In this document: one piece after another, positions 1-64,000 of the stretch
Layout of the letters: the number at the start of each line of letters is the position of its first letter
Position numbering within the stretch: the first letter of the stretch is position 1
DNA from: a virus
DNA: 64,000 nucleotides
IMG/VR virus record: IMGVR_UViG_3300025010_000004
Coordinates: 1 to 64,000 of that record
Reading direction: 5' to 3' (one strand)
Notes under the pieces: generated by a model
What the model was told of the DNA's origin: nothing
The model's database searches: none
The model's input: only the letters and a program-made list of their open reading frames with translations
Translations under genes and position numbers: made by a program

Positions 1-2
1 CT

Positions 3-3000
3 ACTGTAGACTTATCGTTTGACCCTGTAAATACTCCTATTACTGTTAAAGTGTATTTGTCTGAGTGGTTGTCATATTATAATGACCATAATCATACCAG
101 AAAAACCACGTTAGTAGTTAATGATTATACACTTAAAACCACCGCACTAGACACATTAGACAATCGGAATTCAATGTACGGGTTTAACCGGGTACAGAAC
201 TCATACACGTATAGCATGTTAGCGAGTAAGCCGGATTATCCAAACCAAGATAACCCTACTATGGGGGCGGTGGTAACAACTACTACTAGCGTTGATGCCG
301 CTAGTGTTGTAATTTCTGCACCAGTACTTTATAATAATGCCAACGACACCTTCGTAGAGTTCAAACTATTCTATAAAGAAGAGTCCGCGGTGGATTGGAT
401 AGAATATCCGGCACCACAAAATTATAAAGACTGGAACAAACTAACGGCAAAAGCTACTAAGGCGGAAGTTTCTGTAGCAAGAGAGATGGTGTTCCCTACC
501 ACTGGTACGTATAGTATTAGTTTACTAAGAGTTACTGACAACCATCATGCTGACCTTTCCATAGGCGACAATATATATCTTAAGTCAGTTGATGAGATAG
601 TTTTTAGTGAAATATCGTATGTCAACACTGCACTTCTAGGTCTGCGTATAAAAGCTACTGACCAGATTTCTGGTAGTATGCCTAATATAACCTCTGTTGT
701 CAAAGGCGTAAAAGTAAAAGTTCCTGCTGGCACAAACGGAAGCAATTATAATGGCTCTTCTAGATACATGCCTGGAGGGTACGCTAACTGGAACGGTCAG
801 CTTACCTCTACTAAAACTTGGACGGATAACCCTATATGGTGCCTTTACGATATTCTAACTAACGAGAGATACGGGCTTGGCAACTATTTCAAAATAGACC
901 CATCCAAGCACGGTTTAATGCTGGCCAACTTCTACACAATGGCAGAGTACTGCGACGTTAGAATTAAAGATGACGGCACAGTAGTAACTGACCCTGCTTC
1001 TGCGGATTGGACTGCGGCTAGGCCTAGGTTTAGTCTTAACCTTGTAATAGATGAATCTAAAAGTGCTCCTGAAATACTGACTGCAATTTGTACCGTAATG
1101 CGCGCGTCGTGGTATTACTCAGAAGGGCTTGTGTGGATTGACATAGACCGTAAGAAGAATATTTCTCAAATTTTTAACATGAGCAATATTAAAGAATTTA
1201 CGCAGGCTGGTTCTTCTTATCGGGGTATAAGCAACTCATACGAGATACAATATCTAAATAAAGATGACGATTACAAAAGCGATATTCTTATAGTAGAGTC
1301 AGCCGGCCTAGCTAACGACCTGACTATAGAAGAGCGCAAGAAAACTATACAACTACAAGGAGTAACTAGCTATAAGCAAGCTCAATCCTTAGGAAAGTAC
1401 GTTCTTGCTGCTGGGGAAAACCTACTTACTACCGTAAGTTTTAAAACTGGCACTCACGGCATAATGTCAACAGTTGGCGATGTTATAGGAGTCCAGCACG
1501 ACGTTCCTCAGTGGGGGTATGGAGGTAAAGTTGTATCTTACAATACAGGCACTAGAGAACTAGAACTTAGTGCTGAGGCAGTCTTTATAGAAGGTTCTGT
1601 GCTAGCTGTTATGATAACTGACGGGGTGGCTGCGCCTGAAACCTATAGTTTAGTACAGTCAGCCCCTGGAGCGTATACTACAATAACGCTTTCAGAAGAT
1701 CCTAGTCCTGCTCCTAAATCGGGAGACACTTACTACGTAGGCGAAGCTACTAATCTAATTAAGCCTTTTAAAATAATAGGGCTTAAAAGAGATACAGATG
1801 AAATTGTAGAAGTAATGTGTGTCGAATACAACGAGTCTATCTATGATAGCGCAGATGATATATCTGGGCTTAGTTCAGTATACCAAGTAAACTATTCTAG
1901 GTTGCCTGATGTATTAAATGTGTCGTCTATAACAAATTTCAAAGTAGAGGAAAGAGCCTACACAGATTCATCTGGAGCAGTTAAGTTTGGCGTTGATTGT
2001 TATTACACAATCCCTACGCAGATTAACTGGAAAGGTGTAATTATATACTATGGGGTTTATGGCTCAGGGGTCTATACCGCTTTGTCAATAGATAATACTG
2101 GACATGTATTTATCCCAGAAGTCTTAACCAGCGGCAGGTATCAGTTTGTAGCGTGTGCTGTTTACAAAGAAGGAGTGCAGCAGACTCTTAATGATGCATT
2201 TTATGATTTAGTTAATCTTCCGTTTGCTGATATTACTTTAACAGCTTCGTTGTCTAACACAGTAATGCTGGGAGGAATATCCGGTCTTCAAATTGACGGG
2301 CAAGGCAACAACACTGAGTTTCTAGGTAAGGATGTTAAGTTTACTTGGCGCAAACCTCAGTTACTAGATGCTTTAACTGGGCTTTCAGCAGGTGCTGAAT
2401 CTAATGGAGCTGGCTCTGATTCTTCTGCCGATTGGTTGAAGTACTATAAGATAGAAGTTTTGAACTCTTCTGGGTCTGTTAGGCGAACTGACAAGTCTTT
2501 TACAGAAGAGTATACGTACACTTATATCCAAAATCACGCTGACGGTATTAATAGAAATATTAGGTTTAGAGCTTGCGCTGTAGATAAACTGGGTAGAGAA
2601 GGGGCTTGGGCTACTATAGATGTTAGCAATCCTTCTCCTGCTGTGGTTAGTGGCGTTACTCTTACAGCTTTTAACGATTCTGTAGCAGTAAACTTCACAC
2701 CTTCTAGTGAGATAGATGTGTCTCATTACTTGGTTTACGCAAGTCAATCTAGTGGGTTTATCCCTGCGGAAAACCTTTTGGTAAACCGAGGACCAGAGAC
2801 TTCGTTCATACTTCCCGTAACTTTGTTCGGTACGTGGAATTTCGTCGTGTGTGCAGTAGATGCATTCGGCGAGTTAGGGCTTAATTACTCACCACAGTAC
2901 TCAGTTTACGTTTCTGCCCCACAAGTTCTTCCTGACGAACTATACACAACACTTAGGACAGACTTCTGGGTTAGAGATTCTATCTTTAATTTTAGCCCTG

Positions 3001-5705
3001 CTGGTTCTGCAAGCACAACACTTACTTGGACCGCTGGTAGCATTATAAGAAACGACACAGTATACACATTAGCCCAAGGAACACTAGATAGTGCCCACAA
3101 CTCTTACATTATAGCTACTCTTTCAAGTAGTACTGCTACTATCTCTAAAGCAGCGTTTGGAGCTGTTCCTGCATTAACAGCAAGTCAAGTAATAATTGCT
3201 GTTACTTCTTCTGCGCCTAGTAACGGAACTAACAACTACCTTTGCTACATGCGGCAAGCTAATAGTATGGAGATGGATGGGGCTATTATCCGCCAAGCGA
3301 CTATAGGCAGTTTACAGGTAGCAGACGCATCAATAACTCAAGCTAAGGTTACTGGTCTTGTTGTAGGCGATGATGGTATTAGCATGGGGGCTAATGCTAC
3401 TATATCTTGGGGAAAAGTAGAAAGCAAGCCTACCACTTTAGTGCCTAGAAATAGTTGTGTTGTTGACGGTAATAAGATTTCTAAAGTAAATGGAGCTGCG
3501 GCTTGGGACTCTGATTGCTATAGTAAAGAGGGATACGCCGGGGGCTCATACTGTACTTTTACTGCTGATAGGAACGATAGAGATATTGTGGCAGGGTTAA
3601 CAACAGAGCCTACCTATAATCAATCATACGCGTCAGTTCATTACGCTATAAACATAACAGCTAGCGGAACTGTTTACGGTTATAGATTCGGTGTCCAGAC
3701 ACCTGCTTCAGGGCTGAGCACTTATGTTGCTGGGGATGTATTTTCAGTTGTTTACGACGGAGTGGTAGTTAAGCTTCTTAAGAATGGTACTGTTATTGGT
3801 ACACTTACCCCTGCGGCGGCTAATCTTAAACTGTATTTTGACTGCTCCATGCACTCCTCAAACTGTTCTATAAGCAATGTTCAGTTTGGGCCTATGACTA
3901 ATAGCCAGTGGGCTGGTAACATGAACGGGTTTTTGAAGTCAGTTGATGGAGGGCAATACAGAACTACTGACTCATCCAAGAATGGGGCGATTAGAATACG
4001 CCTGCCTGTTTTTGCAGATACTATGATTAAGTTCTTTGTGGATATTTACGAGTATCTTAACGGGTACTCATGTACTATGGAAATTGCTGGGTATGCTTAC
4101 GCAGGAGCTAGCGCCTGGTATAACGTAACAGCTAGAGTGGTAGGGTCAAGCAACGTAGAATACCCTGTAAGATTTGGGGTATCTTCTAGTTTACCTGCGG
4201 TCTGGATAGGCAATGTAGGTGATGCATGGTCGTATCCACAGATAACTATACGGGATGTGACACTCGGTTACGCTGGAATGTCTAAGGACTTGTGGGAGAC
4301 AGGATGGCAGATTACTTTTGATACAGCTGCCCCTACTTCTGTTACGGCTGAGGTTTTAGATACTCTACCTGGTGCGGATTGGTCTAAAGTTTCAGGAACT
4401 GGAAGACCCGCGAATGGGGCAACTGTGGGTGCTACATTAGGAACTGATTTTAAAGCTCCAGATGGAACGGTGCTAAGCGGGGGTTATACTACTATTGGGC
4501 CTAATTTTGTTTATACTGGAGAGTTGAACGCTGATAACATAAATTCTGGAATGATAGTAAATAAGAATTATTTAACTAGCGGTAGTTACTCACCTAATAT
4601 TATACCAGTTAACTCTTCATCTATAACACTAAGATCAGCTGAGCAGTTCCCTGCGTCTGGGTGGGCTTATTTGGTAAGTAGCGGAGGTGTAGAAACATTT
4701 TATTACACATCAAAAAGCGGTAATACATTGCAAGGTATACCTGTAGGGGTTTCTGGTAATATAGCCTATACACACCCGGCAGGAGTTACTTGTACTCCAC
4801 TTAATAAACCTAGCCTAATTGTAAATTCTGATATAGGGCAGTTTATAGCTATATGTGACGCTAATGGTAGTGGTAATTACACCGCTATGGTTAATATAGG
4901 AAACTCGGTGGACACCTGGGGAGAGTCTTTTGCTTCTTTTGGTAATTTGCTGCAAGGGTATAAAAAGGGAGTAGTAGGTTTATCAGCAGATGATGTGGCT
5001 ATATATGGTTCGTCTTTCGGTTCAGTAGCTATTTATGGGTCTGCTAATGCATCTAATGCTATAGGAGTCTCCGGGTCTGCACAAGGGGCTGGGGGCAAAG
5101 GCGTACAAGGTAACGGAATTGGGTACGATTTTTATGCAGCAGGGTCTAATAAGATAAAAGGAACTGTAGTAGCGTCGTTTACCGGAGCGCATGAAGGGTT
5201 ATATAGTAAAGATTTGGCACTTGTTACTGGAGATATACTTGTAGATGTGTCCTTAGTACATAAAAGGGATATAGCACAAAATATATTTGTACACGAAGTG
5301 GCAACTAAAGAGAAGCAACGAGATATTATAGGCGTAGCCAGTTCAGAGAGAGTATCGTTATCCGAAGAGATCCCTATGTCTCTAGTGGATAAAACCAAAG
5401 AGGGTATAGTCGATCCTAAAGGGGTCACTTCATGGCAACCTATAGACGGATACCTAGAACTAGCTGAACTGTATGATTTAATTCATATAAATGCAGTTGG
5501 TGACGGGGGAATAAACGTATGTAAAGACGGTGGCAACATTCAAGCGGGTGATTACATTTGCTCTTCTTCAAGACCTGGGAAAGGTATGAAGCAGGATGAT
5601 GACCTTCTTCACAACTATACAGTAGCTAAAGCTAGAGAAGATTGCATCTGGGCTGACGACGAAGACGATACTAGAATGATAGCTTGCAGCTACCACTGCG
5701 GCTGA
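3..5705 (+). CDS. Tail tip / central tail fibre protein (lambda J-like host-specificity protein), 5' end outside the window
   Basis: Frame is open from position 3. J-like motifs (SYVNTALLGLRIKATDQISG, WTDNPIWCLYDILTNERYGLG), FN3-like repeats, and a C-terminal FTGAH...GDYICSS...CSYHCG chaperone-like domain. Confidence 0.85.
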   Translation, partial: TVDLSFDPVNTPITVKVYLSEWLSYYNDHNHTRKTTLVVNDYTLKTTALDTLDNRNSMYGFNRVQNSYTYSMLASKPDYPNQDNPTMGAVVTTTTSVDAASVVISAPVLYNNANDTFVEFKLFYKEESAVDWIEYPAPQNYKDWNKLTAKATKAEVSVAREMVFPTTGTYSISLLRVTDNHHADLSIGDNIYLKSVDEIVFSEISYVNTALLGLRIKATDQISGSMPNITSVVKGVKVKVPAGTNGSNYNGSSRYMPGGYANWNGQLTSTKTWTDNPIWCLYDILTNERYGLGNYFKIDPSKHGLMLANFYTMAEYCDVRIKDDGTVVTDPASADWTAARPRFSLNLVIDESKSAPEILTAICTVMRASWYYSEGLVWIDIDRKKNISQIFNMSNIKEFTQAGSSYRGISNSYEIQYLNKDDDYKSDILIVESAGLANDLTIEERKKTIQLQGVTSYKQAQSLGKYVLAAGENLLTTVSFKTGTHGIMSTVGDVIGVQHDVPQWGYGGKVVSYNTGTRELELSAEAVFIEGSVLAVMITDGVAAPETYSLVQSAPGAYTTITLSEDPSPAPKSGDTYYVGEATNLIKPFKIIGLKRDTDEIVEVMCVEYNESIYDSADDISGLSSVYQVNYSRLPDVLNVSSITNFKVEERAYTDSSGAVKFGVDCYYTIPTQINWKGVIIYYGVYGSGVYTALSIDNTGHVFIPEVLTSGRYQFVACAVYKEGVQQTLNDAFYDLVNLPFADITLTASLSNTVMLGGISGLQIDGQGNNTEFLGKDVKFTWRKPQLLDALTGLSAGAESNGAGSDSSADWLKYYKIEVLNSSGSVRRTDKSFTEEYTYTYIQNHADGINRNIRFRACAVDKLGREGAWATIDVSNPSPAVVSGVTLTAFNDSVAVNFTPSSEIDVSHYLVYASQSSGFIPAENLLVNRGPETSFILPVTLFGTWNFVVCAVDAFGELGLNYSPQYSVYVSAPQVLPDELYTTLRTDFWVRDSIFNFSPAGSASTTLTWTAGSIIRNDTVYTLAQGTLDSAHNSYIIATLSSSTATISKAAFGAVPALTASQVIIAVTSSAPSNGTNNYLCYMRQANSMEMDGAIIRQATIGSLQVADASITQAKVTGLVVGDDGISMGANATISWGKVESKPTTLVPRNSCVVDGNKISKVNGAAAWDSDCYSKEGYAGGSYCTFTADRNDRDIVAGLTTEPTYNQSYASVHYAINITASGTVYGYRFGVQTPASGLSTYVAGDVFSVVYDGVVVKLLKNGTVIGTLTPAAANLKLYFDCSMHSSNCSISNVQFGPMTNSQWAGNMNGFLKSVDGGQYRTTDSSKNGAIRIRLPVFADTMIKFFVDIYEYLNGYSCTMEIAGYAYAGASAWYNVTARVVGSSNVEYPVRFGVSSSLPAVWIGNVGDAWSYPQITIRDVTLGYAGMSKDLWETGWQITFDTAAPTSVTAEVLDTLPGADWSKVSGTGRPANGATVGATLGTDFKAPDGTVLSGGYTTIGPNFVYTGELNADNINSGMIVNKNYLTSGSYSPNIIPVNSSSITLRSAEQFPASGWAYLVSSGGVETFYYTSKSGNTLQGIPVGVSGNIAYTHPAGVTCTPLNKPSLIVNSDIGQFIAICDANGSGNYTAMVNIGNSVDTWGESFASFGNLLQGYKKGVVGLSADDVAIYGSSFGSVAIYGSANASNAIGVSGSAQGAGGKGVQGNGIGYDFYAAGSNKIKGTVVASFTGAHEGLYSKDLALVTGDILVDVSLVHKRDIAQNIFVHEVATKEKQRDIIGVASSERVSLSEEIPMSLVDKTKEGIVDPKGVTSWQPIDGYLELAELYDLIHINAVGDGGINVCKDGGNIQAGDYICSSSRPGKGMKQDDDLLHNYTVAKAREDCIWADDEDDTRMIACSYHCG

Positions 5706-5735
5706 TTAACTATTTGATTTTATTGAGGTTTTATA

Positions 5736-6275
5736 GTGATAGTATATAAAGCTACGAACAATATAAACGGAAAAATTTATATAGGGTACACCACTAACTC
5801 TTTAGAGCATAGGAAAAGACAGCACATAAGTAGAGCTAAAAGCAAACACCAAGGAATATCGTTGTTTCATTTGGCTCTACGTAAATATGGACCTGCTAAT
5901 TTTTCATGGGTTGTTATAGATAGCGGGGTGAGTAGAGACGAACTTATACTTAAAGAAGAATTTTGGATAAATTTTTATAAAAGTAGCAGCGTGTTATATA
6001 ACCTGCGTAGTGGTGGAGCAGTAGGGTCAACACTATCAAATGATATTAAAAGACAAATATCAATAAAATTAAAGAATAGGCAAATAAAAGATGAATTAAA
6101 GAGGAAGGTAATGTGTGTTGATACTGGAGAAGTATTCGATTCGCTTACAGCAGCCGCCAAGTTTTTAAAAACATCAAGGTCTAACATTAGAAGAGTACTA
6201 GACTCAATAGGAACTTGTAAAGGGTTGACGTGGATTACTATTAAACTACCAGAGTACGGTTATACATATAATTAG
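5736..6275 (+). CDS. Free-standing GIY-YIG homing endonuclease with NUMOD1-like C-terminus
   Basis: MIVYKATNNINGKIYIG motif; C-terminal VMCVDTGEVFDSLTAAAKFL; AT-rich relative to flanks. Confidence 0.85.
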   Translation: MIVYKATNNINGKIYIGYTTNSLEHRKRQHISRAKSKHQGISLFHLALRKYGPANFSWVVIDSGVSRDELILKEEFWINFYKSSSVLYNLRSGGAVGSTLSNDIKRQISIKLKNRQIKDELKRKVMCVDTGEVFDSLTAAAKFLKTSRSNIRRVLDSIGTCKGLTWITIKLPEYGYTYN

Positions 6276-6285
6276 GAGGGTTCAA

Positions 6286-7080
6286 GTGGCATACATATCA
6301 AACGGAACAATCTCAATATACAAAGGAACAGCTCCTATAGGACTTTCCGCCAGCCTTACTACAGGTGGAACCATACCGCTAGCTACATATAACTATAAGT
6401 TGGCTGCTGTGTTTCCTTCTGGCGAGTCTTTGCCTTCTGCTGCGGTTAACGCAGTAGTGGCTAATTCCACTAATGACGCTGTGTACTTAACCTGGACCGC
6501 AGTTACTGGGGCAACTTCATACAGAATATATAGAAAAGCCTCAACTGATGCTAATTACACTGAATACCTAACATCTGCTACTAATTCACTTCTAGATACC
6601 AACCAAGTAAGAAGTAGTGGCTCCCCGCAGGTATCCGACACAGTTAGCAATAAAGTAGTCGGAAGCGGCACTACCTTCTTAACTGGAGTTACTGTAGGTA
6701 ACAGCTTTAAAGTACGAAGTGATTCTGTTATTTATCAAGTAGCTGCTATTACTAGCGATACTTTGCTTAGCCTTAGTGTTAATTATGAAGGTAGCGCTGT
6801 TACAGGTGGACAGTACCAAATAAGCAATTACTACACACCTAACCTTAATCTAGCTGAGATAGACATGTATACAGCCGACTGGCCTCATTGGTTGACTACT
6901 GAGGTTATACGCAGGCTAGACCAGAAATTTACAAACGGGCTTACTATTAGCCCAGCGGCTAGCTCAACTCCTACAGTAAATGGAACTATGCAGTTTGAGT
7001 TAACTAGCAATACTAGCCTTAAAGTTAAGGTAAAAGGGGCTGATGGGGTTGTAAGAAGTACCACATTAACGTTAGCATAA
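6286..7080 (+). CDS. Tail fibre/structural protein
   Basis: Thr/Ser/Gly-rich; FN3-like LTWTAVTGATSYRIYR; phage fibre-type C-terminus ELTSNTSLKVKVKGADGVVRSTTLTLA; GGAGG RBS. Confidence 0.6.
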   Translation: MAYISNGTISIYKGTAPIGLSASLTTGGTIPLATYNYKLAAVFPSGESLPSAAVNAVVANSTNDAVYLTWTAVTGATSYRIYRKASTDANYTEYLTSATNSLLDTNQVRSSGSPQVSDTVSNKVVGSGTTFLTGVTVGNSFKVRSDSVIYQVAAITSDTLLSLSVNYEGSAVTGGQYQISNYYTPNLNLAEIDMYTADWPHWLTTEVIRRLDQKFTNGLTISPAASSTPTVNGTMQFELTSNTSLKVKVKGADGVVRSTTLTLA

Positions 7081-7092
7081 AGGAAAATACTA

Positions 7093-7257
7093 ATGGCAAA
7101 AAAACCAGCCCTCAAAGCAGTACCTAAAACATCTAAAATTGACAAAGAAGTTAAGGGCAAAAGGAAAGGTAAGTCTAAAAAGACCAATCAAGGCAACTCT
7201 CGTAACACTAAACGCACCACTAAGAATAAAACAAGAGAGAAAAAGGGTAGAAAATGA
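7093..7257 (+). CDS. Small highly basic protein (54 aa), not in the ORF track
   Basis: AAGGA RBS, ATG at 7093, MAKKPALKAVPKTSK...REKKGRK; its TGA overlaps the endolysin ATG (ATGA). Confidence 0.6.
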   Translation: MAKKPALKAVPKTSKIDKEVKGKRKGKSKKTNQGNSRNTKRTTKNKTREKKGRK

Positions 7258-7727
7258 AACCTCAAATTTCTGATATGCACCCAAAGTTACAGGAATTTTT
7301 TAAAGAATTTTCAGCTAAAATGGCAGAGGCTGGAGTTCCGTTCGCCTTAACTTGCGTACTAAGAACTAAAGCAGAGCAGACTGCCTACTACGCTCAGGGC
7401 AGAAAGTCATTGGTAGAAGTAAACATACTGCGGCTTGCCGCAGGTATGTCTATGCTAGTTCCTTCTGAGAACAAATACACAGTGACTAGTACTATGAATA
7501 GTAAACACTTTCCTGACGCTAATGGTAAATCTAGAGCCTTTGATATAGTCATTTTGAAGAATGGAAAGACTTTGGTTTGGGATATTAAATGGGATGGGGA
7601 TAAGGATGGTATACCTGATTACTTAGAAGCTGCAAATATTGCTAAAGATATTGGGTTGGAGGCAGGCGCTTTTTGGAAGACGTTTAAAGACTATCCACAC
7701 GCGCAGCTACCTGCAAGTATAAAATAA
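7254..7727 (+). CDS. Endolysin, peptidase M15 family (L-Ala-D-Glu endopeptidase-like)
   Basis: LRTKAEQTAYYAQGR, SKH...AFD, and W..FKDYPHAQL Zn-binding motifs. Confidence 0.85.
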   Translation: MKPQISDMHPKLQEFFKEFSAKMAEAGVPFALTCVLRTKAEQTAYYAQGRKSLVEVNILRLAAGMSMLVPSENKYTVTSTMNSKHFPDANGKSRAFDIVILKNGKTLVWDIKWDGDKDGIPDYLEAANIAKDIGLEAGAFWKTFKDYPHAQLPASIK

Positions 7728-7740
7728 AAAGTAATAATAT

Positions 7741-7770
7741 TTGCATGTTTTAGGTATATAAATATATAGT
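7741..7770 (+). promoter_or_regulatory. Possible promoter for the 7823-14566 block
   Basis: TTGCAT-N18-TATAGT in an AT-rich intergenic gap; contains GGTATATAA, also seen upstream of nrdD and of the 62069 endonuclease. Confidence 0.35.
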
Positions 7771-7790
7771 AGGACTGTTTTTAATCTAAA

Positions 7791-7806
7791 GTAGAACATG
7801 TTCTAC
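7791..7806. promoter_or_regulatory. 16-bp palindrome site 1
   Basis: GTAGAACATGTTCTAC between the putative promoter and the RBS of 7823. Confidence 0.75.
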
Positions 7807-7822
7807 CTATACTAAGGAGTGC

Positions 7823-9424
7823 TTGATGGCCTTAAATCTAAGAACCATATCTAACAGCGGAGCTGGTCTTAAAGATCCTGCAGGTAATCTGCTGTCTAAT
7901 ATAGAAGTTTCTTTTACCTTAGTTGATAGGTACGGAAAAGCCAAAGACTTTTTCGATAGTGTAACTGGTGAAAGAGTAGCATCTGTTACAAAATCTGTAA
8001 CTACTAACAGCTCGGCTGAGTTTTCTATAGCACTTTGGCCTACTTCTAGAGCGACAGAAACAGCCTTCTACAAGTGTAGTGTCAATCACACTGGGATTAA
8101 AGATTTTATATCTCCTTTAGTTGAAGGGGAATCTGTATTATCTTGGGCTACGTTTAAAGCTTCTGGCGCTTCTATAGAGGCCAATGAGACTTCTGGTTTT
8201 GCGCAGCATTTACAAGATATGTCTCTGCATTTAACTACTGCGCAGAACATAGCTTTGGATGCTGCTAATAATCCTTCTATAGCTAACCCTTACGCGACTT
8301 TGAATGATATAGTTCTGTCTGGAGGCGGTCACGTAGTACAGGACGAAGGTAATAATGCGCCTGCACAGGGGAAGCTTAATTTTGTAGGAGCAGGAGTAAC
8401 TGTTTCTGATGACCCTGATAACGGGGCTACTGTAGTCACTATCGTGACCGGCGAAACAAGCGCCGCTACTAATTTAGTAGCTGGGGCTGTTAAGCTGTCT
8501 GTAGCTGCGGTTGATGCTGAGAATCCTATAGCAGTTGGCACTAACGACTCTAGGCTTAGTGATTCACGAACTCCTCTTAGCCATACACAGCCTCTTTCAA
8601 CTATAAACGATGTAACTATATCTGCCGCTAATCTCAATAGTTTAGATGATGGAATTAACTCTACACTCCATTTTCACAATGCTGATAGAGATAGGGCTAA
8701 CCACACAGGAACTCAGGGGTGGGCTACTGTAACAAAGACAGGATCTTTCTTAACTGACATAGCAGATATACCAACTCCGGTAGCTAGTAAAGCTCTTAAA
8801 AGAAACGCCACTAACACAGGCTACGAGTGGGCAGATATTTCTGGGTTAACTGACCATGAGGGATTGACTGGTTTGCTAGGTGGTGCTGCAAACGACCACC
8901 ATCACATAACTAGTGCTCAACGAACAGATTTAACGGACGGCGGTGATAGCACTCTCCATTATCATGCTAGTGACCGACTTGTTGATAACCATGTATCAGG
9001 AACTACGAATAAGCTTTTTACTGCTACAGAGAAAACTAAATTAGCAGGCATATCTGATGCTGCAAATAATTATACTCATCCTTCAACACACTCTGCTGAT
9101 ATAGTAACTGATGGCACAACTAATAAAGCATTTACTGCAACTGAAAAAACAAAGCTAAGTGGTATCGCAGATAGCGCCAATAATTATGCTCACCCATCAA
9201 CTCATACAGCAAGTATTATCTCTGTAGCTACTACTGGGTTTGCTGGTAATTTAACTTCAGCAGAAGATACTGTGCAAAAGGCGCTAGATAAGATTGACGA
9301 TTTAGTTTTAGGAGCCACGCAAGTAGTATTGGAGCATGAAGACACGCAAATAACCACGCAATATACGTTAGTGGTTGGATTAGACGAAGAAGGAAATACT
9401 GTACTAAAAATAGTGGAGTTATAA
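7823..9424 (+). CDS. Tail fibre-like protein with His-rich internal repeats
   Basis: Duplicated GTTNKxFTATEKTKLxGIxDxANNYxHPSTH and L(D/T)DGxxSTLH(F/Y)H repeats, typical of phage fibre shafts. Confidence 0.6.
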   Translation: MMALNLRTISNSGAGLKDPAGNLLSNIEVSFTLVDRYGKAKDFFDSVTGERVASVTKSVTTNSSAEFSIALWPTSRATETAFYKCSVNHTGIKDFISPLVEGESVLSWATFKASGASIEANETSGFAQHLQDMSLHLTTAQNIALDAANNPSIANPYATLNDIVLSGGGHVVQDEGNNAPAQGKLNFVGAGVTVSDDPDNGATVVTIVTGETSAATNLVAGAVKLSVAAVDAENPIAVGTNDSRLSDSRTPLSHTQPLSTINDVTISAANLNSLDDGINSTLHFHNADRDRANHTGTQGWATVTKTGSFLTDIADIPTPVASKALKRNATNTGYEWADISGLTDHEGLTGLLGGAANDHHHITSAQRTDLTDGGDSTLHYHASDRLVDNHVSGTTNKLFTATEKTKLAGISDAANNYTHPSTHSADIVTDGTTNKAFTATEKTKLSGIADSANNYAHPSTHTASIISVATTGFAGNLTSAEDTVQKALDKIDDLVLGATQVVLEHEDTQITTQYTLVVGLDEEGNTVLKIVEL

Positions 9425-10276
9425 ATGAACTTTCGAATTAAAAATAAAGCTACTATACTTTTCACTGCGACTATTGGCGCTTTCTTTGTAGCCCAGATAT
9501 ATGCGGCTCCTGGGGATAAAACTGACGTTGGAAGTGTTTCTGCTGTGAGGCATAAGCGGTTATCTAGCGCTACGTTAGACTACAATAGGATGCCTAACCG
9601 AGTAGTTGTTCAGGATAGTCTAACCTCCGCTTCATCTACTGAGGCTCTCTCAGCAAAGCAAGGTAAGAATCTTAAAGCGATCCAGGACAACTACAGCACG
9701 GCGCAAGCCGCAAAGGATGAAGCACAAGACTCCAATATTAACGCGCGCCTTGCAACCTCAACGGCAGCAGCAACCTACAAAACCCTCGAAGGTTTCAACG
9801 ACTACTCCGCCGCACAACACGCCAAGCGCATCGCCCACAAAACCGCCGACGATCACCCCCAGTACCACAACGACACGCGGGGGGATGCGCGGTATCAGAA
9901 AAGCACATTAACCGGGCTTTCCGGCGATGCCACGTTACGCACCAACAACACCTACATTGCCAACGCCACCGGCAGATTGACGTTAGCCAATTACTCCACA
10001 GGCAGAATCGTTTTGTTCACGAATTACAGCGCCCGGCTCATCCCAGGTCAATCATCCATGCAGGTTAAGTGGACGCATCCTTCCACTTTCACAGGCTACA
10101 CAACATCGGCAGGATGGTCGGTAAAAATACCGGTCAATACCTACCTGGAACTGGTATCGCTAGGCTCCCCAATGTGGCAGGCGATCATGACAACGCAGCA
10201 CCTGGTTAAAACTGGAATAGATGAATTTAACGCACTGCCGAGTGCAACCATAGTTATTACCAACTTAGTACCATAG
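9425..10276 (+). CDS. Hypothetical protein with signal-peptide-like N-terminus; compositionally chimeric
   Basis: Basic-hydrophobic N-terminus ending IYA/AP; DDHPQYHNDTRGDARY fibre-like motif; base composition shifts near 9680. Confidence 0.55.
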   Translation: MNFRIKNKATILFTATIGAFFVAQIYAAPGDKTDVGSVSAVRHKRLSSATLDYNRMPNRVVVQDSLTSASSTEALSAKQGKNLKAIQDNYSTAQAAKDEAQDSNINARLATSTAAATYKTLEGFNDYSAAQHAKRIAHKTADDHPQYHNDTRGDARYQKSTLTGLSGDATLRTNNTYIANATGRLTLANYSTGRIVLFTNYSARLIPGQSSMQVKWTHPSTFTGYTTSAGWSVKIPVNTYLELVSLGSPMWQAIMTTQHLVKTGIDEFNALPSATIVITNLVP

Positions 10277-10285
10277 GAGGTCGGG

Positions 10286-13200
10286 ATGAGATTATTCTTT
10301 ATAAGTATATTTTTGCTCCTCCTAACCAGCAACGCCTGGGGAGCATCTATTACCAACGCCACCGGCCAGGCCGCAGGCACCTATAACTGGTCAGATTCGG
10401 CCACATGGCAGGGCGGCGTTATTCCGGGTCACGACAGCAACGCAAACAGCGACACCGTTATCATCAACGCCCCGGCCAGCGGCGTCATCACTCTTATCAT
10501 CGACCAAAATCTGACCATCGGCAATCCGGCAGACAACACCACGTTCGGGGTTTTGGTTAAAGGGGTTTCAGCAACCAATTACGTGCGGCTGCAGGTTGCC
10601 GACGGCGTGACGGTAACGTTTACCGGGCTCACCAATTACGGACTCAATCAGGGCTATCCTCTGAAAGTTGAGCGGTACGGCCGATTCGAGCCACAACCGG
10701 GCAGCGCGGTAGCGATGGACTCGGCCAGTGAAATGCAAAACATGGCGCTGATACAGGGCACCGTCTACGCCGTCGGCACGGCTGACAAAAAAATAACCTT
10801 TACCTCCCCGGCTGCCCGCGTCAATTGGAACAACAGCGGCACCACTACCCTGACAACCGCCCACGAAAAACAGTATTGGGTGGATAAAAACATCATCAAC
10901 ATCAAACTCGACCGCGACTGGATAGCCAATGCAGACGGCACCGGTCCCGGCGACGACTCGGCTACCGGCAGCACGTCAATAAACGTCTCGGCGATGGCCC
11001 CGGCGGGTTTATTCACAACCCGCAAAAATTACCAATTGGACGCCAACGGTTTGCCCGATCCGACCAACCTTACCGAGGTCGGGGATTATTCCATTAATCA
11101 CGACATGGGACAGATATTTGTCAAAGTAACCGATCAGAACTATGCCGCCATCTCCGCGACTATCGCCTATAAATACCTCACCTATACCGGCTGGGGCATC
11201 AAGCTGCTGGAGAATACCACCTACAACGAAGGCTTTTTTGAACACTGCAATTTTGAGTACATGGGTTTTTACACCACAGCGTTAGGTTCCAACTATGGCG
11301 GAATTACTGTCAGATATAAAAACAGCGCAGCCAGCGCAGCCGACCGTCTATTCAGGTTTGCTAACAACCGGGTAAGGTACTCGGCCTCGTTCCTCGGCCT
11401 TCGGGCGCTGACCGGCACGGCTGCCGACCCGATACTGATTGCCAACAATGATTTTGGTGCCGTCTATGCCGTATCGAGCGCGTTTGCCACTCTTAATTTT
11501 TACGCTGAGGCCAGCGCTTACGTAGCCTTGCGCGACAATCTGGTTAAGACATACCGCTATTTTGTCTCTTCCGGAGGTTACAGCGCGATTCCTATACCGT
11601 TGTCAAATTTTACATTTACCGGCAACAAAATTGCCGCGGCGCAATTGTGGGAGGCAAAGCAGTATGGCGGCGCTCCGATGCCGGATCTGGACATGTCTGG
11701 CAACTATCTGCACGGTTTCGGCTCGTCCGCCATTGCCTCGTCTCTCGTGTATATCAAACATATTTACGGAACTGCCGGCCACCCGGTGCTGATTCATCAC
11801 AACGAGTTCGCCCATAATTACCGGACGATTCTGCACGAGTCGCATATAAAAATTTATGGCAACAATTTTAGGAACTGCAACAAACACTCAAATATGATGG
11901 CCGCATCTAGCCTGGACGAGTACTTATCCGACGTTGATTTTTACAATAACGTGGCGTGGGGTCACGGCATCAGCATCAACACCTCCGGGTTATTCCAGCT
12001 TGGTTATAACAATCGCGTATGGGTGGACAATATCAGGTGTAAAAACAATACGCTGTATAACGCAATCAACGGCTTGGAGTTGTCAGACCTCGACATAGGC
12101 GGCTCTGGCACCACCAACATCGTAACCGTGGGCACCAATATCGAGTATGACAACAACATTGTCCACTCCATGACCACCAACGGCGTGCAGGTGGGGCTGG
12201 GCTGGAACTCCCGTTACAACCGTACCCGGCTGCACCTGGTCAGCCTCGACAACAATATTGTGTACAACTCCGGCTCTGCAGCCTATCTCAATGTTACCCC
12301 CGGCACGTTTACGTGGGGCGGGGAACGGTACAATCTGGCGGCAACGCGCAATGTTGAAGGGGTCGCACTTCATTCGGCCAGCTACAGCAGTCCGCAAACC
12401 AACAAAGCCCTGGCGTTGACAGTAACCACACCCGGCAGTGACGAAACACTGGCATGGGATGGCGGCACGGCTATCCAATTGGTGCAGGGCACCGGCTCGT
12501 TCACCAGCGCCGGAACTAATCCGGCTGACGGTTCCAGTGGTCGAACTCCGTTCGGCACGGTCACCGACGCCGCAAAAACCTGGCAGGTTGACGATTTTCG
12601 GGATACTGACATCAACACCGTAACCAGCCCGTCGGCAATGTGGATCAAAATCACCTCTGGCACCGGCGCGGGGCAGATCCGCATGATTGCCCACACAGCC
12701 AGTGCTACCACATTGAGGATTGTCCCAGCCTGGGACACGCTGCCGCAGGTGGGCGACACCTACACCATTTACAAATCAATGGTGCAGTTGACCGACGGGG
12801 CTGGGACAAATACTATTATGGCCGGTATTGATCTCCGTACCTTACCTACCACCTCACAGACCGACACCGGTATCTCGTGGGCCAACAACAGCCTGACCAG
12901 TGACCCACTGCTGGCGAATCCTGCATCGCTGTCCACCAGCGTTAATGACTACAAAATCACCGCAGGCTCACCGGCCATTGACGCGGGAACGTCACTCAAT
13001 GCCCCTGCCACCGACTATTTTGACACTTCACGCACTACTGCTGATATTGGGTTTTTTGAGTTTGTGTCGGCAGCAAACACCACCTTCGCCGCCTCCGGTA
13101 CGGTTTCAGGCATCGGTACCAGTGACACAATCAGCACTATCCAGATCATCTGGCAACTAAGTGGGACCGATGCAAACGAATCTGCCGCTATATCAGCGGG

Positions 13201-13384
13201 CAGGACAGTATCGTTAACTGAGTCCTCAGATGTATCAGCTTTTCAGGGGTCAGGTTACAACGTATCCATCTCTAAATTGGGGGCGGGAACCTACACGCCA
13301 AAAGTAAGAGTTATCGAAAATAGAGGCGCAGGCGGCAACGTTACCGGGGGCTGGACCGCTGGCAGCAATTTTGTAATTCCGTAA
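10286..13384 (+). CDS. Large secreted parallel beta-helix protein (pectin-lyase-like fold, G8-like N-terminus)
   Basis: Signal peptide MRLFFISIFLLLLTSNAWGA; WSDSATWQGGVIP; N-x-[FI]-x-NN beta-helix repeats; SPAIDAG...ADIGFFE C-terminal motif. Confidence 0.65.
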   Translation: MRLFFISIFLLLLTSNAWGASITNATGQAAGTYNWSDSATWQGGVIPGHDSNANSDTVIINAPASGVITLIIDQNLTIGNPADNTTFGVLVKGVSATNYVRLQVADGVTVTFTGLTNYGLNQGYPLKVERYGRFEPQPGSAVAMDSASEMQNMALIQGTVYAVGTADKKITFTSPAARVNWNNSGTTTLTTAHEKQYWVDKNIINIKLDRDWIANADGTGPGDDSATGSTSINVSAMAPAGLFTTRKNYQLDANGLPDPTNLTEVGDYSINHDMGQIFVKVTDQNYAAISATIAYKYLTYTGWGIKLLENTTYNEGFFEHCNFEYMGFYTTALGSNYGGITVRYKNSAASAADRLFRFANNRVRYSASFLGLRALTGTAADPILIANNDFGAVYAVSSAFATLNFYAEASAYVALRDNLVKTYRYFVSSGGYSAIPIPLSNFTFTGNKIAAAQLWEAKQYGGAPMPDLDMSGNYLHGFGSSAIASSLVYIKHIYGTAGHPVLIHHNEFAHNYRTILHESHIKIYGNNFRNCNKHSNMMAASSLDEYLSDVDFYNNVAWGHGISINTSGLFQLGYNNRVWVDNIRCKNNTLYNAINGLELSDLDIGGSGTTNIVTVGTNIEYDNNIVHSMTTNGVQVGLGWNSRYNRTRLHLVSLDNNIVYNSGSAAYLNVTPGTFTWGGERYNLAATRNVEGVALHSASYSSPQTNKALALTVTTPGSDETLAWDGGTAIQLVQGTGSFTSAGTNPADGSSGRTPFGTVTDAAKTWQVDDFRDTDINTVTSPSAMWIKITSGTGAGQIRMIAHTASATTLRIVPAWDTLPQVGDTYTIYKSMVQLTDGAGTNTIMAGIDLRTLPTTSQTDTGISWANNSLTSDPLLANPASLSTSVNDYKITAGSPAIDAGTSLNAPATDYFDTSRTTADIGFFEFVSAANTTFAASGTVSGIGTSDTISTIQIIWQLSGTDANESAAISAGRTVSLTESSDVSAFQGSGYNVSISKLGAGTYTPKVRVIENRGAGGNVTGGWTAGSNFVIP

Positions 13385-13537
13385 TGGTCATCAGGCTGGA
13401 ATGGTCAAACGAGGGGAGAGTTTAAAGCCTACTCGTTCGATGGTGGATTTGGAAATCTGTTGACGGGCTATTTTGAAGTTTCTGTCGGCACCCACGAACG
13501 CAAAAGCATCCTGGCAAACGAACTTCAAACACTGTGA
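13384..13537 (+). pseudogene. Small ORF broken by one extra base
   Basis: ATG overlaps the upstream TAA. The span to TGA at 13537 is 154 nt (3n+1); removing one G from GAGGGGAG gives a 50-aa ORF. Confidence 0.35.
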
Positions 13538-13549
13538 ATGGAGGTGACT

Positions 13550-13756
13550 GTGCAGGAAGAATATAGAGGACCGGAGCGGCGGAGAATAATAATGTGTACG
13601 CTGCTGATGGTTATTGCATCAGGCTGCTCAAGGCACCAGCTAGACTCCTACGATGTTAGCCTATCAGCTAACGATACAAAGTATCAGAGTGATAGATCAG
13701 ACACGGCAACTACAGTTGGTGGAAAGATTGATTTCCACTTTAAGGTGAAGAGATGA
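13550..13756 (+). CDS. Small lipoprotein (possible spanin component)
   Basis: GGAGG-5nt-GTG start; hydrophobic stretch ending in lipobox-like IASGC. Confidence 0.5.
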   Translation: MQEEYRGPERRRIIMCTLLMVIASGCSRHQLDSYDVSLSANDTKYQSDRSDTATTVGGKIDFHFKVKR

Positions 13757-14337
13757 ACACTATAAAATCAGCAGTAGACGCTTGCTATAATAGCTACGAT
13801 GATGCACAAGCTATTCAAGTAGATGATATGTACTATCATGTATGCGAGATAGATGGTACTACCTATTTAGCTATTAGAGGCACTGATAATAAAATGAACG
13901 TGCGTAGAAACCTTAGGTTTTGGCCAGCGCCCAGTCCCAAAGGTCACATAGCACATAAAGGGTTCGTTGGCGCTAGCAACGTCCTAGTGCAAGAAGCTAA
14001 AAGAATAAAAGAAGAATCAAAAAATTTTATCATAACAGGCCACTCTCTAGGCGGAGCTACCGCTATTATACTAGCGGAAGCTTTGGAGTGTCAGGTAATT
14101 AGCTTTGGGTCTCCTAGAGTATACTTTAAATGGGGCAGCAGCCCTACCTTGAATCATCTTAGGGTAATATGCGACGATGACCCTGTGCCTATGATTCCTA
14201 GGCTTCTTTACAAGCACGTAGAATCCCAATCACTTGTGCTTCACGACAATGATGGGGGCATAGATACAAAAGATCACGACATTGATGTGTACCGTAGTAG
14301 AGTATACGCTTATTTCAACGGAGTCTATAATGGGTAA
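13753..14337 (+). CDS. Lipase, class 3 (alpha/beta hydrolase)
   Basis: AIRGT, HKGF, GHSLGG nucleophile elbow, FGSPR, DPVPMIP, C-terminal DH. Confidence 0.85.
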   Translation: MNTIKSAVDACYNSYDDAQAIQVDDMYYHVCEIDGTTYLAIRGTDNKMNVRRNLRFWPAPSPKGHIAHKGFVGASNVLVQEAKRIKEESKNFIITGHSLGGATAIILAEALECQVISFGSPRVYFKWGSSPTLNHLRVICDDDPVPMIPRLLYKHVESQSLVLHDNDGGIDTKDHDIDVYRSRVYAYFNGVYNG

Positions 14338-14566
14338 GAAACTAAAAGATATACTTGCCGGGTTTATTGAGGATAAGAAAACATCAACTGCAGGAGTAGT
14401 CCCATTGGCCGGAGCAGCGGCTATGGCCTATGGTATGTATACAGGGGCAGTTCCTATTACGTACGAGAACGTCGGTATAGTTGCAACTGGAGCTTCTACT
14501 GGTATAGGACTTTTATTTGCAAAAGATTCAGCAAAGAAGAAGAGAGTGCCAAGGAAGAAGAAATAA
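14330..14566 (+). CDS. Putative holin
   Basis: Two hydrophobic segments, GLLFAKD motif, strongly basic C-terminus; last gene of the late operon. Confidence 0.6.
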   Translation: MGKKLKDILAGFIEDKKTSTAGVVPLAGAAAMAYGMYTGAVPITYENVGIVATGASTGIGLLFAKDSAKKKRVPRKKK

Positions 14567-14567
14567 G

Positions 14568-14600
14568 AAAAGCCCCTCAACTAAAGTTGAGGGGCTTTTT
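14568..14600. terminator. Bidirectional rho-independent terminator
   Basis: AAAAGCCCCTCAAC-TAAA-GTTGAGGGGCTTTTT between convergent operons. Confidence 0.9.
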
Positions 14601-14631
14601 AGTTATCGCTACGGGAATTAACGTAGCGTTA

Positions 14632-15093
14632 CTAGTAATCTTTTCCTTTTTTAAGTATCTTTTGGTTTGAGCTTGCTAAGGTAACTCCATATACTGTATC
14701 GAAATTTCCTTTAAGCTCGTCTATGTATCTACCAGTTTTAATATAGTCGAATTGGTTTCTAATACTAAAGTCAATCTCTGCTATAATCTTACGCGTAAAC
14801 AGCCACGTCTTAAGCCCTGCATTTTTAAGTTTTTCAGCCAATTCAAGCAGCTCTTTAGTAGGCTGCTCTGTAGGCTCGCCGCCCATAAACATAACTTGAG
14901 TAACTAGCCTAGGGTTTTCTTTTGATTTACTTATTAAGTACGCGCTTAGTTCTTCTACTGATACCTCGTCACCTTTAGTAGGGTCATGCGTTTCTGGGTT
15001 GTGACAATTAAAACAATGTGGGCCTGAGCAGCCTGCGAAATAAATGTCAATAGATAGTGAGGATAAGGAGTATTGGGTAGTAAGTATCCTCAT
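14632..15093 (-). CDS. nrdG: Anaerobic ribonucleotide reductase activating enzyme
   Basis: Radical SAM GCSGPHCFNCHNP, GGEP, YIKTGRY, LASSNQ; adjacent to nrdD. Confidence 0.9.
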   Translation of the reverse strand: MRILTTQYSLSSLSIDIYFAGCSGPHCFNCHNPETHDPTKGDEVSVEELSAYLISKSKENPRLVTQVMFMGGEPTEQPTKELLELAEKLKNAGLKTWLFTRKIIAEIDFSIRNQFDYIKTGRYIDELKGNFDTVYGVTLASSNQKILKKGKDY

Positions 15094-17021
15094 TATAGTT
15101 TAACCTTCTCTGCTTTGTAGAACTGTCTATTTGGGTAGTCTTCTTCTCGCCTTACCTGATTCCAGTATTTAACGTTGGTAAGAAACCCAACAACCCTCGT
15201 AAAGTTATCTGCAACATCAGCCCCACATATTGAACACTTCGTATCTTTACCTATACTCATATGGTCATTTACACATCGCTGTATATTGTAGTTAATAGCA
15301 AAATAAACAACCCCCTGCTTGGCACACGTCTTAATAAGATCTACTATCTTATTGTGGTCATTTATCCTTTCTTCTACATTTAGGTGACATATAGCACCGC
15401 CTGAAAAGTGACTGTCAAACAACCCCTGAAGCTTGATTCTATCTAACAAATCAGCCTTAGTAACTAGAGGAATAAACTGATTGCTGTAGATATCGTACTT
15501 ATCATTAAACCCTAGAAGTCTGTCTTTAGCAGCCAATTTAATCGAACTGCTTTCTCCTGGGATTTGTTCACAGTTATGTGGAGTCTTGTACAACTTCTGG
15601 TATTTGTCATTTTCAAGGTTAATAGTTTCTAGAAGAGCTACTACAAAATCTTGCCCGTCACTTTCTAGAATATTGTACCCCATAATTTCACAGCATTCAT
15701 TAAGCCCGTTAACTCCTAAAGTGGAGTATTGTCTTGATAACTCCATAAAACCTAGTGAGTAGAGCGGTAAATTTCCACTTTCAATCCTCTTCTTAATTAT
15801 GGTTCTTTTAGTGTGGTTAACTTTAGCAGCCACCCCTACTAGTTCTTTTAACTCACTAAAGAAGTGTGTTTCTCTTTCTACGCTGTTACTTATTTTAGCT
15901 GCTCTCGTAGCCAGCTTGGGTAAATTTACAGAAACCACCCCAAGAGACCCTATCTTGGAACTACCGCTTCCGAATGAGTTGAAGTACTCATTATCCATTT
16001 CGGATCTTAAACGGCAGCATGAGCTAAGCATCGAGGATTTGCCTATGTAGATGTTGATAAACCCATAGGCCATGTTTTTCTTTGCAATGAACTCGGCAAA
16101 GGTATTGTCTAGTAGTTCCTTCTGGTCGTTTATTGTAAAGCAGGCAGTCACTATAGGAAAAGTAATCGGGGTGCGCTCCATTTCTTTATTCATTACATCT
16201 AGAAACAACTCTTGTAGTTGCTCGACCACATATATAGTAGGGGTGCTCCCATCCGGGAATACGTAGTTCGGGCAAAGGCTTTCTAAGAAAGGCCTGTCGA
16301 ATATAGACACATTTGTAAAGCACGATTGGGAACCTCTTGAGGGTTGTCCAAGAGTGTAAATTAGACTTACTATAGTCTCTTTTACGTATTTCCAGCATGA
16401 GGCTTCATCCTTGAATTCAAAGCCTGCATCTTTTTTATCAGTCAGAATTTTCTCTACATAATAACTCATAACTATGAACAAATCCGCCAGGCCGGTGGCC
16501 CCTAGGGTTGAGTTCGCCGCAATTATAGTGAATTGTTCCACCTGGCTTTTGAAGCTGTACAGGTATTTAGGAGCAATTGATTTAATCTTATCGACCATCG
16601 GGAGACCTAAAAGTGAAATATCGTAAGTGCTGTAATTAAAACAATAGGGACTCCCTGCAGCGATGCCGTGAGCATCATGAAAATAAACATTACCTGATAT
16701 TTGATCTTCCATAGCTGAGTTAGCTATAGCAGCCCCATAAAGCTTCTTCATATTTTTCCATAGCATATAGTAACTATTTAGTTTTAAAAAAGGCTTTGGC
16801 AACTCCAAGCTGTATGCTATATTGCTGTTGTCAGACATATTAGCGTTGGAGTCTATACTGGCATCGGCAGTAGTAGCTGCAGCGAAGAACTCTTTTGAAA
16901 ATTTTGACATGTCAAGTTGCTTGCCGATACCGTCGATATCAAACAACTTTTGCCCGTATTTAGATTTTAGGTACATCATTAAGTCTACAAATTCTTGGTC
17001 GTACGTTTGGTGAATATACAT
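15093..17021 (-). CDS. nrdD: Class III anaerobic ribonucleoside-triphosphate reductase (no ATP cone)
   Basis: YFHD...YC, SSCCRL, QIPGES, FSGGAI, C-terminal Zn site and glycyl loop TRVVGFL. Confidence 0.92.
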   Translation of the reverse strand: MYIHQTYDQEFVDLMMYLKSKYGQKLFDIDGIGKQLDMSKFSKEFFAAATTADASIDSNANMSDNSNIAYSLELPKPFLKLNSYYMLWKNMKKLYGAAIANSAMEDQISGNVYFHDAHGIAAGSPYCFNYSTYDISLLGLPMVDKIKSIAPKYLYSFKSQVEQFTIIAANSTLGATGLADLFIVMSYYVEKILTDKKDAGFEFKDEASCWKYVKETIVSLIYTLGQPSRGSQSCFTNVSIFDRPFLESLCPNYVFPDGSTPTIYVVEQLQELFLDVMNKEMERTPITFPIVTACFTINDQKELLDNTFAEFIAKKNMAYGFINIYIGKSSMLSSCCRLRSEMDNEYFNSFGSGSSKIGSLGVVSVNLPKLATRAAKISNSVERETHFFSELKELVGVAAKVNHTKRTIIKKRIESGNLPLYSLGFMELSRQYSTLGVNGLNECCEIMGYNILESDGQDFVVALLETINLENDKYQKLYKTPHNCEQIPGESSSIKLAAKDRLLGFNDKYDIYSNQFIPLVTKADLLDRIKLQGLFDSHFSGGAICHLNVEERINDHNKIVDLIKTCAKQGVVYFAINYNIQRCVNDHMSIGKDTKCSICGADVADNFTRVVGFLTNVKYWNQVRREEDYPNRQFYKAEKVKL

Positions 17022-17114
17022 GCTTTGTTCTCCTTCTTAAAGAATAGAAAGGAGAGTGTACAACAATACACTCTCCTATGGGTATCTATATTATATACCT
17101 AATTCCAACCTTTT

Positions 17115-17864
17115 TTATTTAACTTTTGTGGCAACTTTCTTAGCTACTTTGCGCTTGCTTATCGGGGTTACATCGAGCCCCCTAGGAACTACCGCGTCAA
17201 CAAGACCCCATTTAACCGCTTCTTCTGCTGTAATATACCAGTCTTGTTTTTTAGCATGTAGTTCATCAAGTCTCTTTTGGGTGACTCTACTCTTCTCTAC
17301 AATGATACTATCAATAACCTTCTGGTCTTTTGCCAGTTGGTCTGCGTTATCCTTATGGTCTTGCAGCTTTCCATAGCCTGGAAAATTTGCTATACTGTGG
17401 GCCATAAGTGCGCAAAAAGAATATGCGTACCGGGCGTGCCCAGATATTAGAATTAGAAATGCCATTGACGCGGCCTGCCCTTGTGCTACAGTTACCACAG
17501 GGGTTTTTGATTGGTAGATCGCGCTCACTACTGCAAGGCCGTCTGTAACGTAACCTCCGGGGCTATTTATAAATAAAGTTATAGGGTTGTATAATCTGTT
17601 ATACCCTACTTCCCTAGCAGTCAGTTCTTCATCTTCACTATTGAAACGCTCTATCGCCATAACAGCTTTTTCAATCCATGTTTCATCTACAGGGCCATTT
17701 AGAATTATTTGCCTGTTAGCTAGATGCTCTTTGTAAACATCAGTGGCTATATTGCCTGTGCTTAAAAGCTCCTGCGGGTTACACCCCTGTGCTACCGAAA
17801 CCTCCTTTACGTTCGGTTTCGTCAAGTTCATCAACTGCCACAAATTTTGCTTGTATATATTCAT
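17115..17864 (-). CDS. clpP: ClpP-family serine protease (start uncertain)
   Basis: [16 protein letters not shown] (Ser), LMAHS (His), [16 protein letters not shown]. Confidence 0.85.
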
Positions 17865-18243
17865 TAAATACCCCCTGCGCGATTCTGTCTCCGTCGGCTA
17901 TTACGACTGGTTCCGTTCCGTGGTTAATTACAATAGCCCCAATTTCATTTCTATAGTCAGAATCTATAGTCCCTGGAGTGTTAACTAGAGTGATGCCGTG
18001 CTTAAGAGCTAGGCCAGACCTAGGCCTAAGTTGAAGCTCATATCCTTTGGGTATAGCCATAGCAATCCCAAGAGGTATAAGCTTCCTCTCTCCGACATTA
18101 AGTATCAGTGGCTCGTCGAGGTATGCATAAAAGTCTACACCAGATGAGCCGACGGTAGCGTCTTTAGGTAGAGGGTGCCTCCCATCCCTAACGTTTTTAA
18201 TTTTAACGTAAAACATATATTTCTTTAAAGCAGAAAACATCAA
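17779..18243 (-). CDS. dut: Trimeric dUTPase
   Basis: [35 protein letters not shown]. Confidence 0.95.
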
Positions 18244-18248
18244 ACCTC

Positions 18249-18818
18249 CTATCCAATTAAATTTTCTTGTAAAAATTCAAGATTAACTTCTTTACCAGCA
18301 CTACACATGTCTGCTAGGTGAACTATAAGTTCAGCGGTTGCGTATTCCTCAGGAAACTTTTTAGCTCTATTATGGGAAGTCCACCGACCTGTATGGTAGG
18401 CAACCGCATTACATATCTCAGAAACGTCCTTCTTAGCTATGCCCTCAAAGTCAATAGCAAGCTTAGCCAAGAATCCAGCTCCGTCTCTATCGTGAGTTTT
18501 GGTTGTGTATTTCTCCATCACTAGCCCGTATTTAACTATGTCGTGCAGGATAACGGAAGAAATAACTATGTCTTTTTCTCTACCTTCTAAATTATAAGCT
18601 CGACACAGAATGCCTGCAAAATATGTGGCAGACCTTGTATGTCGTACTAACCCACCTGTGCCATTACTTTGAGCCGGGTGGTATTTTCCAGTAGATGAAC
18701 TGGGCACCAGCCAGAAATAAGCTGGTGCCTTGTCCAACGCGAACTTTGTAAATTCACGTATGTTATCATCCTCAATCTGCCTAAGCTCATTGCCTAGTAG
18801 ATCCTCTGCTCTGCTCAT
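18249..18818 (-). CDS. HD-domain phosphohydrolase
   Basis: [34 protein letters not shown]. Confidence 0.8.
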
Positions 18819-19612
18819 TAGATAATATCCTCATAGGTGTTGCGAAGTCTTTCTATTGAAATTTCTTCTACGTCGAATCGTCCTTCTGCCCAGTGTGTTA
18901 GAATATTGACTCCGCGCCAATAAGCATTCAACCCTCCGTAGGCGTAATCATCAACATGCTCGAAAAACGCTCCACACATCAATATCTGTAGGATATTGTC
19001 AGCTCCATGCCTGTAGTAGTTGACGTTCTCACGTCTATGAGAATGTGCGAACACCAGACTTTTAGCAGTCATTTCAGCTGCCCGGTGGATTGCGTAGCGA
19101 CCTGAAACGGCCTGGTTTGCCATATTCATTAAAGAGTGCGTGAAATTAACTCCGTCGAACTCAATACCTTGTCGGTATGGAATTATGTCATGGAACCCGT
19201 GGTCTAATAGGTTAAGGTCATCGTCAAGGTTAAGGTGCTCTTTAAGTTCTGCACGGGTTTCGAGATAGCGTACAAGTCTGTCTTCGTGATTACCGTAGAT
19301 ATAAACAATACGAGGTTTGTATACTCGCTCTTTAAGTCTACGTTGCTTGTCTTGAAGTGTTCGTAGTTGGAAGAACAGAAGATCAAGCGCCATATTACCT
19401 GCGGCTATGTCGTTCTGGTATCTCCGCCCTTCCATTACTCCTGACTTGTTGAGATCCCAGTTAGATAAGCTTTCAAGAGATACGAAATCCCCCATAGTTA
19501 TAATCCGGTCAGGCCTGCGGTCAACAATTAGTTGACCTAGTATAGCGAATCTAGATAGGTCTTGCTCGGGGCCTACGTGTGCGTCAGGTATTACTAGTGT
19601 AGTATTATTTAA
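18818..19612 (-). CDS. Calcineurin-like metallophosphoesterase; appears to need a non-canonical start
   Basis: Frame extends upstream of the track start (19495) through IPDAH (motif I); then MGDF, GNHE, AHSH. In-frame TGA at 19628-19630; GGAGG 5 nt before TTA at 19612. Confidence 0.75.
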   Translation of the reverse strand, partial: LNNTTLVIPDAHVGPEQDLSRFAILGQLIVDRRPDRIITMGDFVSLESLSNWDLNKSGVMEGRRYQNDIAAGNMALDLLFFQLRTLQDKQRRLKERVYKPRIVYIYGNHEDRLVRYLETRAELKEHLNLDDDLNLLDHGFHDIIPYRQGIEFDGVNFTHSLMNMANQAVSGRYAIHRAAEMTAKSLVFAHSHRRENVNYYRHGADNILQILMCGAFFEHVDDYAYGGLNAYWRGVNILTHWAEGRFDVEEISIERLRNTYEDII

Positions 19613-19635
19613 TATTTCCTCCGTGGTTCAGTGAA

Positions 19636-19651
19636 GTAGAACATGTTCTAC
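19636..19651. promoter_or_regulatory. 16-bp palindrome site 2
   Basis: GTAGAACATGTTCTAC; supplies the TAG stop of 19648..20190. Confidence 0.8.
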
Positions 19652-20190
19652 TTATTGTCAGTTAACCCATGTAGTGCCAAAAAGTGCGCATCCGCCAAAT
19701 CATAAATACTAGAGGGCTTTAAACTTCGATTAATAATGTAGTCCTCAAATCTTACTTTAACCTCGAATGGAAGTTCAGCAACTGTCGCCTTCTTAAGCCC
19801 GTCTTTAAGTTTCAGTCGTTTAATTTCCCTCCTTTCCTCTATCGGAATAACCTTGGCTCTCCAACTTGTCACTGGAACGGTGGTAACTTTAATACCTGGG
19901 TATAACACATATAATCTAGTTTTTATATACCATAAAAGGCCAGCTAGAATATCTTTACTAGAAGACACAGACCCAAAGCTTAAACCTTCTATGAATACAT
20001 CTGGAAGTACGTTCTCGTAATTTATGGCATCATCTACAACCTTCAATAGTCTATCCCATTGGTAGACTATTAGCTCTTCGTTATCAATCTCTTTCGGGGC
20101 ACATATTAGTTCGTATGATACCAATGAGCCGGTGTCAGTTACGGATACTACAGCGGTGCTCCTTTTAGATTGATCTATCCCTATTCGCAT
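19648..20190 (-). CDS. RuvC-like Holliday junction resolvase
   Basis: IGIDQS, VFIEGLSF, VTSWR, DLADA (RNase H-fold acidic residues). Confidence 0.75.
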   Translation of the reverse strand: MRIGIDQSKRSTAVVSVTDTGSLVSYELICAPKEIDNEELIVYQWDRLLKVVDDAINYENVLPDVFIEGLSFGSVSSSKDILAGLLWYIKTRLYVLYPGIKVTTVPVTSWRAKVIPIEERREIKRLKLKDGLKKATVAELPFEVKVRFEDYIINRSLKPSSIYDLADAHFLALHGLTDNK

Positions 20191-20583
20191 TTAAAGTCCT
20201 TTTCTTCGCTGCTCCTCAAGGATAATACCTTTGGCAAGAATTAAGTAATTAATTACGTCGTCTATAGCGTCAAATACTCCCTCACCTTCTACGGCCAACT
20301 TGCCATGCTTAAGGTATGATTTGATACGCATAAACTTATCCTGGCTTCTTAGCAGTATTCCGAGCACAGGGTGAACCCCAAGGGAATTAGAGGCTTTGAA
20401 GTTATCAAAAACTCCGCCACCTGCTGTGTAGTCTTGATTTTTAGCTTTCATGACCTCTAACGTGGCTGCACAAGTTGCTCTATGCAACTCAATAAGTTCG
20501 TCCCTAGACATGTTATACTTAGGCCCTATGCCCTCTTTAGGTACAAATTCTATTTCTACTTCTTTTGCAACTTTCTTACTCAA
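20191..20583 (-). CDS. DUF1599 / nucleotide-modification-associated helical domain protein
   Basis: KNQDY...FDNF...GILLRSQDKFMRI...EGVFDAIDDVINY pattern. Confidence 0.65.
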   Translation of the reverse strand: MSKKVAKEVEIEFVPKEGIGPKYNMSRDELIELHRATCAATLEVMKAKNQDYTAGGGVFDNFKASNSLGVHPVLGILLRSQDKFMRIKSYLKHGKLAVEGEGVFDAIDDVINYLILAKGIILEEQRRKGL

Positions 20584-20585
20584 AG

Positions 20586-22088
20586 CTATACCTCCTTCTT
20601 AAACATCCATTCTCCAGACTCTTTGGCTTCTAGGATGGTTCCTTTATGTTTATATCCTACTTTGTTTAGCACGCTATATTTCCAAGATGAACGCCAACGC
20701 TTACGCTTCATTTGCAGGCTAGGCTCTATCCAAACATTAGGCCCGTACTTGTTAAAGTAGTAAGGCATGTTACTTTCACAAGACTTACAAATTCCCCTGT
20801 TAGCGTGGCTCCACCTAACGTCTCCACAAAGAGCGCACCCAAGTATTTCTATGTCAGTGCCTCTAAGTTTCCTTGTTCTCCAACCCTGAGCACCCCACAG
20901 CAAGCTCTTGCCTATGAAATACTCTTTCTCTCCTATTACTATGTAGTACATATCCATGAGCAGCCCTTTAATGATAGATAGGTTGCTTAAGATAGCATTT
21001 TCTTTTTCATCGAAAGAATAAATGCACTTTATTCTTTCTCCATTAAACCAAGCTATAAATCCCATAGGCTCGTCATTTTCTAACCAAATGGAATCTATTT
21101 TACATAAAGACACCCTACAAGTTACCCTAAATACTTTTCCGGTAGCTAAACTTTGCGCGTCTGAAATTAGAAGCTCTGATAGCTTCATACTTCCTACAAC
21201 CTTAATTAGAGCATCACGTAAATCATCTTCGTCTCGTATAACTACTATAGGTGACGAATCCACATTTATAGTAAGGTTGCGTTTGGTAAAGTTTAAAATG
21301 TTATAGACCCTAATAGGGTACGGTGTTTCTATTTCTTCCTTGGATAAATACTTATTGCATTCAGCCCAACTGTTGAAAAAATCAAACGGGTATATGTTAT
21401 GCCCATCACTTACACCAGCTATAGTGTATCTAGGGTTTATAGATATGCCCATATCAAGTTTTATTTCTTCTGTTAATTTTGCTGGTTTTAGCTCATAGTC
21501 GTCTCTGTATTTAACAGCACAATAATTAGGCTCTTTGCTGACCACACAGATTGTCGAAGCTCCTTCTGGTATAGCCCTTATAGCTACCGGGTAGCTTAAC
21601 TCTGAAAATGAAGTTTTAATGTACTCTATATCACCGTACACAATGTCTGAGGATATGTCGTCTATTGAAAGTAAGGTTTGAACTTCCAGCATCGGGAAAA
21701 TCTTTATCCAGTCTTTTGAAAGAACATCTAGAAAAAGATCTCTATGTGGCTTGTCACACGCAGAAATAAATCTAACTAGTGCAGCTTCTCTAGACCTAGT
21801 TATGTTTACGTCTTCGTACCTGCGTATTAGTTTTAGAAAAGAATCAAAAGTTGCATTATTTTCGTCTGCTACAGGAACGTAGTGGTATCTAGAAGGATCT
21901 ATTGATCTGAACTTAGAGTTCCACAAACAGAACCATGCAAAGAAGGATAGAAGCCAAAGCTCAGAGGCATTTAGTTCGCTTACTATATCCGTAAACGCTG
22001 ATTTTCTTGCAGGCATATACCTAACTTCGTGCATGACGGAGGTGACATACATAACTTTTGAAATGTCTGCGTCAGTTATTTTTATCAT
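20586..22088 (-). CDS. Degenerate ATP-dependent DNA ligase paralogue with C-terminal Zn-finger
   Basis: Collinear similarity by eye to 41475..42827; KxDG motif replaced by IPEG; CALC...CKSC at the C-terminus. Confidence 0.45.
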   Translation of the reverse strand: MIKITDADISKVMYVTSVMHEVRYMPARKSAFTDIVSELNASELWLLSFFAWFCLWNSKFRSIDPSRYHYVPVADENNATFDSFLKLIRRYEDVNITRSREAALVRFISACDKPHRDLFLDVLSKDWIKIFPMLEVQTLLSIDDISSDIVYGDIEYIKTSFSELSYPVAIRAIPEGASTICVVSKEPNYCAVKYRDDYELKPAKLTEEIKLDMGISINPRYTIAGVSDGHNIYPFDFFNSWAECNKYLSKEEIETPYPIRVYNILNFTKRNLTINVDSSPIVVIRDEDDLRDALIKVVGSMKLSELLISDAQSLATGKVFRVTCRVSLCKIDSIWLENDEPMGFIAWFNGERIKCIYSFDEKENAILSNLSIIKGLLMDMYYIVIGEKEYFIGKSLLWGAQGWRTRKLRGTDIEILGCALCGDVRWSHANRGICKSCESNMPYYFNKYGPNVWIEPSLQMKRKRWRSSWKYSVLNKVGYKHKGTILEAKESGEWMFKKEV

Positions 22089-22096
22089 GTTCCTCC

Positions 22097-23977
22097 TTAT
22101 AATATTCTAGATATTCCGTCTTCTTTAACAACTTCTATTGAACTATCAAAAACCACTTGGTTTACTAACGGAGTGTGGCTAATTGTGTATATGCATTTAC
22201 CCTTGTTTCTTAGGTAAGATAAAACTTCAAATAACCCCTCTTTTCCTTCGTCATCAAGGGCGCTAAATATTTCGTCAAGCACCAGCACATTGTAGCAAGC
22301 AGACCCCATTGCCTCTAGCATCTCAATAACAGAGAATAGGCAGGCCATTTTAATTCTTGCGCGTTCCCCGCCACTGTAGTTAGCGAACGGCATATTTTTA
22401 TCTGGGTCTACTACAGAAAACTCAATTTTTCCTTCCGCTGAAATATAGAAGGAGCACTTAATCTTGCCGTTAGTTATTATGGAGGAATACTTATCCATCG
22501 TAGCGTTAAGGGTTTGAAGAAACCTATTCATCTTATGAACTCTGTACCCGTTGCCGCCAAGTATCCTTGTCCAGTTATCTAGAAGATCAATTCTACTGTA
22601 CAATTCTGAAAGCTCTTTTTTAGCTACTTCTATTTTTTCTGAAATTTTAATGTTGTTGGCTATAGCGTCTTGGTTTATTTTTTTGTATGTCCTAGAGCGT
22701 GTGTTGTTTTCTCTTATATCCTTTAGTTTGTGTTCCAGCCTTTGCTTATAAAGCTGCTGTGCAAGTATCTTCTCACGCTGCTTAACTATTTCATTATTGA
22801 TTACTTCTTCGTCCTCTACTGTTGGAGGTATGAAGTTATCCGTCAGGCTTTTAAGAGCTTCTACTGACACACGTAGCTCATTATAGTTTTTCCATGCAGC
22901 TACCCTAGCTTCTGAGTTGTCTAATTGTAAGGCTAAGTCTGCGAGTTTACTATTGCATTCGTCTATGGTTTCTACCAACGAGGCTTTGCGCTGTTCGTAT
23001 TGCATAAGTGCGTCGTTGCTATTGACGCTCTGGCCGCACCTAGAACATACACTTTCAGGGGCTACCATGCCAGTTAACGATTCTCTAGCAACTTTACGAG
23101 TCAACTTGACCTCTGTACAAAGTTTGGTTATGCGTGCTAGCTCGTTTATGTCTAGTTGCTCAGTAGATGAATGTAGGTAGTCTAGTGCGGACAGCCTAAG
23201 GGTCTTAGTCTCTAAGTTGGCCTTATTTATACTATATTTAGCTAATTCGCCTTTCTTAGTCGCCAACACTTCTGCTTTTGCCCACACAGCATTGAACGCT
23301 TTATTTAGCCCGTCCAGTTCGTTAGAGGCTTCCACTATAGCTCTTTCTACAGGTTCTTCATCTAGCTCGTCTGGAATGTTGGGTATAATACTTGTAACGC
23401 TATCCTCTAGTGACGCTATAAGTATTTCCTTGTTCTTAATCTCAGCCTTTACTTGTTTATTTTTAGCTTTTACTTCCACCAGCATAGCGTCGAGTTCATC
23501 TAGCTTTAGTACCTTGTTTATAAACCCTTTCCTAGCTGTGTCTGTGGAATCTTCTACCAAGTCTAAAGTGCTATCTGTTGATTGGTAGGTCATGTTTGCA
23601 AATGTTTCGTATTGATCTTCTAGAATTTCTCTAATTAGCTCAAGATTTTGAGGAATAGTTTTCCTAGATATATTCTTACCGTCTACGTGTACACTTATAG
23701 TTCCAGTCTTACGAGAGTTTACTACAGTGTATTCTTGCTTTCCTTTGGTGAAAACTACCGTGATTACGTAGGGCTGTTTTGTAACTGTATTAGACACATC
23801 ATCAATCTTAGTGCCTTTAGGATTACGGTTAAACAGTCCTTGGGCTAGTGCTAAATAGATAGACGTTTTACTAGCTCCGTTTACCCCTCCTATACTGTGT
23901 ATCCCAGAATTGAAGTCGAACTCTAAGTAGGAGTAGGCAAAGCAGTTTTGAAGTATTATCTTTTTAAACACTATCAC
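22097..23977 (-). CDS. SbcC/Rad50-like recombination ATPase (T5 D13-like)
   Basis: GVNGASKT Walker A, coiled coil with CSRC Zn-hook, YSGGE signature, LVLDE. Confidence 0.9.
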   Translation of the reverse strand: MIVFKKIILQNCFAYSYLEFDFNSGIHSIGGVNGASKTSIYLALAQGLFNRNPKGTKIDDVSNTVTKQPYVITVVFTKGKQEYTVVNSRKTGTISVHVDGKNISRKTIPQNLELIREILEDQYETFANMTYQSTDSTLDLVEDSTDTARKGFINKVLKLDELDAMLVEVKAKNKQVKAEIKNKEILIASLEDSVTSIIPNIPDELDEEPVERAIVEASNELDGLNKAFNAVWAKAEVLATKKGELAKYSINKANLETKTLRLSALDYLHSSTEQLDINELARITKLCTEVKLTRKVARESLTGMVAPESVCSRCGQSVNSNDALMQYEQRKASLVETIDECNSKLADLALQLDNSEARVAAWKNYNELRVSVEALKSLTDNFIPPTVEDEEVINNEIVKQREKILAQQLYKQRLEHKLKDIRENNTRSRTYKKINQDAIANNIKISEKIEVAKKELSELYSRIDLLDNWTRILGGNGYRVHKMNRFLQTLNATMDKYSSIITNGKIKCSFYISAEGKIEFSVVDPDKNMPFANYSGGERARIKMACLFSVIEMLEAMGSACYNVLVLDEIFSALDDEGKEGLFEVLSYLRNKGKCIYTISHTPLVNQVVFDSSIEVVKEDGISRIL

Positions 23978-24942
23978 AATTCTCTCCTAAGCTCTGCCAT
24001 CATATCTGCTATTAGGCTGTCGGAATACCCTAGGCTTTTCATATAGCTTTGTAGATCATCCGGCGTATCCACAGCTTCTTCTGCTAATGATTCTTCAACT
24101 TTAACTTCTAGGTGTTTTTCCAGTTTGGGTATCTTGCACACCCTTACATTTTCCGGTATATCTTTTATAGCTCTTAGCTCTTCTGGGGTTCCTTCTACAT
24201 CAATTTTAAAGAAGTCCTTATACCCTTCAAAGCTCGCCAGATAAACATCATCTGCGTTACGTTTCCTATAAACTAGATGCGGGTAGTCCAGCGTCTTTCT
24301 TGTAGTCGTTATACCGCCATCAATTTCAATCTCTACGTAACCACATTCGGGCGCGTACTCAAACTCTTTGTTGACTGGGTTGTTAGTGTAGATGACATTT
24401 CCAAAGGCCATAGGCATATGTATATCTCCTAATACACATAGGTCATAGCCTTTAGTGAATTTTTTAAAATCTATTTCTTCCTTAATGTGCGGCGGCACTT
24501 CACATCTTGCATGAGATATCAGTATGTTTGTGCCTTCTGTAAAATTAGGCGTATAGTAGTGTATAGAATCATGGTTAACCAGATGAAAAGTTACTCCTAG
24601 AAATGTAGGACTTGTCCGGTAGAACACGTTATCGAACCTGTCCACCTCTAAGTAATCAATTATACTTTCGCCATCTTTTAATTTTTCATGATTCCCTGCT
24701 ACTAACAAAGTGGTTACGCCGGTCTTATTAAGCTCATGCATTAAATACATAAACAACCTTAACTCTTCTTTCTTGGGATCTATAGAGTCCAGCGTATCAC
24801 CGCATAAAGCTAGGATAGCACGTTTATCTACACAGTCAGATATAAGATTGTCTATAAACTCTTCGTACCTATCTATTTGCCACTGCTTAGGTACGTTTGG
24901 CACCATTTTAAGGTGTAAGTCTCCTACTGCTATAACTTTCAT
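23974..24942 (-). CDS. SbcD/Mre11-like nuclease (T5 D12-like)
   Basis: GDLH, GDTLD, GNHE, GDIH; coupled to SbcC. Confidence 0.88.
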   Translation of the reverse strand: MKVIAVGDLHLKMVPNVPKQWQIDRYEEFIDNLISDCVDKRAILALCGDTLDSIDPKKEELRLFMYLMHELNKTGVTTLLVAGNHEKLKDGESIIDYLEVDRFDNVFYRTSPTFLGVTFHLVNHDSIHYYTPNFTEGTNILISHARCEVPPHIKEEIDFKKFTKGYDLCVLGDIHMPMAFGNVIYTNNPVNKEFEYAPECGYVEIEIDGGITTTRKTLDYPHLVYRKRNADDVYLASFEGYKDFFKIDVEGTPEELRAIKDIPENVRVCKIPKLEKHLEVKVEESLAEEAVDTPDDLQSYMKSLGYSDSLIADMMAELRREL

Positions 24943-24954
24943 AATCCTCCTATG

Positions 24955-25048
24955 TGGAAGAGGGTGAGAGGATCGAACTCTCAGAGCGTGGTCTTAGCAC
25001 GCCCGGACTGATTAGCAATCAGCTTCCCTACCATTAGGCCAACCCTCC
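24955..25048 (-). tRNA. tRNA-Ser(GCT)
   Basis: Cloverleaf: GGAGGGT/ACCCTCT acceptor, anticodon arm GCTGA-TTGCTAA-TCAGT, long variable arm, GAGAG-TTCGATC-CTCTC, encoded CCA. Confidence 0.9.
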
Positions 25049-25055
25049 GCATTGA

Positions 25056-25385
25056 TTATCTAGAGTACATCCTACGAAAGTTCTCAACAGTAGTTGAAGC
25101 TTTAGTAACTACATCAGCCAGCACCTTCTTGCGATCTTCTACAAACGAAACAGCTTTTTCAGTCTTCTCGTTGTATTTAATCTCTGCCTTCATATACTCA
25201 GCGTAGGCATCTTCAATAGCTTTTGCAAACTTATCTACGTCCTTAGAAAGTGTAGTCTCTATGGACTCAATTTCTTTGCTTGCCATAGTAGCTGCGGCTT
25301 CAAATTTGTTAATGAACTTATCGAACCCTGCCACTGCTGATGCCAACTGCTGCTCCGGTGAAAATATCTTGAATTTGAAATTCAT
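25056..25385 (-). CDS. Hypothetical coiled-coil protein
   Basis: AGGAGG RBS; heptad-rich 109-aa ORF. Confidence 0.6.
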   Translation of the reverse strand: MNFKFKIFSPEQQLASAVAGFDKFINKFEAAATMASKEIESIETTLSKDVDKFAKAIEDAYAEYMKAEIKYNEKTEKAVSFVEDRKKVLADVVTKASTTVENFRRMYSR

Positions 25386-25400
25386 AAATCCTCCTTTAAA

Positions 25401-25422
25401 GAGGGAGGCTTGCGCCTCCCTT
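25401..25422 (-). terminator. Hairpin/terminator downstream of SSB
   Basis: AGGGAGGC-GCAA-GCCTCCCT followed by CTTT on the minus strand. Confidence 0.55.
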
Positions 25423-25432
25423 AATTGCTAGG

Positions 25433-25448
25433 GTAGAACAAGTTCTAC
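25433..25448. promoter_or_regulatory. 16-bp palindrome site 3
   Basis: GTAGAACAAGTTCTAC, 1 nt after the SSB stop. Confidence 0.8.
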
Positions 25449-25449
25449 C

Positions 25450-26325
25450 TTACCATTCTACATCGTCAGCACCGCCGCCGTTGTCAACAACGATGGTAGT
25501 TTTTTCACCAGTTTGGGTGGACGAGCTATCAGGTTTAGCAGTAAGCTTCTTCTGCTGCTCATTTTTGAACTCCAGCAGTTGTTTGTTTACGCCGGTAACA
25601 AGCTGGAAGTTTTCTTTAAAAACTGCTGCAGGTACAGGCTCGCCTTTGTCAGACTTAAGACGATAGAACACGGTTGCTCCCTGCTCGTCTTCTTCCGTAC
25701 TGAACTTAGTAGTTACAGCAATAGTCGGAATGCCTTTAAGCCCTTCGTTGATGTAGTCCTGAAATGCTTTGTAGCTAGTGCCTTTGACATAGAACATTGC
25801 GATAGGGCAGTCAGTTCCATCAGGAAGTTTGGTTCCCGCCGGGAGGCGGAGGTAAACTACGTGCTGATTGATACAGCGATCTCCCTTTTCAAGCCCATCT
25901 TTCCTACGAGCACACGACTTGTCGTTACAAACAGACTTGTAGTTATAGCCGGTAGGTACTTCGCCGCGCTCGCAGATGATCTGGCTAGAACACCGCTTTT
26001 TGGGGTCTTCGGACCAGAAGGAATACTGAGTTCCGACTTTAAGGATAACACAGTTAAGTTTTTCGCCGAGGTCTGTTCCTGCGTGCTCAAGCACTTTTTT
26101 ACCATCGACGGTTTTGCTGGACTGGCCTAGAACGAAGTTGCCTTTAGGCACTTTGTTTCCGCTAAGGTCAGCACGTTCTTTGTAGTTGATTTTTACGATT
26201 GGAGTTTTAGTACCACCACCGTTGCCCTGTCCTGTAAGACGGGCGAGGTTTTCTTTTTCCTCGTCAGTAAGTAAGTCTAGAAGTTCTTGGTAAGCATCGG
26301 TTTCGGTGGGTTTGGTTTTAGCCAT
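25450..26325 (-). CDS. Single-stranded DNA-binding protein (T5 D11-like)
   Basis: Located upstream of SbcD/SbcC; acidic aromatic tail ADDVEW; own strong promoter. Confidence 0.65.
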   Translation of the reverse strand: MAKTKPTETDAYQELLDLLTDEEKENLARLTGQGNGGGTKTPIVKINYKERADLSGNKVPKGNFVLGQSSKTVDGKKVLEHAGTDLGEKLNCVILKVGTQYSFWSEDPKKRCSSQIICERGEVPTGYNYKSVCNDKSCARRKDGLEKGDRCINQHVVYLRLPAGTKLPDGTDCPIAMFYVKGTSYKAFQDYINEGLKGIPTIAVTTKFSTEEDEQGATVFYRLKSDKGEPVPAAVFKENFQLVTGVNKQLLEFKNEQQKKLTAKPDSSSTQTGEKTTIVVDNGGGADDVEW

Positions 26326-26354
26326 TGAGTAGTTCTCCTTCTTTTGAGTGTTGG

Positions 26355-26408
26355 TTAGAGTTGGTCGAATAGAGTGATTAGGAATGATATGAAATCGTAA
26401 TCTTTCAT
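26355..26408 (-). CDS. 17-aa peptide between the promoter and SSB
   Basis: AAGGAGGT RBS then MKDYDFISFLITLFDQL*. Confidence 0.35.
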   Translation of the reverse strand: MKDYDFISFLITLFDQL

Positions 26409-26438
26409 TACCACCTCCTTTCTTTAAAAGTGTCGCAT

Positions 26439-26467
26439 ATTATACCACACTTTTTGTGATTTGTCAA
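26439..26467 (-). promoter_or_regulatory. Consensus sigma70 promoter
   Basis: TTGACA-N17-TATAAT with TGTGG extended -10. Confidence 0.85.
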
Positions 26468-26476
26468 GCATTATTT

Positions 26477-26749
26477 TCACTTTTTGTTATCTTTATTTCT
26501 GTAGCCTTCTATTAATTTTTCCAGAACATCGTTAGCGTTAAGCCCGTCCAACACCATTACTGGGAACACTTTTCCATTAGCACCTAAGAGTTCCATCTTA
26601 TTGTACGTATGGTACTCCGGCTCAAAGTAGTTGGCAGGCTTAGACCCGCAATATTCCATAAACCTAATAGGGAAAGGTATGGTAAATCTGTCACCTTTCC
26701 ATTGCACAGGTATATCAAGTGTATCAGCAGCACCTCCTATGAATAACAT
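26477..26749 (-). CDS. Hypothetical protein
   Basis: GGAGG RBS; fits operon packing. Confidence 0.55.
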   Translation of the reverse strand: MLFIGGAADTLDIPVQWKGDRFTIPFPIRFMEYCGSKPANYFEPEYHTYNKMELLGANGKVFPVMVLDGLNANDVLEKLIEGYRNKDNKK

Positions 26750-26752
26750 ATA

Positions 26753-27715
26753 TTACCTCCCCCTAAAAGGTGCAGTCCACTCGTCGTAACTATTATATAT
26801 GTTGACCTTCCCTCTCTCGAATAACATCTCCTTAACTTTTTTGTCGTCCAATACAGGAGGCTCATCTATACGTGCTTTTATGTCTTCAAGCATGTTGATT
26901 CCTTCTCCCAATATTTTGTTGTATGTTTCTGCATCATGCAGCAAATTTACTAAAGGCACATTTCTATGCACTAGATGAAAATTTTCTTTAAGATTAGCCC
27001 TAGCCTTTTCAGAAAATCTAGGTATATCCAAATTGTCTACGTTCTTTTCTATTTCAGATATAGAGCCGTATTTTCTAATTAACTTAAGTGCCGTTCCAGG
27101 CCCCATACCTTCAGGTGAATATATGGAGTCACTAGTATCTCCGGCTAGCGCCTTATATTCAACAAACTGCTGTGGGGTTATCTGGTATACTTCTTTAAAC
27201 CTAGGCTCAGTGACCCACACATTCTGGGGAAGCTCTACGTCTAATAGCTTCATTTTAGGGCCATAAGCCCTCTGCATAACTCCTGGCCTAAGCAACTGAA
27301 ACAAGTCTGTATCAGAGCTTAAAATTGCAGCACGATAATTATCACCTTTGGTTGTAGCTAGATAGGAAATAATGTCGTCAGCCTCACATCCCCCAACACC
27401 AACAACTTCGAATCCAAACAAAGGAGCCAGTTTAATGAACTCGTCTACTTGCTTGAAGAACTTAGACAAGGCTTCCTTTTCGGCGGGTGTAGCAAGTTCT
27501 CTCCTAGCTCTCCTAGCTTCTTTGTATTGCGGGTACATAGCAAGCCTAAAGGCCGACTGGCCTCTATCACAGGCCAAGACTACCTTGTGTATCTTCCAAT
27601 CCCTAACTATGTTCTTAATGTCAGCAATGAACCTCCAAACAGGATCGCTTTCATTGCAGTGGTATAAATTGAACATTGAATTTAGGGTATCTAATAAAAG
27701 CACGTTTTTCGTCAC
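26753..27715 (-). CDS. 5'-3' exonuclease / flap endonuclease (T5 D15-like)
   Basis: LLLD, FRLAMYPQYK, EADDII, SSDTDLFQL, LAGDTSD, GMGPGTA H3TH motif. Confidence 0.92.
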   Translation of the reverse strand: MTKNVLLLDTLNSMFNLYHCNESDPVWRFIADIKNIVRDWKIHKVVLACDRGQSAFRLAMYPQYKEARRARRELATPAEKEALSKFFKQVDEFIKLAPLFGFEVVGVGGCEADDIISYLATTKGDNYRAAILSSDTDLFQLLRPGVMQRAYGPKMKLLDVELPQNVWVTEPRFKEVYQITPQQFVEYKALAGDTSDSIYSPEGMGPGTALKLIRKYGSISEIEKNVDNLDIPRFSEKARANLKENFHLVHRNVPLVNLLHDAETYNKILGEGINMLEDIKARIDEPPVLDDKKVKEMLFERGKVNIYNSYDEWTAPFRGR

Positions 27716-27939
27716 AGTACTTTAACTCCCTTCTCTGCTTGATCTTTAATGATCTTTTCCATACGTTTAGCACACTCTTCACAAAAGCAACTGTGTTCAC
27801 CGTGCTTAACCTTCCCTACGTGTCGATGTTTCTTATTATTCCATTTAATTTCCATAGTAGCTATAGTAAGCATAGTACCAGCGTAGTCTTCTGGAATAAG
27901 CTTTCTACATGCTACGCATGTTCTGCTGAGTGTGACCAT
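27712..27939 (-). CDS. Small Zn-finger protein
   Basis: CVAC...CEEC. Confidence 0.55.
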   Translation of the reverse strand: MVTLSRTCVACRKLIPEDYAGTMLTIATMEIKWNNKKHRHVGKVKHGEHSCFCEECAKRMEKIIKDQAEKGVKVL

Positions 27940-27947
27940 GTTAGCTC

Positions 27948-28514
27948 CTATATCAACTCGTAGAATCTTTCTAAAAATGCTTTTTCTGCATCAACCCGAC
28001 TAAGCCCTTTAATAGGATAGATTACAGGAATTTCGCCAGCAGCCTTATTAGGCTTTGTGACAAATGGCTTTATTCCTTCTGTGGATTCCCATTTCCTAGT
28101 ACAGTTATCAAGCAGCACCTGAGCCTTTTCAGTTACAAGCATTCGTAAATCTGCTAGTTTTATTTCTTCCATTATTTCTTTACTAGGCGTTGGTATTCTA
28201 AATTTCTCGTCTATAACGTTTCTTATTTTATGCTCTAGTTCACTAAACCCTTTTACTAGATGTTTAAAAGGCCTAGGCATATCGGGAAGGTATGCCTCTG
28301 CGCTATCATGCATTAGGGCGTAAATTTCTGCCTCTTTGGAAACGTTATAAGACATAATTATAGAATGCTCAGACACACTGTAGTGAAATTTAGTGTGTGC
28401 ATTGTACCTGCAAACGCCAGCTAGCGCATGGGCTATATCCCGTAAAGATATAGCCTCTGTGGTTAAATTATCAATATCAAATACTTTTCCAGAAAAAGTC
28501 TGTATCCAACTCAT
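27948..28514 (-). CDS. HD-family 5'-deoxynucleotidase-like protein (YfdR/YfbR type)
   Basis: WIQTFSG, DIAHAL..CRY, YSVSEHS, LMHDSAEAY. Confidence 0.85.
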   Translation of the reverse strand: MSWIQTFSGKVFDIDNLTTEAISLRDIAHALAGVCRYNAHTKFHYSVSEHSIIMSYNVSKEAEIYALMHDSAEAYLPDMPRPFKHLVKGFSELEHKIRNVIDEKFRIPTPSKEIMEEIKLADLRMLVTEKAQVLLDNCTRKWESTEGIKPFVTKPNKAAGEIPVIYPIKGLSRVDAEKAFLERFYELI

Positions 28515-28524
28515 AGTTACCTCC

Positions 28525-28821
28525 CTAAACTACCTTCAGGCTATGCCCGTTCTTAGCCCATGATTTTAAAACAGCTGACACTTTACGAGAGTATTCATGC
28601 GCCTCCTTCTCCGAAGGAGTATTTAAGTCTACGGCCATAAGCTCATCGTATAATGTTTCTACGTAACGAGCTAGGGCATAGTTCTCTAGCACAGTACCAG
28701 ACTCAAGATAGTAAACCGTGTCGCTTATACTGAGCCTGTTCAAACACAGAAAGAACAGATTACTCGAAACCCAACTCTTCGAGTCCGACCTTAGAAATCC
28801 CGACTTTTCGCTTTGGCTCAT
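28525..28821 (-). CDS. Hypothetical protein
   Basis: ORF fits operon packing. Confidence 0.5.
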   Translation of the reverse strand: MSQSEKSGFLRSDSKSWVSSNLFFLCLNRLSISDTVYYLESGTVLENYALARYVETLYDELMAVDLNTPSEKEAHEYSRKVSAVLKSWAKNGHSLKVV

Positions 28822-28924
28822 AGTCCTCGCACTCTCCTTCCTGGTCTATAGTGATAGTTGCTTTGTAGCATTCTCCGTCAGTGTTATGGATGCACTTCTC
28901 TCTGTCACAAATTATGTCTGTCAT
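28760..28924 (-). CDS. Small Cys-rich protein (54 aa), not in the ORF track
   Basis: ATGA-coupled to Pol; MTDIICDREKCIHNTDGECYKATITIDQEGECEDYE... Confidence 0.5.
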   Translation of the reverse strand: MTDIICDREKCIHNTDGECYKATITIDQEGECEDYEPKRKVGISKVGLEELGFE

Positions 28925-31437
28925 TGGTCCTCCTCTTCGTCGTCCTCTGTTTCCTGATACTGCAGCGACTCGTACTTTTCCGCGTCAAATTTAGCAACGT
29001 CATTCCAGTTCTTACCTACTTCTGCGTCAGCTTTCATAGGAAAAGGGGCGTTATCTATTCCTTTAGGCCAAATACTCATGTGCCTGAGAATAAAGTCGTG
29101 GGCTTCCTTAACACAACTGTCGGGGACTTCCATTTCACAACTGTCATGGATAACGTTAATTATTCTGTACGGCAGATTCTTTTCATCAATCTCAGTCAGC
29201 ATATTCACAACTGCTTGCAGAAGTGTATCAGAAGACACGCTTTGTATCTGGAAGTTGTTAGCCTGCCGCGCTGCCCTAGAAGATAACGCTCTATCCTCAG
29301 AGGTTATGTAAGGCACTCTCCTACGTCTTCCGTTTACGGCTACAACATATCCATTCTCCACCGCGAATTTAATGTTATCTGCGAAAAACCTAGCAACACC
29401 GCTATGTCTTTCGAAATAAGTATCAAGCATTTCTTGTGCCGCTTCATTCGAAATACCAGCCCTCTTTGCTACCGTAGAAGCCCCTGCTCCGTAAAGCGCA
29501 CTGAAGCCTAAGGTTTTACCATTCTGTCTAGCCTCTGGGTACATATGCTTGACTTCATGTACTTCGCAAGGGAGATTAAATACTTCCTTGGCTGTGTTAG
29601 AATGTGGGTCTAGTCCATTTATGAAGCCATCACACATAACTTTATCTTTTGATATGGCTGCCGTAACCCTAAGCTCTGCGTTGCTAAGGTCAGCTATTAC
29701 TAGGCTGTAGCCTTCCTCAGCAATAAAGCATCTTTTGAGGTTGACACTTTCGGCTGAATGCATCACGACATTTTGCAGGCTGGGTTTTGTTGAGGAAATA
29801 CGCCCAGTTGCAGCACCACATACTCTAAAAGAACAGTGTAGGCGTCCGTTAACGTTCATGTTTATAATAGCGTTAACGTAGGTACTTAACATCTTTTGCA
29901 ACTCTTCAACTTCTTTAATTAATTTGATACTTGCTACATTCGGGAATCTTTCTGCCCAGACTGCAAAGCACTCCTTGTCTACAGCAAAAAATCCTTTCTT
30001 AGTTTTTTTAATCTCAGGGAACCGAAGAATATCTTTAAAAAGGAGGCGCTTATGGTTAGGACTGCTGCACAGAAAGGTAAGTGGTTCTGGTAAGGCTTTG
30101 AGTTTGTTCTTTCGTTGTAGATTGATTTGGTCTAGCTTCAGCCCAGACAGAACTTTAATAGCTACCTTTATTTCTGGAAGCTGTTGAATTTTATCATTAA
30201 GCGATTTTATTCTACCTTCCAACTCTTCCTTGTACCTAGCCGCTTCCTCAACATCTACCTTCCACCCGTTCTGCTCTATCCGAGCCAGCGCCCATGCATA
30301 ACTACTAACATCCTTAAACACCTCTTCCTGCTCTTCAACTATCAACTGTTTTTTAAAGTAATCAGCGAGTTGAAAACAATAGTCTACGTCCATACAGCCG
30401 TACGGAAACATAATTTCTAGAGGTATCATGTCATAGGTTAGCTCTGATTTTTTTAACTTTTTTTCCTTGCAAAGTTGTGTCTTAAATTCTTCTAGTGGCT
30501 TGTCGTAGTCACCAGCATCATCTAACAGAGTGGCCGCACAGAACTTTAATGAATGGGATTCTCTGTCTTCTAATGTCAAAAAGGAAGCTATCAATACGTC
30601 GAATACGTTATGCTTTGGCAGTTGTATTCCATATTTATGGCAAAGATGTTTGAAGTCGAAGTATCCATTAGCAACTATTTTTTCTCTAGAATCATCTTCA
30701 ACTAGGTATTTTATTCCACTAATAATTTCATCCCATTCTTCTGTACTCCAATTACCACCGTAGTCAGGAGTCTGTATGAACGCTCCAAAATCTTTTTTAT
30801 GGGATAACTGGATTGATAAAACTTTTCCGGTGTTAAACTGCAATGAAGTAGTTTCAATATCTATAGAAAAACTAAACACATTTTCAACATAAAATTTATA
30901 CATTGATCGAAATTTTTCTATAGTGTCAATAAGCACGTACTTCTTTTCAGCTTTTTCTTTAACAATTATCTGCGGATACTCCATTTCTTGCTTGACTAAT
31001 TTAAGGCTGTTAGTTATCACCGTTTGCATGTCAGGCTTGTACGCCAGCATACTATACGGCGGCGAAACTACAGCCTTGCATTTGTACTTATCGCAATAGA
31101 TAACCTTACCATAAAACTTACTTGCTCCTTTATTTCCAGTCATAACTTCGTAAGCTTTGGCGGTAGGAATTAATAGGACGCTCGGAGCGTTAACTTCTAT
31201 AAACTCGATTATCTCTGCCTCTTTGTTTTTAAAATCCTGTGCTTTTGGTTCTTTAACATCGGATAAAGTCAGCACTGAAACTTCCTCGAACGATATGCCG
31301 AGAGCCTTAAGCTCTACAACTAACTTGGTTATACCGTCTGGGGTTATCATCCCTCTTTCTATCCATGAAGCATGCTGCGGTGAATCGTATACTACTACTA
31401 ATTTTGTATTGGTTGCTACCCTTGGCTTAATTCCCAT
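28921..31437 (-). CDS. polA: Family A DNA polymerase with N-terminal UDG-like and 3'-5' exonuclease domains
   Basis: Exo motifs DIET, NGYFD, YGCMD; Pol motifs TGRISS, DLSNAELR, RQNGKTLGFSALYG, IHDS. Confidence 0.95.
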   Translation of the reverse strand: MGIKPRVATNTKLVVVYDSPQHASWIERGMITPDGITKLVVELKALGISFEEVSVLTLSDVKEPKAQDFKNKEAEIIEFIEVNAPSVLLIPTAKAYEVMTGNKGASKFYGKVIYCDKYKCKAVVSPPYSMLAYKPDMQTVITNSLKLVKQEMEYPQIIVKEKAEKKYVLIDTIEKFRSMYKFYVENVFSFSIDIETTSLQFNTGKVLSIQLSHKKDFGAFIQTPDYGGNWSTEEWDEIISGIKYLVEDDSREKIVANGYFDFKHLCHKYGIQLPKHNVFDVLIASFLTLEDRESHSLKFCAATLLDDAGDYDKPLEEFKTQLCKEKKLKKSELTYDMIPLEIMFPYGCMDVDYCFQLADYFKKQLIVEEQEEVFKDVSSYAWALARIEQNGWKVDVEEAARYKEELEGRIKSLNDKIQQLPEIKVAIKVLSGLKLDQINLQRKNKLKALPEPLTFLCSSPNHKRLLFKDILRFPEIKKTKKGFFAVDKECFAVWAERFPNVASIKLIKEVEELQKMLSTYVNAIINMNVNGRLHCSFRVCGAATGRISSTKPSLQNVVMHSAESVNLKRCFIAEEGYSLVIADLSNAELRVTAAISKDKVMCDGFINGLDPHSNTAKEVFNLPCEVHEVKHMYPEARQNGKTLGFSALYGAGASTVAKRAGISNEAAQEMLDTYFERHSGVARFFADNIKFAVENGYVVAVNGRRRRVPYITSEDRALSSRAARQANNFQIQSVSSDTLLQAVVNMLTEIDEKNLPYRIINVIHDSCEMEVPDSCVKEAHDFILRHMSIWPKGIDNAPFPMKADAEVGKNWNDVAKFDAEKYESLQYQETEDDEEEDQ

Positions 31438-31446
31438 AATCAGCTC

Positions 31447-31815
31447 CTACCTCCAATTGTCACCAACCTCCTTGTGGTATTCTATCATAGTGCTGGACGA
31501 AAAAGCCCACGCCGCTATTTCTTCTTTGTTTCCAATTTTTGAATGTGGTACGCCTTCGAGGACTACTTGACGTATGTGCTTGTATTCGTGCCCTACACTC
31601 TGGACTACGTGATTAACAGGTCTAGCAGCGGCTACTTCGATCTTGTATTCTTCTCCGTTGTAAAGAAGCCGCGCCGTCACATACTTATTAAGGATGGATT
31701 TAACCGGGGGATATTCTGTGTGAATCTTTGTATTTGCTACTGGATACTTGTCTCTGAGCCACGCTAGAAACTTATCTGCTGCCCTTGCTTTTTCAGCTAT
31801 TGTTAGATCGTGCAT
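31447..31815 (-). CDS. HExxH metallopeptidase-like protein
   Basis: GHEYKHIRQ...EEIAA; AGGAGG RBS supports a start at 31815. Confidence 0.55.
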   Translation of the reverse strand: MHDLTIAEKARAADKFLAWLRDKYPVANTKIHTEYPPVKSILNKYVTARLLYNGEEYKIEVAAARPVNHVVQSVGHEYKHIRQVVLEGVPHSKIGNKEEIAAWAFSSSTMIEYHKEVGDNWR

Positions 31816-31828
31816 AATCCTCCTGTAG

Positions 31829-31848
31829 GTAGAACATGCATGTTCTAC
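31829..31848. promoter_or_regulatory. Palindrome site 4 (20-bp variant)
   Basis: GTAGAACATGCATGTTCTAC; central CATG duplicated; 1 nt after the primase stop. Confidence 0.7.
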
Positions 31849-31849
31849 C

Positions 31850-32854
31850 TTACCAGTACACATTCTGACATTTCCCTTTCTCTATAAAGTTACACCTATG
31901 CATAGAACACCGTGAACCTAACTCAGGTTTTCTGTCAGGTAAGCATAAAGGTACGCTTGCTTTGACTTTGTTTTCGATAGCCCAACTTATTTCATCCTTA
32001 CTTAAGTCTCCTAGGTCTTTTCCCTCAGGAACTCTTGAAGTGTTGGTTGAATAAACTGGGAGCCAATTACTAATCATACTGCATATTTCTTGTTCTGCTT
32101 TTATTCCAGCTTTGTCGTTATCAGCAAACATCACTACGTAATCTACATTCAAAGCCAAGACCATCCTAAGCTTGGTCCGAGACCAGTTGTTTGCTCCAAA
32201 GAAGCAAAGCGTAGGAAACCCATGCCCGACCCCATTTACAGAATGAAAAATCCCTTCGCCTAATATCACATAGTTAGGCTTCATTTCCTTAACTATGTCA
32301 TACGGGTAAAGCCAATCTACCCCGCAACTACTCCCCTTATTACGTAGATACTTAGGCTTCATATCATCTTTTAAAGCCCGTGCATCCACCCCAATAAGCT
32401 CGCCTCCTAAGTAAATAGGAAACACTATTCGGTTATCGTACCAGCCTCTGTTGCAGCGTATAGCTCCTAGTTTTCTGTAGGTGTCTATTGAAATTCCTCT
32501 GAACCCATCTTCATCCCAAGGGTCTCCCGGAGGTATCAGCACCTGCCTTGCTTCGCTAAGAGGAACGTCGAACGTATGCTCTATTTGCTTTATCTTAGCT
32601 CGTATAGCCATAGTCCTAAAGTCAAGTTCCTCTAGTGCCCCTCCAGTTAACCATTGTAGTAGATCGTCACCTTTTAGTGAAAATCCACACGCGAAGCAAT
32701 GTGAAACTAGCCTGTCAGCGTTAATGTTAAAACTTGGCCTTGCGTCAACCCCGCCTTGATGGTTGGCTGCGTGTGGGCATACTATGGCTATTTCACCGTC
32801 CGGCTTTATAACGTAGTGTATTCCTTTAGCCTCAATTAGTTCTATAATTTCCAC
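31850..32854 (-). CDS. DNA primase (Zn-finger + TOPRIM)
   Basis: CPH...PSFNI...HCFAC, RIVFPI, PKYL, GEG, FADNDKAG, KDLGD. Confidence 0.9.
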   Translation of the reverse strand: MEIIELIEAKGIHYVIKPDGEIAIVCPHAANHQGGVDARPSFNINADRLVSHCFACGFSLKGDDLLQWLTGGALEELDFRTMAIRAKIKQIEHTFDVPLSEARQVLIPPGDPWDEDGFRGISIDTYRKLGAIRCNRGWYDNRIVFPIYLGGELIGVDARALKDDMKPKYLRNKGSSCGVDWLYPYDIVKEMKPNYVILGEGIFHSVNGVGHGFPTLCFFGANNWSRTKLRMVLALNVDYVVMFADNDKAGIKAEQEICSMISNWLPVYSTNTSRVPEGKDLGDLSKDEISWAIENKVKASVPLCLPDRKPELGSRCSMHRCNFIEKGKCQNVYW

Positions 32855-32873
32855 ACGCCCTCCTTTCTATACG

Positions 32874-33146
32874 TCACACCTTTCGTAGGTGTTCCACAAA
32901 TGCGCCTACCACATCACGCAGCGTTTCCATTTTCGCAATGAAATCGTCCAGTGAATCAGTTTCAGCCTTATGCAGCCTAATCTTGCTATGGCAATCGGAT
33001 ATTTCCAAAATAGTCATAACTTCTTTCTTACCTTTACGGGTCCAAGGTGCCACACCATGATAAGCCACAACTGCACCAGTAGATGGATGCCCGTGAGGGT
33101 TTAACCACTGCCTATTTGAGTACCCGGCTCCTTTATCTTTTGCCAC
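32874..33146 (-). CDS. Hypothetical protein
   Basis: GAGG RBS with GTG start; ISDCHSKIRLH. Confidence 0.55.
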   Translation of the reverse strand: MAKDKGAGYSNRQWLNPHGHPSTGAVVAYHGVAPWTRKGKKEVMTILEISDCHSKIRLHKAETDSLDDFIAKMETLRDVVGAFVEHLRKV

Positions 33147-33252
33147 GATTTAACCTCATCACTTCCTGCTTCGTTTTTGGCCACGAATTAACTATTTTAG
33201 ACGCGGCCTCAAGTTGACGAACAAGCCAACCCGCCTTAAAATTGACTACCAT
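33133..33252 (-). CDS. 39-aa hypothetical protein, not in the ORF track
   Basis: AAGGAGG RBS; MVVNFKAGWLVRQLEAASKIVNSWPK... Confidence 0.45.
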   Translation of the reverse strand: MVVNFKAGWLVRQLEAASKIVNSWPKTKQEVMRLNRGKR

Positions 33253-33265
33253 TTCAGCTCCCTCC

Positions 33266-34084
33266 TTATACCTTTTTAAGCGCAGCTAGCTCCTTCGCCA
33301 GATCGGCTACTGTTGCTTTTATAGTGGCGTCTTTTAGTCTTATAGGTATAGCCCCATACCTATCCAAACTAACTTTGTACCTCTCTTTGAACTCTTCTGG
33401 TGTAAGGTGAGAGGATAGAATTGTAGACTTGCCCCTTAGCCTGCGCTGGTCTATGAACGCAGAACAGGTAGCCTCAGTGAATCCTGAGTTCGCCTTGTAC
33501 ACAGTTCCAAGCATACTAAGGCAAGCTATATCTGCGGCTTCCATAGCATCTATAAGCGCAGAGTCTTGGAATGTCTTAACTTCCTCCATGAATGTAGTAA
33601 GTGGGACCATGCAACATTTCAACTTACTTCTAACCGCCGATTTAAGAATGTTTGAAGCAGCCAGCATAGCTCCGTCTTCGAATTCACTGTAGAAATAAAG
33701 CACTCTGCCTAAGCTGGAAAATCCTATAGGATCTTCCAGTATTTGTGAATACAGGTTTAGGTTTTCTCCTGTAGTAGCAGGCAGCTCATTCCTGTCGATA
33801 TACATAGGCGGTATTCTGGCTATTGTATAATGTATTGCCCTAAGCTTTTCTTCGTGACTGTGTTCTGTCAATTTATATTTCCTCCAATACGCCTCATGGC
33901 ACCTACTAACTATGCTAGGCAAGTCCAAGGCCACTCTATCCAGTTGGTCGCTTCCGTACAGCTGAAATATACCTTTAAGATATGGTTTCGGTATCGTAAG
34001 GTATTTTCTAAATATCATGCTGTCCTTAAGTGTGTAGTTGGCGTTAAGCGGCCTTAGTAAGTTTCTTACTGGAACATTATCCAC
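33266..34084 (-). CDS. DnaC/IstB-like helicase-loader-like protein with degenerate Walker motifs
   Basis: IPPMY, FIDQRRLRGKSTILSSHL pattern; lies between DnaB and primase. Confidence 0.5.
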   Translation of the reverse strand: MDNVPVRNLLRPLNANYTLKDSMIFRKYLTIPKPYLKGIFQLYGSDQLDRVALDLPSIVSRCHEAYWRKYKLTEHSHEEKLRAIHYTIARIPPMYIDRNELPATTGENLNLYSQILEDPIGFSSLGRVLYFYSEFEDGAMLAASNILKSAVRSKLKCCMVPLTTFMEEVKTFQDSALIDAMEAADIACLSMLGTVYKANSGFTEATCSAFIDQRRLRGKSTILSSHLTPEEFKERYKVSLDRYGAIPIRLKDATIKATVADLAKELAALKKV

Positions 34085-34449
34085 TATTTTCCCCTAGCAG
34101 CTTCCATCTCAGCTTTTGTTCTTCGCTTGCGCTTCTGCTTTTGGTTTACCGGAACGGCCACAGGCTTTTCTTCAACCTTTACAGCTTCAACTTCTTCTTT
34201 AGGTGTTCTGGTCTTTTTCGGTCCTTCCTTAGCAGGTGCCTTCTTTTTCTTTCTAATGCTTTTAGGTTCTACGAAATTAGGTATGCCGTACTTAGTCAGA
34301 TACTTCTGCTCTATAAGCAGGGCTTTAATCTTTTCGTAGTTCTCAGTGTAGGTTTTGCACAATTCTTTCACCTTTATCGCACAGCTATAAACACAAATTA
34401 GGGCATTTATCTGGCACTGCCCTCCGTCCTTCTCGCACCATACTATCAT
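34084..34449 (-). CDS. Hypothetical Cys-containing protein with basic tail
   Basis: ORF coupled to its neighbours; RKRRTKAEME motif. Confidence 0.55.
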   Translation of the reverse strand: MIVWCEKDGGQCQINALICVYSCAIKVKELCKTYTENYEKIKALLIEQKYLTKYGIPNFVEPKSIRKKKKAPAKEGPKKTRTPKEEVEAVKVEEKPVAVPVNQKQKRKRRTKAEMEAARGK

Positions 34450-34640
34450 TTTGCCTCCAATGGCTCATAAATGCGCTCAAAATTATCTGGATTTCCACCA
34501 CCTCTCCAGTAGTCATTCCCTCCATCTATAAAAATGGAGCCACAGCTACACGAAACCCAGTCATGTCTATGTACTGAGACTATAATACCTCCGCACTTCA
34601 AACACTTTGCTTTATTTTTGTACTTTTTATCTTCTTCCAT
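34446..34640 (-). CDS. Small Zn-binding phage protein
   Basis: KCLKC...HRHDWVSCSCG..FIDGG pattern common in phages. Confidence 0.65.
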   Translation of the reverse strand: MEEDKKYKNKAKCLKCGGIIVSVHRHDWVSCSCGSIFIDGGNDYWRGGGNPDNFERIYEPLEAK

Positions 34641-34658
34641 TTTGTCACCTCCTTGTGG

Positions 34659-34674
34659 GTAGAACTTGTTCTAC
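34659..34674. promoter_or_regulatory. 16-bp palindrome site 5
   Basis: GTAGAACTTGTTCTAC, 2 nt after the DnaB stop. Confidence 0.8.
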
Positions 34675-34676
34675 TT

Positions 34677-36032
34677 CTAGAATGCCAGATCTTCAAATTT
34701 ACAAACATCAAACCTTCTCAACAATTTAAACGGTTTAAGGGCCGGCTCGTTAGGTACTGACTGAAAATTCCTAAAAGCTTTGTATGCCACTGTAGACGTT
34801 CCTGCTTCCTTGTCGCCATTTTCCTGTTTGAGGATAAGGCATAGATCGCAGTCCGCAATTATTCCTCCACCCCACCTAATCTTATCTTCTTTTTCGTCTA
34901 ACTGCACTGGTGTTATAATCCTGCAGTCGTTGTTTCTGGCGAACGTTTTAAGGTCTCTACTTCTAGCCAGAAGGTATTCCCATGATGCTAATGTTTTGTC
35001 TCCACCTCCCCTCGGAACTAACGAGATATAGTCTAGTACAAACGTTCGGACATTCTTCATGTCCACCATCATCTGCATGTAAAGGAATAATTTGTCCCAA
35101 GACCCAGGCTTGTCTGGTATAAAGAATCTATTTTTCTTAGGGGCAAAATGATCCCAGAACAAAGGCCACCACTTGTCGGCATCTTCATTCTTAGTCTGCT
35201 CAATGAAATCTTTCATGTTAGGATTAAAATCACACAAATGACGGACTTCGGCCTCTCGCAGGGCTAGCCGCTGTTCATTTGTTAGCATATTACTGGTTAT
35301 TAGCCCAACATTAATTTCACTTTTAGATGCAAGTATCCTCATCTTAACTTCTGTCTGACTCATCTCGTAAGAGATGTAACAAGAAGACCCTTCATAATTT
35401 TCATGCCCGTAGGTTAGAAACTGTAGAGCTAGTAGCGATTTACCAGCTTTACTAGGAGCACCTACTAATGTTAAACTTTTTTCTGCAAAAGGACCATGCA
35501 TATCTAGCGAAGTCAGCCCAGACTTTCTGAAATTGTACTGGACGCTCTTACCAGCAAGGCGGACCATATCACCAGAATCTAGGTTATCTCCAGCCCCATG
35601 TTGGAACATACTTTCGTACATCTCTTTCATAACAGCCACCGCGTTGTCTTCGTCCCGCTTGTCCACTGAGTCTACTAGCTTTCCAGCGCCGTCTAGTATG
35701 CACCTAAACTGATACTGAGTATGTAGTTTTTTAATTAGATCATCCGTGGTGATGCCTGATGTGTCCTTGGCTTTTATGTCTGAAATAAGATCTACGTAGA
35801 ATCTCTGCTTGTCTGGGTTGGCTACCCTGTTTGTAATCTCCATCTTTAGAACGTCCCACCCAGGAAGTTGATAATGGGTAGTAAAATGAGTGCCTATGAT
35901 GGTGTATATGTTCTGAAGCTCTTTGTTTCCGAATAGCTCTGTAGGAACTGCCATCAATAATTCTGGAGATTTCGATTCTACTATTTTTTTCAGTATCAGC
36001 ATCTCTGCTTGTGTATTTACTATTTTTGACAT
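34677..36032 (-). CDS. DnaB-like replicative helicase
   Basis: GAPSKAGKS, SYEM, VLDYI, LKTFAR...PVQL. Confidence 0.88.
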   Translation of the reverse strand: MSKIVNTQAEMLILKKIVESKSPELLMAVPTELFGNKELQNIYTIIGTHFTTHYQLPGWDVLKMEITNRVANPDKQRFYVDLISDIKAKDTSGITTDDLIKKLHTQYQFRCILDGAGKLVDSVDKRDEDNAVAVMKEMYESMFQHGAGDNLDSGDMVRLAGKSVQYNFRKSGLTSLDMHGPFAEKSLTLVGAPSKAGKSLLALQFLTYGHENYEGSSCYISYEMSQTEVKMRILASKSEINVGLITSNMLTNEQRLALREAEVRHLCDFNPNMKDFIEQTKNEDADKWWPLFWDHFAPKKNRFFIPDKPGSWDKLFLYMQMMVDMKNVRTFVLDYISLVPRGGGDKTLASWEYLLARSRDLKTFARNNDCRIITPVQLDEKEDKIRWGGGIIADCDLCLILKQENGDKEAGTSTVAYKAFRNFQSVPNEPALKPFKLLRRFDVCKFEDLAF

Positions 36033-36137
36033 AGTTGCTCCTTACTGGCGTTTTTATGAGTTGTATATTTGATTGTGGAATAAGTTGTAGTTAATTAACA
36101 GAATGGAGATGCAAGTGAATCATCAAAATGAAGGCGT

Positions 36138-36166
36138 ATTATACCACAGCAATTGATAAATGTCAA
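36138..36166 (-). promoter_or_regulatory. Consensus sigma70 promoter for the replication operon
   Basis: TTGACA-N17-TATAAT with TGTGG. Confidence 0.85.
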
Positions 36167-36248
36167 GCTTTATTTTTAACTTTTTTGTGGTCAATACCAC
36201 TTATTTTCGGGGAATATAAAATTATTTTTCAAAAAGTGAAAATAAAGC

Positions 36249-36405
36249 TTGACAAAATCGCAAAAGTGTGGTATAATACAATCTTCGAGCCAAAGCGAAG
36301 AAGATTGCTAATAGGTTGGTTTTAAGGTTTACTGTTTATAGCCTTTTCTTTTACCTTTACCCTGTGTCTACCCCGCCCGAAGGGCGGGAGGCGTTTTAAT
36401 GAGAA
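36249..36405 (+). ncRNA. Promoter-driven structured non-coding element, copy 1 (sRNA or R-loop origin)
   Basis: TTGACA-N17-TATAAT at 36249-36277; three hairpins; 47 nt identical to 55438-55484. Confidence 0.65.
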
Positions 36406-36628
36406 ATTTATCAATCTTAGCTTTATTCTCAAGTGTATCTATCAAGTCTTCACGGTCTTCTATAATACTACAAAGGTCGTAATTCTCTTCTTCAAGGTCT
36501 TCTATCTCTTCCCTCAACCTATCATTCTCATTTTCATTAAACTTTGAACGTTCATACTCACAAGTAACGCACATACTTCTAGGGCTTAGCTCATGTACTT
36601 CTCTATCGCATTGGTAGCATCGTTTCAT
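36368..36628 (-). CDS. Hypothetical Zn-finger/coiled-coil protein
   Basis: CYQC...CVTC; its last codons read through the conserved non-coding block. Confidence 0.55.
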   Translation of the reverse strand: MKRCYQCDREVHELSPRSMCVTCEYERSKFNENENDRLREEIEDLEEENYDLCSIIEDREDLIDTLENKAKIDKFLIKTPPALRAG

Positions 36629-36641
36629 TTTACCTCCTTCG

Positions 36642-36657
36642 GTAGAACATGTTCTAC
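36642..36657. promoter_or_regulatory. 16-bp palindrome site 6
   Basis: GTAGAACATGTTCTAC; supplies the TAG of 36654..37094. Confidence 0.8.
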
Positions 36658-37094
36658 CCTGCCAATAGTTCCTTAGTTATTTTAGCGGCAACCGCTCCGT
36701 CGTATAGACCAGCGTAGTTTTCTTTAAGGAACTTCATAACATCTTTAAGTTCCACCTGGCCCTCTCCAGCGTCACGCGTAACTTTTATGTACTTATGCGC
36801 AAGGGCTGTCAACTCATCTGTGCTAAGCTGCTTAGGAAGATATCCATTCAGGATAGCTATCTCAGCTTCCCTAGCATCAATATACGATTTAACGTCAGGT
36901 AGCCTATCAGAATACCTTATGCACTCGTTAGCATTATTTATAAACTTTTTAACTACGGCCACAAATTCGGCGTCTGAGGGGTTTTTATTTACCTTAGTGG
37001 CCTCACCTATTAGCGTGCCTAATAAGTCCTTTCTGAGGCCATCCTTGGCCCTCAGAGCACCTATTCTGTCAGCCCTAACATCGTCTATTAACAT
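36654..37094 (-). CDS. GatB/YqeY domain protein
   Basis: ALRAKD..RKDLLGTLIGE, EIAILNGYLPKQLS, VMKFLK..YAGLYDG. Confidence 0.85.
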   Translation of the reverse strand: MLIDDVRADRIGALRAKDGLRKDLLGTLIGEATKVNKNPSDAEFVAVVKKFINNANECIRYSDRLPDVKSYIDAREAEIAILNGYLPKQLSTDELTALAHKYIKVTRDAGEGQVELKDVMKFLKENYAGLYDGAVAAKITKELLAG

Positions 37095-37492
37095 TACGCA
37101 GCCTCCTTAGGAGGCATACAATTGTCGCATAGGCAATATACCCACCCATCTATGTTTTTAATGCAGTCATATTGTAGCTCTCCACACTTTTCGCAGGTGA
37201 TGCTACACTTTCCCTCAAAAGCCCCCAAAGCAGTCTCAACGCCATACCCTACTTTATCGGGGTAGGTTACGTAGCACCTAGCCTGCCCGAACTTTTCCTT
37301 TATCTGGAAAATTTTAATTTCGTGAGGCCCACCGTTATGTGTGCGTTGCCATTCAAGGCTCTTTAGAAAATCTTCTACGTGCCTGGCCCAGCCTACTCCG
37401 CATTCAATTCCGCGCACAGGTTTACCTTCTTTGTCAGTTTCAAAGAGGTGAATATACTTCTGCTCCAATTCATCGTACCAATGTTTTAGCAT
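37094..37492 (-). CDS. Conserved phage protein with Zn-ribbon
   Basis: ECGVGW, QIKEKFG, CEKC...CDNC. Confidence 0.65.
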   Translation of the reverse strand: MLKHWYDELEQKYIHLFETDKEGKPVRGIECGVGWARHVEDFLKSLEWQRTHNGGPHEIKIFQIKEKFGQARCYVTYPDKVGYGVETALGAFEGKCSITCEKCGELQYDCIKNIDGWVYCLCDNCMPPKEAA

Positions 37493-37698
37493 AGTTGTGC
37501 CTCCACTACTGCCCTAGCGCAGTTAATAGCGTCTTTGTGTCTGCCCAGTCTGCTAAGCTCGCCTTTGCGTATCTGCCGTATTAGCATACGCAGGGTATTC
37601 CTAGCATGGTGCTCATTCATGTCACCGACAGCGATAACCTCCATATCCTTAGTTACCCACAGTTCTTCGTCCTTGTAGTTGTTGTCTCTAATTGGCAT
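37486..37698 (-). CDS. Hypothetical protein
   Basis: AAGGAGG RBS; WVTKD...DMNEHHARNTL. Confidence 0.55.
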   Translation of the reverse strand: MPIRDNNYKDEELWVTKDMEVIAVGDMNEHHARNTLRMLIRQIRKGELSRLGRHKDAINCARAVVEAQLC

Positions 37699-37716
37699 TT
37701 TTACCTCCTTGTAGTG

Positions 37717-37950
37717 TTAGCAATTTCCGTCTTCTTTTATTTCGAATTTAACTTTTCTCTGTTCTCCTACGAAGAACCAGTACTCGGTTTGTTCCAGTCT
37801 CCACCTACCAACGGCCTTCTCGACAGACTTGCATCCACAGTTGGGGCAGCAGGCGTATGAATTAGTCCATATAACAGTCCCAAAAGTCCAGTCGCAATTA
37901 GTACACCTATGCCCTATCTCGTAGCGCCCATACTCCACTAGTGTTTTCAT
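37717..37950 (-). CDS. Zn-ribbon protein
   Basis: CTNC...CPNC. Confidence 0.55.
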   Translation of the reverse strand: MKTLVEYGRYEIGHRCTNCDWTFGTVIWTNSYACCPNCGCKSVEKAVGRWRLEQTEYWFFVGEQRKVKFEIKEDGNC

Positions 37951-38222
37951 TTAGACGTACCTCCCGGATATTTAGTATAGTATATAGCTAGGGCTGTCCA
38001 TGTCCCATTGCCTAGCATTACAGATAGGTTCCCTAAGAATGATAGAGGTTGACACAGCGCAGTGTAGTAGACTATGTTCCATACACCTATTAGTGTGAAG
38101 AATGCTTGTGGACCCCAAGATATACCAGCCACCATTTTATCTCTTCTTAACTTGAACACATTAACCCACACTATAATTCCTGCTATGGCGACTAGTATTG
38201 CGTTTATTGCGTCTACATTCAT
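37947..38222 (-). CDS. Three-TM SemiSWEET/PQ-loop-like membrane protein
   Basis: Three hydrophobic helices; KLRRDKMVAGISW loop; W..YY and N in helix 3. Confidence 0.55.
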   Translation of the reverse strand: MNVDAINAILVAIAGIIVWVNVFKLRRDKMVAGISWGPQAFFTLIGVWNIVYYTALCQPLSFLGNLSVMLGNGTWTALAIYYTKYPGGTSK

Positions 38223-39547
38223 TAAGAGCTTACCTCATACTTTAACTTTCTATAGAATTTGTCTCTGTTGTTAGCAAAAATTTCAGCAAGATACCCCTTA
38301 TCCCTGAAATCTATGACCCAAGGTTTCGGCTTACCATCAACTTTTCTAACAACCCTACCAGTTATTTGCTGTGTATCCTTCAAATTGTTGTTAGGTTTAG
38401 TCATTACAACACAATCAGCCGATGGGAAGTCTACCCCTTTGTCCATTTTTTTAGATACAAACACAAAATCAAGCTGGCCAGTTTCAAACAGGTGCTTGAC
38501 TTCTCTATCTCTTTTAGCTGAAGTTGTGCCTACATAGACTATGGTTCTAGCACCACTCCGAGTCATAACAGTGCTTAGTAGTTTTGCTTGGTCTACTTTA
38601 ATACATACTACAATTGTTCTTCGTTTTTCTGCTAAACACTTTTTAAGTACGCCGTATATAACGGCCATTCGTTTCGCAGATTTAGCCAACGACGGTAGTA
38701 TCTTGCTTCCAAAGTCATTAGGAACCTCGGACTCCCAAGCGACTCCTGTATCGACCCACTCAACTGTAGGAATAAGTGCGTTATTATCAACCATTGTAAC
38801 ACATACCGGCGCTATAAGATCTTCCAGGATTCCTGTTGATAGGTTTTTGCTAAAGAAAGTTGCGCTGCACCCTATGCGGTATTTTGTGTCAAGGCGCATC
38901 ATGACTTCTTTGAAGGTGGCTGCTTTAACAACGTGCGCTTCGTCTATCAGAACGCACCCAAACTTAGAACGCATAGCTGCAAGCAGCGCTGGGTTTCGGT
39001 GCAGAAGCTGGAATGTTGTTAAACAAACATCTCCAAACTTGTTTGATTTTGCGTTTAGAATGTCAATTTTTTTGTTGTAGATAAGATTGTAAGCGTCGGC
39101 CCAGTTGGCTGCGATATTGACTTGATCCGTCAAGAGGAGCGTCTTATTTCCAAGCTGCCCAGCTACGTAAGACATTACAACGGTCTTACCAGTGCCACAC
39201 CCCGCGCTCAAGGTTCCTGAGAATCTTTCTCTGACGTGGTTAAGAAGATTGTTGGCAGGTTCTACCTGATAATCTCTGAATTTAAATTCAGGGTTTAAAA
39301 CAAAAGGAGCAGCGATAGGCTCACCGCTACTCCTGCAATCTACTATCGTGCTCCCCAGCAAACTAGCCACTACTTCTAACTTATGCATACTAGGAGGAAG
39401 ATAAGCAACTCCATCTTTGTACACGTAGTTATAAAATACTTCACCTGTTCTTGAGACGTAGGAAAACATGTTAAGTATCACACCCTTAAGTGCTTCGTCG
39501 TCTGGCAGAACTACTTTGGCCGCATTGCGAACCTCAATTATACTCAT
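38222..39547 (-). CDS. SF2 DEAH helicase (T5 D10/UvsW-like)
   Basis: RDYQ, GTGKT, DEAH, SAT, GVDFP, QITGRVVR. Confidence 0.92.
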   Translation of the reverse strand: MSIIEVRNAAKVVLPDDEALKGVILNMFSYVSRTGEVFYNYVYKDGVAYLPPSMHKLEVVASLLGSTIVDCRSSGEPIAAPFVLNPEFKFRDYQVEPANNLLNHVRERFSGTLSAGCGTGKTVVMSYVAGQLGNKTLLLTDQVNIAANWADAYNLIYNKKIDILNAKSNKFGDVCLTTFQLLHRNPALLAAMRSKFGCVLIDEAHVVKAATFKEVMMRLDTKYRIGCSATFFSKNLSTGILEDLIAPVCVTMVDNNALIPTVEWVDTGVAWESEVPNDFGSKILPSLAKSAKRMAVIYGVLKKCLAEKRRTIVVCIKVDQAKLLSTVMTRSGARTIVYVGTTSAKRDREVKHLFETGQLDFVFVSKKMDKGVDFPSADCVVMTKPNNNLKDTQQITGRVVRKVDGKPKPWVIDFRDKGYLAEIFANNRDKFYRKLKYEVSS

Positions 39548-39556
39548 AAAGCTCCT

Positions 39557-39862
39557 TTATAAGATCCCTTCTTCCTTAGTTCTGAGGTAGTCGAATATGG
39601 CCGAAGCAAAAGTCTCAGGGTCTATGTAGTCTTCCAATATAGGCCACAACAGCGGTCCACTAAGGCCGTCGTCGCTGGCTATAAAGTCTTCTTTGATGTG
39701 GCCCCACCAAGGTTGCTTCTTAGCCCATTTAAGAAGCTCACCGTAGTATTCCCAATCGCTCCAGAATCCTATGGACGATGTTACGCTGTAGTTATTAAGT
39801 CTCTGGAATTTTCCTCCCATTTTTTCAATGAGATAGGTTTCTCTTTCCTCTTTAAATTGCAT
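39557..39862 (-). CDS. Hypothetical protein
   Basis: AAGGAGG RBS. Confidence 0.55.
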   Translation of the reverse strand: MQFKEERETYLIEKMGGKFQRLNNYSVTSSIGFWSDWEYYGELLKWAKKQPWWGHIKEDFIASDDGLSGPLLWPILEDYIDPETFASAIFDYLRTKEEGIL

Positions 39863-39879
39863 ATAGCCTCCTTTGGTGG

Positions 39880-39895
39880 GTAGAACATGTTCTAC
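39880..39895. promoter_or_regulatory. 16-bp palindrome site 7
   Basis: GTAGAACATGTTCTAC; supplies the TAG of 39892..40563. Confidence 0.8.
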
Positions 39896-40563
39896 CTTCT
39901 TTTGTACCCATCAACCTCGTAGAAGATGGCGTTGGTAACATCGCACATAGTAAACTTACCACCGAACACTCCGGCAGTGTCTAGATTAATCCTGTTTTCG
40001 CGTATTTCTGGGCCATACTCGTTAGCTGAGTGCCCGTGGATTACCTTCTTACCGAAGTCATGAAATGAGTATAAGAATTCTCCTCTTATCCATGTCATAT
40101 CTTCTTCAGTTTGCTCTTCTAAAGGAATGCCAGGACGGAGCCCAGCGTGAACAAATAGGTACTCTTCAGTCTCGTACCTATACGGTAGGTCGTTTAGAAA
40201 TTTGTAGTGCTCTTTAGGGAAGTCCTCTATAAACGGCCTTTTAAGCATGCCTGCATTGTAATCTCCTAGGTAGCTTTTAATTGTTGTGTTACCACCATTG
40301 AACAGAAATATGTGGTGGGACAGTCTTCCTTTCAAATATTCTAGTAATAGGTCTTCGTGGTTTCCCCTCAACACTATAGTTTTTGGGAACAACTCTTGTA
40401 TTTTTATCAGAATATCTATCATCTTTTTACTATCAGGCCCTCTGTCGATGAAGTCTCCTAGGACTATTAGCCTGTCTTCTTTGGTAAGCTTAGCCTTTTG
40501 GAGAAGTTGTATGAATTGGTTGTAACACCCGTGTATGTCCGATACTACTAGTAGTCTCTCCAT
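39892..40563 (-). CDS. Ser/Thr protein phosphatase (PPP family, lambda NinI/PphA-like)
   Basis: DIHG, GDFIDRG, RGNHE, HAG, HGH, LDT. Confidence 0.9.
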   Translation of the reverse strand: MERLLVVSDIHGCYNQFIQLLQKAKLTKEDRLIVLGDFIDRGPDSKKMIDILIKIQELFPKTIVLRGNHEDLLLEYLKGRLSHHIFLFNGGNTTIKSYLGDYNAGMLKRPFIEDFPKEHYKFLNDLPYRYETEEYLFVHAGLRPGIPLEEQTEEDMTWIRGEFLYSFHDFGKKVIHGHSANEYGPEIRENRINLDTAGVFGGKFTMCDVTNAIFYEVDGYKRR

Positions 40564-40574
40564 TTTATGCTCCT

Positions 40575-40937
40575 TTAGCTATTTGCATGGTTATATGCAA
40601 TAACTGCTGCTTTTATGTCTTGCCATTGTTTTAGAGTTACTATTGTTGAAGCAGCCTTTGTGCCTTTAAGCTCCGGCTTTTGTAGCACGTAAAAGGTAAA
40701 GGTAGCCCCTAAATAAGATCTTGGATCTATACCATCCATCTGGCTTGTTCCTACCAGTGGGTTATGCGATACCATTCTCACATTCCCGAAACAGAAATCC
40801 TTAGTGTAGCGCAGAGTTCTGGGAGGAGTAGTATCACCAAATTCGTCTTTAAAATGGATCTGCTCTAGCACAGTAACCTTAACCATCTTTCTTTTGTCCT
40901 TGTCTATAAGCTCACCCTTAATCTTGATATGTCTCAT
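40575..40937 (-). CDS. EQTH-family paralogue 1
   Basis: MRHIKIKG...VLEQIHF..EFG...WQDIKAAVIAYN. Confidence 0.7.
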   Translation of the reverse strand: MRHIKIKGELIDKDKRKMVKVTVLEQIHFKDEFGDTTPPRTLRYTKDFCFGNVRMVSHNPLVGTSQMDGIDPRSYLGATFTFYVLQKPELKGTKAASTIVTLKQWQDIKAAVIAYNHANS

Positions 40938-41076
40938 CGTCATCCTCCTCATATAAGTCAGATAGTTCTTCCTCTATTACAGACTTTTCATTTCTACGAT
41001 CATAGTCTTTTATAGAATTCATTCTATGCCCAGGTCTTGGAATAGGCACTCTAATTTGTTTGAAAGGAAGTGCCAT
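40918..41076 (-). CDS. 52-aa protein with acidic tail, not in the ORF track
   Basis: MALPFKQIRVPIPRPG...EEDDDETYQD; start overlaps the upstream stop. Confidence 0.45.
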   Translation of the reverse strand: MALPFKQIRVPIPRPGHRMNSIKDYDRRNEKSVIEEELSDLYEEDDDETYQD

Positions 41077-41264
41077 TATTTATCCTTTACGTATTTTGGG
41101 AGACAGTAAACGTCCCTTATCCCATACATATAGTCCAATTTTTGAAACCTATCCCATGTAATCTTAGCGGACTGCTCGCACGCAGCTCTAGTGGTAAACT
41201 CTTGAGTAGTTACACTAGCTCCGCCATATACAGACATAACTATAAAAAGAATCCAAGTTCCCAT
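41076..41264 (-). CDS. Small membrane/secreted protein
   Basis: Hydrophobic N-terminus; EFTTRAACEQ...YCLPK. Confidence 0.55.
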   Translation of the reverse strand: MGTWILFIVMSVYGGASVTTQEFTTRAACEQSAKITWDRFQKLDYMYGIRDVYCLPKYVKDK

Positions 41265-41286
41265 TTAAATATCCTCCTCTATAAGG

Positions 41287-41490
41287 TCACCTACTAGGCG
41301 GCACGTCCTCCACACCTACTAACCACCAGAAATTTTCGTTTGGGTCATATCTTTCAATTAACGCTACTGTTTCTAACCAATAAATAGTATTTTTGAATGT
41401 GCGCGGAAACCATAAAAATTTTATCCGTGTCCGCTCTTCCCAATCCAGCGGTTTCCCTAGGTTAAATCTCATTTTCACCCCCAACTGCAC
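41287..41490 (-). CDS. Hypothetical protein
   Basis: KFLWFP...YWLE phage-type motif. Confidence 0.5.
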   Translation of the reverse strand: MQLGVKMRFNLGKPLDWEERTRIKFLWFPRTFKNTIYWLETVALIERYDPNENFWWLVGVEDVPPSR

Positions 41491-42827
41491 TCGCTTTTGT
41501 CAAATCTTTCCCTAACAAAAACGCAATGTCTCATGTTATTATCCGCCGTAATCTCTTTGTATATGACTTCAACAATAACCCCCACCATTTTCCCGCGTTT
41601 ATGCCTTAGCCACATATCAAGACCAAGATCATCACCCCACCCACCCATTACTTTACCGGAGATGGTTCCATCTCCTACAAGCATGGTTCCTAGTGAGCCT
41701 TCGTTCTTCGTGCCTTTGGTTCCTTCAAAGCAATCTTCAACTCTAAGATCGGCGGTGTAGAATTCTTTAACTTTTATGTTAGAGTAGCTACGTTTAAACT
41801 GGTAAACATCTTCCTTATCTTTTACCATTATACCTTCTTCATTAGCAGCAACAGCTTCCTTGAACATTCTAACAATATCCTCTTTGTTGTATGCCAGCCT
41901 AGTCACTGACATTTGTATGCTTGGCAAGGGCCTGTCTAGTCTTTCGAATAACCCTGTCAGCTCAGTCTTCCTATACTTAAGAGGCTTGCATGTGCCATTA
42001 GTACCTTGTGTAAGAAAATAGTCATAGTCAATTATATCCCATACCTTGTAGCCCAAGCAGTCACGCATCTCTTTGTCGGGATAGGTTCCTTGTTTGGATT
42101 TAGCCATAGACAGCCCCTGAGCAAACTGCCAATTTTTACCGGCGTCGTAGTTCTTTTTTGCAGTTTTGCAGTTAGGGTTGTATTTAATACCTATCGCCTC
42201 ACCGTCAAGAACAAACTTAGTTCCGGGGCGGAGTTGCATAATCTGAGGAATAAGGTGATCTAGTGTAAGTATTTCAAGACCTTCTCTAGAAAAGAATCGA
42301 ACAGTCTCTCCGTCGCATATCGCAATTACCCTGAAACCGTCGAACTTAATCTCAACTATAGCCGGATATTTAACTTTATCCCAATGCTGTTCTCCAGATT
42401 TAGGCTCAACCATAGGATGGGCCAGCATAACATCAAACACAGGAATTAGATTAGGAAAGGCTTTATTTATAGTGCTGGAGCTTACTCCGGCTTTAAGATC
42501 ACGTTTGATTACTTTCGCTACCCACTCAGCTGATTCTTTAGTGCATTTAGCTAAGAGGCGTTTAATCATACCTCTAGCCTCTGTTGGGGTAGTTGTGTGC
42601 TTGGCTAACAGATCAAGCAGAAGGAAAAGCTCCTGTGATATGTCAGGCTGCACTACGTTGTACGCCACAGGCTCGTCCAACTGCTGAACTCTATACGTCA
42701 AGTAAGGATTGTAGGTGTACCAGAGAAGCTTCTTTAGCGTCTCAGTTTCGTTCTTCCTTAATATTTCTTCTTTTCCATTCTTTGAGGCTTCTTTTGCCAG
42801 CAAAGATAATGTATTAAATTCTTTCAT
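41475..42827 (-). CDS. ATP-dependent DNA ligase
   Basis: EIKFDGFR, VLDGE, VWDI, EGIMVKD, KVKE; OB-fold C-terminus. Confidence 0.93.
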   Translation of the reverse strand: MKEFNTLSLLAKEASKNGKEEILRKNETETLKKLLWYTYNPYLTYRVQQLDEPVAYNVVQPDISQELFLLLDLLAKHTTTPTEARGMIKRLLAKCTKESAEWVAKVIKRDLKAGVSSSTINKAFPNLIPVFDVMLAHPMVEPKSGEQHWDKVKYPAIVEIKFDGFRVIAICDGETVRFFSREGLEILTLDHLIPQIMQLRPGTKFVLDGEAIGIKYNPNCKTAKKNYDAGKNWQFAQGLSMAKSKQGTYPDKEMRDCLGYKVWDIIDYDYFLTQGTNGTCKPLKYRKTELTGLFERLDRPLPSIQMSVTRLAYNKEDIVRMFKEAVAANEEGIMVKDKEDVYQFKRSYSNIKVKEFYTADLRVEDCFEGTKGTKNEGSLGTMLVGDGTISGKVMGGWGDDLGLDMWLRHKRGKMVGVIVEVIYKEITADNNMRHCVFVRERFDKSECSWG

Positions 42828-43177
42828 TATTTCTCCTTGAAGTACTCGTTGTATTGCTCAACTGCTTCTTTTATGGCTGGCCAGAACTCTTGTGGTATAG
42901 GGTACTCTACGCGCTTATCCCAATCTGAGATTCCATTAACGTATAGCTCTGCTCCGTTACTACGCTCAATGAAATGGTCTAGAGGGCCTTCCAGTTCCTC
43001 GTCATAAGGAGAGTCTATTCCATCAGATACTAAATCTATAACCCCCTTATACGTGGCACAAGAGAACCTACTAATACCGTCACCAAAAGTAGCCCCTATA
43101 TTAGTTTGCTCCAGCACTGTAACATAGGCCAGGTTTTTGTCATCAGACAGCCTAGCCCTAACCTTTAAATGCTTCAT
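42827..43177 (-). CDS. EQTH-family paralogue 2
   Basis: MKHLKV...VLEQTNIG..FG...FWPAIKEAVEQYNEYFKE. Confidence 0.75.
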   Translation of the reverse strand: MKHLKVRARLSDDKNLAYVTVLEQTNIGATFGDGISRFSCATYKGVIDLVSDGIDSPYDEELEGPLDHFIERSNGAELYVNGISDWDKRVEYPIPQEFWPAIKEAVEQYNEYFKEK

Positions 43178-43311
43178 CTATCACCTCTTGTGCCGTAATT
43201 AGGATTGATGATTGTGGCTACGCATCTAGGGCAATGCAATACCCGACATACGGTGCAATCATCTTTATTGAAGCTAGTTTCCTTACCGCAGCAAGGGCAT
43301 TTAATAGTCAC
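43174..43311 (-). CDS. Small Zn-ribbon protein
   Basis: AGGAGG RBS, GTG at 43311; CPCC...CPRC. Confidence 0.5.
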   Translation of the reverse strand: MTIKCPCCGKETSFNKDDCTVCRVLHCPRCVATIINPNYGTRGDR

Positions 43312-43327
43312 TTTACACCTCCTAAAG

Positions 43328-43343
43328 GTAGAATATGTTCTAC
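43328..43343. promoter_or_regulatory. 16-bp palindrome site 8
   Basis: GTAGAATATGTTCTAC (1 mismatch); supplies the TAG of the ThyX-like gene. Confidence 0.75.
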
Positions 43344-43831
43344 TTCTTAAATAAATTTCCGCAGCATTTAAGCTCTGGGCACACCCCGTTTCTGAACTCA
43401 CATTCCCTAACCATGTACTTGGGTAGGTAAGGGTCTACTAAAGCAACAGCTTCCTTAATAGCTTGCATCACTTCTTGTGTTTCTTTAGATGCTTGTCCGC
43501 ACAGCCTCTTTCGGGACATATTGATAAGTGCTTCGGCGTTAATTAACATTGAATGATTTATCTTAGTTAGTCGGTTAGCTAACTCACCGCCTCTATCTTC
43601 GCGGTTAGTGCCTACAAAATGCTCAACCCCAAATTTATGACGCACGAGATGAACGGAAATGAAGGTCATTATGTTCGTAATAGAACACCAGAACCACTGG
43701 GTCCGTATTGGGCTATGCATATTTCGATATATCTTATCTAGAGTCATTTTACTTTCTCTACCCCGCATGGTGGCAGAGCAAGCGGCTCTTAAAATTCGTT
43801 CGTCAGTCAACTTTGTAACTGTTACTTCCAT
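43340..43831 (-). CDS. thyX: ThyX-like flavin-dependent thymidylate synthase (short phage type)
   Basis: HSPIR, HLVRH, NAEALI...RLC..A..E, C...G.CPE..CCG. Confidence 0.7.
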   Translation of the reverse strand: MEVTVTKLTDERILRAACSATMRGRESKMTLDKIYRNMHSPIRTQWFWCSITNIMTFISVHLVRHKFGVEHFVGTNREDRGGELANRLTKINHSMLINAEALINMSRKRLCGQASKETQEVMQAIKEAVALVDPYLPKYMVRECEFRNGVCPELKCCGNLFKK

Positions 43832-44148
43832 GCAACAGCCTCTTCATTTTCTATAGAGGCTCCGCCGTCTTCAAGTTCCCCGGACCAATCAATTTGCGCG
43901 CGTATCCATTCCCTAAAATCCTTCGATAAAAACTCTCCCCAACGGTGGGACAGCATCGCTTTGGCCGTAATGTCATTACTGAACTTCCGCAACACAACAG
44001 GCAACTCCTCCACCAGTTCATCGAACATAAAATCTCTACTGTTTACGTAGCCGGTTTGTCGTTTGTAGTCAACGTAATCCAACACGCTGAAAGACGGAGG
44101 TGACGGGAATCCTACGTGTATTAGTGCTTTGACTTCAACTTCTTTCAT
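43822..44148 (-). CDS. Hypothetical protein
   Basis: AAGGAGG RBS. Confidence 0.55.
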   Translation of the reverse strand: MKEVEVKALIHVGFPSPPSFSVLDYVDYKRQTGYVNSRDFMFDELVEELPVVLRKFSNDITAKAMLSHRWGEFLSKDFREWIRAQIDWSGELEDGGASIENEEAVAWK

Positions 44149-44326
44149 GGGCTACCTCCTTGGCTTTTTGGTTATCTCTAGCTAAGGAAAGTAGCAAGTC
44201 TCTGATAACGGTTGATCGGTTGACCTTCTGTGGGGTGAAAGATTTCTTTTTAGCTTCTTCCACCAGTTCGTCAAGCAGAGTGATTTCAGGTGGATAAAGA
44301 GACAGGCTTATTAGTTTGTGGGCCAT
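44135..44326 (-). CDS. Ribbon-helix-helix (CopG/Arc-like) DNA-binding protein
   Basis: MAHKLISLSL strand, LLDELVEE helix, NRSTVIRDLL helix; first gene after a consensus promoter. Confidence 0.7.
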   Translation of the reverse strand: MAHKLISLSLYPPEITLLDELVEEAKKKSFTPQKVNRSTVIRDLLLSLARDNQKAKEVAHERS

Positions 44327-44351
44327 TGGCACCTCCTTGGTTAATTTTTGT

Positions 44352-44380
44352 ATTATATCACAAAATATCAACCAAGTCAA
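44352..44380 (-). promoter_or_regulatory. Sigma70 promoter
   Basis: TTGACT-N17-TATAAT with TG extension. Confidence 0.8.
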
Positions 44381-44733
44381 GCATAAAATGCGTTATATGC
44401 TAAAATGGCGTCCTTTATTTGTGGCCAGGCTTTTACGGGTATTCTTAAAACGAAGGTGTCACGTTCTAGGTCATCATGTCCTTTTAGAAAAACAAGGTAA
44501 CGAGCCGGTGAGGCGAACTTTACCCCTCTAGAGTAGGTTTCAAGTTTGCCTAAATCTACAAACTCCATAAAACTCCATGATAGTAGCACTACTTCGCCAT
44601 ACTGGAAGTACGATGCATACGTGGCGCCTTTTGTAGCAAAATCTGCCCCTATGTGACTCTGCTCTACTATTCTTAACTCAGCTACATTAGTGTTTTTTTC
44701 AAGAATAGAAGCAACAACCTTTATATGTTTCAT
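44377..44733 (-). CDS. EQTH-family paralogue 3
   Basis: MKHIKV...IVEQSHIG.DF...FLKG...WPQIKDAILAYN. Confidence 0.75.
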   Translation of the reverse strand: MKHIKVVASILEKNTNVAELRIVEQSHIGADFATKGATYASYFQYGEVVLLSWSFMEFVDLGKLETYSRGVKFASPARYLVFLKGHDDLERDTFVLRIPVKAWPQIKDAILAYNAFYA

Positions 44734-44736
44734 AAG

Positions 44737-45033
44737 TCACTCCTTGAAGTGTTCGTTGTATGCCAGTACGGCTTCTTTAAATCTAGCGTACTCGCCAATA
44801 GGAAGTAGTATGGGGTTTAGGTCACTTGCTCTTTGCCTTCCGCGCACCCATACCTGGTTGTCACGGCCTTTACAAGGAAGCACAGAACTGCTTAGCACAC
44901 ACCCATTGTGGATAAAGTCCCTGTTTTCTGTGCCAAACTCCTCCTCAATGTGAGTCTGTTCAGTTATTACTACACTAACCTCTTTGTACGAGGGCGGAAT
45001 TAATTCCGCCCTATACTTGATATGCTTGTACAT
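44737..45033 (-). CDS. EQTH-family paralogue 4
   Basis: KHIKY...ITEQTHI..EFG...WVRG...FKEAVLAYNEHFKE. Confidence 0.75.
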   Translation of the reverse strand: MYKHIKYRAELIPPSYKEVSVVITEQTHIEEEFGTENRDFIHNGCVLSSSVLPCKGRDNQVWVRGRQRASDLNPILLPIGEYARFKEAVLAYNEHFKE

Positions 45034-45035
45034 AC

Positions 45036-45770
45036 CTATACTCCTTTTAGAAGCTTCAATGATTTTCCAAGGTTCCTGTTGCCTATATACGGGCGAACAT
45101 ACTGGCTAAAGAACTTGCTGTGCTTGGCCTGTTCTTTTATTTCAGGCGGCATTTTCAAGAACTCCAGTTTGATGGCCCTACGTATGCACTTGGCTCTATC
45201 CAAACTGGTTGTGCCACTGAATATAGCCCATTTGTGCAATAGCACTGGAGGGTCTATGTTTGGAGGACGCCGCTCACATGTACCGTCAGTTTTAACATAT
45301 ACAGAATCAAGCAGCCTCGGCTCCATTTCGGTATAGAGTTCACGGGTCTTAATGAACTCAACAGACTGGTCCTTCGTATTGTATTTAACTATTGGGTAGT
45401 CGTACAAATACGGAGTTATCCTTTTAACTATGGTTTCTGCCTTGTTCATTATGTCCCTCGGCACAACCTTGTATGCCTCCAGCCAGAACACATAAACACT
45501 ATCCCCTTCTACGTACCCTACATTAGCAGGTTTGTAAATGAGTTTTTCCTTCATTTCCTCAAATATCTGCCGCTTCTCCAGACATAAATCTCTATGCCAC
45601 ATGTAGTTTACTGCTGTTGCCAGCTCTCGCTTTACGGCCATATCGTATGCCAGCTGGTAGAAATTTATAGCACCGGCAAAATTAAGCTCCTTCTCCGCTT
45701 CTTTCCCTTTAAGGAAATATACGCGAGATGGGCTTATTCTAAATAGTTTATCTTCTTCTGCTTTTGTCAT
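45036..45770 (-). CDS. Hypothetical protein; C-half resembles the repeat domain of dnd-associated methyltransferases
   Basis: IVKY...VEF...EP.L..SV.V...R...DPPVLLHKW pattern (recalled, not searched). Confidence 0.45.
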   Translation of the reverse strand: MTKAEEDKLFRISPSRVYFLKGKEAEKELNFAGAINFYQLAYDMAVKRELATAVNYMWHRDLCLEKRQIFEEMKEKLIYKPANVGYVEGDSVYVFWLEAYKVVPRDIMNKAETIVKRITPYLYDYPIVKYNTKDQSVEFIKTRELYTEMEPRLLDSVYVKTDGTCERRPPNIDPPVLLHKWAIFSGTTSLDRAKCIRRAIKLEFLKMPPEIKEQAKHSKFFSQYVRPYIGNRNLGKSLKLLKGV

Positions 45771-45805
45771 TGTATCTCCTTCACCTATAGTAGGCTTCTT
45801 AGAAT

Positions 45806-46351
45806 TTACATACTATCTTTGTACAGATCACCTTTGTAAGCAATGTCCAGCATGATAGTAACAAGCATCCTCTCGTCAGGATACTCCTTTACCAGACGTT
45901 CTTCTAGGGTTCCTTCGGACAAACGTTTCGGCCTGTGCCTAGTCATAGATGCGTCTATGTAGTCAGCTATAGCCACTAGTATAGATATATCAAATAGTTT
46001 CTTAATCGTAGGAAAAGAAAACTCTCTGGGTATATCTCTAACATCTATTCCATACCCTCCACCGGATATCATCCTGTGATGCATACCTGAGCATAGCCCT
46101 GTAAATAGCATTCGCTTCTTTAGCTCTAAGTACCCACCTATAGCATGACCTTTAATTAACTCGTACTCTTCCTTAGTTATTTCCCTGTCAGAAAACAGTT
46201 CGTCAGGAAGTTTAAATTTGCCGGTGTCATGGAACAGCCCAGCTAGGAAAGCTGCGTGATGATCTTTTCCAGTCTCTCTCGCAGCTTCCCTAGCAAGTCT
46301 AGCTACACGTACTTCATGTGCAATTATACCGTCAGCACAGGCCTTGTCCAA
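45806..46351 (-). CDS. HD-GYP-like phosphodiesterase
   Basis: HEVRVA, GLFHDTGK..LP..L, EEYELIKGH..GG, HH....G.GYG, IADYIDASMT. Confidence 0.7.
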   Translation of the reverse strand: MDKACADGIIAHEVRVARLAREAARETGKDHHAAFLAGLFHDTGKFKLPDELFSDREITKEEYELIKGHAIGGYLELKKRMLFTGLCSGMHHRMISGGGYGIDVRDIPREFSFPTIKKLFDISILVAIADYIDASMTRHRPKRLSEGTLEERLVKEYPDERMLVTIMLDIAYKGDLYKDSM

Positions 46352-46365
46352 AATAAGCCTCCTTG

Positions 46366-46905
46366 TTAGAAAAAATCGTCTAATACGTACATGTCGTACT
46401 GCGGTGCTGCTTTTTTCTTTTTGACCTTTTCTGCAGCCGGAGGCTTACTAACAGAAGCCTCAACCTTTTCCTTCTTCTCAGGTTTAGGTTGCACCGCAGA
46501 TTCTTTTTTTGCTCTATCAGGGTCCACATGTTCCACGCCTATAACTATAATAGGCGCATCTTTATCTGGAATCTTAACCCAAGGAAGCTCCTTTAAGCTA
46601 CGACCTATTACGTCAGACCTAGCTCCAGCTAGCAGCCTACCAGCCTCACTCAACGCCTCGGTCTTTGTGGCGGCTGGTAGATATGTCTCCACTACGCCAC
46701 AGCCAAGCGCAGATATTACTGTTCTGTAGGCATTCTGTATGTTGCGGTAGTAGTCTTCATTAAGCCCCAGATATCCTCCGTCAACGTCGCACATAACCCG
46801 GCCCCCGTGGCCAGATATACGCCCTACAATGTAGTCGCGGTATTCTTTACCCCCGCGGTGGAAACCAACAGGCTTCGTAGTTATAACCAAATCGCCGTTT
46901 GCCAT
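46366..46905 (-). CDS. Hypothetical protein with K/P/A-rich tail
   Basis: ORF coupled to the upstream gene. Confidence 0.55.
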   Translation of the reverse strand: MANGDLVITTKPVGFHRGGKEYRDYIVGRISGHGGRVMCDVDGGYLGLNEDYYRNIQNAYRTVISALGCGVVETYLPAATKTEALSEAGRLLAGARSDVIGRSLKELPWVKIPDKDAPIIVIGVEHVDPDRAKKESAVQPKPEKKEKVEASVSKPPAAEKVKKKKAAPQYDMYVLDDFF

Positions 46906-48125
46906 TACTTATCGTCCTCCTTGGTTGATTTTGTTTCTTCCGTTACAGTAACAGGATCGCCCTCTTTGCCGACATGGAAGGGGTCTTTTGTATCTGTAGT
47001 TTTGGTCTCACCTATAAGTTTGAAATACACTTCGATCTGCTTGTGTATCTCATCGTCAGCGTCAAGGTAAACGTCACGAAGATATTTTAAATCTTCGTCG
47101 GTTAGTAGCTCCATAAGTCCGTTCATTATCTCGCCGCAAGTGTCATCGCAGTCACTCCACTGGTAGCCGCAAGACATACAGAACCCTCCCTGCGTAACGA
47201 ACTTAAGCGCAAGATCTATGGTTGACCGTCCTACGGAGTCAATCCATAAAGTATCCGAACTCTGCGTAGTAGTCGTAGTCGTAGGGAGGTTGTTCTTTTT
47301 TCCGTTGTCAGTCCCTTTATACTCATACGGCTTGTAGTTGTTGACATACTTCACCTTAGCAGTAGCCGGGTATAGCTTGTCGATAGGAGCCTTAAGCATG
47401 CCCATCACCCTGCCTATGGTCATGTACATTTCGTCAATGTGCATGTACTCATTTGCTGAATGCTGCTGGTAGTATCCGATTGACAAGTTTACCGCAGGAA
47501 TCAAATACTCTTCCTGCAGATCAGCAATGTCAGAGTACGAGCCGTGGCTGCTCCTGAACCCGAAACTTTCAACGTAATTTATAACTTCGGTTGGTAACTT
47601 AGTTCCGTAAGTAACCCAATCATTACAGCCTTGGCGGTCCATTTCAACAAACAATCTGGTGTTCCTGTTGTCGTACTTCTTGAACACTTCAGTTGCAACG
47701 AACACCCGCACGCCTTTGCCTCCGCTTTCTTCGCCGTTTGTAAGAATGACGCTAGGCATCGGGAGCTTTTCTTTTCGGCATCTTCGCACAAGGTCGATGC
47801 AAGCAAAAACACCAGCGCGATCATCTCCACCAAGAACGCCTGTGGAATTTCGAAGAACGTTCCTGTTCTGCACAAGATTGTAGACCTTTCCTGCATGGAA
47901 TTCATGACGAGGTTTTTCACCCACTTGGAGTTGCGGGTCGCGAACGGTGTCCATGTGAGCAACTATGCATATCGGGCTGTCGCCAACTGCGTACACGAAG
48001 TTATCGCTGTGTATGTATACGTTTTTATATTCACTGCCTAAGAATTTTGTAGCAGCGGTTACTACTTCAAGTGTTGTCATGCTCAGAACTTCCTGAACGG
48101 TACTCATCAGCTTTGTAGGCTTCAT
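46905..48125 (-). CDS. M20/M28-family Zn peptidase-like protein
   Basis: VAHMDTV, GGDDRAG, GEESG, EMDR, YSDI, NLSIGYYQQHS..E. Confidence 0.8.
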   Translation of the reverse strand: MKPTKLMSTVQEVLSMTTLEVVTAATKFLGSEYKNVYIHSDNFVYAVGDSPICIVAHMDTVRDPQLQVGEKPRHEFHAGKVYNLVQNRNVLRNSTGVLGGDDRAGVFACIDLVRRCRKEKLPMPSVILTNGEESGGKGVRVFVATEVFKKYDNRNTRLFVEMDRQGCNDWVTYGTKLPTEVINYVESFGFRSSHGSYSDIADLQEEYLIPAVNLSIGYYQQHSANEYMHIDEMYMTIGRVMGMLKAPIDKLYPATAKVKYVNNYKPYEYKGTDNGKKNNLPTTTTTTQSSDTLWIDSVGRSTIDLALKFVTQGGFCMSCGYQWSDCDDTCGEIMNGLMELLTDEDLKYLRDVYLDADDEIHKQIEVYFKLIGETKTTDTKDPFHVGKEGDPVTVTEETKSTKEDDK

Positions 48126-48159
48126 ATGAAATATCCTCCTTGTGTATTGCTAGGTTGAA

Positions 48160-48175
48160 GTAGAACTTGTTCTAC
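48160..48175. promoter_or_regulatory. 16-bp palindrome site 9
   Basis: GTAGAACTTGTTCTAC, 5 nt after the stop of 48181..49761. Confidence 0.8.
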
Positions 48176-48180
48176 CCTTG

Positions 48181-49761
48181 TTACCCTACCTCTTCCGTGA
48201 AGTCCTCCCACCCAGCCGGAAGATCGGCGTAGCGAGGCTTGACCTTAGCGCCTACCTCTTTACCTTTGCGCTTGGCGTCGCATGCCGTACAAAGTTCTTC
48301 CCCATCAGCTCTGTACTTATTGTGGTACATTTCTCCACAATCTTGGCACTTGAACGCAACACCCCCAAGACAGTTATTGCAAACCCTGCCGACGTATTTG
48401 TGGTAAGTTACGTTATCCGTTAGATGGTACAGGCCACACACAGAACAATGCATAAACTTAGGTACGCATTCACCGCACACTTTACCGACACCGGCAAGCT
48501 CTTTTAGTTTACGTGTGTCTTCTTTAAGGCCACAATGTGAGCACAAAGTAAAGTGTTTTTTGTCGCATGCTGTACAAACGTTTCTGCCTTTAATAACAGT
48601 AACATTTCCTTTTTCGTGCCACTCACCACAATACGAGCAGTTACTGTACTTAGCATCAGTGCAGCGCTTGCATATAAGCTGGTTATGTACAGTGTTCATG
48701 GTGTCCATGTTATGGCGCTCTCCGCACACTTCACACGTTCCCCTAGCCTTACCGTAGTGGCCTCGGCAGGTTCCGCCTTGTTTGTATGTGGTTGTAATTC
48801 CACACTCAAGGCACATAGCTGGGGCAAACTGTAAAACTGGCATTTCGTACGCCACCTTAGCCGGGTAAGAAAGATCTATCCCATAGTTGTCAAAATAGAG
48901 TGCTGCGGTGTAGTGGTGATCTTCTGCCGTTGCGTACTTAATTTTACCAGGCGTAAAAGTAATACCGTGCTTAGTAAGGAATTCATTTTCAATCCCAAAT
49001 TTTGCCGATACCTTTTCTTCAAGGAATGCTCTGGCGGCATCACGCTCAAACCCGAAATATGCACCATAAGATTTTGGCTGCACGATGTACCCTTTGTCCG
49101 TAATAGCCATCCAGGTTCTTCCGAGCTTGTATATCTCGGCGTCTGTCATTTTAGCCGTCTCCTTAGCTATAAATGAGATCAGCGATATGCCGTCAGAGGC
49201 GTAGGCAATGTTTCCGTTGTAGTTTTCATGCCCAAAACTGTGGCACGAGCTAAAGGCGGCGTTGTCGGAAGCTGTAAGAAAATCTAGCAGATTGGTAGAA
49301 ACTACGAGCTTCCTGCCAGATTTTATAACGTCTCCTAGCCTCGGCAGAAACTGCTTGCGGTTACTGAGCTTAAGTTCAGGGGCGCAATATTCGATTATCT
49401 CGTCATTGTCCTCAAGCTGCTTGGCAAGAATTTTAGATATCTTACCCGGCTGGCCTTTCATAATAATCTCATTTTTAACCAGAGATATAGTAGAAAGGTC
49501 AATCTGATTACCCTTTTGCACAGCCTGATGCAGTAGATGCGCAACAACAGAGTAAGCAACAGGGTAATCCTTCCGCAGCATCTGTTCAGATTTGACCATA
49601 GGGATCTCAACGCGAAACATGTTGTCTTCGTTAAGCCCAACCATAGCGTCGATTTCAGCCTTAGCCTTGCGCATTGTGGCATACACTTTGTCAAGCGCGC
49701 CTGTAGGAATCCTGCGCTTTCGCAAAACCAATTCAATAGTTTTCAGCATTTCTTTGTTCAT
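48181..49761 (-). CDS. Phage protein with SC-motif domain and tandem CxxC Zn-finger repeats
   Basis: DFLTAS...FSSCH...YASD; about ten CxxC pairs in the C-terminal third. Confidence 0.65.
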   Translation of the reverse strand: MNKEMLKTIELVLRKRRIPTGALDKVYATMRKAKAEIDAMVGLNEDNMFRVEIPMVKSEQMLRKDYPVAYSVVAHLLHQAVQKGNQIDLSTISLVKNEIIMKGQPGKISKILAKQLEDNDEIIEYCAPELKLSNRKQFLPRLGDVIKSGRKLVVSTNLLDFLTASDNAAFSSCHSFGHENYNGNIAYASDGISLISFIAKETAKMTDAEIYKLGRTWMAITDKGYIVQPKSYGAYFGFERDAARAFLEEKVSAKFGIENEFLTKHGITFTPGKIKYATAEDHHYTAALYFDNYGIDLSYPAKVAYEMPVLQFAPAMCLECGITTTYKQGGTCRGHYGKARGTCEVCGERHNMDTMNTVHNQLICKRCTDAKYSNCSYCGEWHEKGNVTVIKGRNVCTACDKKHFTLCSHCGLKEDTRKLKELAGVGKVCGECVPKFMHCSVCGLYHLTDNVTYHKYVGRVCNNCLGGVAFKCQDCGEMYHNKYRADGEELCTACDAKRKGKEVGAKVKPRYADLPAGWEDFTEEVG

Positions 49762-49782
49762 TAAGGCCCTCCTTGCCGTTTT

Positions 49783-49971
49783 TTATTTCTTCTGAGCTGC
49801 CTCGATAAGCTTGGTAAGCTTTGCTCTCTCCTTCTTTGCACCTACACCTGCACCCAACCGCTTATCCAGCCGGTCGATTTGCTGCTGCGGCGTAAGAAGG
49901 CCCCTCTGTTCGGCCCTAACCTGGGCGTCTTTACGTCTCTGGTCTTTTCTTTCAGGTGAATTAACAATCAT
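49783..49971 (-). CDS. Small basic phage protein
   Basis: LTPQQQIDRLDKRLG..GAKKERAKL; AAGGAGG RBS. Confidence 0.6.
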   Translation of the reverse strand: MIVNSPERKDQRRKDAQVRAEQRGLLTPQQQIDRLDKRLGAGVGAKKERAKLTKLIEAAQKK

Positions 49972-50007
49972 GGTAGACCTCCTTGTGCTTGGTAGTGTTT
50001 CGTTTGG

Positions 50008-50433
50008 TTACTTCCACCCCTTCTCTTCAAGTAGCCGTCTGAAGCGCGCTGCTTGTTCTTTTGCTTCAATAACTAGCTTGGCTTCTTCTACTTCCCGCGC
50101 AGCAATCGCTTCGTCGGTAAAGTAGGTGTTGTACTTTTTTACTGCTATTTTTAGCTTCTTCCAGCCATCTGCGTGAATAACACAGGACCTAGACGGATGC
50201 CCTACTGGTGCGTTTAGTAAGTCTCTAGACAGCACCCTAAACTCAGCACCAGTAGTTGGGCCTGGTCGGCCATACGAAGAGCTGGCAAGTCTGAACTTTG
50301 TAGTAGATATAAATCTTCGACTTTTATCTCCGAAATCTACGTAAGCGTGCGTCTGCTCCAGTATAGTTACTCTACAAAGTTCGAAATTATGCTCCGGGAG
50401 TAATTCTCCTTTAATCTTAATGTGCTTTGCCAT
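50008..50433 (-). CDS. EQTH-family paralogue 5 (helical C-extension)
   Basis: KHIKIKG...ILEQTH..DFG...WKKLKIAVKKYNTYF. Confidence 0.75.
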   Translation of the reverse strand: MAKHIKIKGELLPEHNFELCRVTILEQTHAYVDFGDKSRRFISTTKFRLASSSYGRPGPTTGAEFRVLSRDLLNAPVGHPSRSCVIHADGWKKLKIAVKKYNTYFTDEAIAAREVEEAKLVIEAKEQAARFRRLLEEKGWK

Positions 50434-50452
50434 GAACCTCCCTTCTTAGAAT

Positions 50453-50477
50453 AGGCTGCGCTTAATAAGCGCAGCCT
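50453..50477. terminator. Hairpin after paralogue 6
   Basis: AGGCTGCGCTTA-A-TAAGCGCAGCCT. Confidence 0.55.
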
Positions 50478-50493
50478 TTACTCATCCGTAGTA

Positions 50494-50838
50494 TTACCCG
50501 ATAATTACCGTGCATACATCCGCTTTTTTCGGAGCCGGTGCAGGCACACATGCGAAGTACTTGTTATAGGCTTCGACAGCGGCTTTGAATTTGGCGTAGG
50601 TGGTTATGGGCATGGTGAGGGTGTAGTTGTTGCGGTAGGCGTTGTGGCCGCGAACAAAAACTTTATTGGCACCATCTACCTCAGGGTAAGCTGCGCTAGC
50701 AATGGTAAACCCACAGTGGGTAAACCTATCACTGCAGTCCCCGAAGTTGCTGTTAATATGAGTTTGCGAAAGGATCTGAACTTTTACAGTCTGGAAATCA
50801 GGAGCCACCGGGGTTACTTTACACGTAATTTTTTTCAT
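50494..50838 (-). CDS. EQTH-family paralogue 6 with C-terminal ADVCTVIIG tail
   Basis: ILSQTHI..NFG...FVRG...FKAAVEAYNKYF-PAPAPKK-ADVCTVIIG*. Confidence 0.8.
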   Translation of the reverse strand: MKKITCKVTPVAPDFQTVKVQILSQTHINSNFGDCSDRFTHCGFTIASAAYPEVDGANKVFVRGHNAYRNNYTLTMPITTYAKFKAAVEAYNKYFACVPAPAPKKADVCTVIIG

Positions 50839-50862
50839 TAATTTTCCTCCTTGGAATGTTGT

Positions 50863-50882
50863 GGGGCCGCTTAGGCGGCCCC
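50863..50882. terminator. Hairpin after paralogue 7
   Basis: GGGGCCGC-TTAG-GCGGCCCC. Confidence 0.55.
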
Positions 50883-50896
50883 TGTGTGAAATAGAA

Positions 50897-51247
50897 TTAG
50901 CCGACGATTACAGCACACGCATCAGCTTTGGGAGCCGGTGGAGCACAGACAGCGTTTACACGGTTGTACTCTTTGACCGCCTCAACAACTTTCGCCCACA
51001 GCTTTTTGCCAACAACGACGGTGTTTCCGTTTTTGGCAGCGTCGGACCCACGGAGCCAGATGGTGTTATTGTCATCTTTGTCACGGGCGGGGTGCTTGTT
51101 GGAACCGAGGACGATTCCGTTGGAAGCGCGGAACTTGTTGCTGTAGCCCTTACCGAAGGCGTATCCGGTGTGGGTCTGCTCGGTAACATTAAACATGACC
51201 TTATTGTAGTTCGGGTTCACCACGGCCTGAAGTATAACTTTTTTCAT
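50897..51247 (-). CDS. EQTH-family paralogue 7 with C-terminal ADACAVIVG tail
   Basis: VTEQTH...FG...FRASNG...WLRG...VEAVKEYN-PPAPK-ADACAVIVG*. Confidence 0.8.
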   Translation of the reverse strand: MKKVILQAVVNPNYNKVMFNVTEQTHTGYAFGKGYSNKFRASNGIVLGSNKHPARDKDDNNTIWLRGSDAAKNGNTVVVGKKLWAKVVEAVKEYNRVNAVCAPPAPKADACAVIVG

Positions 51248-51295
51248 GAGAATTCCTCCTTTGTCTTTCGGGCATAGCCCTACAGTTAACTTGGT

Positions 51296-51327
51296 AGGAG
51301 GCTAACCGACTCCGCCGGAAGCCTCCT
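51296..51327. terminator. Hairpin after paralogue 8
   Basis: AGGAGGCT-N16-AGCCTCCT. Confidence 0.4.
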
Positions 51328-51367
51328 TGTATATAAATTTATTCAGTTGTTCGCTACTGTGTTAATA

Positions 51368-51769
51368 TTAGCCGATGATTACAGCGCAGAAATCAGCAGG
51401 CTGTGCCGCAGGCTTACGCGGTGCCGGAGCCTTGGGAGCTGCATAGCAGCGAGGATCTGCGAAATCGAAGGCATTGTACTCTTTAACAGCAGCGACGATT
51501 TTTTCCCACTCAGCTTTGGTACATTCAACTGCGGAATCGTTGCTTTTCGCCTTGGAGCCACGCAGCCAGATAACGTTCTTCTCATCTGTGTCGCGTGCCG
51601 GGTGGCTGTTGGAAGCAAGAACGATGCCGTTGCTGGCAACGAACTTACGGGGGTCAAGGCTCCGCACGTCACCGAAGTCGCGTCCTTTGTGTGTCTGCTC
51701 CAGCACTTTAAAGAGCACCTTCGTAAAGTTGGGAACGACTTGTGCGGTAATCTTGATGTGTTTTCTCAT
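51368..51769 (-). CDS. EQTH-family paralogue 8 with C-terminal ADFCAVIIG tail
   Basis: AAGGAGG RBS, MRKHIKI...VLEQTH...FVASNG...WLRG...VAAVKEYN...ADFCAVIIG*. Confidence 0.8.
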   Translation of the reverse strand: MRKHIKITAQVVPNFTKVLFKVLEQTHKGRDFGDVRSLDPRKFVASNGIVLASNSHPARDTDEKNVIWLRGSKAKSNDSAVECTKAEWEKIVAAVKEYNAFDFADPRCYAAPKAPAPRKPAAQPADFCAVIIG

Positions 51770-51802
51770 GGTAAATCCTCCTTTTGTTTGTATGCTGTTT
51801 AG

Positions 51803-51818
51803 GTAGAACAAGTTCTAC
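51803..51818. promoter_or_regulatory. 16-bp palindrome site 10
   Basis: GTAGAACAAGTTCTAC. Confidence 0.8.
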
Positions 51819-51832
51819 CTTCCCAACAGTGG

Positions 51833-52402
51833 TTAATGTTTATTCCTGTTTCCTCCGAAGTAGACCTTTTGATAGGCACGCTCCGCGCGCCAAGGCTCTA
51901 CTTTTTCTTTAGCCGGTCTTTCCTTAACAGGAACACCAACCTTTTTGACTGCTGCGCTTATGGAACTCTTTTCTTTTTCTGGTTCTTTTACATCATGAAA
52001 CTCGTTGTACGCTTTTACCGCCTGCTTGAACCGATCATAGGTTTCTTTGCCAAGCTCGAACGATACTTTTCCTACATCGCTAGGACGAAACAAAAGAACT
52101 ACACAGGTTCGATAGTGCAGACCTGGCTCATATTCACTAATTCTACCAAGCTCCAGAGAATACAAGTTAAGAGCATCTTCACCCTCAACTTTGTGGTTGA
52201 ACACCTTAGACTTGTCGTTAAAATTTTCACCAAAATGAGTCTGTTCGGTTATAGTCACCTTAACGGTTTCAAATAACGGAGGTGTTATTTCCGCCTTATA
52301 TTTTATGTGTCTTCTAACTTTTTTAGTAACAAAAGCACCTGTAACCCATTCGTACCGTTCAGGGTAAGTCTCTCCCTCATGGTAGGTGTAGTATTTATAC
52401 AT
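51833..52402 (-). CDS. EQTH-family paralogue 9 (N- and C-extensions)
   Basis: RHIKYKA...ITEQTHFG.NF...FKQAVKAYNEF. Confidence 0.75.
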   Translation of the reverse strand: MYKYYTYHEGETYPERYEWVTGAFVTKKVRRHIKYKAEITPPLFETVKVTITEQTHFGENFNDKSKVFNHKVEGEDALNLYSLELGRISEYEPGLHYRTCVVLLFRPSDVGKVSFELGKETYDRFKQAVKAYNEFHDVKEPEKEKSSISAAVKKVGVPVKERPAKEKVEPWRAERAYQKVYFGGNRNKH

Positions 52403-52413
52403 TTTAGCCCTCC

Positions 52414-52677
52414 CTATGTAAAGATGTAGCCACTAATTTTCAACAGCGCCCTACAGGATTTACATAGGTCCGAAAAAGAAGATACCTCTTCTCCATTTTC
52501 GTCTGCGTCGCCGACAGTGGCTCCATCGTCTGAATAGTAACTTCCTTTACAGCACCAACATCCTTTCTTGTCGGAGTGCTCTCTGCCATTAACCCTTTCA
52601 ACGAATGGGTCTTCTGATGTTTCTCCTACTTCTAGGATTGGGTTTTCCTTGTTAAATTTATTAAGATCAAAGTCCAT
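52414..52677 (-). CDS. Small Cys-containing protein
   Basis: CWCC...CKSC. Confidence 0.5.
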   Translation of the reverse strand: MDFDLNKFNKENPILEVGETSEDPFVERVNGREHSDKKGCWCCKGSYYSDDGATVGDADENGEEVSSFSDLCKSCRALLKISGYIFT

Positions 52678-52717
52678 TTTACCCCCGTAGAAACGTTTTA
52701 AGTTAGTTAAGGCTACC

Positions 52718-53311
52718 TTACCCTTTATCTGAAAATAAGTCCAGTTGTAGCTCAGATTTGGGCTCCTCAGCTATGGTTTCTTTTTCTATGACAGGGGCAA
52801 TATAGTCCTCTATCTTAAATTTCTTAGCTGCGGTCTTTAGAGGAGGCGAATATCCCCAACTTAACGGTTTTTCCTGCGCCAGAAATTTGGACAATTTGAG
52901 CTTAGGCATGCGGGGCACGGTCAAATCTTTTTTGTCGTACATGTAAATTTTACATGCGTTAGCTATGCTGTCCTCCATAGAGCCTCTAGTAACCAGGAGA
53001 TTTAGCCTCTCTGCTTCTATGAAAATGGCCCACATATCACGCTTGAAATCAGCGCGTATTGCTTCAGGCACGTAATCGTAACTGCATACCCACAATTTAC
53101 ACTGCAGTGCCTTTACAGTGCATCCCCCAATCCCAAGGTATTTACAGTTAACGCAGCAGAAGTTTTCTCCTTCCCTTCTACGATGACGCTCGCAAGCTCC
53201 GCCGCTAATATGGCATGGATCGTAGTCAACCAGAAGTTGCAAAGTTCTATCATACAGATTGTTGAAAATAGGGATGAGCTTTTTAGCGTAGTCGTATTCT
53301 CCTACTGGCAT
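52718..53311 (-). CDS. Cys-cluster (Zn/Fe-S chelating) protein
   Basis: C...C...CC..CKYL...GC...L.CKLW.C. Confidence 0.55.
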   Translation of the reverse strand: MPVGEYDYAKKLIPIFNNLYDRTLQLLVDYDPCHISGGACERHRRREGENFCCVNCKYLGIGGCTVKALQCKLWVCSYDYVPEAIRADFKRDMWAIFIEAERLNLLVTRGSMEDSIANACKIYMYDKKDLTVPRMPKLKLSKFLAQEKPLSWGYSPPLKTAAKKFKIEDYIAPVIEKETIAEEPKSELQLDLFSDKG

Positions 53312-53323
53312 GTAACACCTCCT

Positions 53324-53645
53324 TTAATCTTTGAAATACTCGTTGTATTCGTTAACCGCAGCTACTACCTCAGGCCAACGCGCAAATGGAATTGACAGTT
53401 CGAAGTTATCTTCGTTTTTGTTATCTCCTTTGAGGAAAACATAATAGTGCTCACCTTCAAGAAAAGCCTCCGGCCTTCCCAAATCACTCATTAATATGAC
53501 TAGATTCGATGCCTTAAATTGATCTTCATATGCTCGGTCTTCGTAGGCACACCCGAACTCTTTATACACATGGGTCTGCTCTATTATTCTGACGCGCATT
53601 CTATCACCTTCGTCAGGCTTAGCTATCAGGCTTAATGTGCTTCAT
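53324..53645 (-). pseudogene. EQTH-family paralogue 10, frameshifted near the 5' end (in-frame restart possible at 53599)
   Basis: GGAGG-ATG AAG CAC ATT AAG (MKHIK), then one extra C; +1 frame continues LIAKPDEGDRMRVRIIEQTH...VAAVNEYNEYFKD. Confidence 0.7.
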
Positions 53646-53655
53646 TCATGACCTC

Positions 53656-55032
53656 CTACTCGATGGTTATAAGGTACGTTCCAGTATCCTTTGCATTATC
53701 TTTTTTGGTTGTCTTTGCCGGCGTGTTCTCGTAAGTTACAGCAGACACTTTTTCTTCGACTTTTCGCACAAGATCAACCTCGACCACACCTTTAGGCTTC
53801 ACTCCCCTTCTAGCCTTCGGTTTAACCTCAGCCACTACTGCCGCTTCTTCTACCTTCTTTTTAGCTGCTGGCTTCTTAGTCACAACAGGCGGAGGTAGAA
53901 CTTCTTCTACCTTTGGAGGCTCTACTACAGGTGCTTCAATTTTGTTTATATGTACAATCTTATTTCCAGGTATGTACCCCTTGTAGTTGTACGTGCTTCC
54001 TACACGGGTCCAATCTGCATGCTTACTGGCCAGCCCAAACACGAAGTCTCCAGCAGTTTCGTCGTAGCAAACAGAAAAGTCTTTACGTTGATTATCACAA
54101 TTAGGTAACGGGCACCAAGGAACTTTAACGTCACCAAGGGCTTCATGATAAACCGCAGGAACTCTGTAGTCGCAGAGAGTATCCATAGAGTATAATTCAG
54201 TCTTTCCCTGTTTCTTCATGGCTTCGATTACCTGGGTTCTATATGCAGCCGATACGCATTTAACATCCCCATAATACGGGTATTCATCTTTGGCCATATT
54301 TTTACGGTATATCATCCACCTTGCGACTGGCTTTCCATCTACCATGAGATAGCAACCTTTAGCGTAGGGCTGGTAGTGATACCACGCAGAAGGGTAAACC
54401 CCAGTATCATCAGCCACTTTAGGCCAAACCTTTCGGCTAATGTCTCCCCAATAGTCGTTTCCGACTCCCATGCAAGAGCCAGGAACTTTGGTCTTGTACA
54501 TTGTGTAGTAGTCTCTGACGGAGTTACATACCACTATCGCAGAAGGTAAGAAGCTGTCGGACACCATTTTGGCTAAATCTCTCACTTGTGCGTCTCCATA
54601 ACCAAGCTCCTTTAAATTTGTGTAGTCAGCCACAAGTTTGGCGAATGTGGTAATCTCCCACTTTAACGCTAGCTTAACTGCTCGCTCTGGAGTTGCAAAC
54701 CTAACCTCCGTCTTTGGGTCTTTCAGAATTTTGGTTATATATTCAAGCACGTCTTCTGCTTTGAAGTTAGCTTTAATGTTAGGGTATACCCTAACCTTGT
54801 CGGGATCGGATTTTACAGGGAGGGCAAGGGGCATTTCCGGCTTTACTTTGTAGCCGTAGCCTGCTCCTTCAATAACACCTTTTATCTTCTTGGTGACATT
54901 TGCCTTTATCTTCGGCAATGTTATTGCAAGCCGGAGGAACTTTTCAGCAGGCTTACCCACAACTTCTTTTGACTTCTCTGCTGTCTCAGGTTTGAGTTTG
55001 CCGAGTGCGTCCTTGTAAAATTTAAGTGCCAC
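53656..55032 (-). CDS. Phage protein with SCM-motif domain and K/P/A/V-rich tail
   Basis: GSCMG...AWY...DGKPVARWMIY; AGGAGG RBS. Confidence 0.6.
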   Translation of the reverse strand: MALKFYKDALGKLKPETAEKSKEVVGKPAEKFLRLAITLPKIKANVTKKIKGVIEGAGYGYKVKPEMPLALPVKSDPDKVRVYPNIKANFKAEDVLEYITKILKDPKTEVRFATPERAVKLALKWEITTFAKLVADYTNLKELGYGDAQVRDLAKMVSDSFLPSAIVVCNSVRDYYTMYKTKVPGSCMGVGNDYWGDISRKVWPKVADDTGVYPSAWYHYQPYAKGCYLMVDGKPVARWMIYRKNMAKDEYPYYGDVKCVSAAYRTQVIEAMKKQGKTELYSMDTLCDYRVPAVYHEALGDVKVPWCPLPNCDNQRKDFSVCYDETAGDFVFGLASKHADWTRVGSTYNYKGYIPGNKIVHINKIEAPVVEPPKVEEVLPPPVVTKKPAAKKKVEEAAVVAEVKPKARRGVKPKGVVEVDLVRKVEEKVSAVTYENTPAKTTKKDNAKDTGTYLITIE

Positions 55033-55075
55033 TGTTGTAATCCTCCTTAAAAGTAAAAAGTATACTTCTAGTTCT

Positions 55076-55264
55076 TTAGATAACCCATACTATAAGCGCT
55101 TCAATTCTAGCCAAGCATACTTCTAACGTAGGGGCAAACCTTATGTCTGCGTTGTCAATGTTGAACGCCATACAGAAGGCGGTTCCGAAATTCCACAAGG
55201 GGTAAGGGTCGCTGAGGTATTTATTCTTGAATTCCGCGAAATCACGGTAGCTCAGTTCGATCAT
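55076..55264 (-). CDS. Hypothetical protein
   Basis: AAGGAG RBS; FGTAFCMAF. Confidence 0.5.
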   Translation of the reverse strand: MIELSYRDFAEFKNKYLSDPYPLWNFGTAFCMAFNIDNADIRFAPTLEVCLARIEALIVWVI

Positions 55265-55314
55265 GTGTTTTCTCCTTCATTAAAAAATTATAATGTTTGA
55301 CATGCATTTTTTAC

Positions 55315-55484
55315 TTGACAAAATCAACTTTTTGTGGTATAATGCATTCATCGAGCCGTTAGGCGAAGATGAATGCTATAGGGTTTTAAGGTTATGCCTT
55401 GCTGTATGCCTTGCTGTATGCTTTGCTTATGACCTTAACCCTGTGTCTACCCCGCCCGAAGGGCGGGAGGCGTTTTAATGAGAA
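55315..55484 (+). ncRNA. Promoter-driven structured non-coding element, copy 2
   Basis: TTGACA-N17-TATAAT at 55315-55343; three hairpins; loop with TATGCCTTGCTG repeats; 47 nt identical to 36359-36405. Confidence 0.65.
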
Positions 55485-55485
55485 T

Positions 55486-55501
55486 GTAGAACATGTTCTA
55501 C
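55486..55501. promoter_or_regulatory. 16-bp palindrome site 11
   Basis: GTAGAACATGTTCTAC; supplies the TAG of the NAMPT-like gene. Confidence 0.8.
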
Positions 55502-57033
55502 CGGCCAAGTAACCTTGCACGTATATCTGATAGGTTACCGTCAACCAACAGCACCCCGTCCTTAAATATTGGACGCAGTAGGTCAGTGCCAGCTGCCGCT
55601 ATCATGTTTTGGTTGGCTATTGACAATCCATCAATAGCCTCAATACCTTCAGCAGTCTGGACTACAACAACCCTACCGGTCAATGACTTTTTGATCTTGT
55701 CTGTATCAGTGGCAGGATCTTTGAAGATATTAACTTCCTTTCCTTTAATTACGCAGTGCGTTGACTTCATAGCGAAACCAAAGGTATCCCTAGTATTGTA
55801 TTGGTAGGTGTACGAACCTATACCAAATACAATATTTGTGGAAGCGAATCCTTTGCGCTTTAGGCGCTCGCAGATGTCTTTAGCCCTCTCAATGGTTATA
55901 GAGTCGCCGTAGATAGCGCCTATGTGGGGGTCAAGCTGCTTGTATCCTTTGCTGTTGATAGTGCCTCCGAAGGTATCCCACAGGATTTCTATGAGTCCTT
56001 TATAGGCGCTTTCACTACACTCCGGGTCAAACCTCTCAACATATACCTCGTAAGTGGAATAGTCAATCGTAGTGTTTAGCCCACAAATAATATCAGCAGG
56101 ATCTCCAGAATCAGGACGGATTACAACTTTACCATCCCTAGCCATGATAATATCTTTGAGCTTAGGAAGAATATTGCTGGTAACATGCCACAAATCCCAA
56201 GTATCAGATACGAGAGATACAATTCCCGTAGGATATACGTCTTGGATTAATCTACGAAATGTTTCATACTCATCTACTTTTCCTCCAGCGCAGACTACGC
56301 TGTGCTCAGTCGCCGGAACGCTACAGCCCACCAATTCTTTTTCGATATTGGCGTTGTATTTATCCTCAAGATAAAGTATAGCCGGAATAGTGTCTGTTCC
56401 TACAAACGATAGCAAGTGCCCTGCCCCACTTACACAAGCTGCTTCTACGGCCCCCATACCCCGCATTGAGAAATCGTGCCCCTGGAACTGCACGAAGTCT
56501 GGCATATCAGAAGTTTCCTCAGCGTATCTAGAAAGAATTTTGTGATATTCATACGCGATAGTGGCACTTGTGGAACCCTGCCACATCTCACACGAGGCCA
56601 AGGTTTCAATGTAGTTGGTAAGCCAGCCGAATCGTGGGTCGGTATTCTCAACAGTAAGCATAGGAACCCTTAGTGGAACAAGCGTTCCCTCCGGGACCGC
56701 TTTTATCAACAAAGGAAGATGCCCAAGTTCATGTAGCGCTCTTATATGTGTAGTATCAGGTTCCGCCACGCCTAACGTGAATTTAATCACCCTGCCGTAC
56801 TCTCCAGCAACTTCATCAACAGGACGGCTGAAGAAGTTTTCGTTAAAGAAGTCGATAAGCCAGTCTTTAACGAACCCCTGGAAGGAAAACGCCACCACTT
56901 TGTCAACGAACTTAATCCTTGACGTGCGAGGAATCCATGTGCTGTACACAATCTCAGTTCCGTCAGGATACTGGTCCTTGTGTCCGATTTTGTAGAAATC
57001 ACACAGTAACGTTGCAATTAGTCCTTTACGCAT
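55498..57033 (-). CDS. Nicotinamide phosphoribosyltransferase family (NadV-like; Namat of NARP1 by context)
   Basis: DFYKIGH..QYP, HDFSMRG, SVPATEHSV, SDTWD, VIRPDSG, IYGDSIT, FGIGS, RDTFGFAMK. Confidence 0.9.
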   Translation of the reverse strand: MRKGLIATLLCDFYKIGHKDQYPDGTEIVYSTWIPRTSRIKFVDKVVAFSFQGFVKDWLIDFFNENFFSRPVDEVAGEYGRVIKFTLGVAEPDTTHIRALHELGHLPLLIKAVPEGTLVPLRVPMLTVENTDPRFGWLTNYIETLASCEMWQGSTSATIAYEYHKILSRYAEETSDMPDFVQFQGHDFSMRGMGAVEAACVSGAGHLLSFVGTDTIPAILYLEDKYNANIEKELVGCSVPATEHSVVCAGGKVDEYETFRRLIQDVYPTGIVSLVSDTWDLWHVTSNILPKLKDIIMARDGKVVIRPDSGDPADIICGLNTTIDYSTYEVYVERFDPECSESAYKGLIEILWDTFGGTINSKGYKQLDPHIGAIYGDSITIERAKDICERLKRKGFASTNIVFGIGSYTYQYNTRDTFGFAMKSTHCVIKGKEVNIFKDPATDTDKIKKSLTGRVVVVQTAEGIEAIDGLSIANQNMIAAAGTDLLRPIFKDGVLLVDGNLSDIRARLLGR

Positions 57034-57844
57034 CTCTTTTTACCTCCGTATAAAGTTGGTGTATGATAAGATTTTCTAGAGCAGTTGAATTACACATTAT
57101 GCTGTTTGTAGTATATACTTCGTCTATTAACTTTGATGTAAATATTTTCCCTGAGAATATAGTGTGCTCACAATGAGCAACCATAAGGTAAATATTCGCA
57201 GCGCCATGGGATTTAAGCGCCTCGGCTGCCGCAATAAAAGTTCCGCCTTTGGAGCATAGATCGTCTACTATCAGAACTTTTTTACCTTTTACACCTGTGC
57301 CTGACACAGAGTATTTTATGATATCACCAGTCTTGAAATCCCTTTCCTTGCTACCTACAGCGGAAGGATACCTTGCAACGTGACTATATCTCTTCTCAGC
57401 TCCTGCATCTGGGTAGAAAAGTATGGTGTTGTCCATTCCGTGCTTATCAACAAAGAGGGCCATGAGGGCTGGTATAATACTAATGTTTGTACACCGGTTT
57501 AGAAGAGCAGTAGAAACGTCGGAATGTGCGTCAACTACTTTAACTCTCGCAAAGTGCATTGCGTTAATCATATCGCATATGTACTTTAAGTTGAAAGTGT
57601 ATGTGTTGTTGGCTCTGTCCATTCTGCTGTACGGCATGTACAGAATCTTCAACGTCATTATGTTGTTCGGAATAACGTCATTCATGTAACTGCGAAGTAT
57701 GTACAAGTCCATAAGGTCTTGATCGGTTTCGAACTTTAGTACAACAACTGAGCTGTTGTGAAAAGTTATCTTATTGTAGTTCAGGTATCTTTCGTTGTTA
57801 GGAAAAACACCGAACTCAACTTTTACATTGTCAATTAAAATCAC
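57026..57844 (-). CDS. Ribose-phosphate pyrophosphokinase family (Adps of NARP1 by context)
   Basis: FPNNE, YMPYSRMDR, DAHS, PDAGAEKRY, IVDDLCSKGGTF. Confidence 0.88.
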   Translation of the reverse strand: MILIDNVKVEFGVFPNNERYLNYNKITFHNSSVVVLKFETDQDLMDLYILRSYMNDVIPNNIMTLKILYMPYSRMDRANNTYTFNLKYICDMINAMHFARVKVVDAHSDVSTALLNRCTNISIIPALMALFVDKHGMDNTILFYPDAGAEKRYSHVARYPSAVGSKERDFKTGDIIKYSVSGTGVKGKKVLIVDDLCSKGGTFIAAAEALKSHGAANIYLMVAHCEHTIFSGKIFTSKLIDEVYTTNSIMCNSTALENLIIHQLYTEVKRDA

Positions 57845-57867
57845 TGGATGTTACCTCCTTTATTTAG

Positions 57868-57883
57868 GTAGAACATGTTCTAC
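57868..57883. promoter_or_regulatory. 16-bp palindrome site 12
   Basis: GTAGAACATGTTCTAC; supplies the TAG of 57880..58173. Confidence 0.8.
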
Positions 57884-58173
57884 TTATGCATTTCTTCGTA
57901 GTATCCTATGATTGGAGTGGTTATCGCAACGAACACTAGCCCAAAGATAGCTGAGCAGAACCCTAGAGACACGACTTCCTTTACGGTAGATATATCCATT
58001 ACGAAGTAGGCCACTAGCAGGCCTATCCAGAAACACTGGCAGAACGCGCAGTTATTTAGGAACCTTGTAGGAGTGGTTTTACTCATTAGTTTAGTCAGCC
58101 AACGCATGTGCTTGTGCTGAAACAGGAAGAACTGAACCCCTAATACGGTTAGTAGGAAAATACAGAATAACAT
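57880..58173 (-). CDS. Small membrane protein with CxxC..FW motif
   Basis: Three hydrophobic segments; CAFCQCFW. Confidence 0.6.
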   Translation of the reverse strand: MLFCIFLLTVLGVQFFLFQHKHMRWLTKLMSKTTPTRFLNNCAFCQCFWIGLLVAYFVMDISTVKEVVSLGFCSAIFGLVFVAITTPIIGYYEEMHK

Positions 58174-58182
58174 TTTGCCTCC

Positions 58183-59271
58183 TTATTCTTTCGCTTTTAT
58201 ATTTAGCACAGGTTTTATGAAATCAACTACATCAATAGTAATACCCTCCTGCGCCTTCATGACGTAGTTAATGTCTTTGTATGCCTCTGGAGCCTCATCT
58301 AGTATGCTCCTATCTGTGGAACAAACAACGCCTTCCATCTGGCCTACGAATTTATCGTAGTCAAGATTCTTCTTGGCGGCGTTTCTGCCCATAGTTCGTC
58401 CACACCCGTGAGACGCCGATGAAAGAAACTTTTCATTACCAAGTCCTTTGGTGATGTACACACCATCCCTCATATTAGCAGGAATTATGCCAAGTTGATG
58501 TGCGTCGGCTGGCGTAGCACCTTTTCGGTGCAGCACTCCTTCTTTTGTAATAATTGCGTGGTTATGGTTTTCGTTAATTAGAAGATTGCTCTTGTATGTG
58601 ACACCGAGAATCTTACATATTTTGTTTATCATTTTTAACCTGTTATATAACGCCCACTCTAACGCAAAATTCATATCCCCTAAGTAGGACAACCCAAGGT
58701 CTGATAATAAAGGAAACATTCTTCCTTGTTTCATGTACCACCCGCCTATTGTATGCCCAACGTTACGACTTCCTGAATGAATAGTCACACAATACGTGCC
58801 AGTATTTTGGCTTATCCCTATCTCTATGAAGTGATTGCCCCCTCCTAGAGTACCTAGCTGCATAACAGATTTTTCTTTTACTCTCTGTTTCACTTCTTTA
58901 GGCATGTGAGAGTGGATAACATATTCAAAATGATAGTCTGACTTATCAAGAGATGAAAATCCAGTAGGGATGGTTTTAACTATATCATCGTATAACTGTT
59001 TAAGGTTATCCTTTGATAGCTCATACTGAGGTATGTTTGTGTCAACCGAGCACATACCACATCCCACGTCGAAGCCTACGAAGCTAGGAGAGATCATGCC
59101 GTCAAGCAAGGCCACTCCGCCGATTGGAAGATCATAACCAGCGTGAACGTCAGGCATAATAGCCAATTTTTTAAGACATTCCAATGAAAGAACGTCATAA
59201 ATCTGCTGCTGCGCTGACTGCTCTATTTCTTCCATCGGCACCATAGACTGTAGTTTGTCAAGCTTGCTCAT
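58183..59271 (-). CDS. rtcB: RtcB-family RNA ligase
   Basis: MPDVHAG..LPIG, DVGCGM, GTLGGGNHFIE, HSGSR, HRKGA, SASHGCGR, DEAPEAYK. Confidence 0.93.
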   Translation of the reverse strand: MSKLDKLQSMVPMEEIEQSAQQQIYDVLSLECLKKLAIMPDVHAGYDLPIGGVALLDGMISPSFVGFDVGCGMCSVDTNIPQYELSKDNLKQLYDDIVKTIPTGFSSLDKSDYHFEYVIHSHMPKEVKQRVKEKSVMQLGTLGGGNHFIEIGISQNTGTYCVTIHSGSRNVGHTIGGWYMKQGRMFPLLSDLGLSYLGDMNFALEWALYNRLKMINKICKILGVTYKSNLLINENHNHAIITKEGVLHRKGATPADAHQLGIIPANMRDGVYITKGLGNEKFLSSASHGCGRTMGRNAAKKNLDYDKFVGQMEGVVCSTDRSILDEAPEAYKDINYVMKAQEGITIDVVDFIKPVLNIKAKE

Positions 59272-59281
59272 ATAATCTCCT

Positions 59282-59632
59282 TTACTCCTTGAAATATTCG
59301 TTGTATGCTTCTACTGCGGCTTTGATTCTGGGCCAGTCTTCCGAATAAATATCGAAAGTATGATAGTTTTGTATTGCAGACCCTCGCAGGTAGCATGTTA
59401 AAGTTGTTCGCCTAGCATGACTTACTACTTTTTGGGTGTGCGGAATATTCCCAGCGTGTGATACTAGGCGCACTCCGTTATGACAGAAGTCTACCGCTTG
59501 TTGTATTTGTACTACCTTTGGCAACTTTAAATCCCCAAAATCAGTATGAAAATGAGTTTGCTCAAGTATAGTTACAGCAGCCGCAGTCCTATCCTCAGAC
59601 AAAACACATTTAAGTTTTATATGTTTAGGCAT
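59282..59632 (-). CDS. EQTH-family paralogue 11
   Basis: KHIKL...ILEQTHF..DFG...YLRG...WPRIKAAVEAYNEYFKE. Confidence 0.78.
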   Translation of the reverse strand: MPKHIKLKCVLSEDRTAAAVTILEQTHFHTDFGDLKLPKVVQIQQAVDFCHNGVRLVSHAGNIPHTQKVVSHARRTTLTCYLRGSAIQNYHTFDIYSEDWPRIKAAVEAYNEYFKE

Positions 59633-59634
59633 AG

Positions 59635-59964
59635 TTACTCCTTGAAATATTCGTTGTAGGCTTTAACGGCCTCCTTAATTAAAGGCCACATGTCGGCAGG
59701 TACGTCGAACGCTACGTTTTTTCTACTACTGGATATTAACCTAACATCAACTTGCCCGTCAGTCTTGTTTCGTCCGTCAAAGTTAGGATAATTATGCGTA
59801 GCAGAGAACAGGTCAATAACTCCGTGTCTGAATACTCTGCTATGCATTCTACCGGAAATATTTCCTCCAAACTCATCATCAAAATGTGTCTGTTCAAGTA
59901 TAGTCACGGATGCGGTTTGTTTGTTTTTAGATAGTATGGCGGATAATTTAAGGTGTTTATGCAT
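59635..59964 (-). CDS. EQTH-family paralogue 12
   Basis: KHLKL...ILEQTHF..EFG...WPLIKEAVKAYNEYFKE. Confidence 0.78.
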   Translation of the reverse strand: MHKHLKLSAILSKNKQTASVTILEQTHFDDEFGGNISGRMHSRVFRHGVIDLFSATHNYPNFDGRNKTDGQVDVRLISSSRKNVAFDVPADMWPLIKEAVKAYNEYFKE

Positions 59965-59966
59965 AT

Positions 59967-60146
59967 TCACCCCTTCAACACATCTTTGTCATCAACCCAC
60001 ACGTAGCCGGTAGCCAACTTGACTAAAGTTTTTCTGGCTACCCGCTCATAGACCGCGCCTTTAACCCCAAGCGTAGGAATGAACACCTCTTCGCGTTGCT
60101 TGATTATATTGGCAGATTTCCTATATCTTTTGGTTTCGGATTTCAT
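59967..60146 (-). CDS. 59-aa hypothetical protein, not in the ORF track
   Basis: GGAGG RBS; ATGA coupling; MKSETKRYRK...VLKG. Confidence 0.45.
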   Translation of the reverse strand: MKSETKRYRKSANIIKQREEVFIPTLGVKGAVYERVARKTLVKLATGYVWVDDKDVLKG

Positions 60147-60286
60147 TTATCGTACCTCCCGAATCCCTTGCCTTTACGGGCCTGTTTCCGGTCTATCTTA
60201 AAGCCCTTGTCTTTTTCAACCTTCACGCCCTTTGTAGGAATCTTGCCGGACTTGATCTTCTCGAAGTTATTAGCGGATTGAGCCAT
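60143..60286 (-). CDS. 47-aa basic protein, not in the ORF track
   Basis: AAGGAG RBS; MAQSANNFEKIKSGK...GRYDK. Confidence 0.45.
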   Translation of the reverse strand: MAQSANNFEKIKSGKIPTKGVKVEKDKGFKIDRKQARKGKGFGRYDK

Positions 60287-60298
60287 TCGTAGTCTCCT

Positions 60299-60487
60299 TT
60301 ACTTGGTAGCTTTCAGTAAGGTGTTGGTGTGGAGTCTTCTGCAGTAGCCGTAAGTCTCTCTGCGGCTGTATGAAACCCAAGCTAAACAAAACTTGGTCGC
60401 ACAAAGGTTTCTATTTCCGTCTTCGTTTGATATTCCTACTCCGAAAGGACAGCGTAGTTTTACAGCTTCTTCTTCCAGAATTCGCAT
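60299..60487 (-). CDS. Small Cys-containing protein
   Basis: EEEA...CPF...C...CLAW...GYC. Confidence 0.55.
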   Translation of the reverse strand: MRILEEEAVKLRCPFGVGISNEDGNRNLCATKFCLAWVSYSRRETYGYCRRLHTNTLLKATK

Positions 60488-60586
60488 TATTAATGTCTCC
60501 TTTGAATGCGGTTGATATTACTTTGGCGTAGTATAAAGCATTTTTAAATGAGTCACCTAGCAGCCAATATTTTATAGTCAGTAGTA

Positions 60587-61933
60587 TCACTTTAACGCCG
60601 CCTTCATTCTTGCGACGGCCTCTTTCTTTCCAAGGACGTGCATTACATTTACTACAGGAGGCGAAGCTGTTTTACCTGTGAGAGCCATGCGTATTTGCGG
60701 TCCGAGTTCTTTTAGCGTTACGTTATGTTTTTTACAGCCGTGGCTAATGGCCTCTTCTATATCTTCTATAGAATAGGTCTTTTTCTTCTCAAGTATTTCC
60801 ACTATGGAACCTACTGAATGATCGGCCCTTACCGCTTTAGGCTTTTTGTAATACACCTCAGCCATTTCTGCAATCTCAATTAAAGTCTTTGCCCTCGGCT
60901 GCAACAACTTCACAACCTCAATAATATCAGGGCCTTTGTCAGTTTTGTAGTGCATGAACGGCTTGGCTTGTTCCGCTATTCTCTTGGGATCGCCGTTCTT
61001 AATCCAATGCGCGTTAATGTGCAGCATTTTGTTCGGATCAAGACACCCTGGCGCTCTACCTACCGAATTAAGCGAGAACTTTTGTATCAGGTCGTCCATT
61101 GAGAATATTTCTTCATTCTTGTAGCTCCAGCCTACACGGGCAAGCCCATTGACAACAGCCTCCGGAAGAAAACCTTTATCCCTGTAGTCAAGGACAGAAG
61201 CATCACCGTTTCTCTTACTGAGTTTTTCGCCTTTATCATTAAGGATGAACGGGGTGTGGGCATATTCAGGAACCGGAAAGCCAAGCGCCTGATACAGCAT
61301 AGTCTGGGCTGGCACGTTGCCTACTCCGTCAACGCCTCGGACAATATGTGTAACACCCTGTAGGGCATCATCAACCATATTTGCAAGGAGGTATCCTACG
61401 CTTCCGTCCTGCCGTTGGATTACGAAGTCGCTGATCTCGCTGTTCTTCACGCTGATCTTTCCGAGAACATGATCTTTCCATTCTACGCGGCCCTGGTCTT
61501 GGGTCTTAAACCGTATGACGAATGGCTTTCCTTCTTGCTCTGGCTTTTCATAGCAGGTTCTATCGTAGAGGGGCTTTTGCTTGTTCCTCAGCATTTCATC
61601 CCTTTTTGCTGTGAGTTCTTCTGCCGTGCAGTAACACTTGTAGGCTTTTTTCTCTTTCAGGAGTTTATCTACGTATTCCTTGTAGATGTGACCTCGTTCG
61701 CTTTGGTAGATTATTTCTACGTCACTTTTGATGCCAAGCCAGTTGAGCCCTTCTAAAATGTTGTCTGCGAACTCTTGGGTAGATCTTGAAAAATCGGTAT
61801 TCTCAATACGCACGATAAAAGTTCCTTTATGTTGCCTAGCAAAAATATAATTATGCAAACTCTGGCGGGCCATCCCACAGTGCCCTGGGCCGGTGTTAGA
61901 TGGTGCTACGCGGCATACAATAGGTTTAGTCAT
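60587..61933 (-). CDS. gltX: Glutamyl-tRNA synthetase (class Ib) with divergent HIGH region
   Basis: RVAPSNTG..HCG, RIENTD..RS, YQSER, CYC...YDRTC, THIVRG, KLSKR, anticodon domain IRMALTG..SPP. Confidence 0.9.
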   Translation of the reverse strand: MTKPIVCRVAPSNTGPGHCGMARQSLHNYIFARQHKGTFIVRIENTDFSRSTQEFADNILEGLNWLGIKSDVEIIYQSERGHIYKEYVDKLLKEKKAYKCYCTAEELTAKRDEMLRNKQKPLYDRTCYEKPEQEGKPFVIRFKTQDQGRVEWKDHVLGKISVKNSEISDFVIQRQDGSVGYLLANMVDDALQGVTHIVRGVDGVGNVPAQTMLYQALGFPVPEYAHTPFILNDKGEKLSKRNGDASVLDYRDKGFLPEAVVNGLARVGWSYKNEEIFSMDDLIQKFSLNSVGRAPGCLDPNKMLHINAHWIKNGDPKRIAEQAKPFMHYKTDKGPDIIEVVKLLQPRAKTLIEIAEMAEVYYKKPKAVRADHSVGSIVEILEKKKTYSIEDIEEAISHGCKKHNVTLKELGPQIRMALTGKTASPPVVNVMHVLGKKEAVARMKAALK

Positions 61934-61963
61934 AATTAAATTCTCCTTTGTGTTAGTTTGTAA

Positions 61964-61979
61964 GTAGAACATTTTCTAC
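61964..61979. promoter_or_regulatory. 16-bp palindrome site 13
   Basis: GTAGAACATTTTCTAC (1 mismatch) between the divergent gltX and endonuclease genes. Confidence 0.7.
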
Positions 61980-62068
61980 TTTTTAGTTAATAAAAAATGC
62001 TTATATTCGGTATATAATACATATAGGAGCAGTTGGATTCGGCTCAAATAACTTATACTGGAGACGCG

Positions 62069-63325
62069 ATGAACCATTTTTACGTTTACTGCTACACAAA
62101 CCCAACAAAACCTGGAAGGTTCACTTTCCCTAATACAAATCTTTCTTTTCTATATGAACCTTTTTACATCGGTAAAGGTGCTTTAGATAGGATGTATAAT
62201 CATGTTAATGAGTCAATTAAAAAGAAAAATAAAACATGGAAAAATAAAACAATTTTATCTATATTAGAATCTGGGTACAATCCTAAAGACTTTGCATTTA
62301 AGCTGGCTGTACAATTAACAGAGGAGGAGGCATACTCAGTAGAGGAAACGTTAATAGCCACTATCGGCAGGCTGTCTACTAGAAAAGGCCCACTACTTAA
62401 TATACGAACTGGCGGGTTAGGGAGTAGTAATAAAAGTTATTGGAAAACAACTAATAAACTAACCCCAATACAAGAATACGAATGTGTATCTTTATACTTA
62501 AATGGTGAATCTATTAGTACATTATCAGCTAGGTTTGGGTTATTTAAAACCGCCATCCGAGGTATATTACTACGGCACGATGTAACAATAGTACGTAAAC
62601 CCACAGAAAAAAGAAGCAAGACTTTAAGTCTCATCCCAAATATTCTAGAAGACTACGAAAACGGTATGTCATCTATAAAAATAGGACAAAAATACTGTAT
62701 ATCAAAACGCACTGTATTATCAGAGCTTAGGAAAGCAGGAGTAACTATGAAAGAGCCTGCTTTCTATAAGACTATAAAAGATGAAGATGTACCTAATATA
62801 AGAGCCGCCTTTTTACGTGGAGAACGTGTAGAAGCTTTGGCCAAAAAATATAAAGTATCCACTAATACTATAAATAGGGCTATTCGTTATAATGAAGTAG
62901 TAACAGCAACTGGAAAATTAAAAATTAAAACTAACATTACCAGGCATAACCTGCTTAAAAAACTAACCGAAGACCAAGAATATCAACTAGGTCAAGACTA
63001 CATAGCTGGTATGTCATCTAGTGAATTAGCAGCAAAGTATAACGTTTTCTACACAACAGCCCTAGCAATTTTGAAACGACTCAACATACAAACTAGGCCT
63101 AGTTCAACACCAGACAAAACAACAATTGACCTAACACCAGAAGTTATAGAAATGTACCAGTCAGGACTAAGCTCTCTCGATATATTCAGAAAGTTGCCAG
63201 TAAGTCGCAACACAATTTTACGCATTCTTCACAGAAATAATGTACCACTTAGGCAAAGTGGAAAGCAGCCTACTAAGGTTATAGGTAGTAGTGATGCAGA
63301 AGAACTTGATGCTATGATGCAATAG
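62069..63325 (+). CDS. GIY-YIG (LEM3-like) homing endonuclease with about five tandem HTH repeats
   Basis: FYVY...PFYIGKG..R..H, E..LI..IGR..GPLLN; repeated Y..G.S...LA.KY; AT-rich and opposite strand to its neighbours. Confidence 0.75.
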   Translation: MNHFYVYCYTNPTKPGRFTFPNTNLSFLYEPFYIGKGALDRMYNHVNESIKKKNKTWKNKTILSILESGYNPKDFAFKLAVQLTEEEAYSVEETLIATIGRLSTRKGPLLNIRTGGLGSSNKSYWKTTNKLTPIQEYECVSLYLNGESISTLSARFGLFKTAIRGILLRHDVTIVRKPTEKRSKTLSLIPNILEDYENGMSSIKIGQKYCISKRTVLSELRKAGVTMKEPAFYKTIKDEDVPNIRAAFLRGERVEALAKKYKVSTNTINRAIRYNEVVTATGKLKIKTNITRHNLLKKLTEDQEYQLGQDYIAGMSSSELAAKYNVFYTTALAILKRLNIQTRPSSTPDKTTIDLTPEVIEMYQSGLSSLDIFRKLPVSRNTILRILHRNNVPLRQSGKQPTKVIGSSDAEELDAMMQ

Positions 63326-63344
63326 TAATAGCCTGTATTGAAAC

Positions 63345-63377
63345 AGGGAAGGCTAGCCATAAACACAAGCCTTCCCT
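63345..63377. terminator. Hairpin between convergent genes
   Basis: AGGGAAGGCT-N13-AGCCTTCCCT. Confidence 0.5.
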
Positions 63378-63409
63378 TCTTCTAACAGTCTACAACGGTA
63401 GTTACATTT

Positions 63410-64000
63410 TTATCCGATCACAACAGCACAGGCGTCCACCGGTACTTCTATTGCTTTTGCAGGCGCAGCACATTTCTTCGATGCAGCGTAAACTTCGTTG
63501 TATTCTTTGACTGCATCTGCGAGCTTCTTGAAAGTGGCCGCAGGAACACGCATGACGTTGTTGTCCGAGCGGTTATCGGTTCCTCGCAGATATAGTTCGT
63601 TATGACCTATGCTGTAAAACGCTGGAGATGTATCGCTCAAAAGCTTGAACCCATTCGAGGCCACAAAATAGTTTGCATTTTCAGAAAAATCTTTTCGAAT
63701 GTGCGTCTGCTCAAGAACCTGAACATCCACAAACTGAAAGTCGGGGCCAACCGGAGTGCCGGAGATCTTGATGTGGCGCGGGTCGAAGGAGAAGAAGGCG
63801 TTGTAGGCTTCGACGGCAGCTTTGATCTTGACGTATGTAGCAACTGGTACGGCTATGGTTCGGTGGTCCAGATCGCGCCGAGTTCCACGTACATACAGAA
63901 GACCCCCATAGAGAGCCAAAGCCCCTTGACTACTAAGAGTGAACCCATCGTGCTTGAATTCCTCACCACAAGTACCGAATTCAGCTCCCCTGTGGCTCTG
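63410..64000 (-). CDS. EQTH-family paralogue 13: at least two tandem domains plus VDACAVVIG tail; 5' end outside the window
   Basis: Frame open to 64000: QSH..EFG...YVRG...IKAAVEAYNAFF, then RHIKI...VLEQTH...YLRG...AVKEYN...VDACAVVIG*. Confidence 0.8.
   Translation of the reverse strand, partial: QSHRGAEFGTCGEEFKHDGFTLSSQGALALYGGLLYVRGTRRDLDHRTIAVPVATYVKIKAAVEAYNAFFSFDPRHIKISGTPVGPDFQFVDVQVLEQTHIRKDFSENANYFVASNGFKLLSDTSPAFYSIGHNELYLRGTDNRSDNNVMRVPAATFKKLADAVKEYNEVYAASKKCAAPAKAIEVPVDACAVVIG

Follow-up and report, generated by a model that had tools for sequence, protein, structure and literature searches.

The question raised by this locus is why one short palindrome recurs at gene junctions of an uncultivated T5-like phage (G000; genome of 113,294 bp), and what reads it. 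The window analyzed was a 64,000-nucleotide stretch of this genome, in which GTAGAAC-NN-GTTCTAC had 13 matches with at most two mismatches, whereas shuffled sequences gave 0.09 expected matches and a maximum of 1. The 13 copies listed in the initial annotation, including the 20-bp variant at 31829 to 31848, and the in-gene copy at 53895 were recovered at the same positions (Table 1), and the full-genome motif search that it had proposed yielded about 30 copies of the 16-bp palindrome in 113,294 bp. The outer arms, GTAGAA and TTCTAC, were invariant in 30 of 30 copies, with variation confined to the central 4 nt, and no intergenic copy carried even one arm mismatch. The half-sites were separated by N2 in 29 copies and by N6 in one, the 31829 variant, in which they lie 4 bp further apart and the whole is still a perfect palindrome. 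The palindrome was perfect over 16 to 18 bp, and the central 2 to 4 bases showed a weak orientation bias, in classes picked after the data had been seen.

Table 1. Copies of the palindrome in the 64,000-nucleotide window and their surroundings.
Position	Feature	Strand and arm	Context
7791..7806	Palindrome copy, center CATG	Plus-strand late arm	16 nt before start of gene 7823-9424; no upstream promoter in consensus scan
19636..19651	Palindrome copy		TAG is stop of RuvC-like gene 19648-20190; same junction in G001 has the G001 palindrome
25433..25448	Palindrome copy		1 nt past stop of gene 25450-26325, then terminator-like hairpin; same junction in G003 has the G003 palindrome
31829..31848	20-bp variant GTAGAAC-ATGCAT-GTTCTAC		1 nt past stop of primase gene, 13 nt before next start
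34659..34674	Palindrome copy		2 nt past stop of DnaB-like helicase gene, 18 nt before next start
36642..36657	Palindrome copy		TAG is stop of gene 36654-37094; SD starts 3 nt later
39880..39895	Palindrome copy		TAG is stop of gene 39892-40563
43328..43343	Palindrome copy, center CATA on mRNA strand		TAG is stop of gene 43340-43831
48160..48175	Palindrome copy		5 nt past stop of gene 48181-49761
51803..51818	Palindrome copy		14 nt past stop of gene 51833-52402
53895..53910	In-gene copy, one central mismatch		Within ORF 53656-55032
55486..55501	Palindrome copy		TAG is stop of NAMPT gene 55498-57033, then GC-rich hairpin
57868..57883	Palindrome copy		TAG is stop of gene 57880-58173
61964..61979	Palindrome copy, one central mismatch		30 nt before GluRS gene; gap faces opposite-strand GIY-YIG/HTH gene

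Among the 30 copies in G000, 28 were located in the minus-strand early/replication arm, between 19.6 and 80.8 kb, and only those at 7791 and 101606 lay in the late arm; the earlier description of a network across both late and replication modules was therefore overstated. Copies were densest promoter-proximally, and their spacing along the early arm widened from about 0.2 to 1.4 kb to about 6 kb. About 25 of the 30 were at gene junctions, and nearly all early-arm copies occupied the gap that separates a stop codon from the following ribosome-binding site. Our own gene calls for the window reproduced two counts of the initial annotation, namely, six copies whose TAG ends the preceding gene and five that begin 1 to 14 nt past a stop. 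Its statement that most copies sit just before a ribosome-binding site also held, as most of them end 13 to 47 nt ahead of the next start with an AGGAGG-type Shine-Dalgarno (SD) sequence in between. The distance from motif to SD in G000 was often 3 to 9 nt.

The comparison set consisted of G000 and three syntenic relatives (G001, G002, and G003; DNA polymerase about 61% identical). The relatives have palindromes that are unrelated to that of G000 and follow the same layout (ACTTCCGA-N3/4-TCGGAAGT, AATTCA-N4-TGAATT, and TWGGTAATTACCWA), in 35 copies in G001, about 26 in G002, and 25 in G003, and copy positions turn over between lineages. In G001, the center was 3 nt instead of 4 nt in 9 of 35 copies, canonical junction copies among them, and one copy ended 4 nt ahead of a tRNA-Glu gene. 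Most G003 copies contained a T.T or A.A clash within the "stem." A search of T5 itself found no such palindrome array. Because each relative fills this layout with a palindrome of its own, the reader of the sites is probably encoded by the phage.

None of the G000 consensus promoters, scanned from -40 to +30, contained the motif, and it was never present in those of G001 and G003. Two copies, at 7791 and 61964, had been described as promoter associated, but the consensus scan found no sigma-70-like promoter upstream of either. The G002 clade differed, with the motif in fixed register in 9 of about 17 promoter-pattern matches, placed exactly 3 nt past the -35 box, ending 7 nt before -35, or just past -10. 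The integrase promoter of G002 is one of these nine, and the arrangement was kept in strains 80 to 90% identical. G002 looks temperate and has an integrase, and the motif takes an operator-like role within its promoters. Two G002 genes, one MarR_2 and one RHH, have copies on their flanks; neither protein has a homologue in G000, and thus the promoter evidence from G002 transfers to G000 by analogy only. Integrase genes were absent from G000, G001, and G003. The initial annotation had suggested looking for ParB, repressor, or integrase genes outside the window, and none was recognized in the whole of G000: ParB (PF02195) was not found, the HTH_3, RHH, and MarR profiles had no match above the cut-off, which a diverged repressor could escape, and no recognizable repressor was present among the approximately 110 proteins scanned. 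The protein encoded at 80057-80770 was considered as a phiC31-type repressor on a language-model hint (0.79) and was rejected when the HMM check failed.

The bases flanking the palindrome bear on whether it is read as DNA or as RNA. The initial annotation had described RR...YY flanks with A.C mismatches, and in G000 we found R at -1 in 30 of 30 copies, Y at +1 in 27 of 30, and eight A.C clashes at -1/+1 on the mRNA strand. The two half-sites of G000 share A at -2 followed by R at -1, and those of G001 share AC; the full half-site in G000 is A-R-GTAGAAC. Watson-Crick flank pairs numbered 17 against 13.9 expected under independence, and 13 against 15.3. Conservation of the flanks follows the dyad symmetry and shows no covariation of paired bases. 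This pattern, the two lineages whose motifs barely fold as RNA, and the promoter register in G002 appear to favor duplex DNA, and we put at about even probability the reading that the copies are predicted duplex-DNA sites for a dimeric phage-encoded protein. A symmetric dimer of such a sequence-specific protein would bind each copy, and approximately 28 sites would punctuate the early/replication arm while avoiding coding sequence, in the short gaps that run from a stop codon to the following SD. The bound protein would road-block or silence passing RNA polymerase, for example, in a timed shut-off of early genes, or alternatively would act on the DNA of the early arm. Since the consensus promoters of G000 lack the motif, the action would be on passing transcription or arm DNA and not on initiation. 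Blocked elongation as the effect of binding is a tentative proposal and, taken overall, rather doubtful. The dimer-read double-stranded half-site RRGTAGAAC of the initial annotation, as part of a putative multi-site operator network, was partly supported and stood as the best-supported reading, on the flanks, the weak RNA folding, and the G002 promoters, with an RNA hairpin as a less likely alternative.

A hairpin between cistrons, read by sequence by a phage RNA-binding protein or nuclease, is somewhat unlikely in our assessment, and it may serve in early-transcript processing, mRNA-end protection, regulation of the neighboring SD, or antitermination of the nut/boxB kind. The stereotyped position between stop codon and SD is consistent with it, as are the predicted stabilities in G000 (about -6.6 kcal/mol) and G001 (about -8.8 kcal/mol), where 23 of 30 and 29 of 35 sites, respectively, fold in context. 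The variation between 3 and 4 nt in the G001 center, which a rigid dimer should dislike, the 31829 variant, which as a longer perfect hairpin suits this reading better, and the orientation bias of the centers relative to transcription, in classes chosen post hoc, all count for the hairpin and against the duplex dimer; the lack of a recognizable repressor and the motif-free promoters of G000, G001, and G003 also count against the dimer. In addition, one G001 copy lies next to the tRNA-Glu gene, G000 encodes a PIN-PhoH RNase/helicase-type protein, and consensus promoters are few for the approximately 65-kb arm, so long transcripts are plausible. However, the mean stability was only -2.6 kcal/mol in G002 and -2.1 kcal/mol in G003, where 5 of 25 sites fold in context and most copies have a stem mismatch. 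Compensatory stem variants were absent within a genome, the symmetric flanks with their A.C clashes on the mRNA strand showed no pairing covariation, the G002 copies in promoter spacers cannot be RNA from those promoters, and the genome from 64 to 104 kb, outside the window, had no Rfam family match. Examined as processing hairpins of the T7 RNase III or Cas6 type, the stems were stable in G000 and G001 and marginal in G002 and G003, with no covariation. A more elaborate version, in which the palindromes would be transcribed punctuation, is unlikely: a lineage-specific RNA-binding protein, either a nuclease or an antiterminator, would recognize the hairpin by its sequence and cut or reprogram the very long early transcripts at about 30 junctions, and otherwise syntenic phages would exchange the hairpin together with its protein, by analogy with Cas6 on CRISPR repeats or N on boxB.

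Copies could also be recombination joints, with identical short repeats at gene borders allowing gene swap, insertion, or loss, similar to the promoter-early stem-loop (PeSL) cassettes of T4-type phages or integron attC sites, with any effect on expression secondary. Copies do bracket G000-specific blocks, such as NAMPT and PRPP synthetase between 57868 and 55486 and the LemA/TPM genes between 66273 and 64116, some indels in the G002 clade begin immediately at a copy, such as the 1.4-kb insertion that follows L022:6949, and copy positions differ from lineage to lineage. Nevertheless, core/accessory boundaries were not enriched for copies (odds ratios of 0.8 to 1.4; P of 0.48 or more), about 2 to 5 of 11 to 16 indel gaps in the G002 clade touched a copy, which is approximately what the share of motif-bearing junctions predicts, the copies in G000 have no attached promoter or U-tract, unlike PeSLs (PMC2839356), and three of the four phages lack an integrase, which makes this explanation quite improbable. 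A still poorer candidate, which we regard as very improbable, is a selfish or structural single-stranded DNA hairpin, either REP-like and mobilized by a RAYT/IS200-type enzyme or acting in replication. The all-or-none identity of the copies suggests an origin by copy-paste over one by point mutation, the GTAG...CTAC stem base is reminiscent of E. coli REPs, and the template strand gives the better G.T pairing at the flanks. This better pairing is otherwise explained by base composition and by stop-codon constraints on the left flank; moreover, Y1 transposase/RAYT (PF01797) was absent from all four genomes at an E value of ≤1 with positive controls, and the G002 and G003 stems are very short. 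Finally, the core GAAC-AT-GTTC resembles the half-sites of Gram-positive SOS boxes, which would make the motif a borrowed host regulator box of the LexA/Cheo-like GAAC...GTTC kind. This is effectively refuted: the palindromes of related phages in the same sample series are unrelated to this one, the half-sites lie N2 apart (N6 in the variant) where the Cheo box GAAC-N4-GTTC has N4, and the exact motif occurred in other viral contigs as single chance matches only.

Arrays laid out in this way are known from other phages, and the closest counterparts are the 17-bp dyad repeats of Cluster O mycobacteriophages and the stoperators. Cluster O phages (Corndog) have 34 invariant copies of the dyad TGTTCGG-N3-CCGAACA (7+3+7), for which the authors predict binding by a dimeric protein (PMC4351075). 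As in G000, inverted arms of about 7 bp that do not vary enclose a short variable center in approximately 30 to 34 copies per genome, with many copies intergenic, denser in one arm, and not promoter linked, in a phage that is not obviously temperate. In contrast, phage group and host are unrelated and there is no sequence similarity, about one-third of Corndog copies are in genes whereas those in G000 are more strictly at junctions, and the orientation bias of the center, of which G000 has some, was not seen in Corndog (PMC4351075). The clade of G000 further differs in having syntenic relatives with completely different palindromes, one of which uses its own in promoters. Cluster A stoperators (L5 gp71, Bxb1 gp69) are 13 bp, asymmetric, and mostly in one orientation relative to transcription (PMC6550527). 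Like the G000 sites, they repeat a single short word dozens of times in the narrow spaces between genes of long operons, and motif and reader coevolve between related phages, as probably also in this clade; G002 also shares the use of the same word in promoters and an integrase. However, the phages that carry them are temperate, with an integrase or parABS and a known immunity repressor whose binding halts RNA polymerase during elongation, and their operator at the early lytic promoter is matched in G002 only. With symmetric sites, motif-free promoters, and no repressor, integrase, or ParB found, the "stoperator" label of the initial annotation fits G000 only loosely. According to Ingham et al. 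in 1994, the phiC31 repressor reportedly binds conserved inverted repeats (CIRs), a palindromic operator of about 17 bp. These CIRs resemble the G000 sites as highly conserved, intergenic palindrome copies in the early region; they differ in that phiC31 is temperate, infects Streptomyces, and has a repressor that has been identified. The PeSL cassettes combine a strong sigma-70 promoter with a working terminator stem-loop and mediate shuffling (PMC2839356). PeSLs and the G000 copies are both short repeated elements that have a stem-loop and bound small early genes, but the G000 copies lack the promoter and the U-tract, and no enrichment was seen at core/accessory boundaries or at indel gaps of the G002 clade. 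The 16-bp palindromes also differ from parS in that no ParB-family protein (PF02195) is encoded with them.

Dispersed and perfectly conserved junction palindromes thus recur in unrelated phages, such as Cluster O and phiC31. To our knowledge, no function has been demonstrated for the junction-palindrome arrays of lytic phages. Across the four syntenic genomes each motif is unrelated to the others, which provides a useful comparison set, and the motif/reader pairs would serve as orthogonal regulatory parts. Within this clade, one temperate-looking member uses its motif as a promoter operator, and three members without an integrase use theirs between genes only. This contrast makes two questions testable, namely, how a genome-wide pair of site and reader is replaced wholesale and whether repressor-type road-blocks may time early genes in lytic phages.

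The palindrome array of G000, the uncultivated T5-like phage whose record contains the window, is real, strongly non-random and phage specific. GTAGAAC-WW-GTTCTAC was matched 13 times in the window with ≤2 mismatches, against an expectation of 0.09; a 20-bp palindrome variant at 31829 lies besides these. The placement counts of the initial annotation were right: six window copies supply the TAG stop codon of the upstream gene, and five start 1 to 14 nt past a stop codon. For most window copies, the distance from the copy end to the next start is 13 to 47 nt. In the whole genome (113,294 bp with direct terminal repeats, the window being its first 64 kb), 30 copies have perfect GTAGAA/TTCTAC arms and vary solely at the four central positions; not one intergenic copy has a mismatched arm. 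The 18-bp site as duplex is GGTAGAACATGTTCTACC. The minus-strand arm holds 28 of the 30 copies, between 19.6 and 80.8 kb, and their spacing grows with the direction of early transcription, from about 0.2 to 1.4 kb near 81-70 kb through 2 to 5 kb in the middle to about 6 kb at the far end.

On this arm lie replication and nucleotide genes of T5-like character (family A DNA polymerase, DnaB-like helicase, primase, ligase, FEN, SbcCD, and NrdDG), together with tRNAs and numerous small genes without assigned function. Most of its proteins have no family, and the identity of the polymerase to those of the nearest cultured phages is only about 27%. The Shine-Dalgarno sequences of G000 are strong (AGGAGG). 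The phage also encodes an unusual RNA/NAD toolkit and 14 paralogous small proteins (70 to 221 aa), whose common features are a strand motif, ..EQTH.., at the N-terminus and a helix, W..IK.AV.AYNEYF, at the C-terminus. The paralogues matched no family; homologues were detected in the related phages G001 and G003 and none in G002. Within the densest palindrome cluster, a largely non-coding stretch contains about 12 tandem 12-bp iterons, GTTACCTTGCAT, and four copies of CAGGCACCTTA, and may be an origin or injection-stop-like region. Only three of the seven consensus promoters of the minus arm lie in the window, which implies either that early transcripts are very long or that a class of promoters went unrecognised. 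Three near-identical consensus promoters oppose the early arm and lead into hairpin-rich stretches of roughly 150 nt without an open reading frame. The two in the window end at a common GC-rich terminator, and related 5' hairpins follow the equivalent promoters of G001 and G003; these stretches are a candidate small RNA family.

Three further lineages, all syntenic with G000, were reached via polymerase homologues (about 61% identity). G001 (113,142 bp, with direct terminal repeats) has 35 copies of ACTTCCGA-N3/4-TCGGAAGT, G003 (105,687 bp) has 25 copies of TWGGTAATTACCWA, and the G002 clade (82.5 kb, GC 51%) has AATTCA-N4-TGAATT (site sequence AATTCAGATGTGAATT), with about 26 copies of a perfect 5-bp core (ATTCA/TGAAT). 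The palindromes of all three relatives occupy the same kind of place as in G000. A 50-kb portion of the T5 early region contained no repeated palindrome. No close relatives with the G000 motif were found in the phage collection or by a viral-contig scan, and the exact G000 16-mer gave only single chance matches in IMG/VR. Site positions were weakly conserved between lineages (pooled 5' odds ratio 3.3, p=0.03; 3' side not significant). Because copies of different lineages lie mostly at non-orthologous junctions, the array turns over rather than staying with given genes. One metagenome yielded both G001 and G003, which carry different palindromes; judging from these sequences, the factor reading the site must therefore be phage encoded. 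This excludes a host regulator box, a match to which the initial annotation regarded as removing the novelty of the site. A likeness of the G000 motif to the SOS box failed on spacing.

The G002 clade connects its motif with promoters. In four copies the motif starts precisely 3 nt past the -35 box and reaches into the -10 box; in four or five others its end lies precisely 7 nt upstream of a -35 box, and in one it comes after a -10 box. These arrangements are kept in strains that are 80 to 90% identical. One of the motif-bearing promoters drives a tyrosine integrase, and copies flank both the MarR_2 gene and the RHH gene. Thus phased with promoter hexamers, the motif in this lineage is almost certainly an operator. 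With the T5-like replication module of the clade plus the integrase, the MarR_2 regulator and the RHH protein, G002 seems to be temperate, in a clade whose other members look lytic. G000 encodes no homologue of the G002 RHH and MarR proteins.

We give an even chance to the prediction that the site is read on duplex DNA by a symmetric dimer, and consider a role as an RNA hairpin unlikely. The flanks are conserved as mirror images, with A-R at each half-site in G000 and A-C in G001. Watson-Crick flank pairs are as numerous as independence predicts, and eight A.C clashes occur there on the mRNA strand. Hairpins are predicted to be stable for G000 and G001 but poor for G002 and G003 (averages of -2.6 and -2.1 kcal/mol), and only 5 of the 25 G003 sites fold in context, the second "pair" being a T.T or A.A clash in most G003 copies. 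The promoter phasing of the G002 motif also argues against a hairpin, and no Rfam family matched the genome between 64 and 104 kb. On the side of RNA, the centre is 3 nt instead of 4 nt long in 9 of the 35 G001 copies, canonical junction copies among them, and the variant at 31829 is 4 bp longer and still a perfect palindrome. In addition, centres that are asymmetric show an orientation bias with respect to transcription in each of the four genomes (G001 YACA, 12 versus 2; G002 GAWG, 14 versus 5; G003, 13 versus 5; G000 CATA, 4 versus 0), with a combined p of about 0.003 for classes picked post hoc from the same data. Judged by its motifs, the clade conserves dyad symmetry, not foldability.

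Other models were tested, with negative results. Recombination joints or cassette boundaries were not supported, as copies were enriched neither at core/accessory boundaries nor at indel gaps between G002-clade strains. REP/RAYT elements were dismissed because no Y1 transposase is present, and ParB/parS because G000 has no ParB. The initial annotation had suggested looking for ParB, repressor or integrase genes outside the window; neither ParB nor an integrase was found in G000; G001 and G003 likewise yielded no integrase.

Pfam and PHROGs scans of about 110 G000 proteins did not find the protein that reads the site. Of HTH candidates they gave only three: one of GerE type, a probable small subunit of terminase, and a GIY-YIG/HTH endonuclease. 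The GerE-type protein is kept in all four genomes (best PDB match GerE, E=0.002), but its recognition helix is too similar across lineages to explain unrelated motifs, and it was rejected on this ground. A fast-evolving protein without a family adjoins the densest site cluster, and P0078 is 92% identical to it; HMM checks did not bear out an Atlas hint of the phiC31 repressor or DUF3102. The gene of a 150-aa protein has the local motif on both flanks in all three integrase-less lineages, and the protein model (pLDDT 80) gave no significant fold match. The PIN-PhoH protein was considered for an RNA role. By position, these four are candidate readers. The 430-aa endonuclease, encoded on the strand opposite to the early arm, has a LEM-3-like GIY-YIG nuclease domain and, after it, about five HTH modules in tandem. 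Its homologues in the relatives (30 to 32% identity) lie at different genome positions, as would those of a free-standing homing endonuclease.

Coordinates of features in G000 and G002 (G000 genome numbering unless stated)
Feature	Coordinates	Strand
Late arm	about 92.5 kb through record end to 14.5 kb	+
Minus-strand arm	92.2 to 14.6 kb	-
Minus-arm consensus promoters in the window	26467, 36166, 44380	-
Opposing promoters with hairpin-rich stretches	36249-36405, 55315-55484 (window); 92340	+
14-member paralogue family	40575-64075 (e.g., 50494-50838, 59282-59632, 63410-64075)	
Glutamyl-tRNA synthetase, RtcB ligase, NAMPT and PRPP synthetase, YqeY	55498-61933	
CCA-adding enzyme, PolX-like protein, PIN-PhoH fusion	68004-69380, 73518-74183, 85204-86595	
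GIY-YIG/HTH gene	62033-63325	+
150-aa protein gene	74196-74648	
Fast-evolving protein	80057-80770	
GerE-type HTH protein	92585-92968	
12-bp iterons and CAGGCACCTTA repeats	78120-78300 and about 79690 (L016 14120-14300 and about 15690)	
G002 tyrosine integrase, MarR_2 and RHH	L043 3933-5171; L041 14878-15234, 17461-17619 (G002 numbering: MarR_2 34878-35234, RHH 37461-37619)	

The consensus promoters of G000, G001, and G003 are very similar (UP element, TTGACA, 17 nt, TGnTATAAT), and none carries the motif; the consensus promoter scan likewise lent no support to two copies that the initial annotation had called promoter associated. A bound protein would thus act not on initiation but either on polymerases traversing the early arm or directly on its DNA. 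The confinement of the sites to that arm, their promoter-proximal cluster, the orientation-independent arms, and the analogy with G002 would fit a road-block or shut-off of early transcription, a role that we tentatively infer for G000. The array resembles stoperators in its multi-site intergenic logic and in the co-evolution of motif and reader, but those lack symmetry, have an orientation, and go with a known repressor of temperate phages (PMC6550527); G000 lacks these defining features, and G002 comes closer. Unlike the G000 copies, PeSL cassettes carry a promoter and a terminator (PMC2839356). Closest in form are the 17-bp dyad repeats of Cluster O mycobacteriophages, with invariant arms, 34 copies, and a predicted dimeric binder (PMC4351075). 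The G000 array belongs to a known kind of array and is best read as an operator-like network of docking sites for a predicted dimeric DNA-binding protein.

Follow-up and report, generated by a model that had tools for sequence, protein, structure and literature searches.

What does a phage gain from near-perfect promoters that point into sequence in which no credible gene follows? The question is raised by two stretches, at 36249 and 55315, of the window, i.e. the 64,000 bases analysed here, which are bases 1-64000 of an IMG/VR phage record of 113,294 bp (the whole record is called G000 below). A preliminary description reported at both sites a promoter on the + strand followed by a non-coding element of three hairpins, and offered two readings of the pair: an origin of replication primed by transcription through an R-loop, or a family of small RNAs with a constant scaffold and swappable parts. 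Both copies were found exactly where they had been placed, with all of the features described, but the family is larger than the two copies claimed. G000 carries four such cassettes, c1 at 36249 and c2 at 55315 in the window, and c3 at 79085 and c4 at 92340 outside it. The best explanation, held here with about even confidence, is that the cassettes encode a new family of phage small RNAs, present in several copies and highly expressed, that would be made early and in bulk. That the RNA would accumulate and act as RNA is what we infer from the sequence.

Genome organization of the phage

The “direct terminal repeat” of G000 is only 127 bp long and is an assembly overlap. Structural genes lie on the + strand, from ~92.6 kb across the record end to 14.3 kb, and early and replication genes occupy 14.6-92.3 kb of the minus strand. 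In its gene content G000 is T5-like, with a replication and repair set that comprises a DnaB-like helicase, primase, family-A polymerase, flap exonuclease, SbcCD and ligase; NrdD, NAMPT, RtcB and six tRNAs are also encoded. The DnaB-like helicase gene (34677-36032) is the head of a helicase-primase-PolA operon. The large ORFs of G000 encode tail proteins and no phage RNA polymerase was found among them, which led to rejection of a phage polymerase that uses hairpin promoters or T7-like TATAG promoters.

A collection of isolate phages, searched by DNA and by helicase and PolA protein, contained no close relative of G000. The DNA search matched the promoter word alone, in two Vibrio phages. PolA identity to the nearest isolates is ~27%, and the lineage is therefore counted as uncultured. 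The TRTG-type extended -10 and the AAGGAGG ribosome-binding sites are a hint of a Gram-positive-like host.

Promoters and genomic setting of the cassettes

The word TTGACA-N12-TGTGGTATAAT, with an A/T-rich tract upstream, is the genome-wide early-promoter consensus of G000, and the tract appears to resemble a full UP element. Five matches to the word occur in the window against 0.25 expected, and none of 100 shuffles reached five. Two of them are the + strand promoters claimed earlier at 36249-36277 and 55315-55343, each of which scores 12/12 with 17-bp spacing and an extended -10. Taken with its upstream tract, the c1 promoter (36219-36277, + strand) comprises an A/T-rich UP-like tract, a -35 TTGACA, a 17-bp spacer and a TRTG-type extended -10 TGTGGTATAAT; the c2 promoter (55315-55343, + strand) likewise matches the consensus. 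All four cassettes are predicted from sequence to have a + strand promoter with 12/12 consensus, an extended -10 and a UP-like tract.

Strong promoter copies number 12 in G000, and eight of them lead within 20-110 nt to a ribosome-binding site and gene, or to a tRNA. The first hairpin of the cassettes (hairpin 1) follows all four of the strong promoters that have no downstream gene and none of the eight that have a gene or tRNA (exact test p = 1/495).

The settings of the four cassettes differ. As described earlier, c1 abuts the replication genes: it stands back-to-back with the promoter of the helicase-primase-PolA operon (36138-36166, minus strand), which is an exact TTGACA-N12-TGTGGTATAAT followed by a ~110-nt leader and the helicase gene. 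Directly after the terminator of c2 comes a GTAGAACATGTTCTAC palindrome, at 55486. Around c3 there are 825 bp of non-coding sequence in which an 11-bp repeat (x3.7) and several palindromes occur. Between the early and the structural blocks lies c4, with a second promoter and the first + strand gene downstream of it. The claim that the cassettes run antisense to minus-strand genes thus stands for c1, c2 and c3 but not for c4, which is at the early/late divergence.

The cassettes were also said to lack a credible ribosome-binding site and ORF, and this agrees with the present analysis. None of the ORFs that have a ribosome-binding site recurs between copies, the genes on either side are all encoded by the minus strand, and neither reading frames nor start codons are kept from copy to copy. 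It is scarcely credible that the cassettes are leaders with micro-ORFs encoding very short hydrophobic peptides, such as the 15-codon ORF MVLTLTYAFICLPYP in c4. This ORF does follow AAGAGG, 5 nt and an ATG, and in c1 and c2 one frame runs open through the tail. However, starts, spacing and frames vary: c1 is without an ATG, c2 and c3 have a spacing of 0-3 nt, and the copy Gc of a related phage (see below) has a stop in the shared frame. Hydrophobic codons are, moreover, the default of T-rich sequence.

Structure of the cassettes

Hairpin 1 has one plan throughout: outer stem, GA, short inner stem-loop, GA(A), outer stem. In c1 (36279-36307, + strand) the hairpin is CAATCTTC/GAAGATTG, with an 8-bp outer stem, a GA/GAA internal loop and a 2-bp inner stem, and the same structure is obtained from an RNA fold and a DNA fold. 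In c2 (55344-55376, + strand) it is GCATTCATC/GATGAATGC, with a 9-bp outer stem, a GA/GAA loop, a GCC/GGC inner stem and a GUUA loop; this hairpin is identical to that of c4 at 92369-92401 of G000. Both window copies start the hairpin 1-2 nt past the -10 and enclose GAGCC..GCGAA, which confirms the earlier observation of differing but paired stems around a conserved loop. The outer stem of c3 is GCATATCTT/AAGATATGC.

Copies were searched for in three genomes, G000 and the related G001 and G002, using a regular expression and a stem check. The covariation proposed earlier is borne out by five distinct outer stems (CAATCTTC, GCATTCATC, GCATATCTT, AGTC and GTTCAG), all of which pair perfectly around GAG..CGA(A). 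Across the copies this amounts to ~36 outer-stem pairs, all Watson-Crick with zero mismatches, in a small comparative set of three phage lineages and ~10 copies, some of them linked by gene conversion. The core with a stem of at least 7 bp occurred in none of 20 shuffled genomes. RNAalifold recovered the hairpin 1 helix with three pairs changed on both sides, using a MAFFT alignment in which c3 is off by one column; MAFFT misplaced the 2x2 loop of c3 and the variable hairpin 2.

The GA/GAA core invites comparison with kink-turns. Tandem sheared G·A internal loops of this kind are those of Kt-7, the U4 5' stem-loop and the C/D box, and the cassettes share with Kt-7 (GGCGAAGAACC / GGGAGCC) a GCC/GGC helix with GAA on the 3' strand and GA on the 5' strand. 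A kink-turn was nevertheless rejected, as an NC stem in register would set the outer stem, which covaries, out of phase (U·C, G·U, A·A and A·C) and as c3 and the G001 copy Ge have GA/GA without a bulge. The covarying pairs support a plain 2x3 G·A internal loop (2x2 in c3 and Ge) over a K-turn. A hammerhead-like reading of the GA-stem-GAA was rejected as well, since the CUGA strand and the three-way junction are missing.

Downstream of hairpin 1 there is a linker, CUAAUAGG, CUAUAGGG, UUAUAGG or CUAAGAGG, followed by a UAAGGU-type word and then by one to three (A/U)GCCUU words, so that a conserved segment CUAWAGG...UAAGGUU...UGCCUU can be recognised. A pyrimidine-rich stretch at the end of this region pairs back to the AGG words and gives hairpin 2, which had been described with a pyrimidine-rich loop and is present in both window copies. 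The region in c1 (36308-36365, + strand) has CUAAUAGG, then UAAGGUU...AGCCUU / ACCUUUACCCUG; it is pyrimidine-rich (49% T), and its predicted pairs include G·U, possible on the + strand only. In c2 (55378-55444, + strand) hairpin 2 is AUAGGGU..UAAGGUUAUG / UAUGACCUUA ACCCUGU, with three G·U pairs and a loop that carries AUGCCUUGCUGU x2.9 at 55394-55428. Support for hairpin 2 comes from conserved AAGGU/ACCUU-type words and from the G·U pairs; clean covariation is absent.

The cassettes c1 and c2 end in the identical 47-nt block with CCCGCCCGAAGGGCGGG that had been reported, found as two exact + strand matches against 0.06 expected. This tail has an 11-bp GC-rich stem and a GAA loop, then G and UUUU, and is limited to c1 and c2. 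The intrinsic terminator of c1, GUCU-AC-CCCGCCC GAA GGGCGGG-AGGC, G, UUUU, is at 36366-36397 on the + strand, where it doubles as coding sequence for the final codons of ORF 36368-36628 on the minus strand; that of c2, in the same block, is at 55445-55476 on the + strand. The T-run is on the + side only. Because GUAGACAC follows the stem on the minus strand, the block is a terminator for the + strand only, contrary to the case, raised earlier, that it acts only on minus-strand mRNA. No recognisable intrinsic terminator is present in c3, c4 or the G001 copies, and the transcript ends given for these are guesses.

The copies are mosaics of such modules. The promoter is shared by c1 and c3 over 41 nt (the c1 stretch, which ends one base past the -10 box, is identical to G000 79074-79114), hairpin 1 is shared by c2 and c4, and the tail is shared by c1 and c2. 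A metagenomic strain variant of c1 carries the c2-type 3' half of hairpin 2. The mosaic modules indicate gene conversion between copies.

Cassettes in related phages

Pattern and single-protein scans of IMG/VR returned nothing, and a helicase profile found three relatives. The closest relative, P0002, has 57% identity and a 112,665-bp contig, and eight other contigs encode the identical helicase; all of these are outside the comparative set. G001 (105,687 bp) has a helicase 45% identical to that of G000, is a mirror image of G000 and uses the same promoter consensus. It has three clear and two partial copies of the cassette. Ga (18948, minus strand) and Gc (3451, + strand) both read AGUC-GAGCGUCAAGCGAA-GACU, Gb (51379, minus strand) has a plain 7-bp hairpin, Ge (~80057, minus strand) has a poor -35 and GUUCAG-GAGCACUUGUGCGA-CUGAAC, and Gd (7020, + strand) is without hairpin 1. 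A tRNA-like reading of CCUAUAGCUCAG in Gd was rejected, as ARAGORN gave zero tRNAs in G001. The order of elements is as in G000: promoter, hairpin, CUAUAG, UAAGGUUU and UGCCUU-type words.

Two of the G001 copies are at syntenic positions. Both c1 and its counterpart Gb are back-to-back with the helicase-operon promoter, and in G001 a GIY-YIG endonuclease gene is inserted there. Both c4 and Gc are at the early/late divergence, but relative to the orthologous genes on either side they point in opposite directions. This difference of orientation marks the cassette as an autonomous unit rather than the leader of one gene or operon. Between two strains of G001, the first ~55 nt after the -10 are identical, whereas the promoter spacer and the downstream sequence diverge. 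In Ga, Gb and Gc the tail is rich in C and A and contains 7% G, a value in the lowest 1% of windows, and in Ga 200 nt of the C/A-rich tract are non-coding. From this composition, these tails may be Rho-type stop signals that replace the terminator of c1 and c2.

In G002 (helicase 37% identical) two antisense promoter copies are followed by AGAACCUGUUCU..CCUAAUAGGG..AUUAUGCC, and these can tentatively be assigned to the family. A pattern scan of metagenomes matched only a strain variant of c1 and G001 itself. A loose pattern run on prokaryote contigs gave at least 120 stretches, and among the 80 loci listed none had the -35 box and the outer stem together, a result that carries little weight with so loose a pattern. 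Rfam 15, searched with the whole window at gathering thresholds, returned tRNA only and thus no family match, and permissive scans of c1-c4, Ga, Gb, Gc and the G002 copies gave chance microRNA-type matches far below threshold.

Strand polarity and possible action at the DNA level

The predicted RNA folds favour the + strand in c1 (-38.6 kcal/mol against -32.9 kcal/mol for the minus strand), in the whole unit of c2 (-61.7 kcal/mol, z = -7.1, against -45.6 kcal/mol, z = -4.6) and in c4 (-30.8 kcal/mol against -25.6 kcal/mol); c3 shows no real difference (-25.2 kcal/mol and -24.9 kcal/mol). The G·U pairs of hairpin 2 and of the terminator become A·C on the opposite strand. The conserved internal loop is GA/GAA on the + strand and UC/UUC on the minus strand, and is therefore purine-purine on the + strand only. 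The bias of the fold, the G·U pairs and the loop together argue that a single-stranded + sense molecule is under selection.

This polarity bears on the reading that the cassettes function at the DNA level and not as RNA, as a strong promoter with an abutting inverted repeat or as an orphan cassette. They could then use head-on transcription to block read-through of the minus-strand early operons or insulate against it, drive the partner promoter that diverges from them, or be an expression cassette left behind by free-standing homing endonuclease genes, which come and go. We regard this as fairly unlikely. The inverted repeat does always abut the -10 box, at an offset of 1-5 nt, and reaches upstream of the expected +1, and promoter, hairpin and tail are modules that combine differently from copy to copy. 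The c2 cassette looks inserted between the junction palindrome and the ribosome-binding site of the next gene, which abut elsewhere, e.g. at 57868. Each of c1/Gb and c4/Gc is back-to-back with another strong promoter, and in G001 GIY-YIG endonuclease genes directly adjoin Gb, Gc and Gcv in the same orientation. However, the sole endonuclease gene of G000 (62033-63325) does not adjoin any cassette, and tblastn detected no endonuclease remnant near c1-c4. The core is asymmetric (GA opposite GAA) and strand-specific and its arms vary between copies, which makes it a poor match to the site of a dimeric DNA-binding protein. In addition, ~55 nt past the promoter are conserved and folded with + polarity, c1 and c2 have a dedicated + strand terminator, and positions are kept between phages whose helicases are 45% identical.

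The start site and the outer stem

The 5' arm of hairpin 1 had been placed upstream of the expected start site, and this is correct: the distance from the -10 box to the outer stem is 1-5 nt. All copies except c1 have a purine 6-7 nt after the box, as for a normal start. If transcription starts ~7 nt downstream of the -10, the predicted RNA retains only 0-7 of the 4-9 outer pairs, and no copy would lose the G·A core or the inner stem-loop. For Ga and Gc this requires that transcription begins at the G located six nt past the box, since a start at the neighbouring A, one nt downstream, would remove the first core G. The pairs upstream of +1 (six in c2 and c4, five in c1, four in Ga and Gc) are too many for chance. 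Selection on the outer pairs is then not explained by a small RNA alone. The pairs might reflect a heterogeneous start site, with a flush 5' helix being favoured; the non-template DNA strand might itself have a role; or the pairs might be a by-product of module recombination. A selected helix that overlaps the promoter discriminator is in any case a concrete mechanistic puzzle.

It had been argued that C-GAA-G triloops are very stable in single-stranded DNA. Folded as such DNA, hairpin 1 has values of -6 to -10 kcal/mol in G000 but is unstable in G001 (-1.8 kcal/mol, z = 0.16). A DNA-hairpin mechanism is therefore not conserved between the two phages, whereas the GAG..CGAA core is. There is a slim chance that selection on hairpin 1 acts on a structure of the non-template DNA strand, or of some nucleic acid into which the discriminator extends. 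The hairpin would then be a strand-specific site for priming or for loading of the replisome, or a trap for RNA polymerase; each genome would have four to five such sites, and those at the replication operon and the early/late divergence would be retained in distant phages. With such a fold, a perfect sigma-70/sigma-A promoter would no longer mark an RNA gene but something else.

In the first reading of the preliminary description, an R-loop origin, the promoter transcript would stay hybridised, the displaced non-template strand would fold hairpin 1, and the phage replisome would be loaded. T4 ori(uvsY)/ori(34) and ColE1 rely on promoter-primed hybrids and offer precedents; the cassettes resemble these origins and ColE1 RNA II in having a promoter with a possibly priming transcript near replication genes. 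The part of the reading that stands is the position of c1 and Gb next to the helicase-primase-polymerase operon. The full hairpin 1 also needs a strand that includes bases upstream of +1, with -6 to -10 kcal/mol as single-stranded DNA in G000, and c3 is within its 825-bp non-coding stretch of repeats and palindromes.

Most other features speak against cassettes of this kind as R-loop origins, and we consider that reading very improbable. Cumulative GC skew, proposed earlier as a check, and AT skew turn only at ~14 kb and ~92 kb, where gene orientation flips; there is no inflection at 36, 55 or 79 kb, although the effects of replication and of transcription on skew are not separable here. With 33-40% purine and 7-22% G, the transcripts are poor in purines. 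Hybrids in which the RNA strand is rich in pyrimidines and the DNA strand in purines belong to the less stable class, so this composition is unfavourable for a persistent RNA:DNA hybrid. Unlike the T4 and ColE1 origins, the cassettes have no AT-rich unwinding element after the promoter, where structured, partly GC-rich sequence is found instead, and they have nearby terminators, with c1 and c2 stopping at a GC-rich hairpin ~120 nt downstream. Hairpin 2 depends on G·U pairs, the G001 hairpin is weak as DNA, and four to five copies are dispersed over each genome.

A possible promoter-proximal signal in the nascent RNA

The transcript could also act in cis, in the manner of lambda nut, HK022 put or the lambda PR'-tR' region, with a factor of phage or host, bound to the nascent hairpin and UGCCUUU, altering the polymerase so that it stops at the nearby terminator or reads through. 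The element directly follows early promoters, and a hairpin is followed by a conserved linear motif. In Ga, UGCCUUUAA has an unscored likeness to boxA (UGCUCUUUAA). As in lambda nut, rrn boxB-boxA and HK022 put, hairpin and motif are promoter-proximal, and in c1 and c2 a terminator comes next, giving a layout of promoter, signal and terminator. The early/late divergence has c4 and Gc at its head, and downstream of c4 come a second promoter and the structural genes. In every copy a -10-like TATAG/TATAAT word comes after hairpin 1 and could be a sigma-dependent pause signal.

Against this, beyond c1, c2, c3, Ga and Gb there is only the antisense of early genes to read into, and c4 and Gc, which are oppositely oriented relative to orthologous flanks, do not serve one operon. 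Rfam nut-like or leader models are unmatched, and no N- or Q-like protein was found among 25 ORF products scanned. We judge a cis-acting signal distinctly unlikely; it could apply to c4 and Gc but would lack anything to act on at most copies. A lambda-type nut site in the strict sense was rejected, as the boxA-like word is one base short, most copies have no downstream operon, and the hairpin is of a different type, with an internal loop and not a GNRA-like pentaloop.

Proposed function of the small RNAs

The small-RNA reading can be set out as a sequence of steps. Host RNA polymerase with sigma-70/sigma-A would fire early from the near-perfect promoter and produce an untranslated transcript of roughly 60-130 nt. 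The transcript would start with or within the hairpin built on the tandem G·A (GA/GA(A)) internal loop, and would continue into the CUAWAGG...UAAGGUU...UGCCUU segment within the second, pyrimidine-rich hairpin. Release would take place at the intrinsic terminator in c1 and c2, and at the C/A-rich, G-poor tract, a putative Rho-type stop, in Ga, Gb and Gc. The RNA would probably serve as a decoy or sponge, stabilised by its 5' hairpin, for an RNA-binding factor of host or phage, or else as a pyrimidine-rich pairing RNA. It may also act as a cis-antisense RNA on minus-strand read-through transcripts, like lambda oop. A stoichiometric role that depends on dose is favoured by the number of gene copies and the strength of the promoter.

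The second reading of the preliminary description, a small-RNA family of constant scaffold and swappable parts, has thus held up in its + strand promoter, lack of an ORF, + strand fold and terminator, mosaic copies and conservation, but no target was found in the phage. Complementary runs to the cassettes in the phage do not exceed chance. Duplex energies against 162 phage translation-initiation regions show no excess over shuffled controls (z = +0.8 to -1.5).

Little has been mapped so far of the small RNAs that virulent phages make. Maximal host promoters in many copies point to bulk early RNA, e.g. a decoy, a sponge or a transcription-boundary device, and the covariation and the G·A core provide a ready model for metagenome searches. 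Virulent Pseudomonas phages have been found to make antisense and 5'-proximal small RNAs with their own starts, one of which is upstream of a primase/helicase gene (PMC10914365).

Comparison with known small RNAs

The cassettes share unpaired, pyrimidine-rich RCCUU/CCUCC/CCCUA words in loops and tails, a 5' hairpin and, in c1 and c2, a terminator with the C-rich/UCCC-motif small RNAs of Firmicutes (RsaE/RoxS type), but they show no preference for phage ribosome-binding regions and no sequence or model similarity to these RNAs. Lambda oop, which was once proposed as a primer, and P22 sar are short antisense RNAs of phages, each with a sigma-70 promoter and an intrinsic terminator of its own; like them, the predicted cassette transcript would be small, untranslated and convergent with the main early operon. 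The cassettes differ from oop and sar in that they occur in four to five copies per genome, are modular and shared between loci, and have a conserved 5' GA/GAA hairpin over the discriminator; c4 and Gc are antisense to nothing, and there is no sequence similarity. As in oop, c1 overlaps the 3' end of the upstream gene, i.e. the last codons of ORF 36368-36628, and adjoins replication genes.

Palindromes and non-coding sequence around the cassettes

The gene junctions of the early block, the minus-strand early and replication genes, are the location of a palindrome, GTAGAA-N4-TTCTAC, with 31 sites genome-wide (7791 to 63037 in the window and onward to 101606 in the complete record, G000). This palindrome often provides a TAG stop, usually lies only a few bases from the AGGAGG of the next gene and frequently takes a longer form, AGGTAGAACATGTTCTACCT. 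One copy (55486) directly adjoins the 3' end of cassette 2, the second + strand promoter-hairpin cassette, and in a further relative (G002) two antisense promoters are each followed directly by the palindrome-related AGAACCTGTTCT.

Beyond the window, an 825-bp non-coding stretch around cassette 3 (G000 78890-79715; loci L007 and L040) contains two of the junction palindromes together with 3.7 copies of TAAGGTGCCTG at a period of 11 bp (G000 79670-79710) and further 12-nt repeats. Candidate roles for this stretch are origin, packaging and the control of injection. Opposite the tails of cassette copies Ga and Gb in the relative G001, the early-operon sense strand is G-rich (G001 18500-18925 and 51250-51350; loci L020 and L022) with numerous GGG runs of the GGGUUAGGG type, and early transcripts there are potentially prone to G-quadruplex or R-loop formation.

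Genes of the early block

The surroundings of cassette 2 hold an RNA-repair and NAD set, comprising RtcB ligase, NAMPT and a YqeY-like protein, alongside a 458-aa protein without family (genes at window 53656-55032, 58183-59271, 55498-57033 and 36654-37094). At cassette 1, a minus-strand ORF of 86 aa (window 36368-36628) encodes a zinc-ribbon and an acidic coiled-coil; its PHROG match is limited to residues 3-41, and its final approximately 10 codons (LIKTPPALRAG) come from the shared cassette tail, the 47-nt terminator-bearing block. The sole + strand gene within the early block encodes a GIY-YIG homing endonuclease (window 62033-63325), 31-33% identical to the two G001 endonucleases flanking cassettes Gb and Gc.

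Strain variation and record ends

On a strain-variant contig (L036, Ga0209318_1009981; 255-1928 against window 34683-36238), both flanks are 96-98% identical to the window and the helicase gene between them has no nucleotide match, a pattern that suggests mosaicism through a swap of the helicase allele. Cassette 1 on this contig has a 3' half of the cassette 2 type. The 127-bp "direct terminal repeat" of the record (G000 1-127 and 113168-113294) fits an assembler overlap by its length.

What the first reader, a model, noticed from the sequence alone, without database searches (positions are those of the whole stretch)
40575..64000. Uncharacterised 'EQTH' protein family expanded to 13 genes, with a fixed scaffold and a hypervariable core
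Seen: 13 minus-strand genes share an approx. 100-aa pattern [KR]H[IL]K-x12-18-[IV][LTV]EQ[TS]H-x3-4-F[GAN]-(variable)-F-x-L-x-S-(variable)-[LV][RK]G-x-[WY]xx[IF]KxA[VI]xxYN. They start (low coordinate) at 40575, 42827, 44377, 44737, 50008, 50494, 50897, 51368, 51833, 53324, 59282, 59635 and 63410; the last has two tandem domains. The ends are conserved while the internal loops differ greatly in length and sequence. Copies occur as singletons, tandem pairs, a run of five, a domain fusion and a frameshifted copy, which is the pattern of birth-and-death evolution. They are interspersed with counter-defence-type genes (NARP1-like pair, RtcB, HD-GYP). I do not recognise the family. Inference: a diversified binder repertoire (one fold, many specificities) against host defence or host-takeover targets.
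Basis: partly seen in the sequence, partly recalled or inferred. Interest (0 to 1): 0.88.

Follow-up and report, generated by a model that had tools for sequence, protein, structure and literature searches.

The report
Unannotated phage protein family, 14 copies
A 113-kb phage from groundwater carries 14 old, diverged copies of a small protein domain that is in no family database and matches no solved fold; its function is unknown and is most likely a set of binding or adaptor modules.

Summary
All 13 genes are at the stated coordinates on the minus strand. A 14th lies just past the window (genome 67002-67577). That makes 15 domains, with profile E-values of 1e-21 to 1e-66, and no other remnants in the 113,294-bp genome (DTR, groundwater/sediment).

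The family has no hit in Pfam, PHROGs, NCBIfam or PDB sequences. tblastn with three members found nothing in 50,697 deposited phage genomes. An exhaustive profile search still finds 1,183 clusters in metagenomes, many of them tandem arrays of 2-5 domains.

Two AF2 models (pLDDT 86.6 and 96.9) give seven strands plus a C-terminal helix. There is no convincing PDB match (best Z 5.6, about half the domain, PH-like).

Q25, S58, Y110 and N111 are essentially invariant across 234 domains. Insertions and deletions fall in four loops.

The copies are old paralogues (30-50% identical to each other), and each has closer orthologues elsewhere. Copy number differs between related strains, and the frameshift in one copy is real.

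dN/dS is higher than in flanking genes and highest in the loops, but never above 1. About a quarter of members carry a Pro/Ala linker ending in C-x-V-I-I-G.

Function is unproven. My best reading (about 0.4) is diversified recognition/adaptor modules. The scan's other notes on this family all concern this same genome.

The parts
40575..40937 (-). Copy 1, single domain, 120 aa, basic (pI 9.6)
   Evidence: ORF. Start chosen behind AGGAGG. Profile E 5.6e-23. 86% orthologue P0062.
42827..43177 (-). Copy 2, single domain, 116 aa, acidic (pI 4.6); has EQTN instead of EQTH
   Evidence: E 1.4e-26.
44377..44733 (-). Copy 3, single domain, 118 aa; tandem with copy 4
   Evidence: E 5.3e-24. 87% orthologue P0016.
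44737..45033 (-). Copy 4, the most compact member at 98 aa; used for the high-confidence model
   Evidence: AF2 pLDDT 96.9, pTM 0.88. Profile E 9.4e-34.
50008..50433 (-). Copy 5, domain plus a charged C-terminal extension rich in Ala, Glu, Lys and Arg (helical by my reading; not modelled); first gene of the run of five
   Evidence: E 1.4e-25.
50494..50838 (-). Copy 6, domain plus Pro/Ala linker plus C-terminal CTVIIG tail
   Evidence: GC3 0.53.
50897..51247 (-). Copy 7, domain plus Pro/Ala linker plus CAVIVG tail
   Evidence: GC3 0.63.
51368..51769 (-). Copy 8, domain plus longer Pro/Ala/Lys linker plus CAVIIG tail
   Evidence: GC3 0.58.
51833..52402 (-). Copy 9, domain with a 30-aa N-terminal extension and a basic C-terminal extension, 189 aa; last gene of the run of five
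   Evidence: E 1.7e-21. 95% orthologue P0045.
53324..53645 (-). Copy 10, frameshifted. MKHIK (ATG at 53645, GGAGG upstream) is out of frame with the rest because of one extra base at 53629-53630. An internal ATG at 53599 could still give a 91-aa product that lacks strand 1
   Evidence: Contigs of a related strain in two runs lack that base. L006 carries the intact 106-aa orthologue.
59282..59632 (-). Copy 11, single domain, 116 aa, next to RtcB; reference for residue numbering
   Evidence: AF2 pLDDT 86.6. 66% orthologue in L005.
59635..59964 (-). Copy 12, single domain, 109 aa; tandem with copy 11
   Evidence: E 1.4e-30. 88% orthologue in L005.
63410..64000 (-). Copy 13, two fused domains plus Pro/Ala linker plus CAVVIG tail. 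The gene continues to 64075, beyond the window
   Evidence: two stretches, 1.7e-30 and 6.9e-34. Orthologue P0002.

Best explanation
These genes encode a phage-specific, so far unannotated domain of about 100 aa.

Predicted, inferred or observed in sequence:
- The predicted domain has seven beta strands closed by one C-terminal amphipathic helix.
- I infer that a fixed core (hydrophobic strand faces, the helix face W/I/A-V/Y-N/F, and an invariant polar set Q25-S58-Y110-N111 with H27/E24) holds four loops.
- Those four loops differ freely in length, sequence and charge.
- The genome keeps 14 old paralogues in its replication and nucleotide-metabolism arm, among NAD-salvage, RtcB, tRNA-synthetase and HD genes.

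Inferred:
- Each copy is a cytoplasmic recognition module for a different macromolecular target, of the host or of the phage itself.
- The C-terminal appendages say what is done with the bound target. Some copies have no appendage and would be plain binders or blockers.
- A distinct, GC-richer subfamily carries a flexible Pro/Ala linker and a conserved C-terminal peptide, C-[AST]-V-[IV]-[IV]-G. This peptide would dock onto one common partner. The logic is the same as in SspB (ClpX-binding tail), SSB (acidic tip) or FtsZ (C-terminal peptide): domain, then linker, then short docking motif.
- Tandem arrays of 2-5 domains in relatives would give multivalency.

The family, its anatomy and its evolution are shown. 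The binding function and the docking role of the tail are inferred.
For: - The family is real, with 15 domains.
- It has no hit in Pfam, PHROGs, NCBIfam or PDB sequences.
- An exhaustive search finds 1,183 clusters at E<=1e-3 and 437 at E<=1e-10.
- One fold is predicted with high confidence in two paralogues.
- Insertions, deletions and entropy concentrate in four loops, while the strands and helix are fixed.
- pI ranges from 4.6 to 9.8 among the 14 proteins, so the surfaces differ.
- Orthologue pairs give dN/dS of 0.27-0.33, against 0.05-0.23 for flanking genes. Loops give 0.5-0.75 against 0.15-0.24 for the scaffold.
- A related strain has an extra copy at the 59-kb locus, and the frameshifted copy is intact in relatives.
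- Contigs of the related strain align at the ends of genes 44737 and 59282 but skip their cores (table 5).
- Tails: 41 of 179 proteins end in C-x4-G/Q behind a linker of 30% Ala and 16% Pro. At least 9 more end in a hydrophobic stretch followed by G or E. The tail is far better conserved than the domain.
- Tail-bearing members form a supported clade. In this genome they have GC3 of 0.50-0.68, against 0.31-0.43 for the other copies.
- Domains are fused head to tail without linkers in 41 of 179 proteins.
Against: - No target, partner or interaction was identified.
- The four invariant polar residues (Q, S, Y, N in at least 229 of 234 domains) are more typical of a ligand or catalytic site than of a pure scaffold. 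I could not get model coordinates to see whether they are buried or form a pocket.
- No pair reached dN/dS above 1.
- Expression timing is inferred from gene position only. No RNA data are available.
- The neighbourhood argument is weak, because the copies are spread over 27 kb among ordinary replication genes.
Confidence: 0.4

Rival explanations
1. The domain is a small-ligand binder or a small enzyme. The invariant Q25, S58, Y110, N111 (with H27, E24, K3/H4/K6, R83) would form one conserved site for a shared moiety, such as a nucleotide-derived immune signal, NAD/ADP-ribose or a phosphate group. The variable loops would tune specificity. The 14 copies would then be a panel of sponges or hydrolases for different signals.
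For: - Polar residues are near-absolutely conserved over 234 very divergent domains.
- Conserved basic residues sit at the N-terminus and before the RG turn.
- The variable loops start directly after the conserved EQTH-FG, L-x-S and RG motifs, as at an active-site rim.
- Neighbours include NAD-reconstitution genes and an HD phosphohydrolase.
- Tandem arrays are also compatible with oligomeric sponges.
Against: - No similarity to any known sponge or nuclease family by sequence. No such fold stood out in the structure searches either.
- The helix periodicity puts Y110/N111 on the face that packs on the sheet, so the polar set may be a structural hydrogen-bond staple (inference).
- Several members replace H27, E24 or R83.
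Confidence: 0.22
2. The tail-bearing members are substrates rather than adaptors. The C-x-V-I-I-G end would be post-translationally modified, cyclised, conjugated through its C-terminal Gly, or cleaved off. The roughly 100-aa domain would act as a leader or recognition element, in RiPP-like or ubiquitin-like logic.
For: - The Cys at -6 and the terminal Gly are both conserved: all 41 Cys-class tails have the Cys by definition, and 39 of them end in Gly.
- In this genome a second Cys often flanks the linker.
- A metallopeptidase of the M20/M42 type (46905-48125) and Cys-rich proteins of unknown function lie beside the run of five.
Against: - Most family members have no tail at all, so the domain works on its own.
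- NCBIfam, which holds the NHLP and Nif11 leader models, gives no hit.
- No radical-SAM, YcaO, LanM, E1-like or ATP-grasp enzyme was detected in the neighbours scanned.
- There is no Gly-Gly type cleavage motif before the tail.
Confidence: 0.1
3. The domains are nucleic-acid-binding regulators, for instance of the 16-bp GTAGAA-N4-TTCTAC palindromes that punctuate this arm of the genome.
For: - Many copies are basic, with a median family pI of 8.8.
- The N-terminal K-H-I-K is conserved.
- Palindromes are abundant: 15 in the window against 0.26 expected.
Against: - Several copies are strongly acidic (pI 4.6, 4.7).
- Fourteen regulators for one palindrome family is implausible.
- The palindromes are not specifically placed next to family genes.
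- No known DNA- or RNA-binding fold was matched above background.
Confidence: 0.08
4. The family is structural or assembly-related (scaffold, decoration or injected internal proteins), and its copies are interchangeable.
For: - Tandem head-to-tail arrays are common in relatives.
- A hydrophobic C-terminal strand could add to a neighbouring sheet.
Against: - All copies lie in the minus-strand replication/metabolism arm, between ligase, helicases, polymerase, NAD and tRNA genes, and not with the large plus-strand genes at 1-14 kb.
- There are no signal peptides or transmembrane segments.
Confidence: 0.05

Closest known systems
PH-like superfold, including bacterial PH domains (bPH, Pfam PF14470/PF03703)
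   Same: Size is about 100 aa, and the order of elements is the same: seven strands, then one C-terminal helix. The top of the exhaustive structure list is dominated by PH, PTB and FERM-F3 domains and histone-chaperone PH-like domains. One Atlas cluster of bPH_3 proteins is the nearest by TM-score (0.51).
   Different: Only about 50 of 98-116 residues align, covering the C-terminal half, and the best Z is 5.2-5.6. That is below the usual background of 7-8 for this search. Foldseek E is 0.06 or worse. The bPH_3 profile finds nothing in the genome at E<=1, and Pfam gives no hit. Membership is not established.
SspB-type adaptors, and more generally 'domain - disordered linker - C-terminal docking peptide' proteins (SSB, FtsZ); named from general knowledge
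   Same: The architecture of the tail-bearing subfamily matches: a small beta-rich recognition domain, a Pro/Ala-rich flexible linker of about 10-50 residues, and a short, highly conserved peptide at the very C-terminus.
   Different: There is no sequence or fold relationship, and the docking partner is unknown. The motif C-x-V-I-I-G resembles none of the known tails. This is an analogy of design only.
Psb28 (photosystem II assembly factor)
   Same: It gives the longest structural overlap: 71 of 98 residues, a beta sheet plus C-terminal helix.
   Different: Z is 3.1, rmsd 3.8 A and identity 10%, which is within noise. The biology is unrelated.
Diversified small accessory or counter-defence gene sets of large phages
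   Same: They are small, cytoplasmic, encoded among early and metabolic genes, variable between strains, and neighbour NAD-salvage and RtcB genes.
   Different: Here a single domain family supplies 14 genes in one genome and more than a thousand clusters in metagenomes. No member has a tested function.

Membership tests
PH-like / bacterial PH (bPH) domains | Seven antiparallel strands in two sheets, capped by a C-terminal amphipathic helix | tested here: inconclusive
   The order and number of elements fit. VIA-align Z is 5.2-5.6 over about 50 residues.
PH-like / bacterial PH (bPH) domains | Match to a Pfam bPH profile | tested here: not met
   No Pfam hit for 10 members at E<=1. PF14470 finds nothing in the whole genome at E<=1.
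NHLP / Nif11-type RiPP precursors | Leader homologous to nitrile hydratase alpha or Nif11, detected by NCBIfam/TIGRFAM models | tested here: not met
   No NCBIfam hit for any of the 15 members at E<=0.1.
NHLP / Nif11-type RiPP precursors | A modification enzyme (LanM, radical SAM, YcaO) encoded nearby | tested here: not met
   Pfam and PHROG scans of the ORFs tested between 34.7 and 63.3 kb show none. The only candidate enzyme is an M20/M42-like peptidase.
Diversity-generating retroelement (DGR) target proteins | A reverse transcriptase and a template/variable repeat pair | tested here: not met
   No RVT_1 match in the genome. The only DNA repeats are the 60-80% identical conserved ends of the paralogues.
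Known phage signal sponges and counter-defence families (Tad1/2, Acb1/2 and similar) | Sequence or fold match to a described family | tested here: inconclusive
   No Pfam, PHROG or PDB-sequence hit. None stands out in the structure searches. A missing fold match does not exclude a relationship.
SspB-like tethering adaptors | The C-terminal peptide binds a protease or unfoldase while the domain binds the substrate | not testable with these tools
   The host is unknown and no partner is identified. Only the architecture is comparable.

The most novel reading that the evidence does not exclude
The domain has a new fold and serves as a programmable targeting scaffold of uncultivated phages. Each paralogue would recognise a different host protein through its four loops. 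The tail-bearing subfamily would deliver its cargo to one host machine, such as a protease or another ring-shaped complex, through the invariant C-x-V-I-I-G peptide. That would make the set a phage-encoded panel of degradation or relocation adaptors for host takeover or counter-defence.
Probability: 0.15. Interest if true: 0.85.

Novelty: categorically new. Interest (0 to 1): 0.64.

Why it matters
A domain with more than a thousand sequence clusters, a confidently predicted fold without a solved counterpart and no database entry is a gap in phage protein annotation. It deserves a family definition.

Fourteen retained, anciently diverged copies in one 113-kb genome cost about 5% of its coding capacity (roughly 5.5 of 113 kb). 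That implies a function that pays off through diversity.

The conserved C-terminal hexapeptide on a flexible linker is a short, experimentally tractable handle. It could be used in peptide pull-downs, Cys or Gly mutants, or mass spectrometry. These could reveal either a new docking site on a host machine or a new protein modification.

If the copies are target-specific binders, they would also be a natural small-scaffold library.

Tried and rejected
- **Family and sequence searches with no result:** Pfam, PHROGs and NCBIfam on members. Pfam on ten long fused relatives, which gave only a sub-threshold Cap15 hit at E 0.009. A PDB sequence profile.
- **Phage collections:** tblastn of three members against 50,697 phage records and megablast of 16 kb both found nothing.
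- **IMG/VR scans:** a motif pattern and proteins P0029, P0169, the two-domain protein and alignment A4 gave nothing, or spurious 47-aa matches inside a 2,099-aa ORF.
- **GTDB genome contigs:** nothing.
- **Alignments A2, A3 and A5** were too diverse for the locus finder.
- **Metagenome scan:** only five short contigs.
I therefore could not examine the 33-134-kb contigs that carry relatives, and could not test co-occurrence of the tail with a partner gene.
- **Word-based search for longer fused forms:** nothing.
- **ESM Atlas:** no feature hits, and its own models are poor.
- **Homodimer job** on the tail-bearing copy 50494: no verdict, score 0.06, so it gives no evidence either way.
- **RNA:** no RNA holder is listed among the sequencing runs.
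- **Promoter and terminator scan:** not above shuffled background.
- **Literature:** searches for the tail strings and for comparable phage family expansions found nothing relevant.
- **DGR idea:** rejected, because there is no reverse transcriptase.
- **Structure searches:** the best hits were FRMPD4 FERM (Z 5.6/5.2), Akt PH (Z 4.5/4.1), Psb28 (Z 3.1) and SRP14 (Z 3.4). None rises above the tool's stated background.
Full report
**1. What is there**

The window is the first 64 kb of a complete 113,294-bp virus record with direct terminal repeats. Its DNA occurs in groundwater and sediment metagenomes from two studies. Its DNA polymerase is only about 27% identical to those of T5-like Vibrio phages and large Bacillus phages. 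A 16-kb stretch of its DNA matches no deposited phage.

A profile run on the six-frame translation of the whole genome finds these 13 plus one gene at genome 67002-67577. That gives 14 genes and 15 domains, with E-values of 1e-21 to 1e-66. The next ORF scores E 3.4. Most copies have a strong AGGAGG-type ribosome-binding site. The true starts of three genes are 40937, 51769 and 59964.

Two stretches are detectable even as DNA repeats of 60-80% identity: the one coding V-T-I-L-E-Q-T-H..F-G and the one coding W-P-x-I-K-x-A-V-x-A-Y-N-E-Y-F-K-E-stop.

**2. The frameshifted copy**

Upstream of 53599, MKHIK (ATG at 53645, GGAGG in front) lies in another frame. Removing one base at 53629 restores a canonical 106-aa protein. 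Contigs of a related strain in two runs lack exactly that base (table 4). A metagenome contig, L006, carries the intact orthologue between 93-97% identical flanking genes. The frameshift is therefore real in the dominant strain and recent.

**3. How big the family is**

- Pfam-A, PHROGs v4, NCBIfam 20 and a PDB sequence profile give nothing.
- tblastn of three diverse members finds nothing in 50,697 phage records.
- Scans of IMG/VR and GTDB contigs find nothing beyond this genome.
- The exhaustive profile search of 1.84 billion representatives finds 1,183 proteins at E<=1e-3, 437 at E<=1e-10 and 24 at E<=1e-30.
- None carries a name or a precomputed Pfam domain.
- Relatives sit on contigs of up to 107-134 kb.
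- Among the 179 proteins I could analyse, 138 have one domain, 32 two, 3 three, 5 four and 1 five, fused head to tail.
- Ten long fused forms have no Pfam domain in their remaining parts.

**4. Structure**

AF2 with a 100-sequence alignment gave pLDDT 86.6 and pTM 0.81 for the 116-aa copy at 59282. It gave pLDDT 96.9 and pTM 0.88 for the 98-aa copy at 44737. Both models show a long beta1-beta2 hairpin, a short turn carrying F-G, a beta3-beta4 hairpin, two or three further strands and a 17-residue C-terminal helix.

- Foldseek finds no PDB match (best E 0.06 and 0.8).
- In BFVD, only two uncharacterised 'uncultured marine phage' proteins match (E 1e-3, TM 0.5).
- The exhaustive VIA-align search gives a best Z of 5.6 and 5.2 over about 50 residues. 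The top of the list is dominated by PH, PTB and FERM-F3 domains and PH-like histone-chaperone domains. The tool states that Z below 8 is common background.
- A second look at Foldseek's candidates gives Z of 3.4 or less.
- One Atlas cluster of bPH_3 proteins is nearest, at TM 0.51, to a poor Atlas model. The bPH_3 profile finds nothing in the genome.

I conclude that the fold has no convincing solved counterpart. A very remote PH-like relationship is possible but unproven.

**5. Conservation**

Over 234 domains the counts are: N111 234, Q25 233, Y110 229, S58 229 and F32 229. F49 is F or Y in 226, A106 is 215 and G84 is 208. H27 is 191, R83 is 163, and E24 is 150. Numbering follows the 59282 protein.

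Insertions, deletions and high entropy are confined to residues 34-47, 59-63, 67-78 and 85-91. Each of these loops starts right after a conserved motif: EQTH-x4-FG, L-x-S or RG. The helix shows the i/i+3/i+4 periodicity of a face that packs on the sheet (W100, I103, A106/V107, Y110/N111, F114). The invariant polar set may therefore staple the helix to the strand ends, or it may form a site. I had no coordinates to decide between the two.

The pI of the 14 proteins ranges from 4.6 to 9.8.

**6. C-terminal appendages**

Of the 179 proteins:
- 67 end within 8 residues of the Y-N motif.
- 41 carry a linker (30% Ala, 16% Pro, 9% Lys; linker plus tail 15-60 residues) ending in C-[AST]-[V]-[IV]-[IV]-G. 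The Cys is present in all 41 by definition of the class, and Gly ends 39 of them.
- At least 9 end in a hydrophobic stretch followed by G or E, without the Cys.
- 60 have other extensions.

A metagenome relative (L009) ends in a further hydrophobic-acidic variant.

In this genome the four tail-bearing genes are 50494, 50897, 51368 and 63410. They belong to a supported tail-bearing clade. They also have GC3 of 0.50-0.68, against 0.31-0.43 for most other copies (copy 44737 reaches 0.50) and 0.42 genome GC, and this holds within the domain part too. That points to a separate history for this subfamily.

**7. Evolution**

Within the genome, the best paralogue identity is 30-50%. The best matches elsewhere are 52-99% for 12 of the 15 domains and 31-44% for the other three. 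The 15 domains are scattered over the family tree. The set is therefore old and retained, not a recent burst.

Turnover does occur. The syntenic contig L005 has a third copy between the orthologues of 59635 and 59282, and it lacks RtcB. A strain in run X3 also lacks RtcB. Contigs of that strain match the ends of genes 44737 and 59282 but skip their cores (table 5).

Nei-Gojobori dN/dS values are:
- Family genes: 0.30, 0.27 and 0.33 for three orthologue pairs.
- Flanking genes: 0.05, 0.11, 0.23 and 0.06 for four genes.
- Loops against scaffold: 0.75 against 0.15, and 0.50 against 0.24, in the two unsaturated pairs.

Counts are small and no value exceeds 1. The 59282 pair has dS of 0.97, against 0.18-0.35 for its neighbours. 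This suggests allele replacement by recombination.

No reverse transcriptase is present, so the variation is not made by a DGR.

**8. Context**

The copies are spread over 27 kb of the minus-strand arm. That arm also holds:
- DnaB-like and SF2 helicases, a metallophosphatase, ATP-dependent DNA ligase and a ThyX fragment;
- an HD protein and an M20/M42-like peptidase;
- a NAMPT-like plus Prs-like pair (NARP1-type by domain content) and RtcB;
- a Glu/Gln-tRNA synthetase and a plus-strand GIY-YIG endonuclease.

No modification enzyme that would explain the tail was recognised among the neighbours scanned.

**9. Interpretation**

The anatomy is a rigid small core, four free loops, heterogeneous charge, optional C-terminal appendages and multivalent arrays. 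It best fits a family of recognition modules. The Pro/Ala linker plus invariant terminal peptide fits a tethering motif, with the same design logic as SspB, SSB or FtsZ tails (named from general knowledge, not tested).

I give this reading about 0.4. A shared-ligand or catalytic reading, based on the invariant polar set, gets about 0.2. A substrate or modification reading of the tail gets about 0.1. Nucleic-acid-binding and structural roles get less. The homodimer prediction gave no verdict.

**10. Novelty**

No known family passes a membership test. The family, its fold and its tail motif are undescribed in the libraries and papers I could search. Other notes in this scan (e1-6018185, e1-6018196, e1-6018199, e1-6018210) describe the same genes in this same genome. 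Nothing was found on other DNA.

Noticed in passing
window 58183-59271 (RtcB); L005:1271-1970: RtcB is a strain-variable insertion. A contig in run X3 joins 58178 to 59277, and the syntenic contig L005 goes straight from the 59282 orthologue to the 57880 orthologue.
   Followed up: partly
L005:954-1313: A related phage has a third family copy (120 aa, 40-43% identical to its neighbours) inserted between the orthologues of 59635 and 59282.
   Followed up: partly
window 7791-63052 (15 sites, e.g. 48160, 51803, 55486, 57868): The 16-bp palindrome GTAGAA-N4-TTCTAC occurs 13 times exactly and twice with one mismatch, against 0.26 expected. Most sites are at gene junctions, and they are not tied to the family genes.
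   Followed up: partly
window 48181-49761 and 53656-55032: Two large proteins (526 and 458 aa) flanking the run of five have no family hit. The first ends in about seven CxxC...CxxC zinc-ribbon-like repeats. The 197-aa protein at 52718-53311 is also Cys-rich.
   Followed up: partly
window 46905-48125: A phage-encoded M20/M42-like metallopeptidase (PHROG 'peptidase', E 3e-23; Peptidase T, E 2e-7) lies close to the tail-bearing copies. A link to the tail is untested.
   Followed up: partly
window 55297-55343, plus strand: A perfect sigma-70 consensus (TTGACA-17-TATAAT with TG) points against the surrounding minus-strand genes. Contig depth roughly doubles at 54822-55472, as expected for a repeated element. 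Several contigs end or diverge here.
   Followed up: no
window 43340-44148: The ThyX match covers only the last about 45 profile positions of a 163-aa ORF. The upstream 108-aa ORF has no hit. The gene may be split or decayed, and strain contigs skip 43501-43822.
   Followed up: no
window 62033-63325, plus strand: A GIY-YIG endonuclease with several HTH repeats is the only plus-strand gene in this arm. It sits between the tRNA synthetase and the two-domain family gene, and is probably a mobile homing element.
   Followed up: no
L009:611-2940: In a metagenome relative, the family gene lies downstream of two paralogous 364-411-aa proteins of unknown function and upstream of a small HExxH-type protein. 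The context is not shared with this genome.
   Followed up: no
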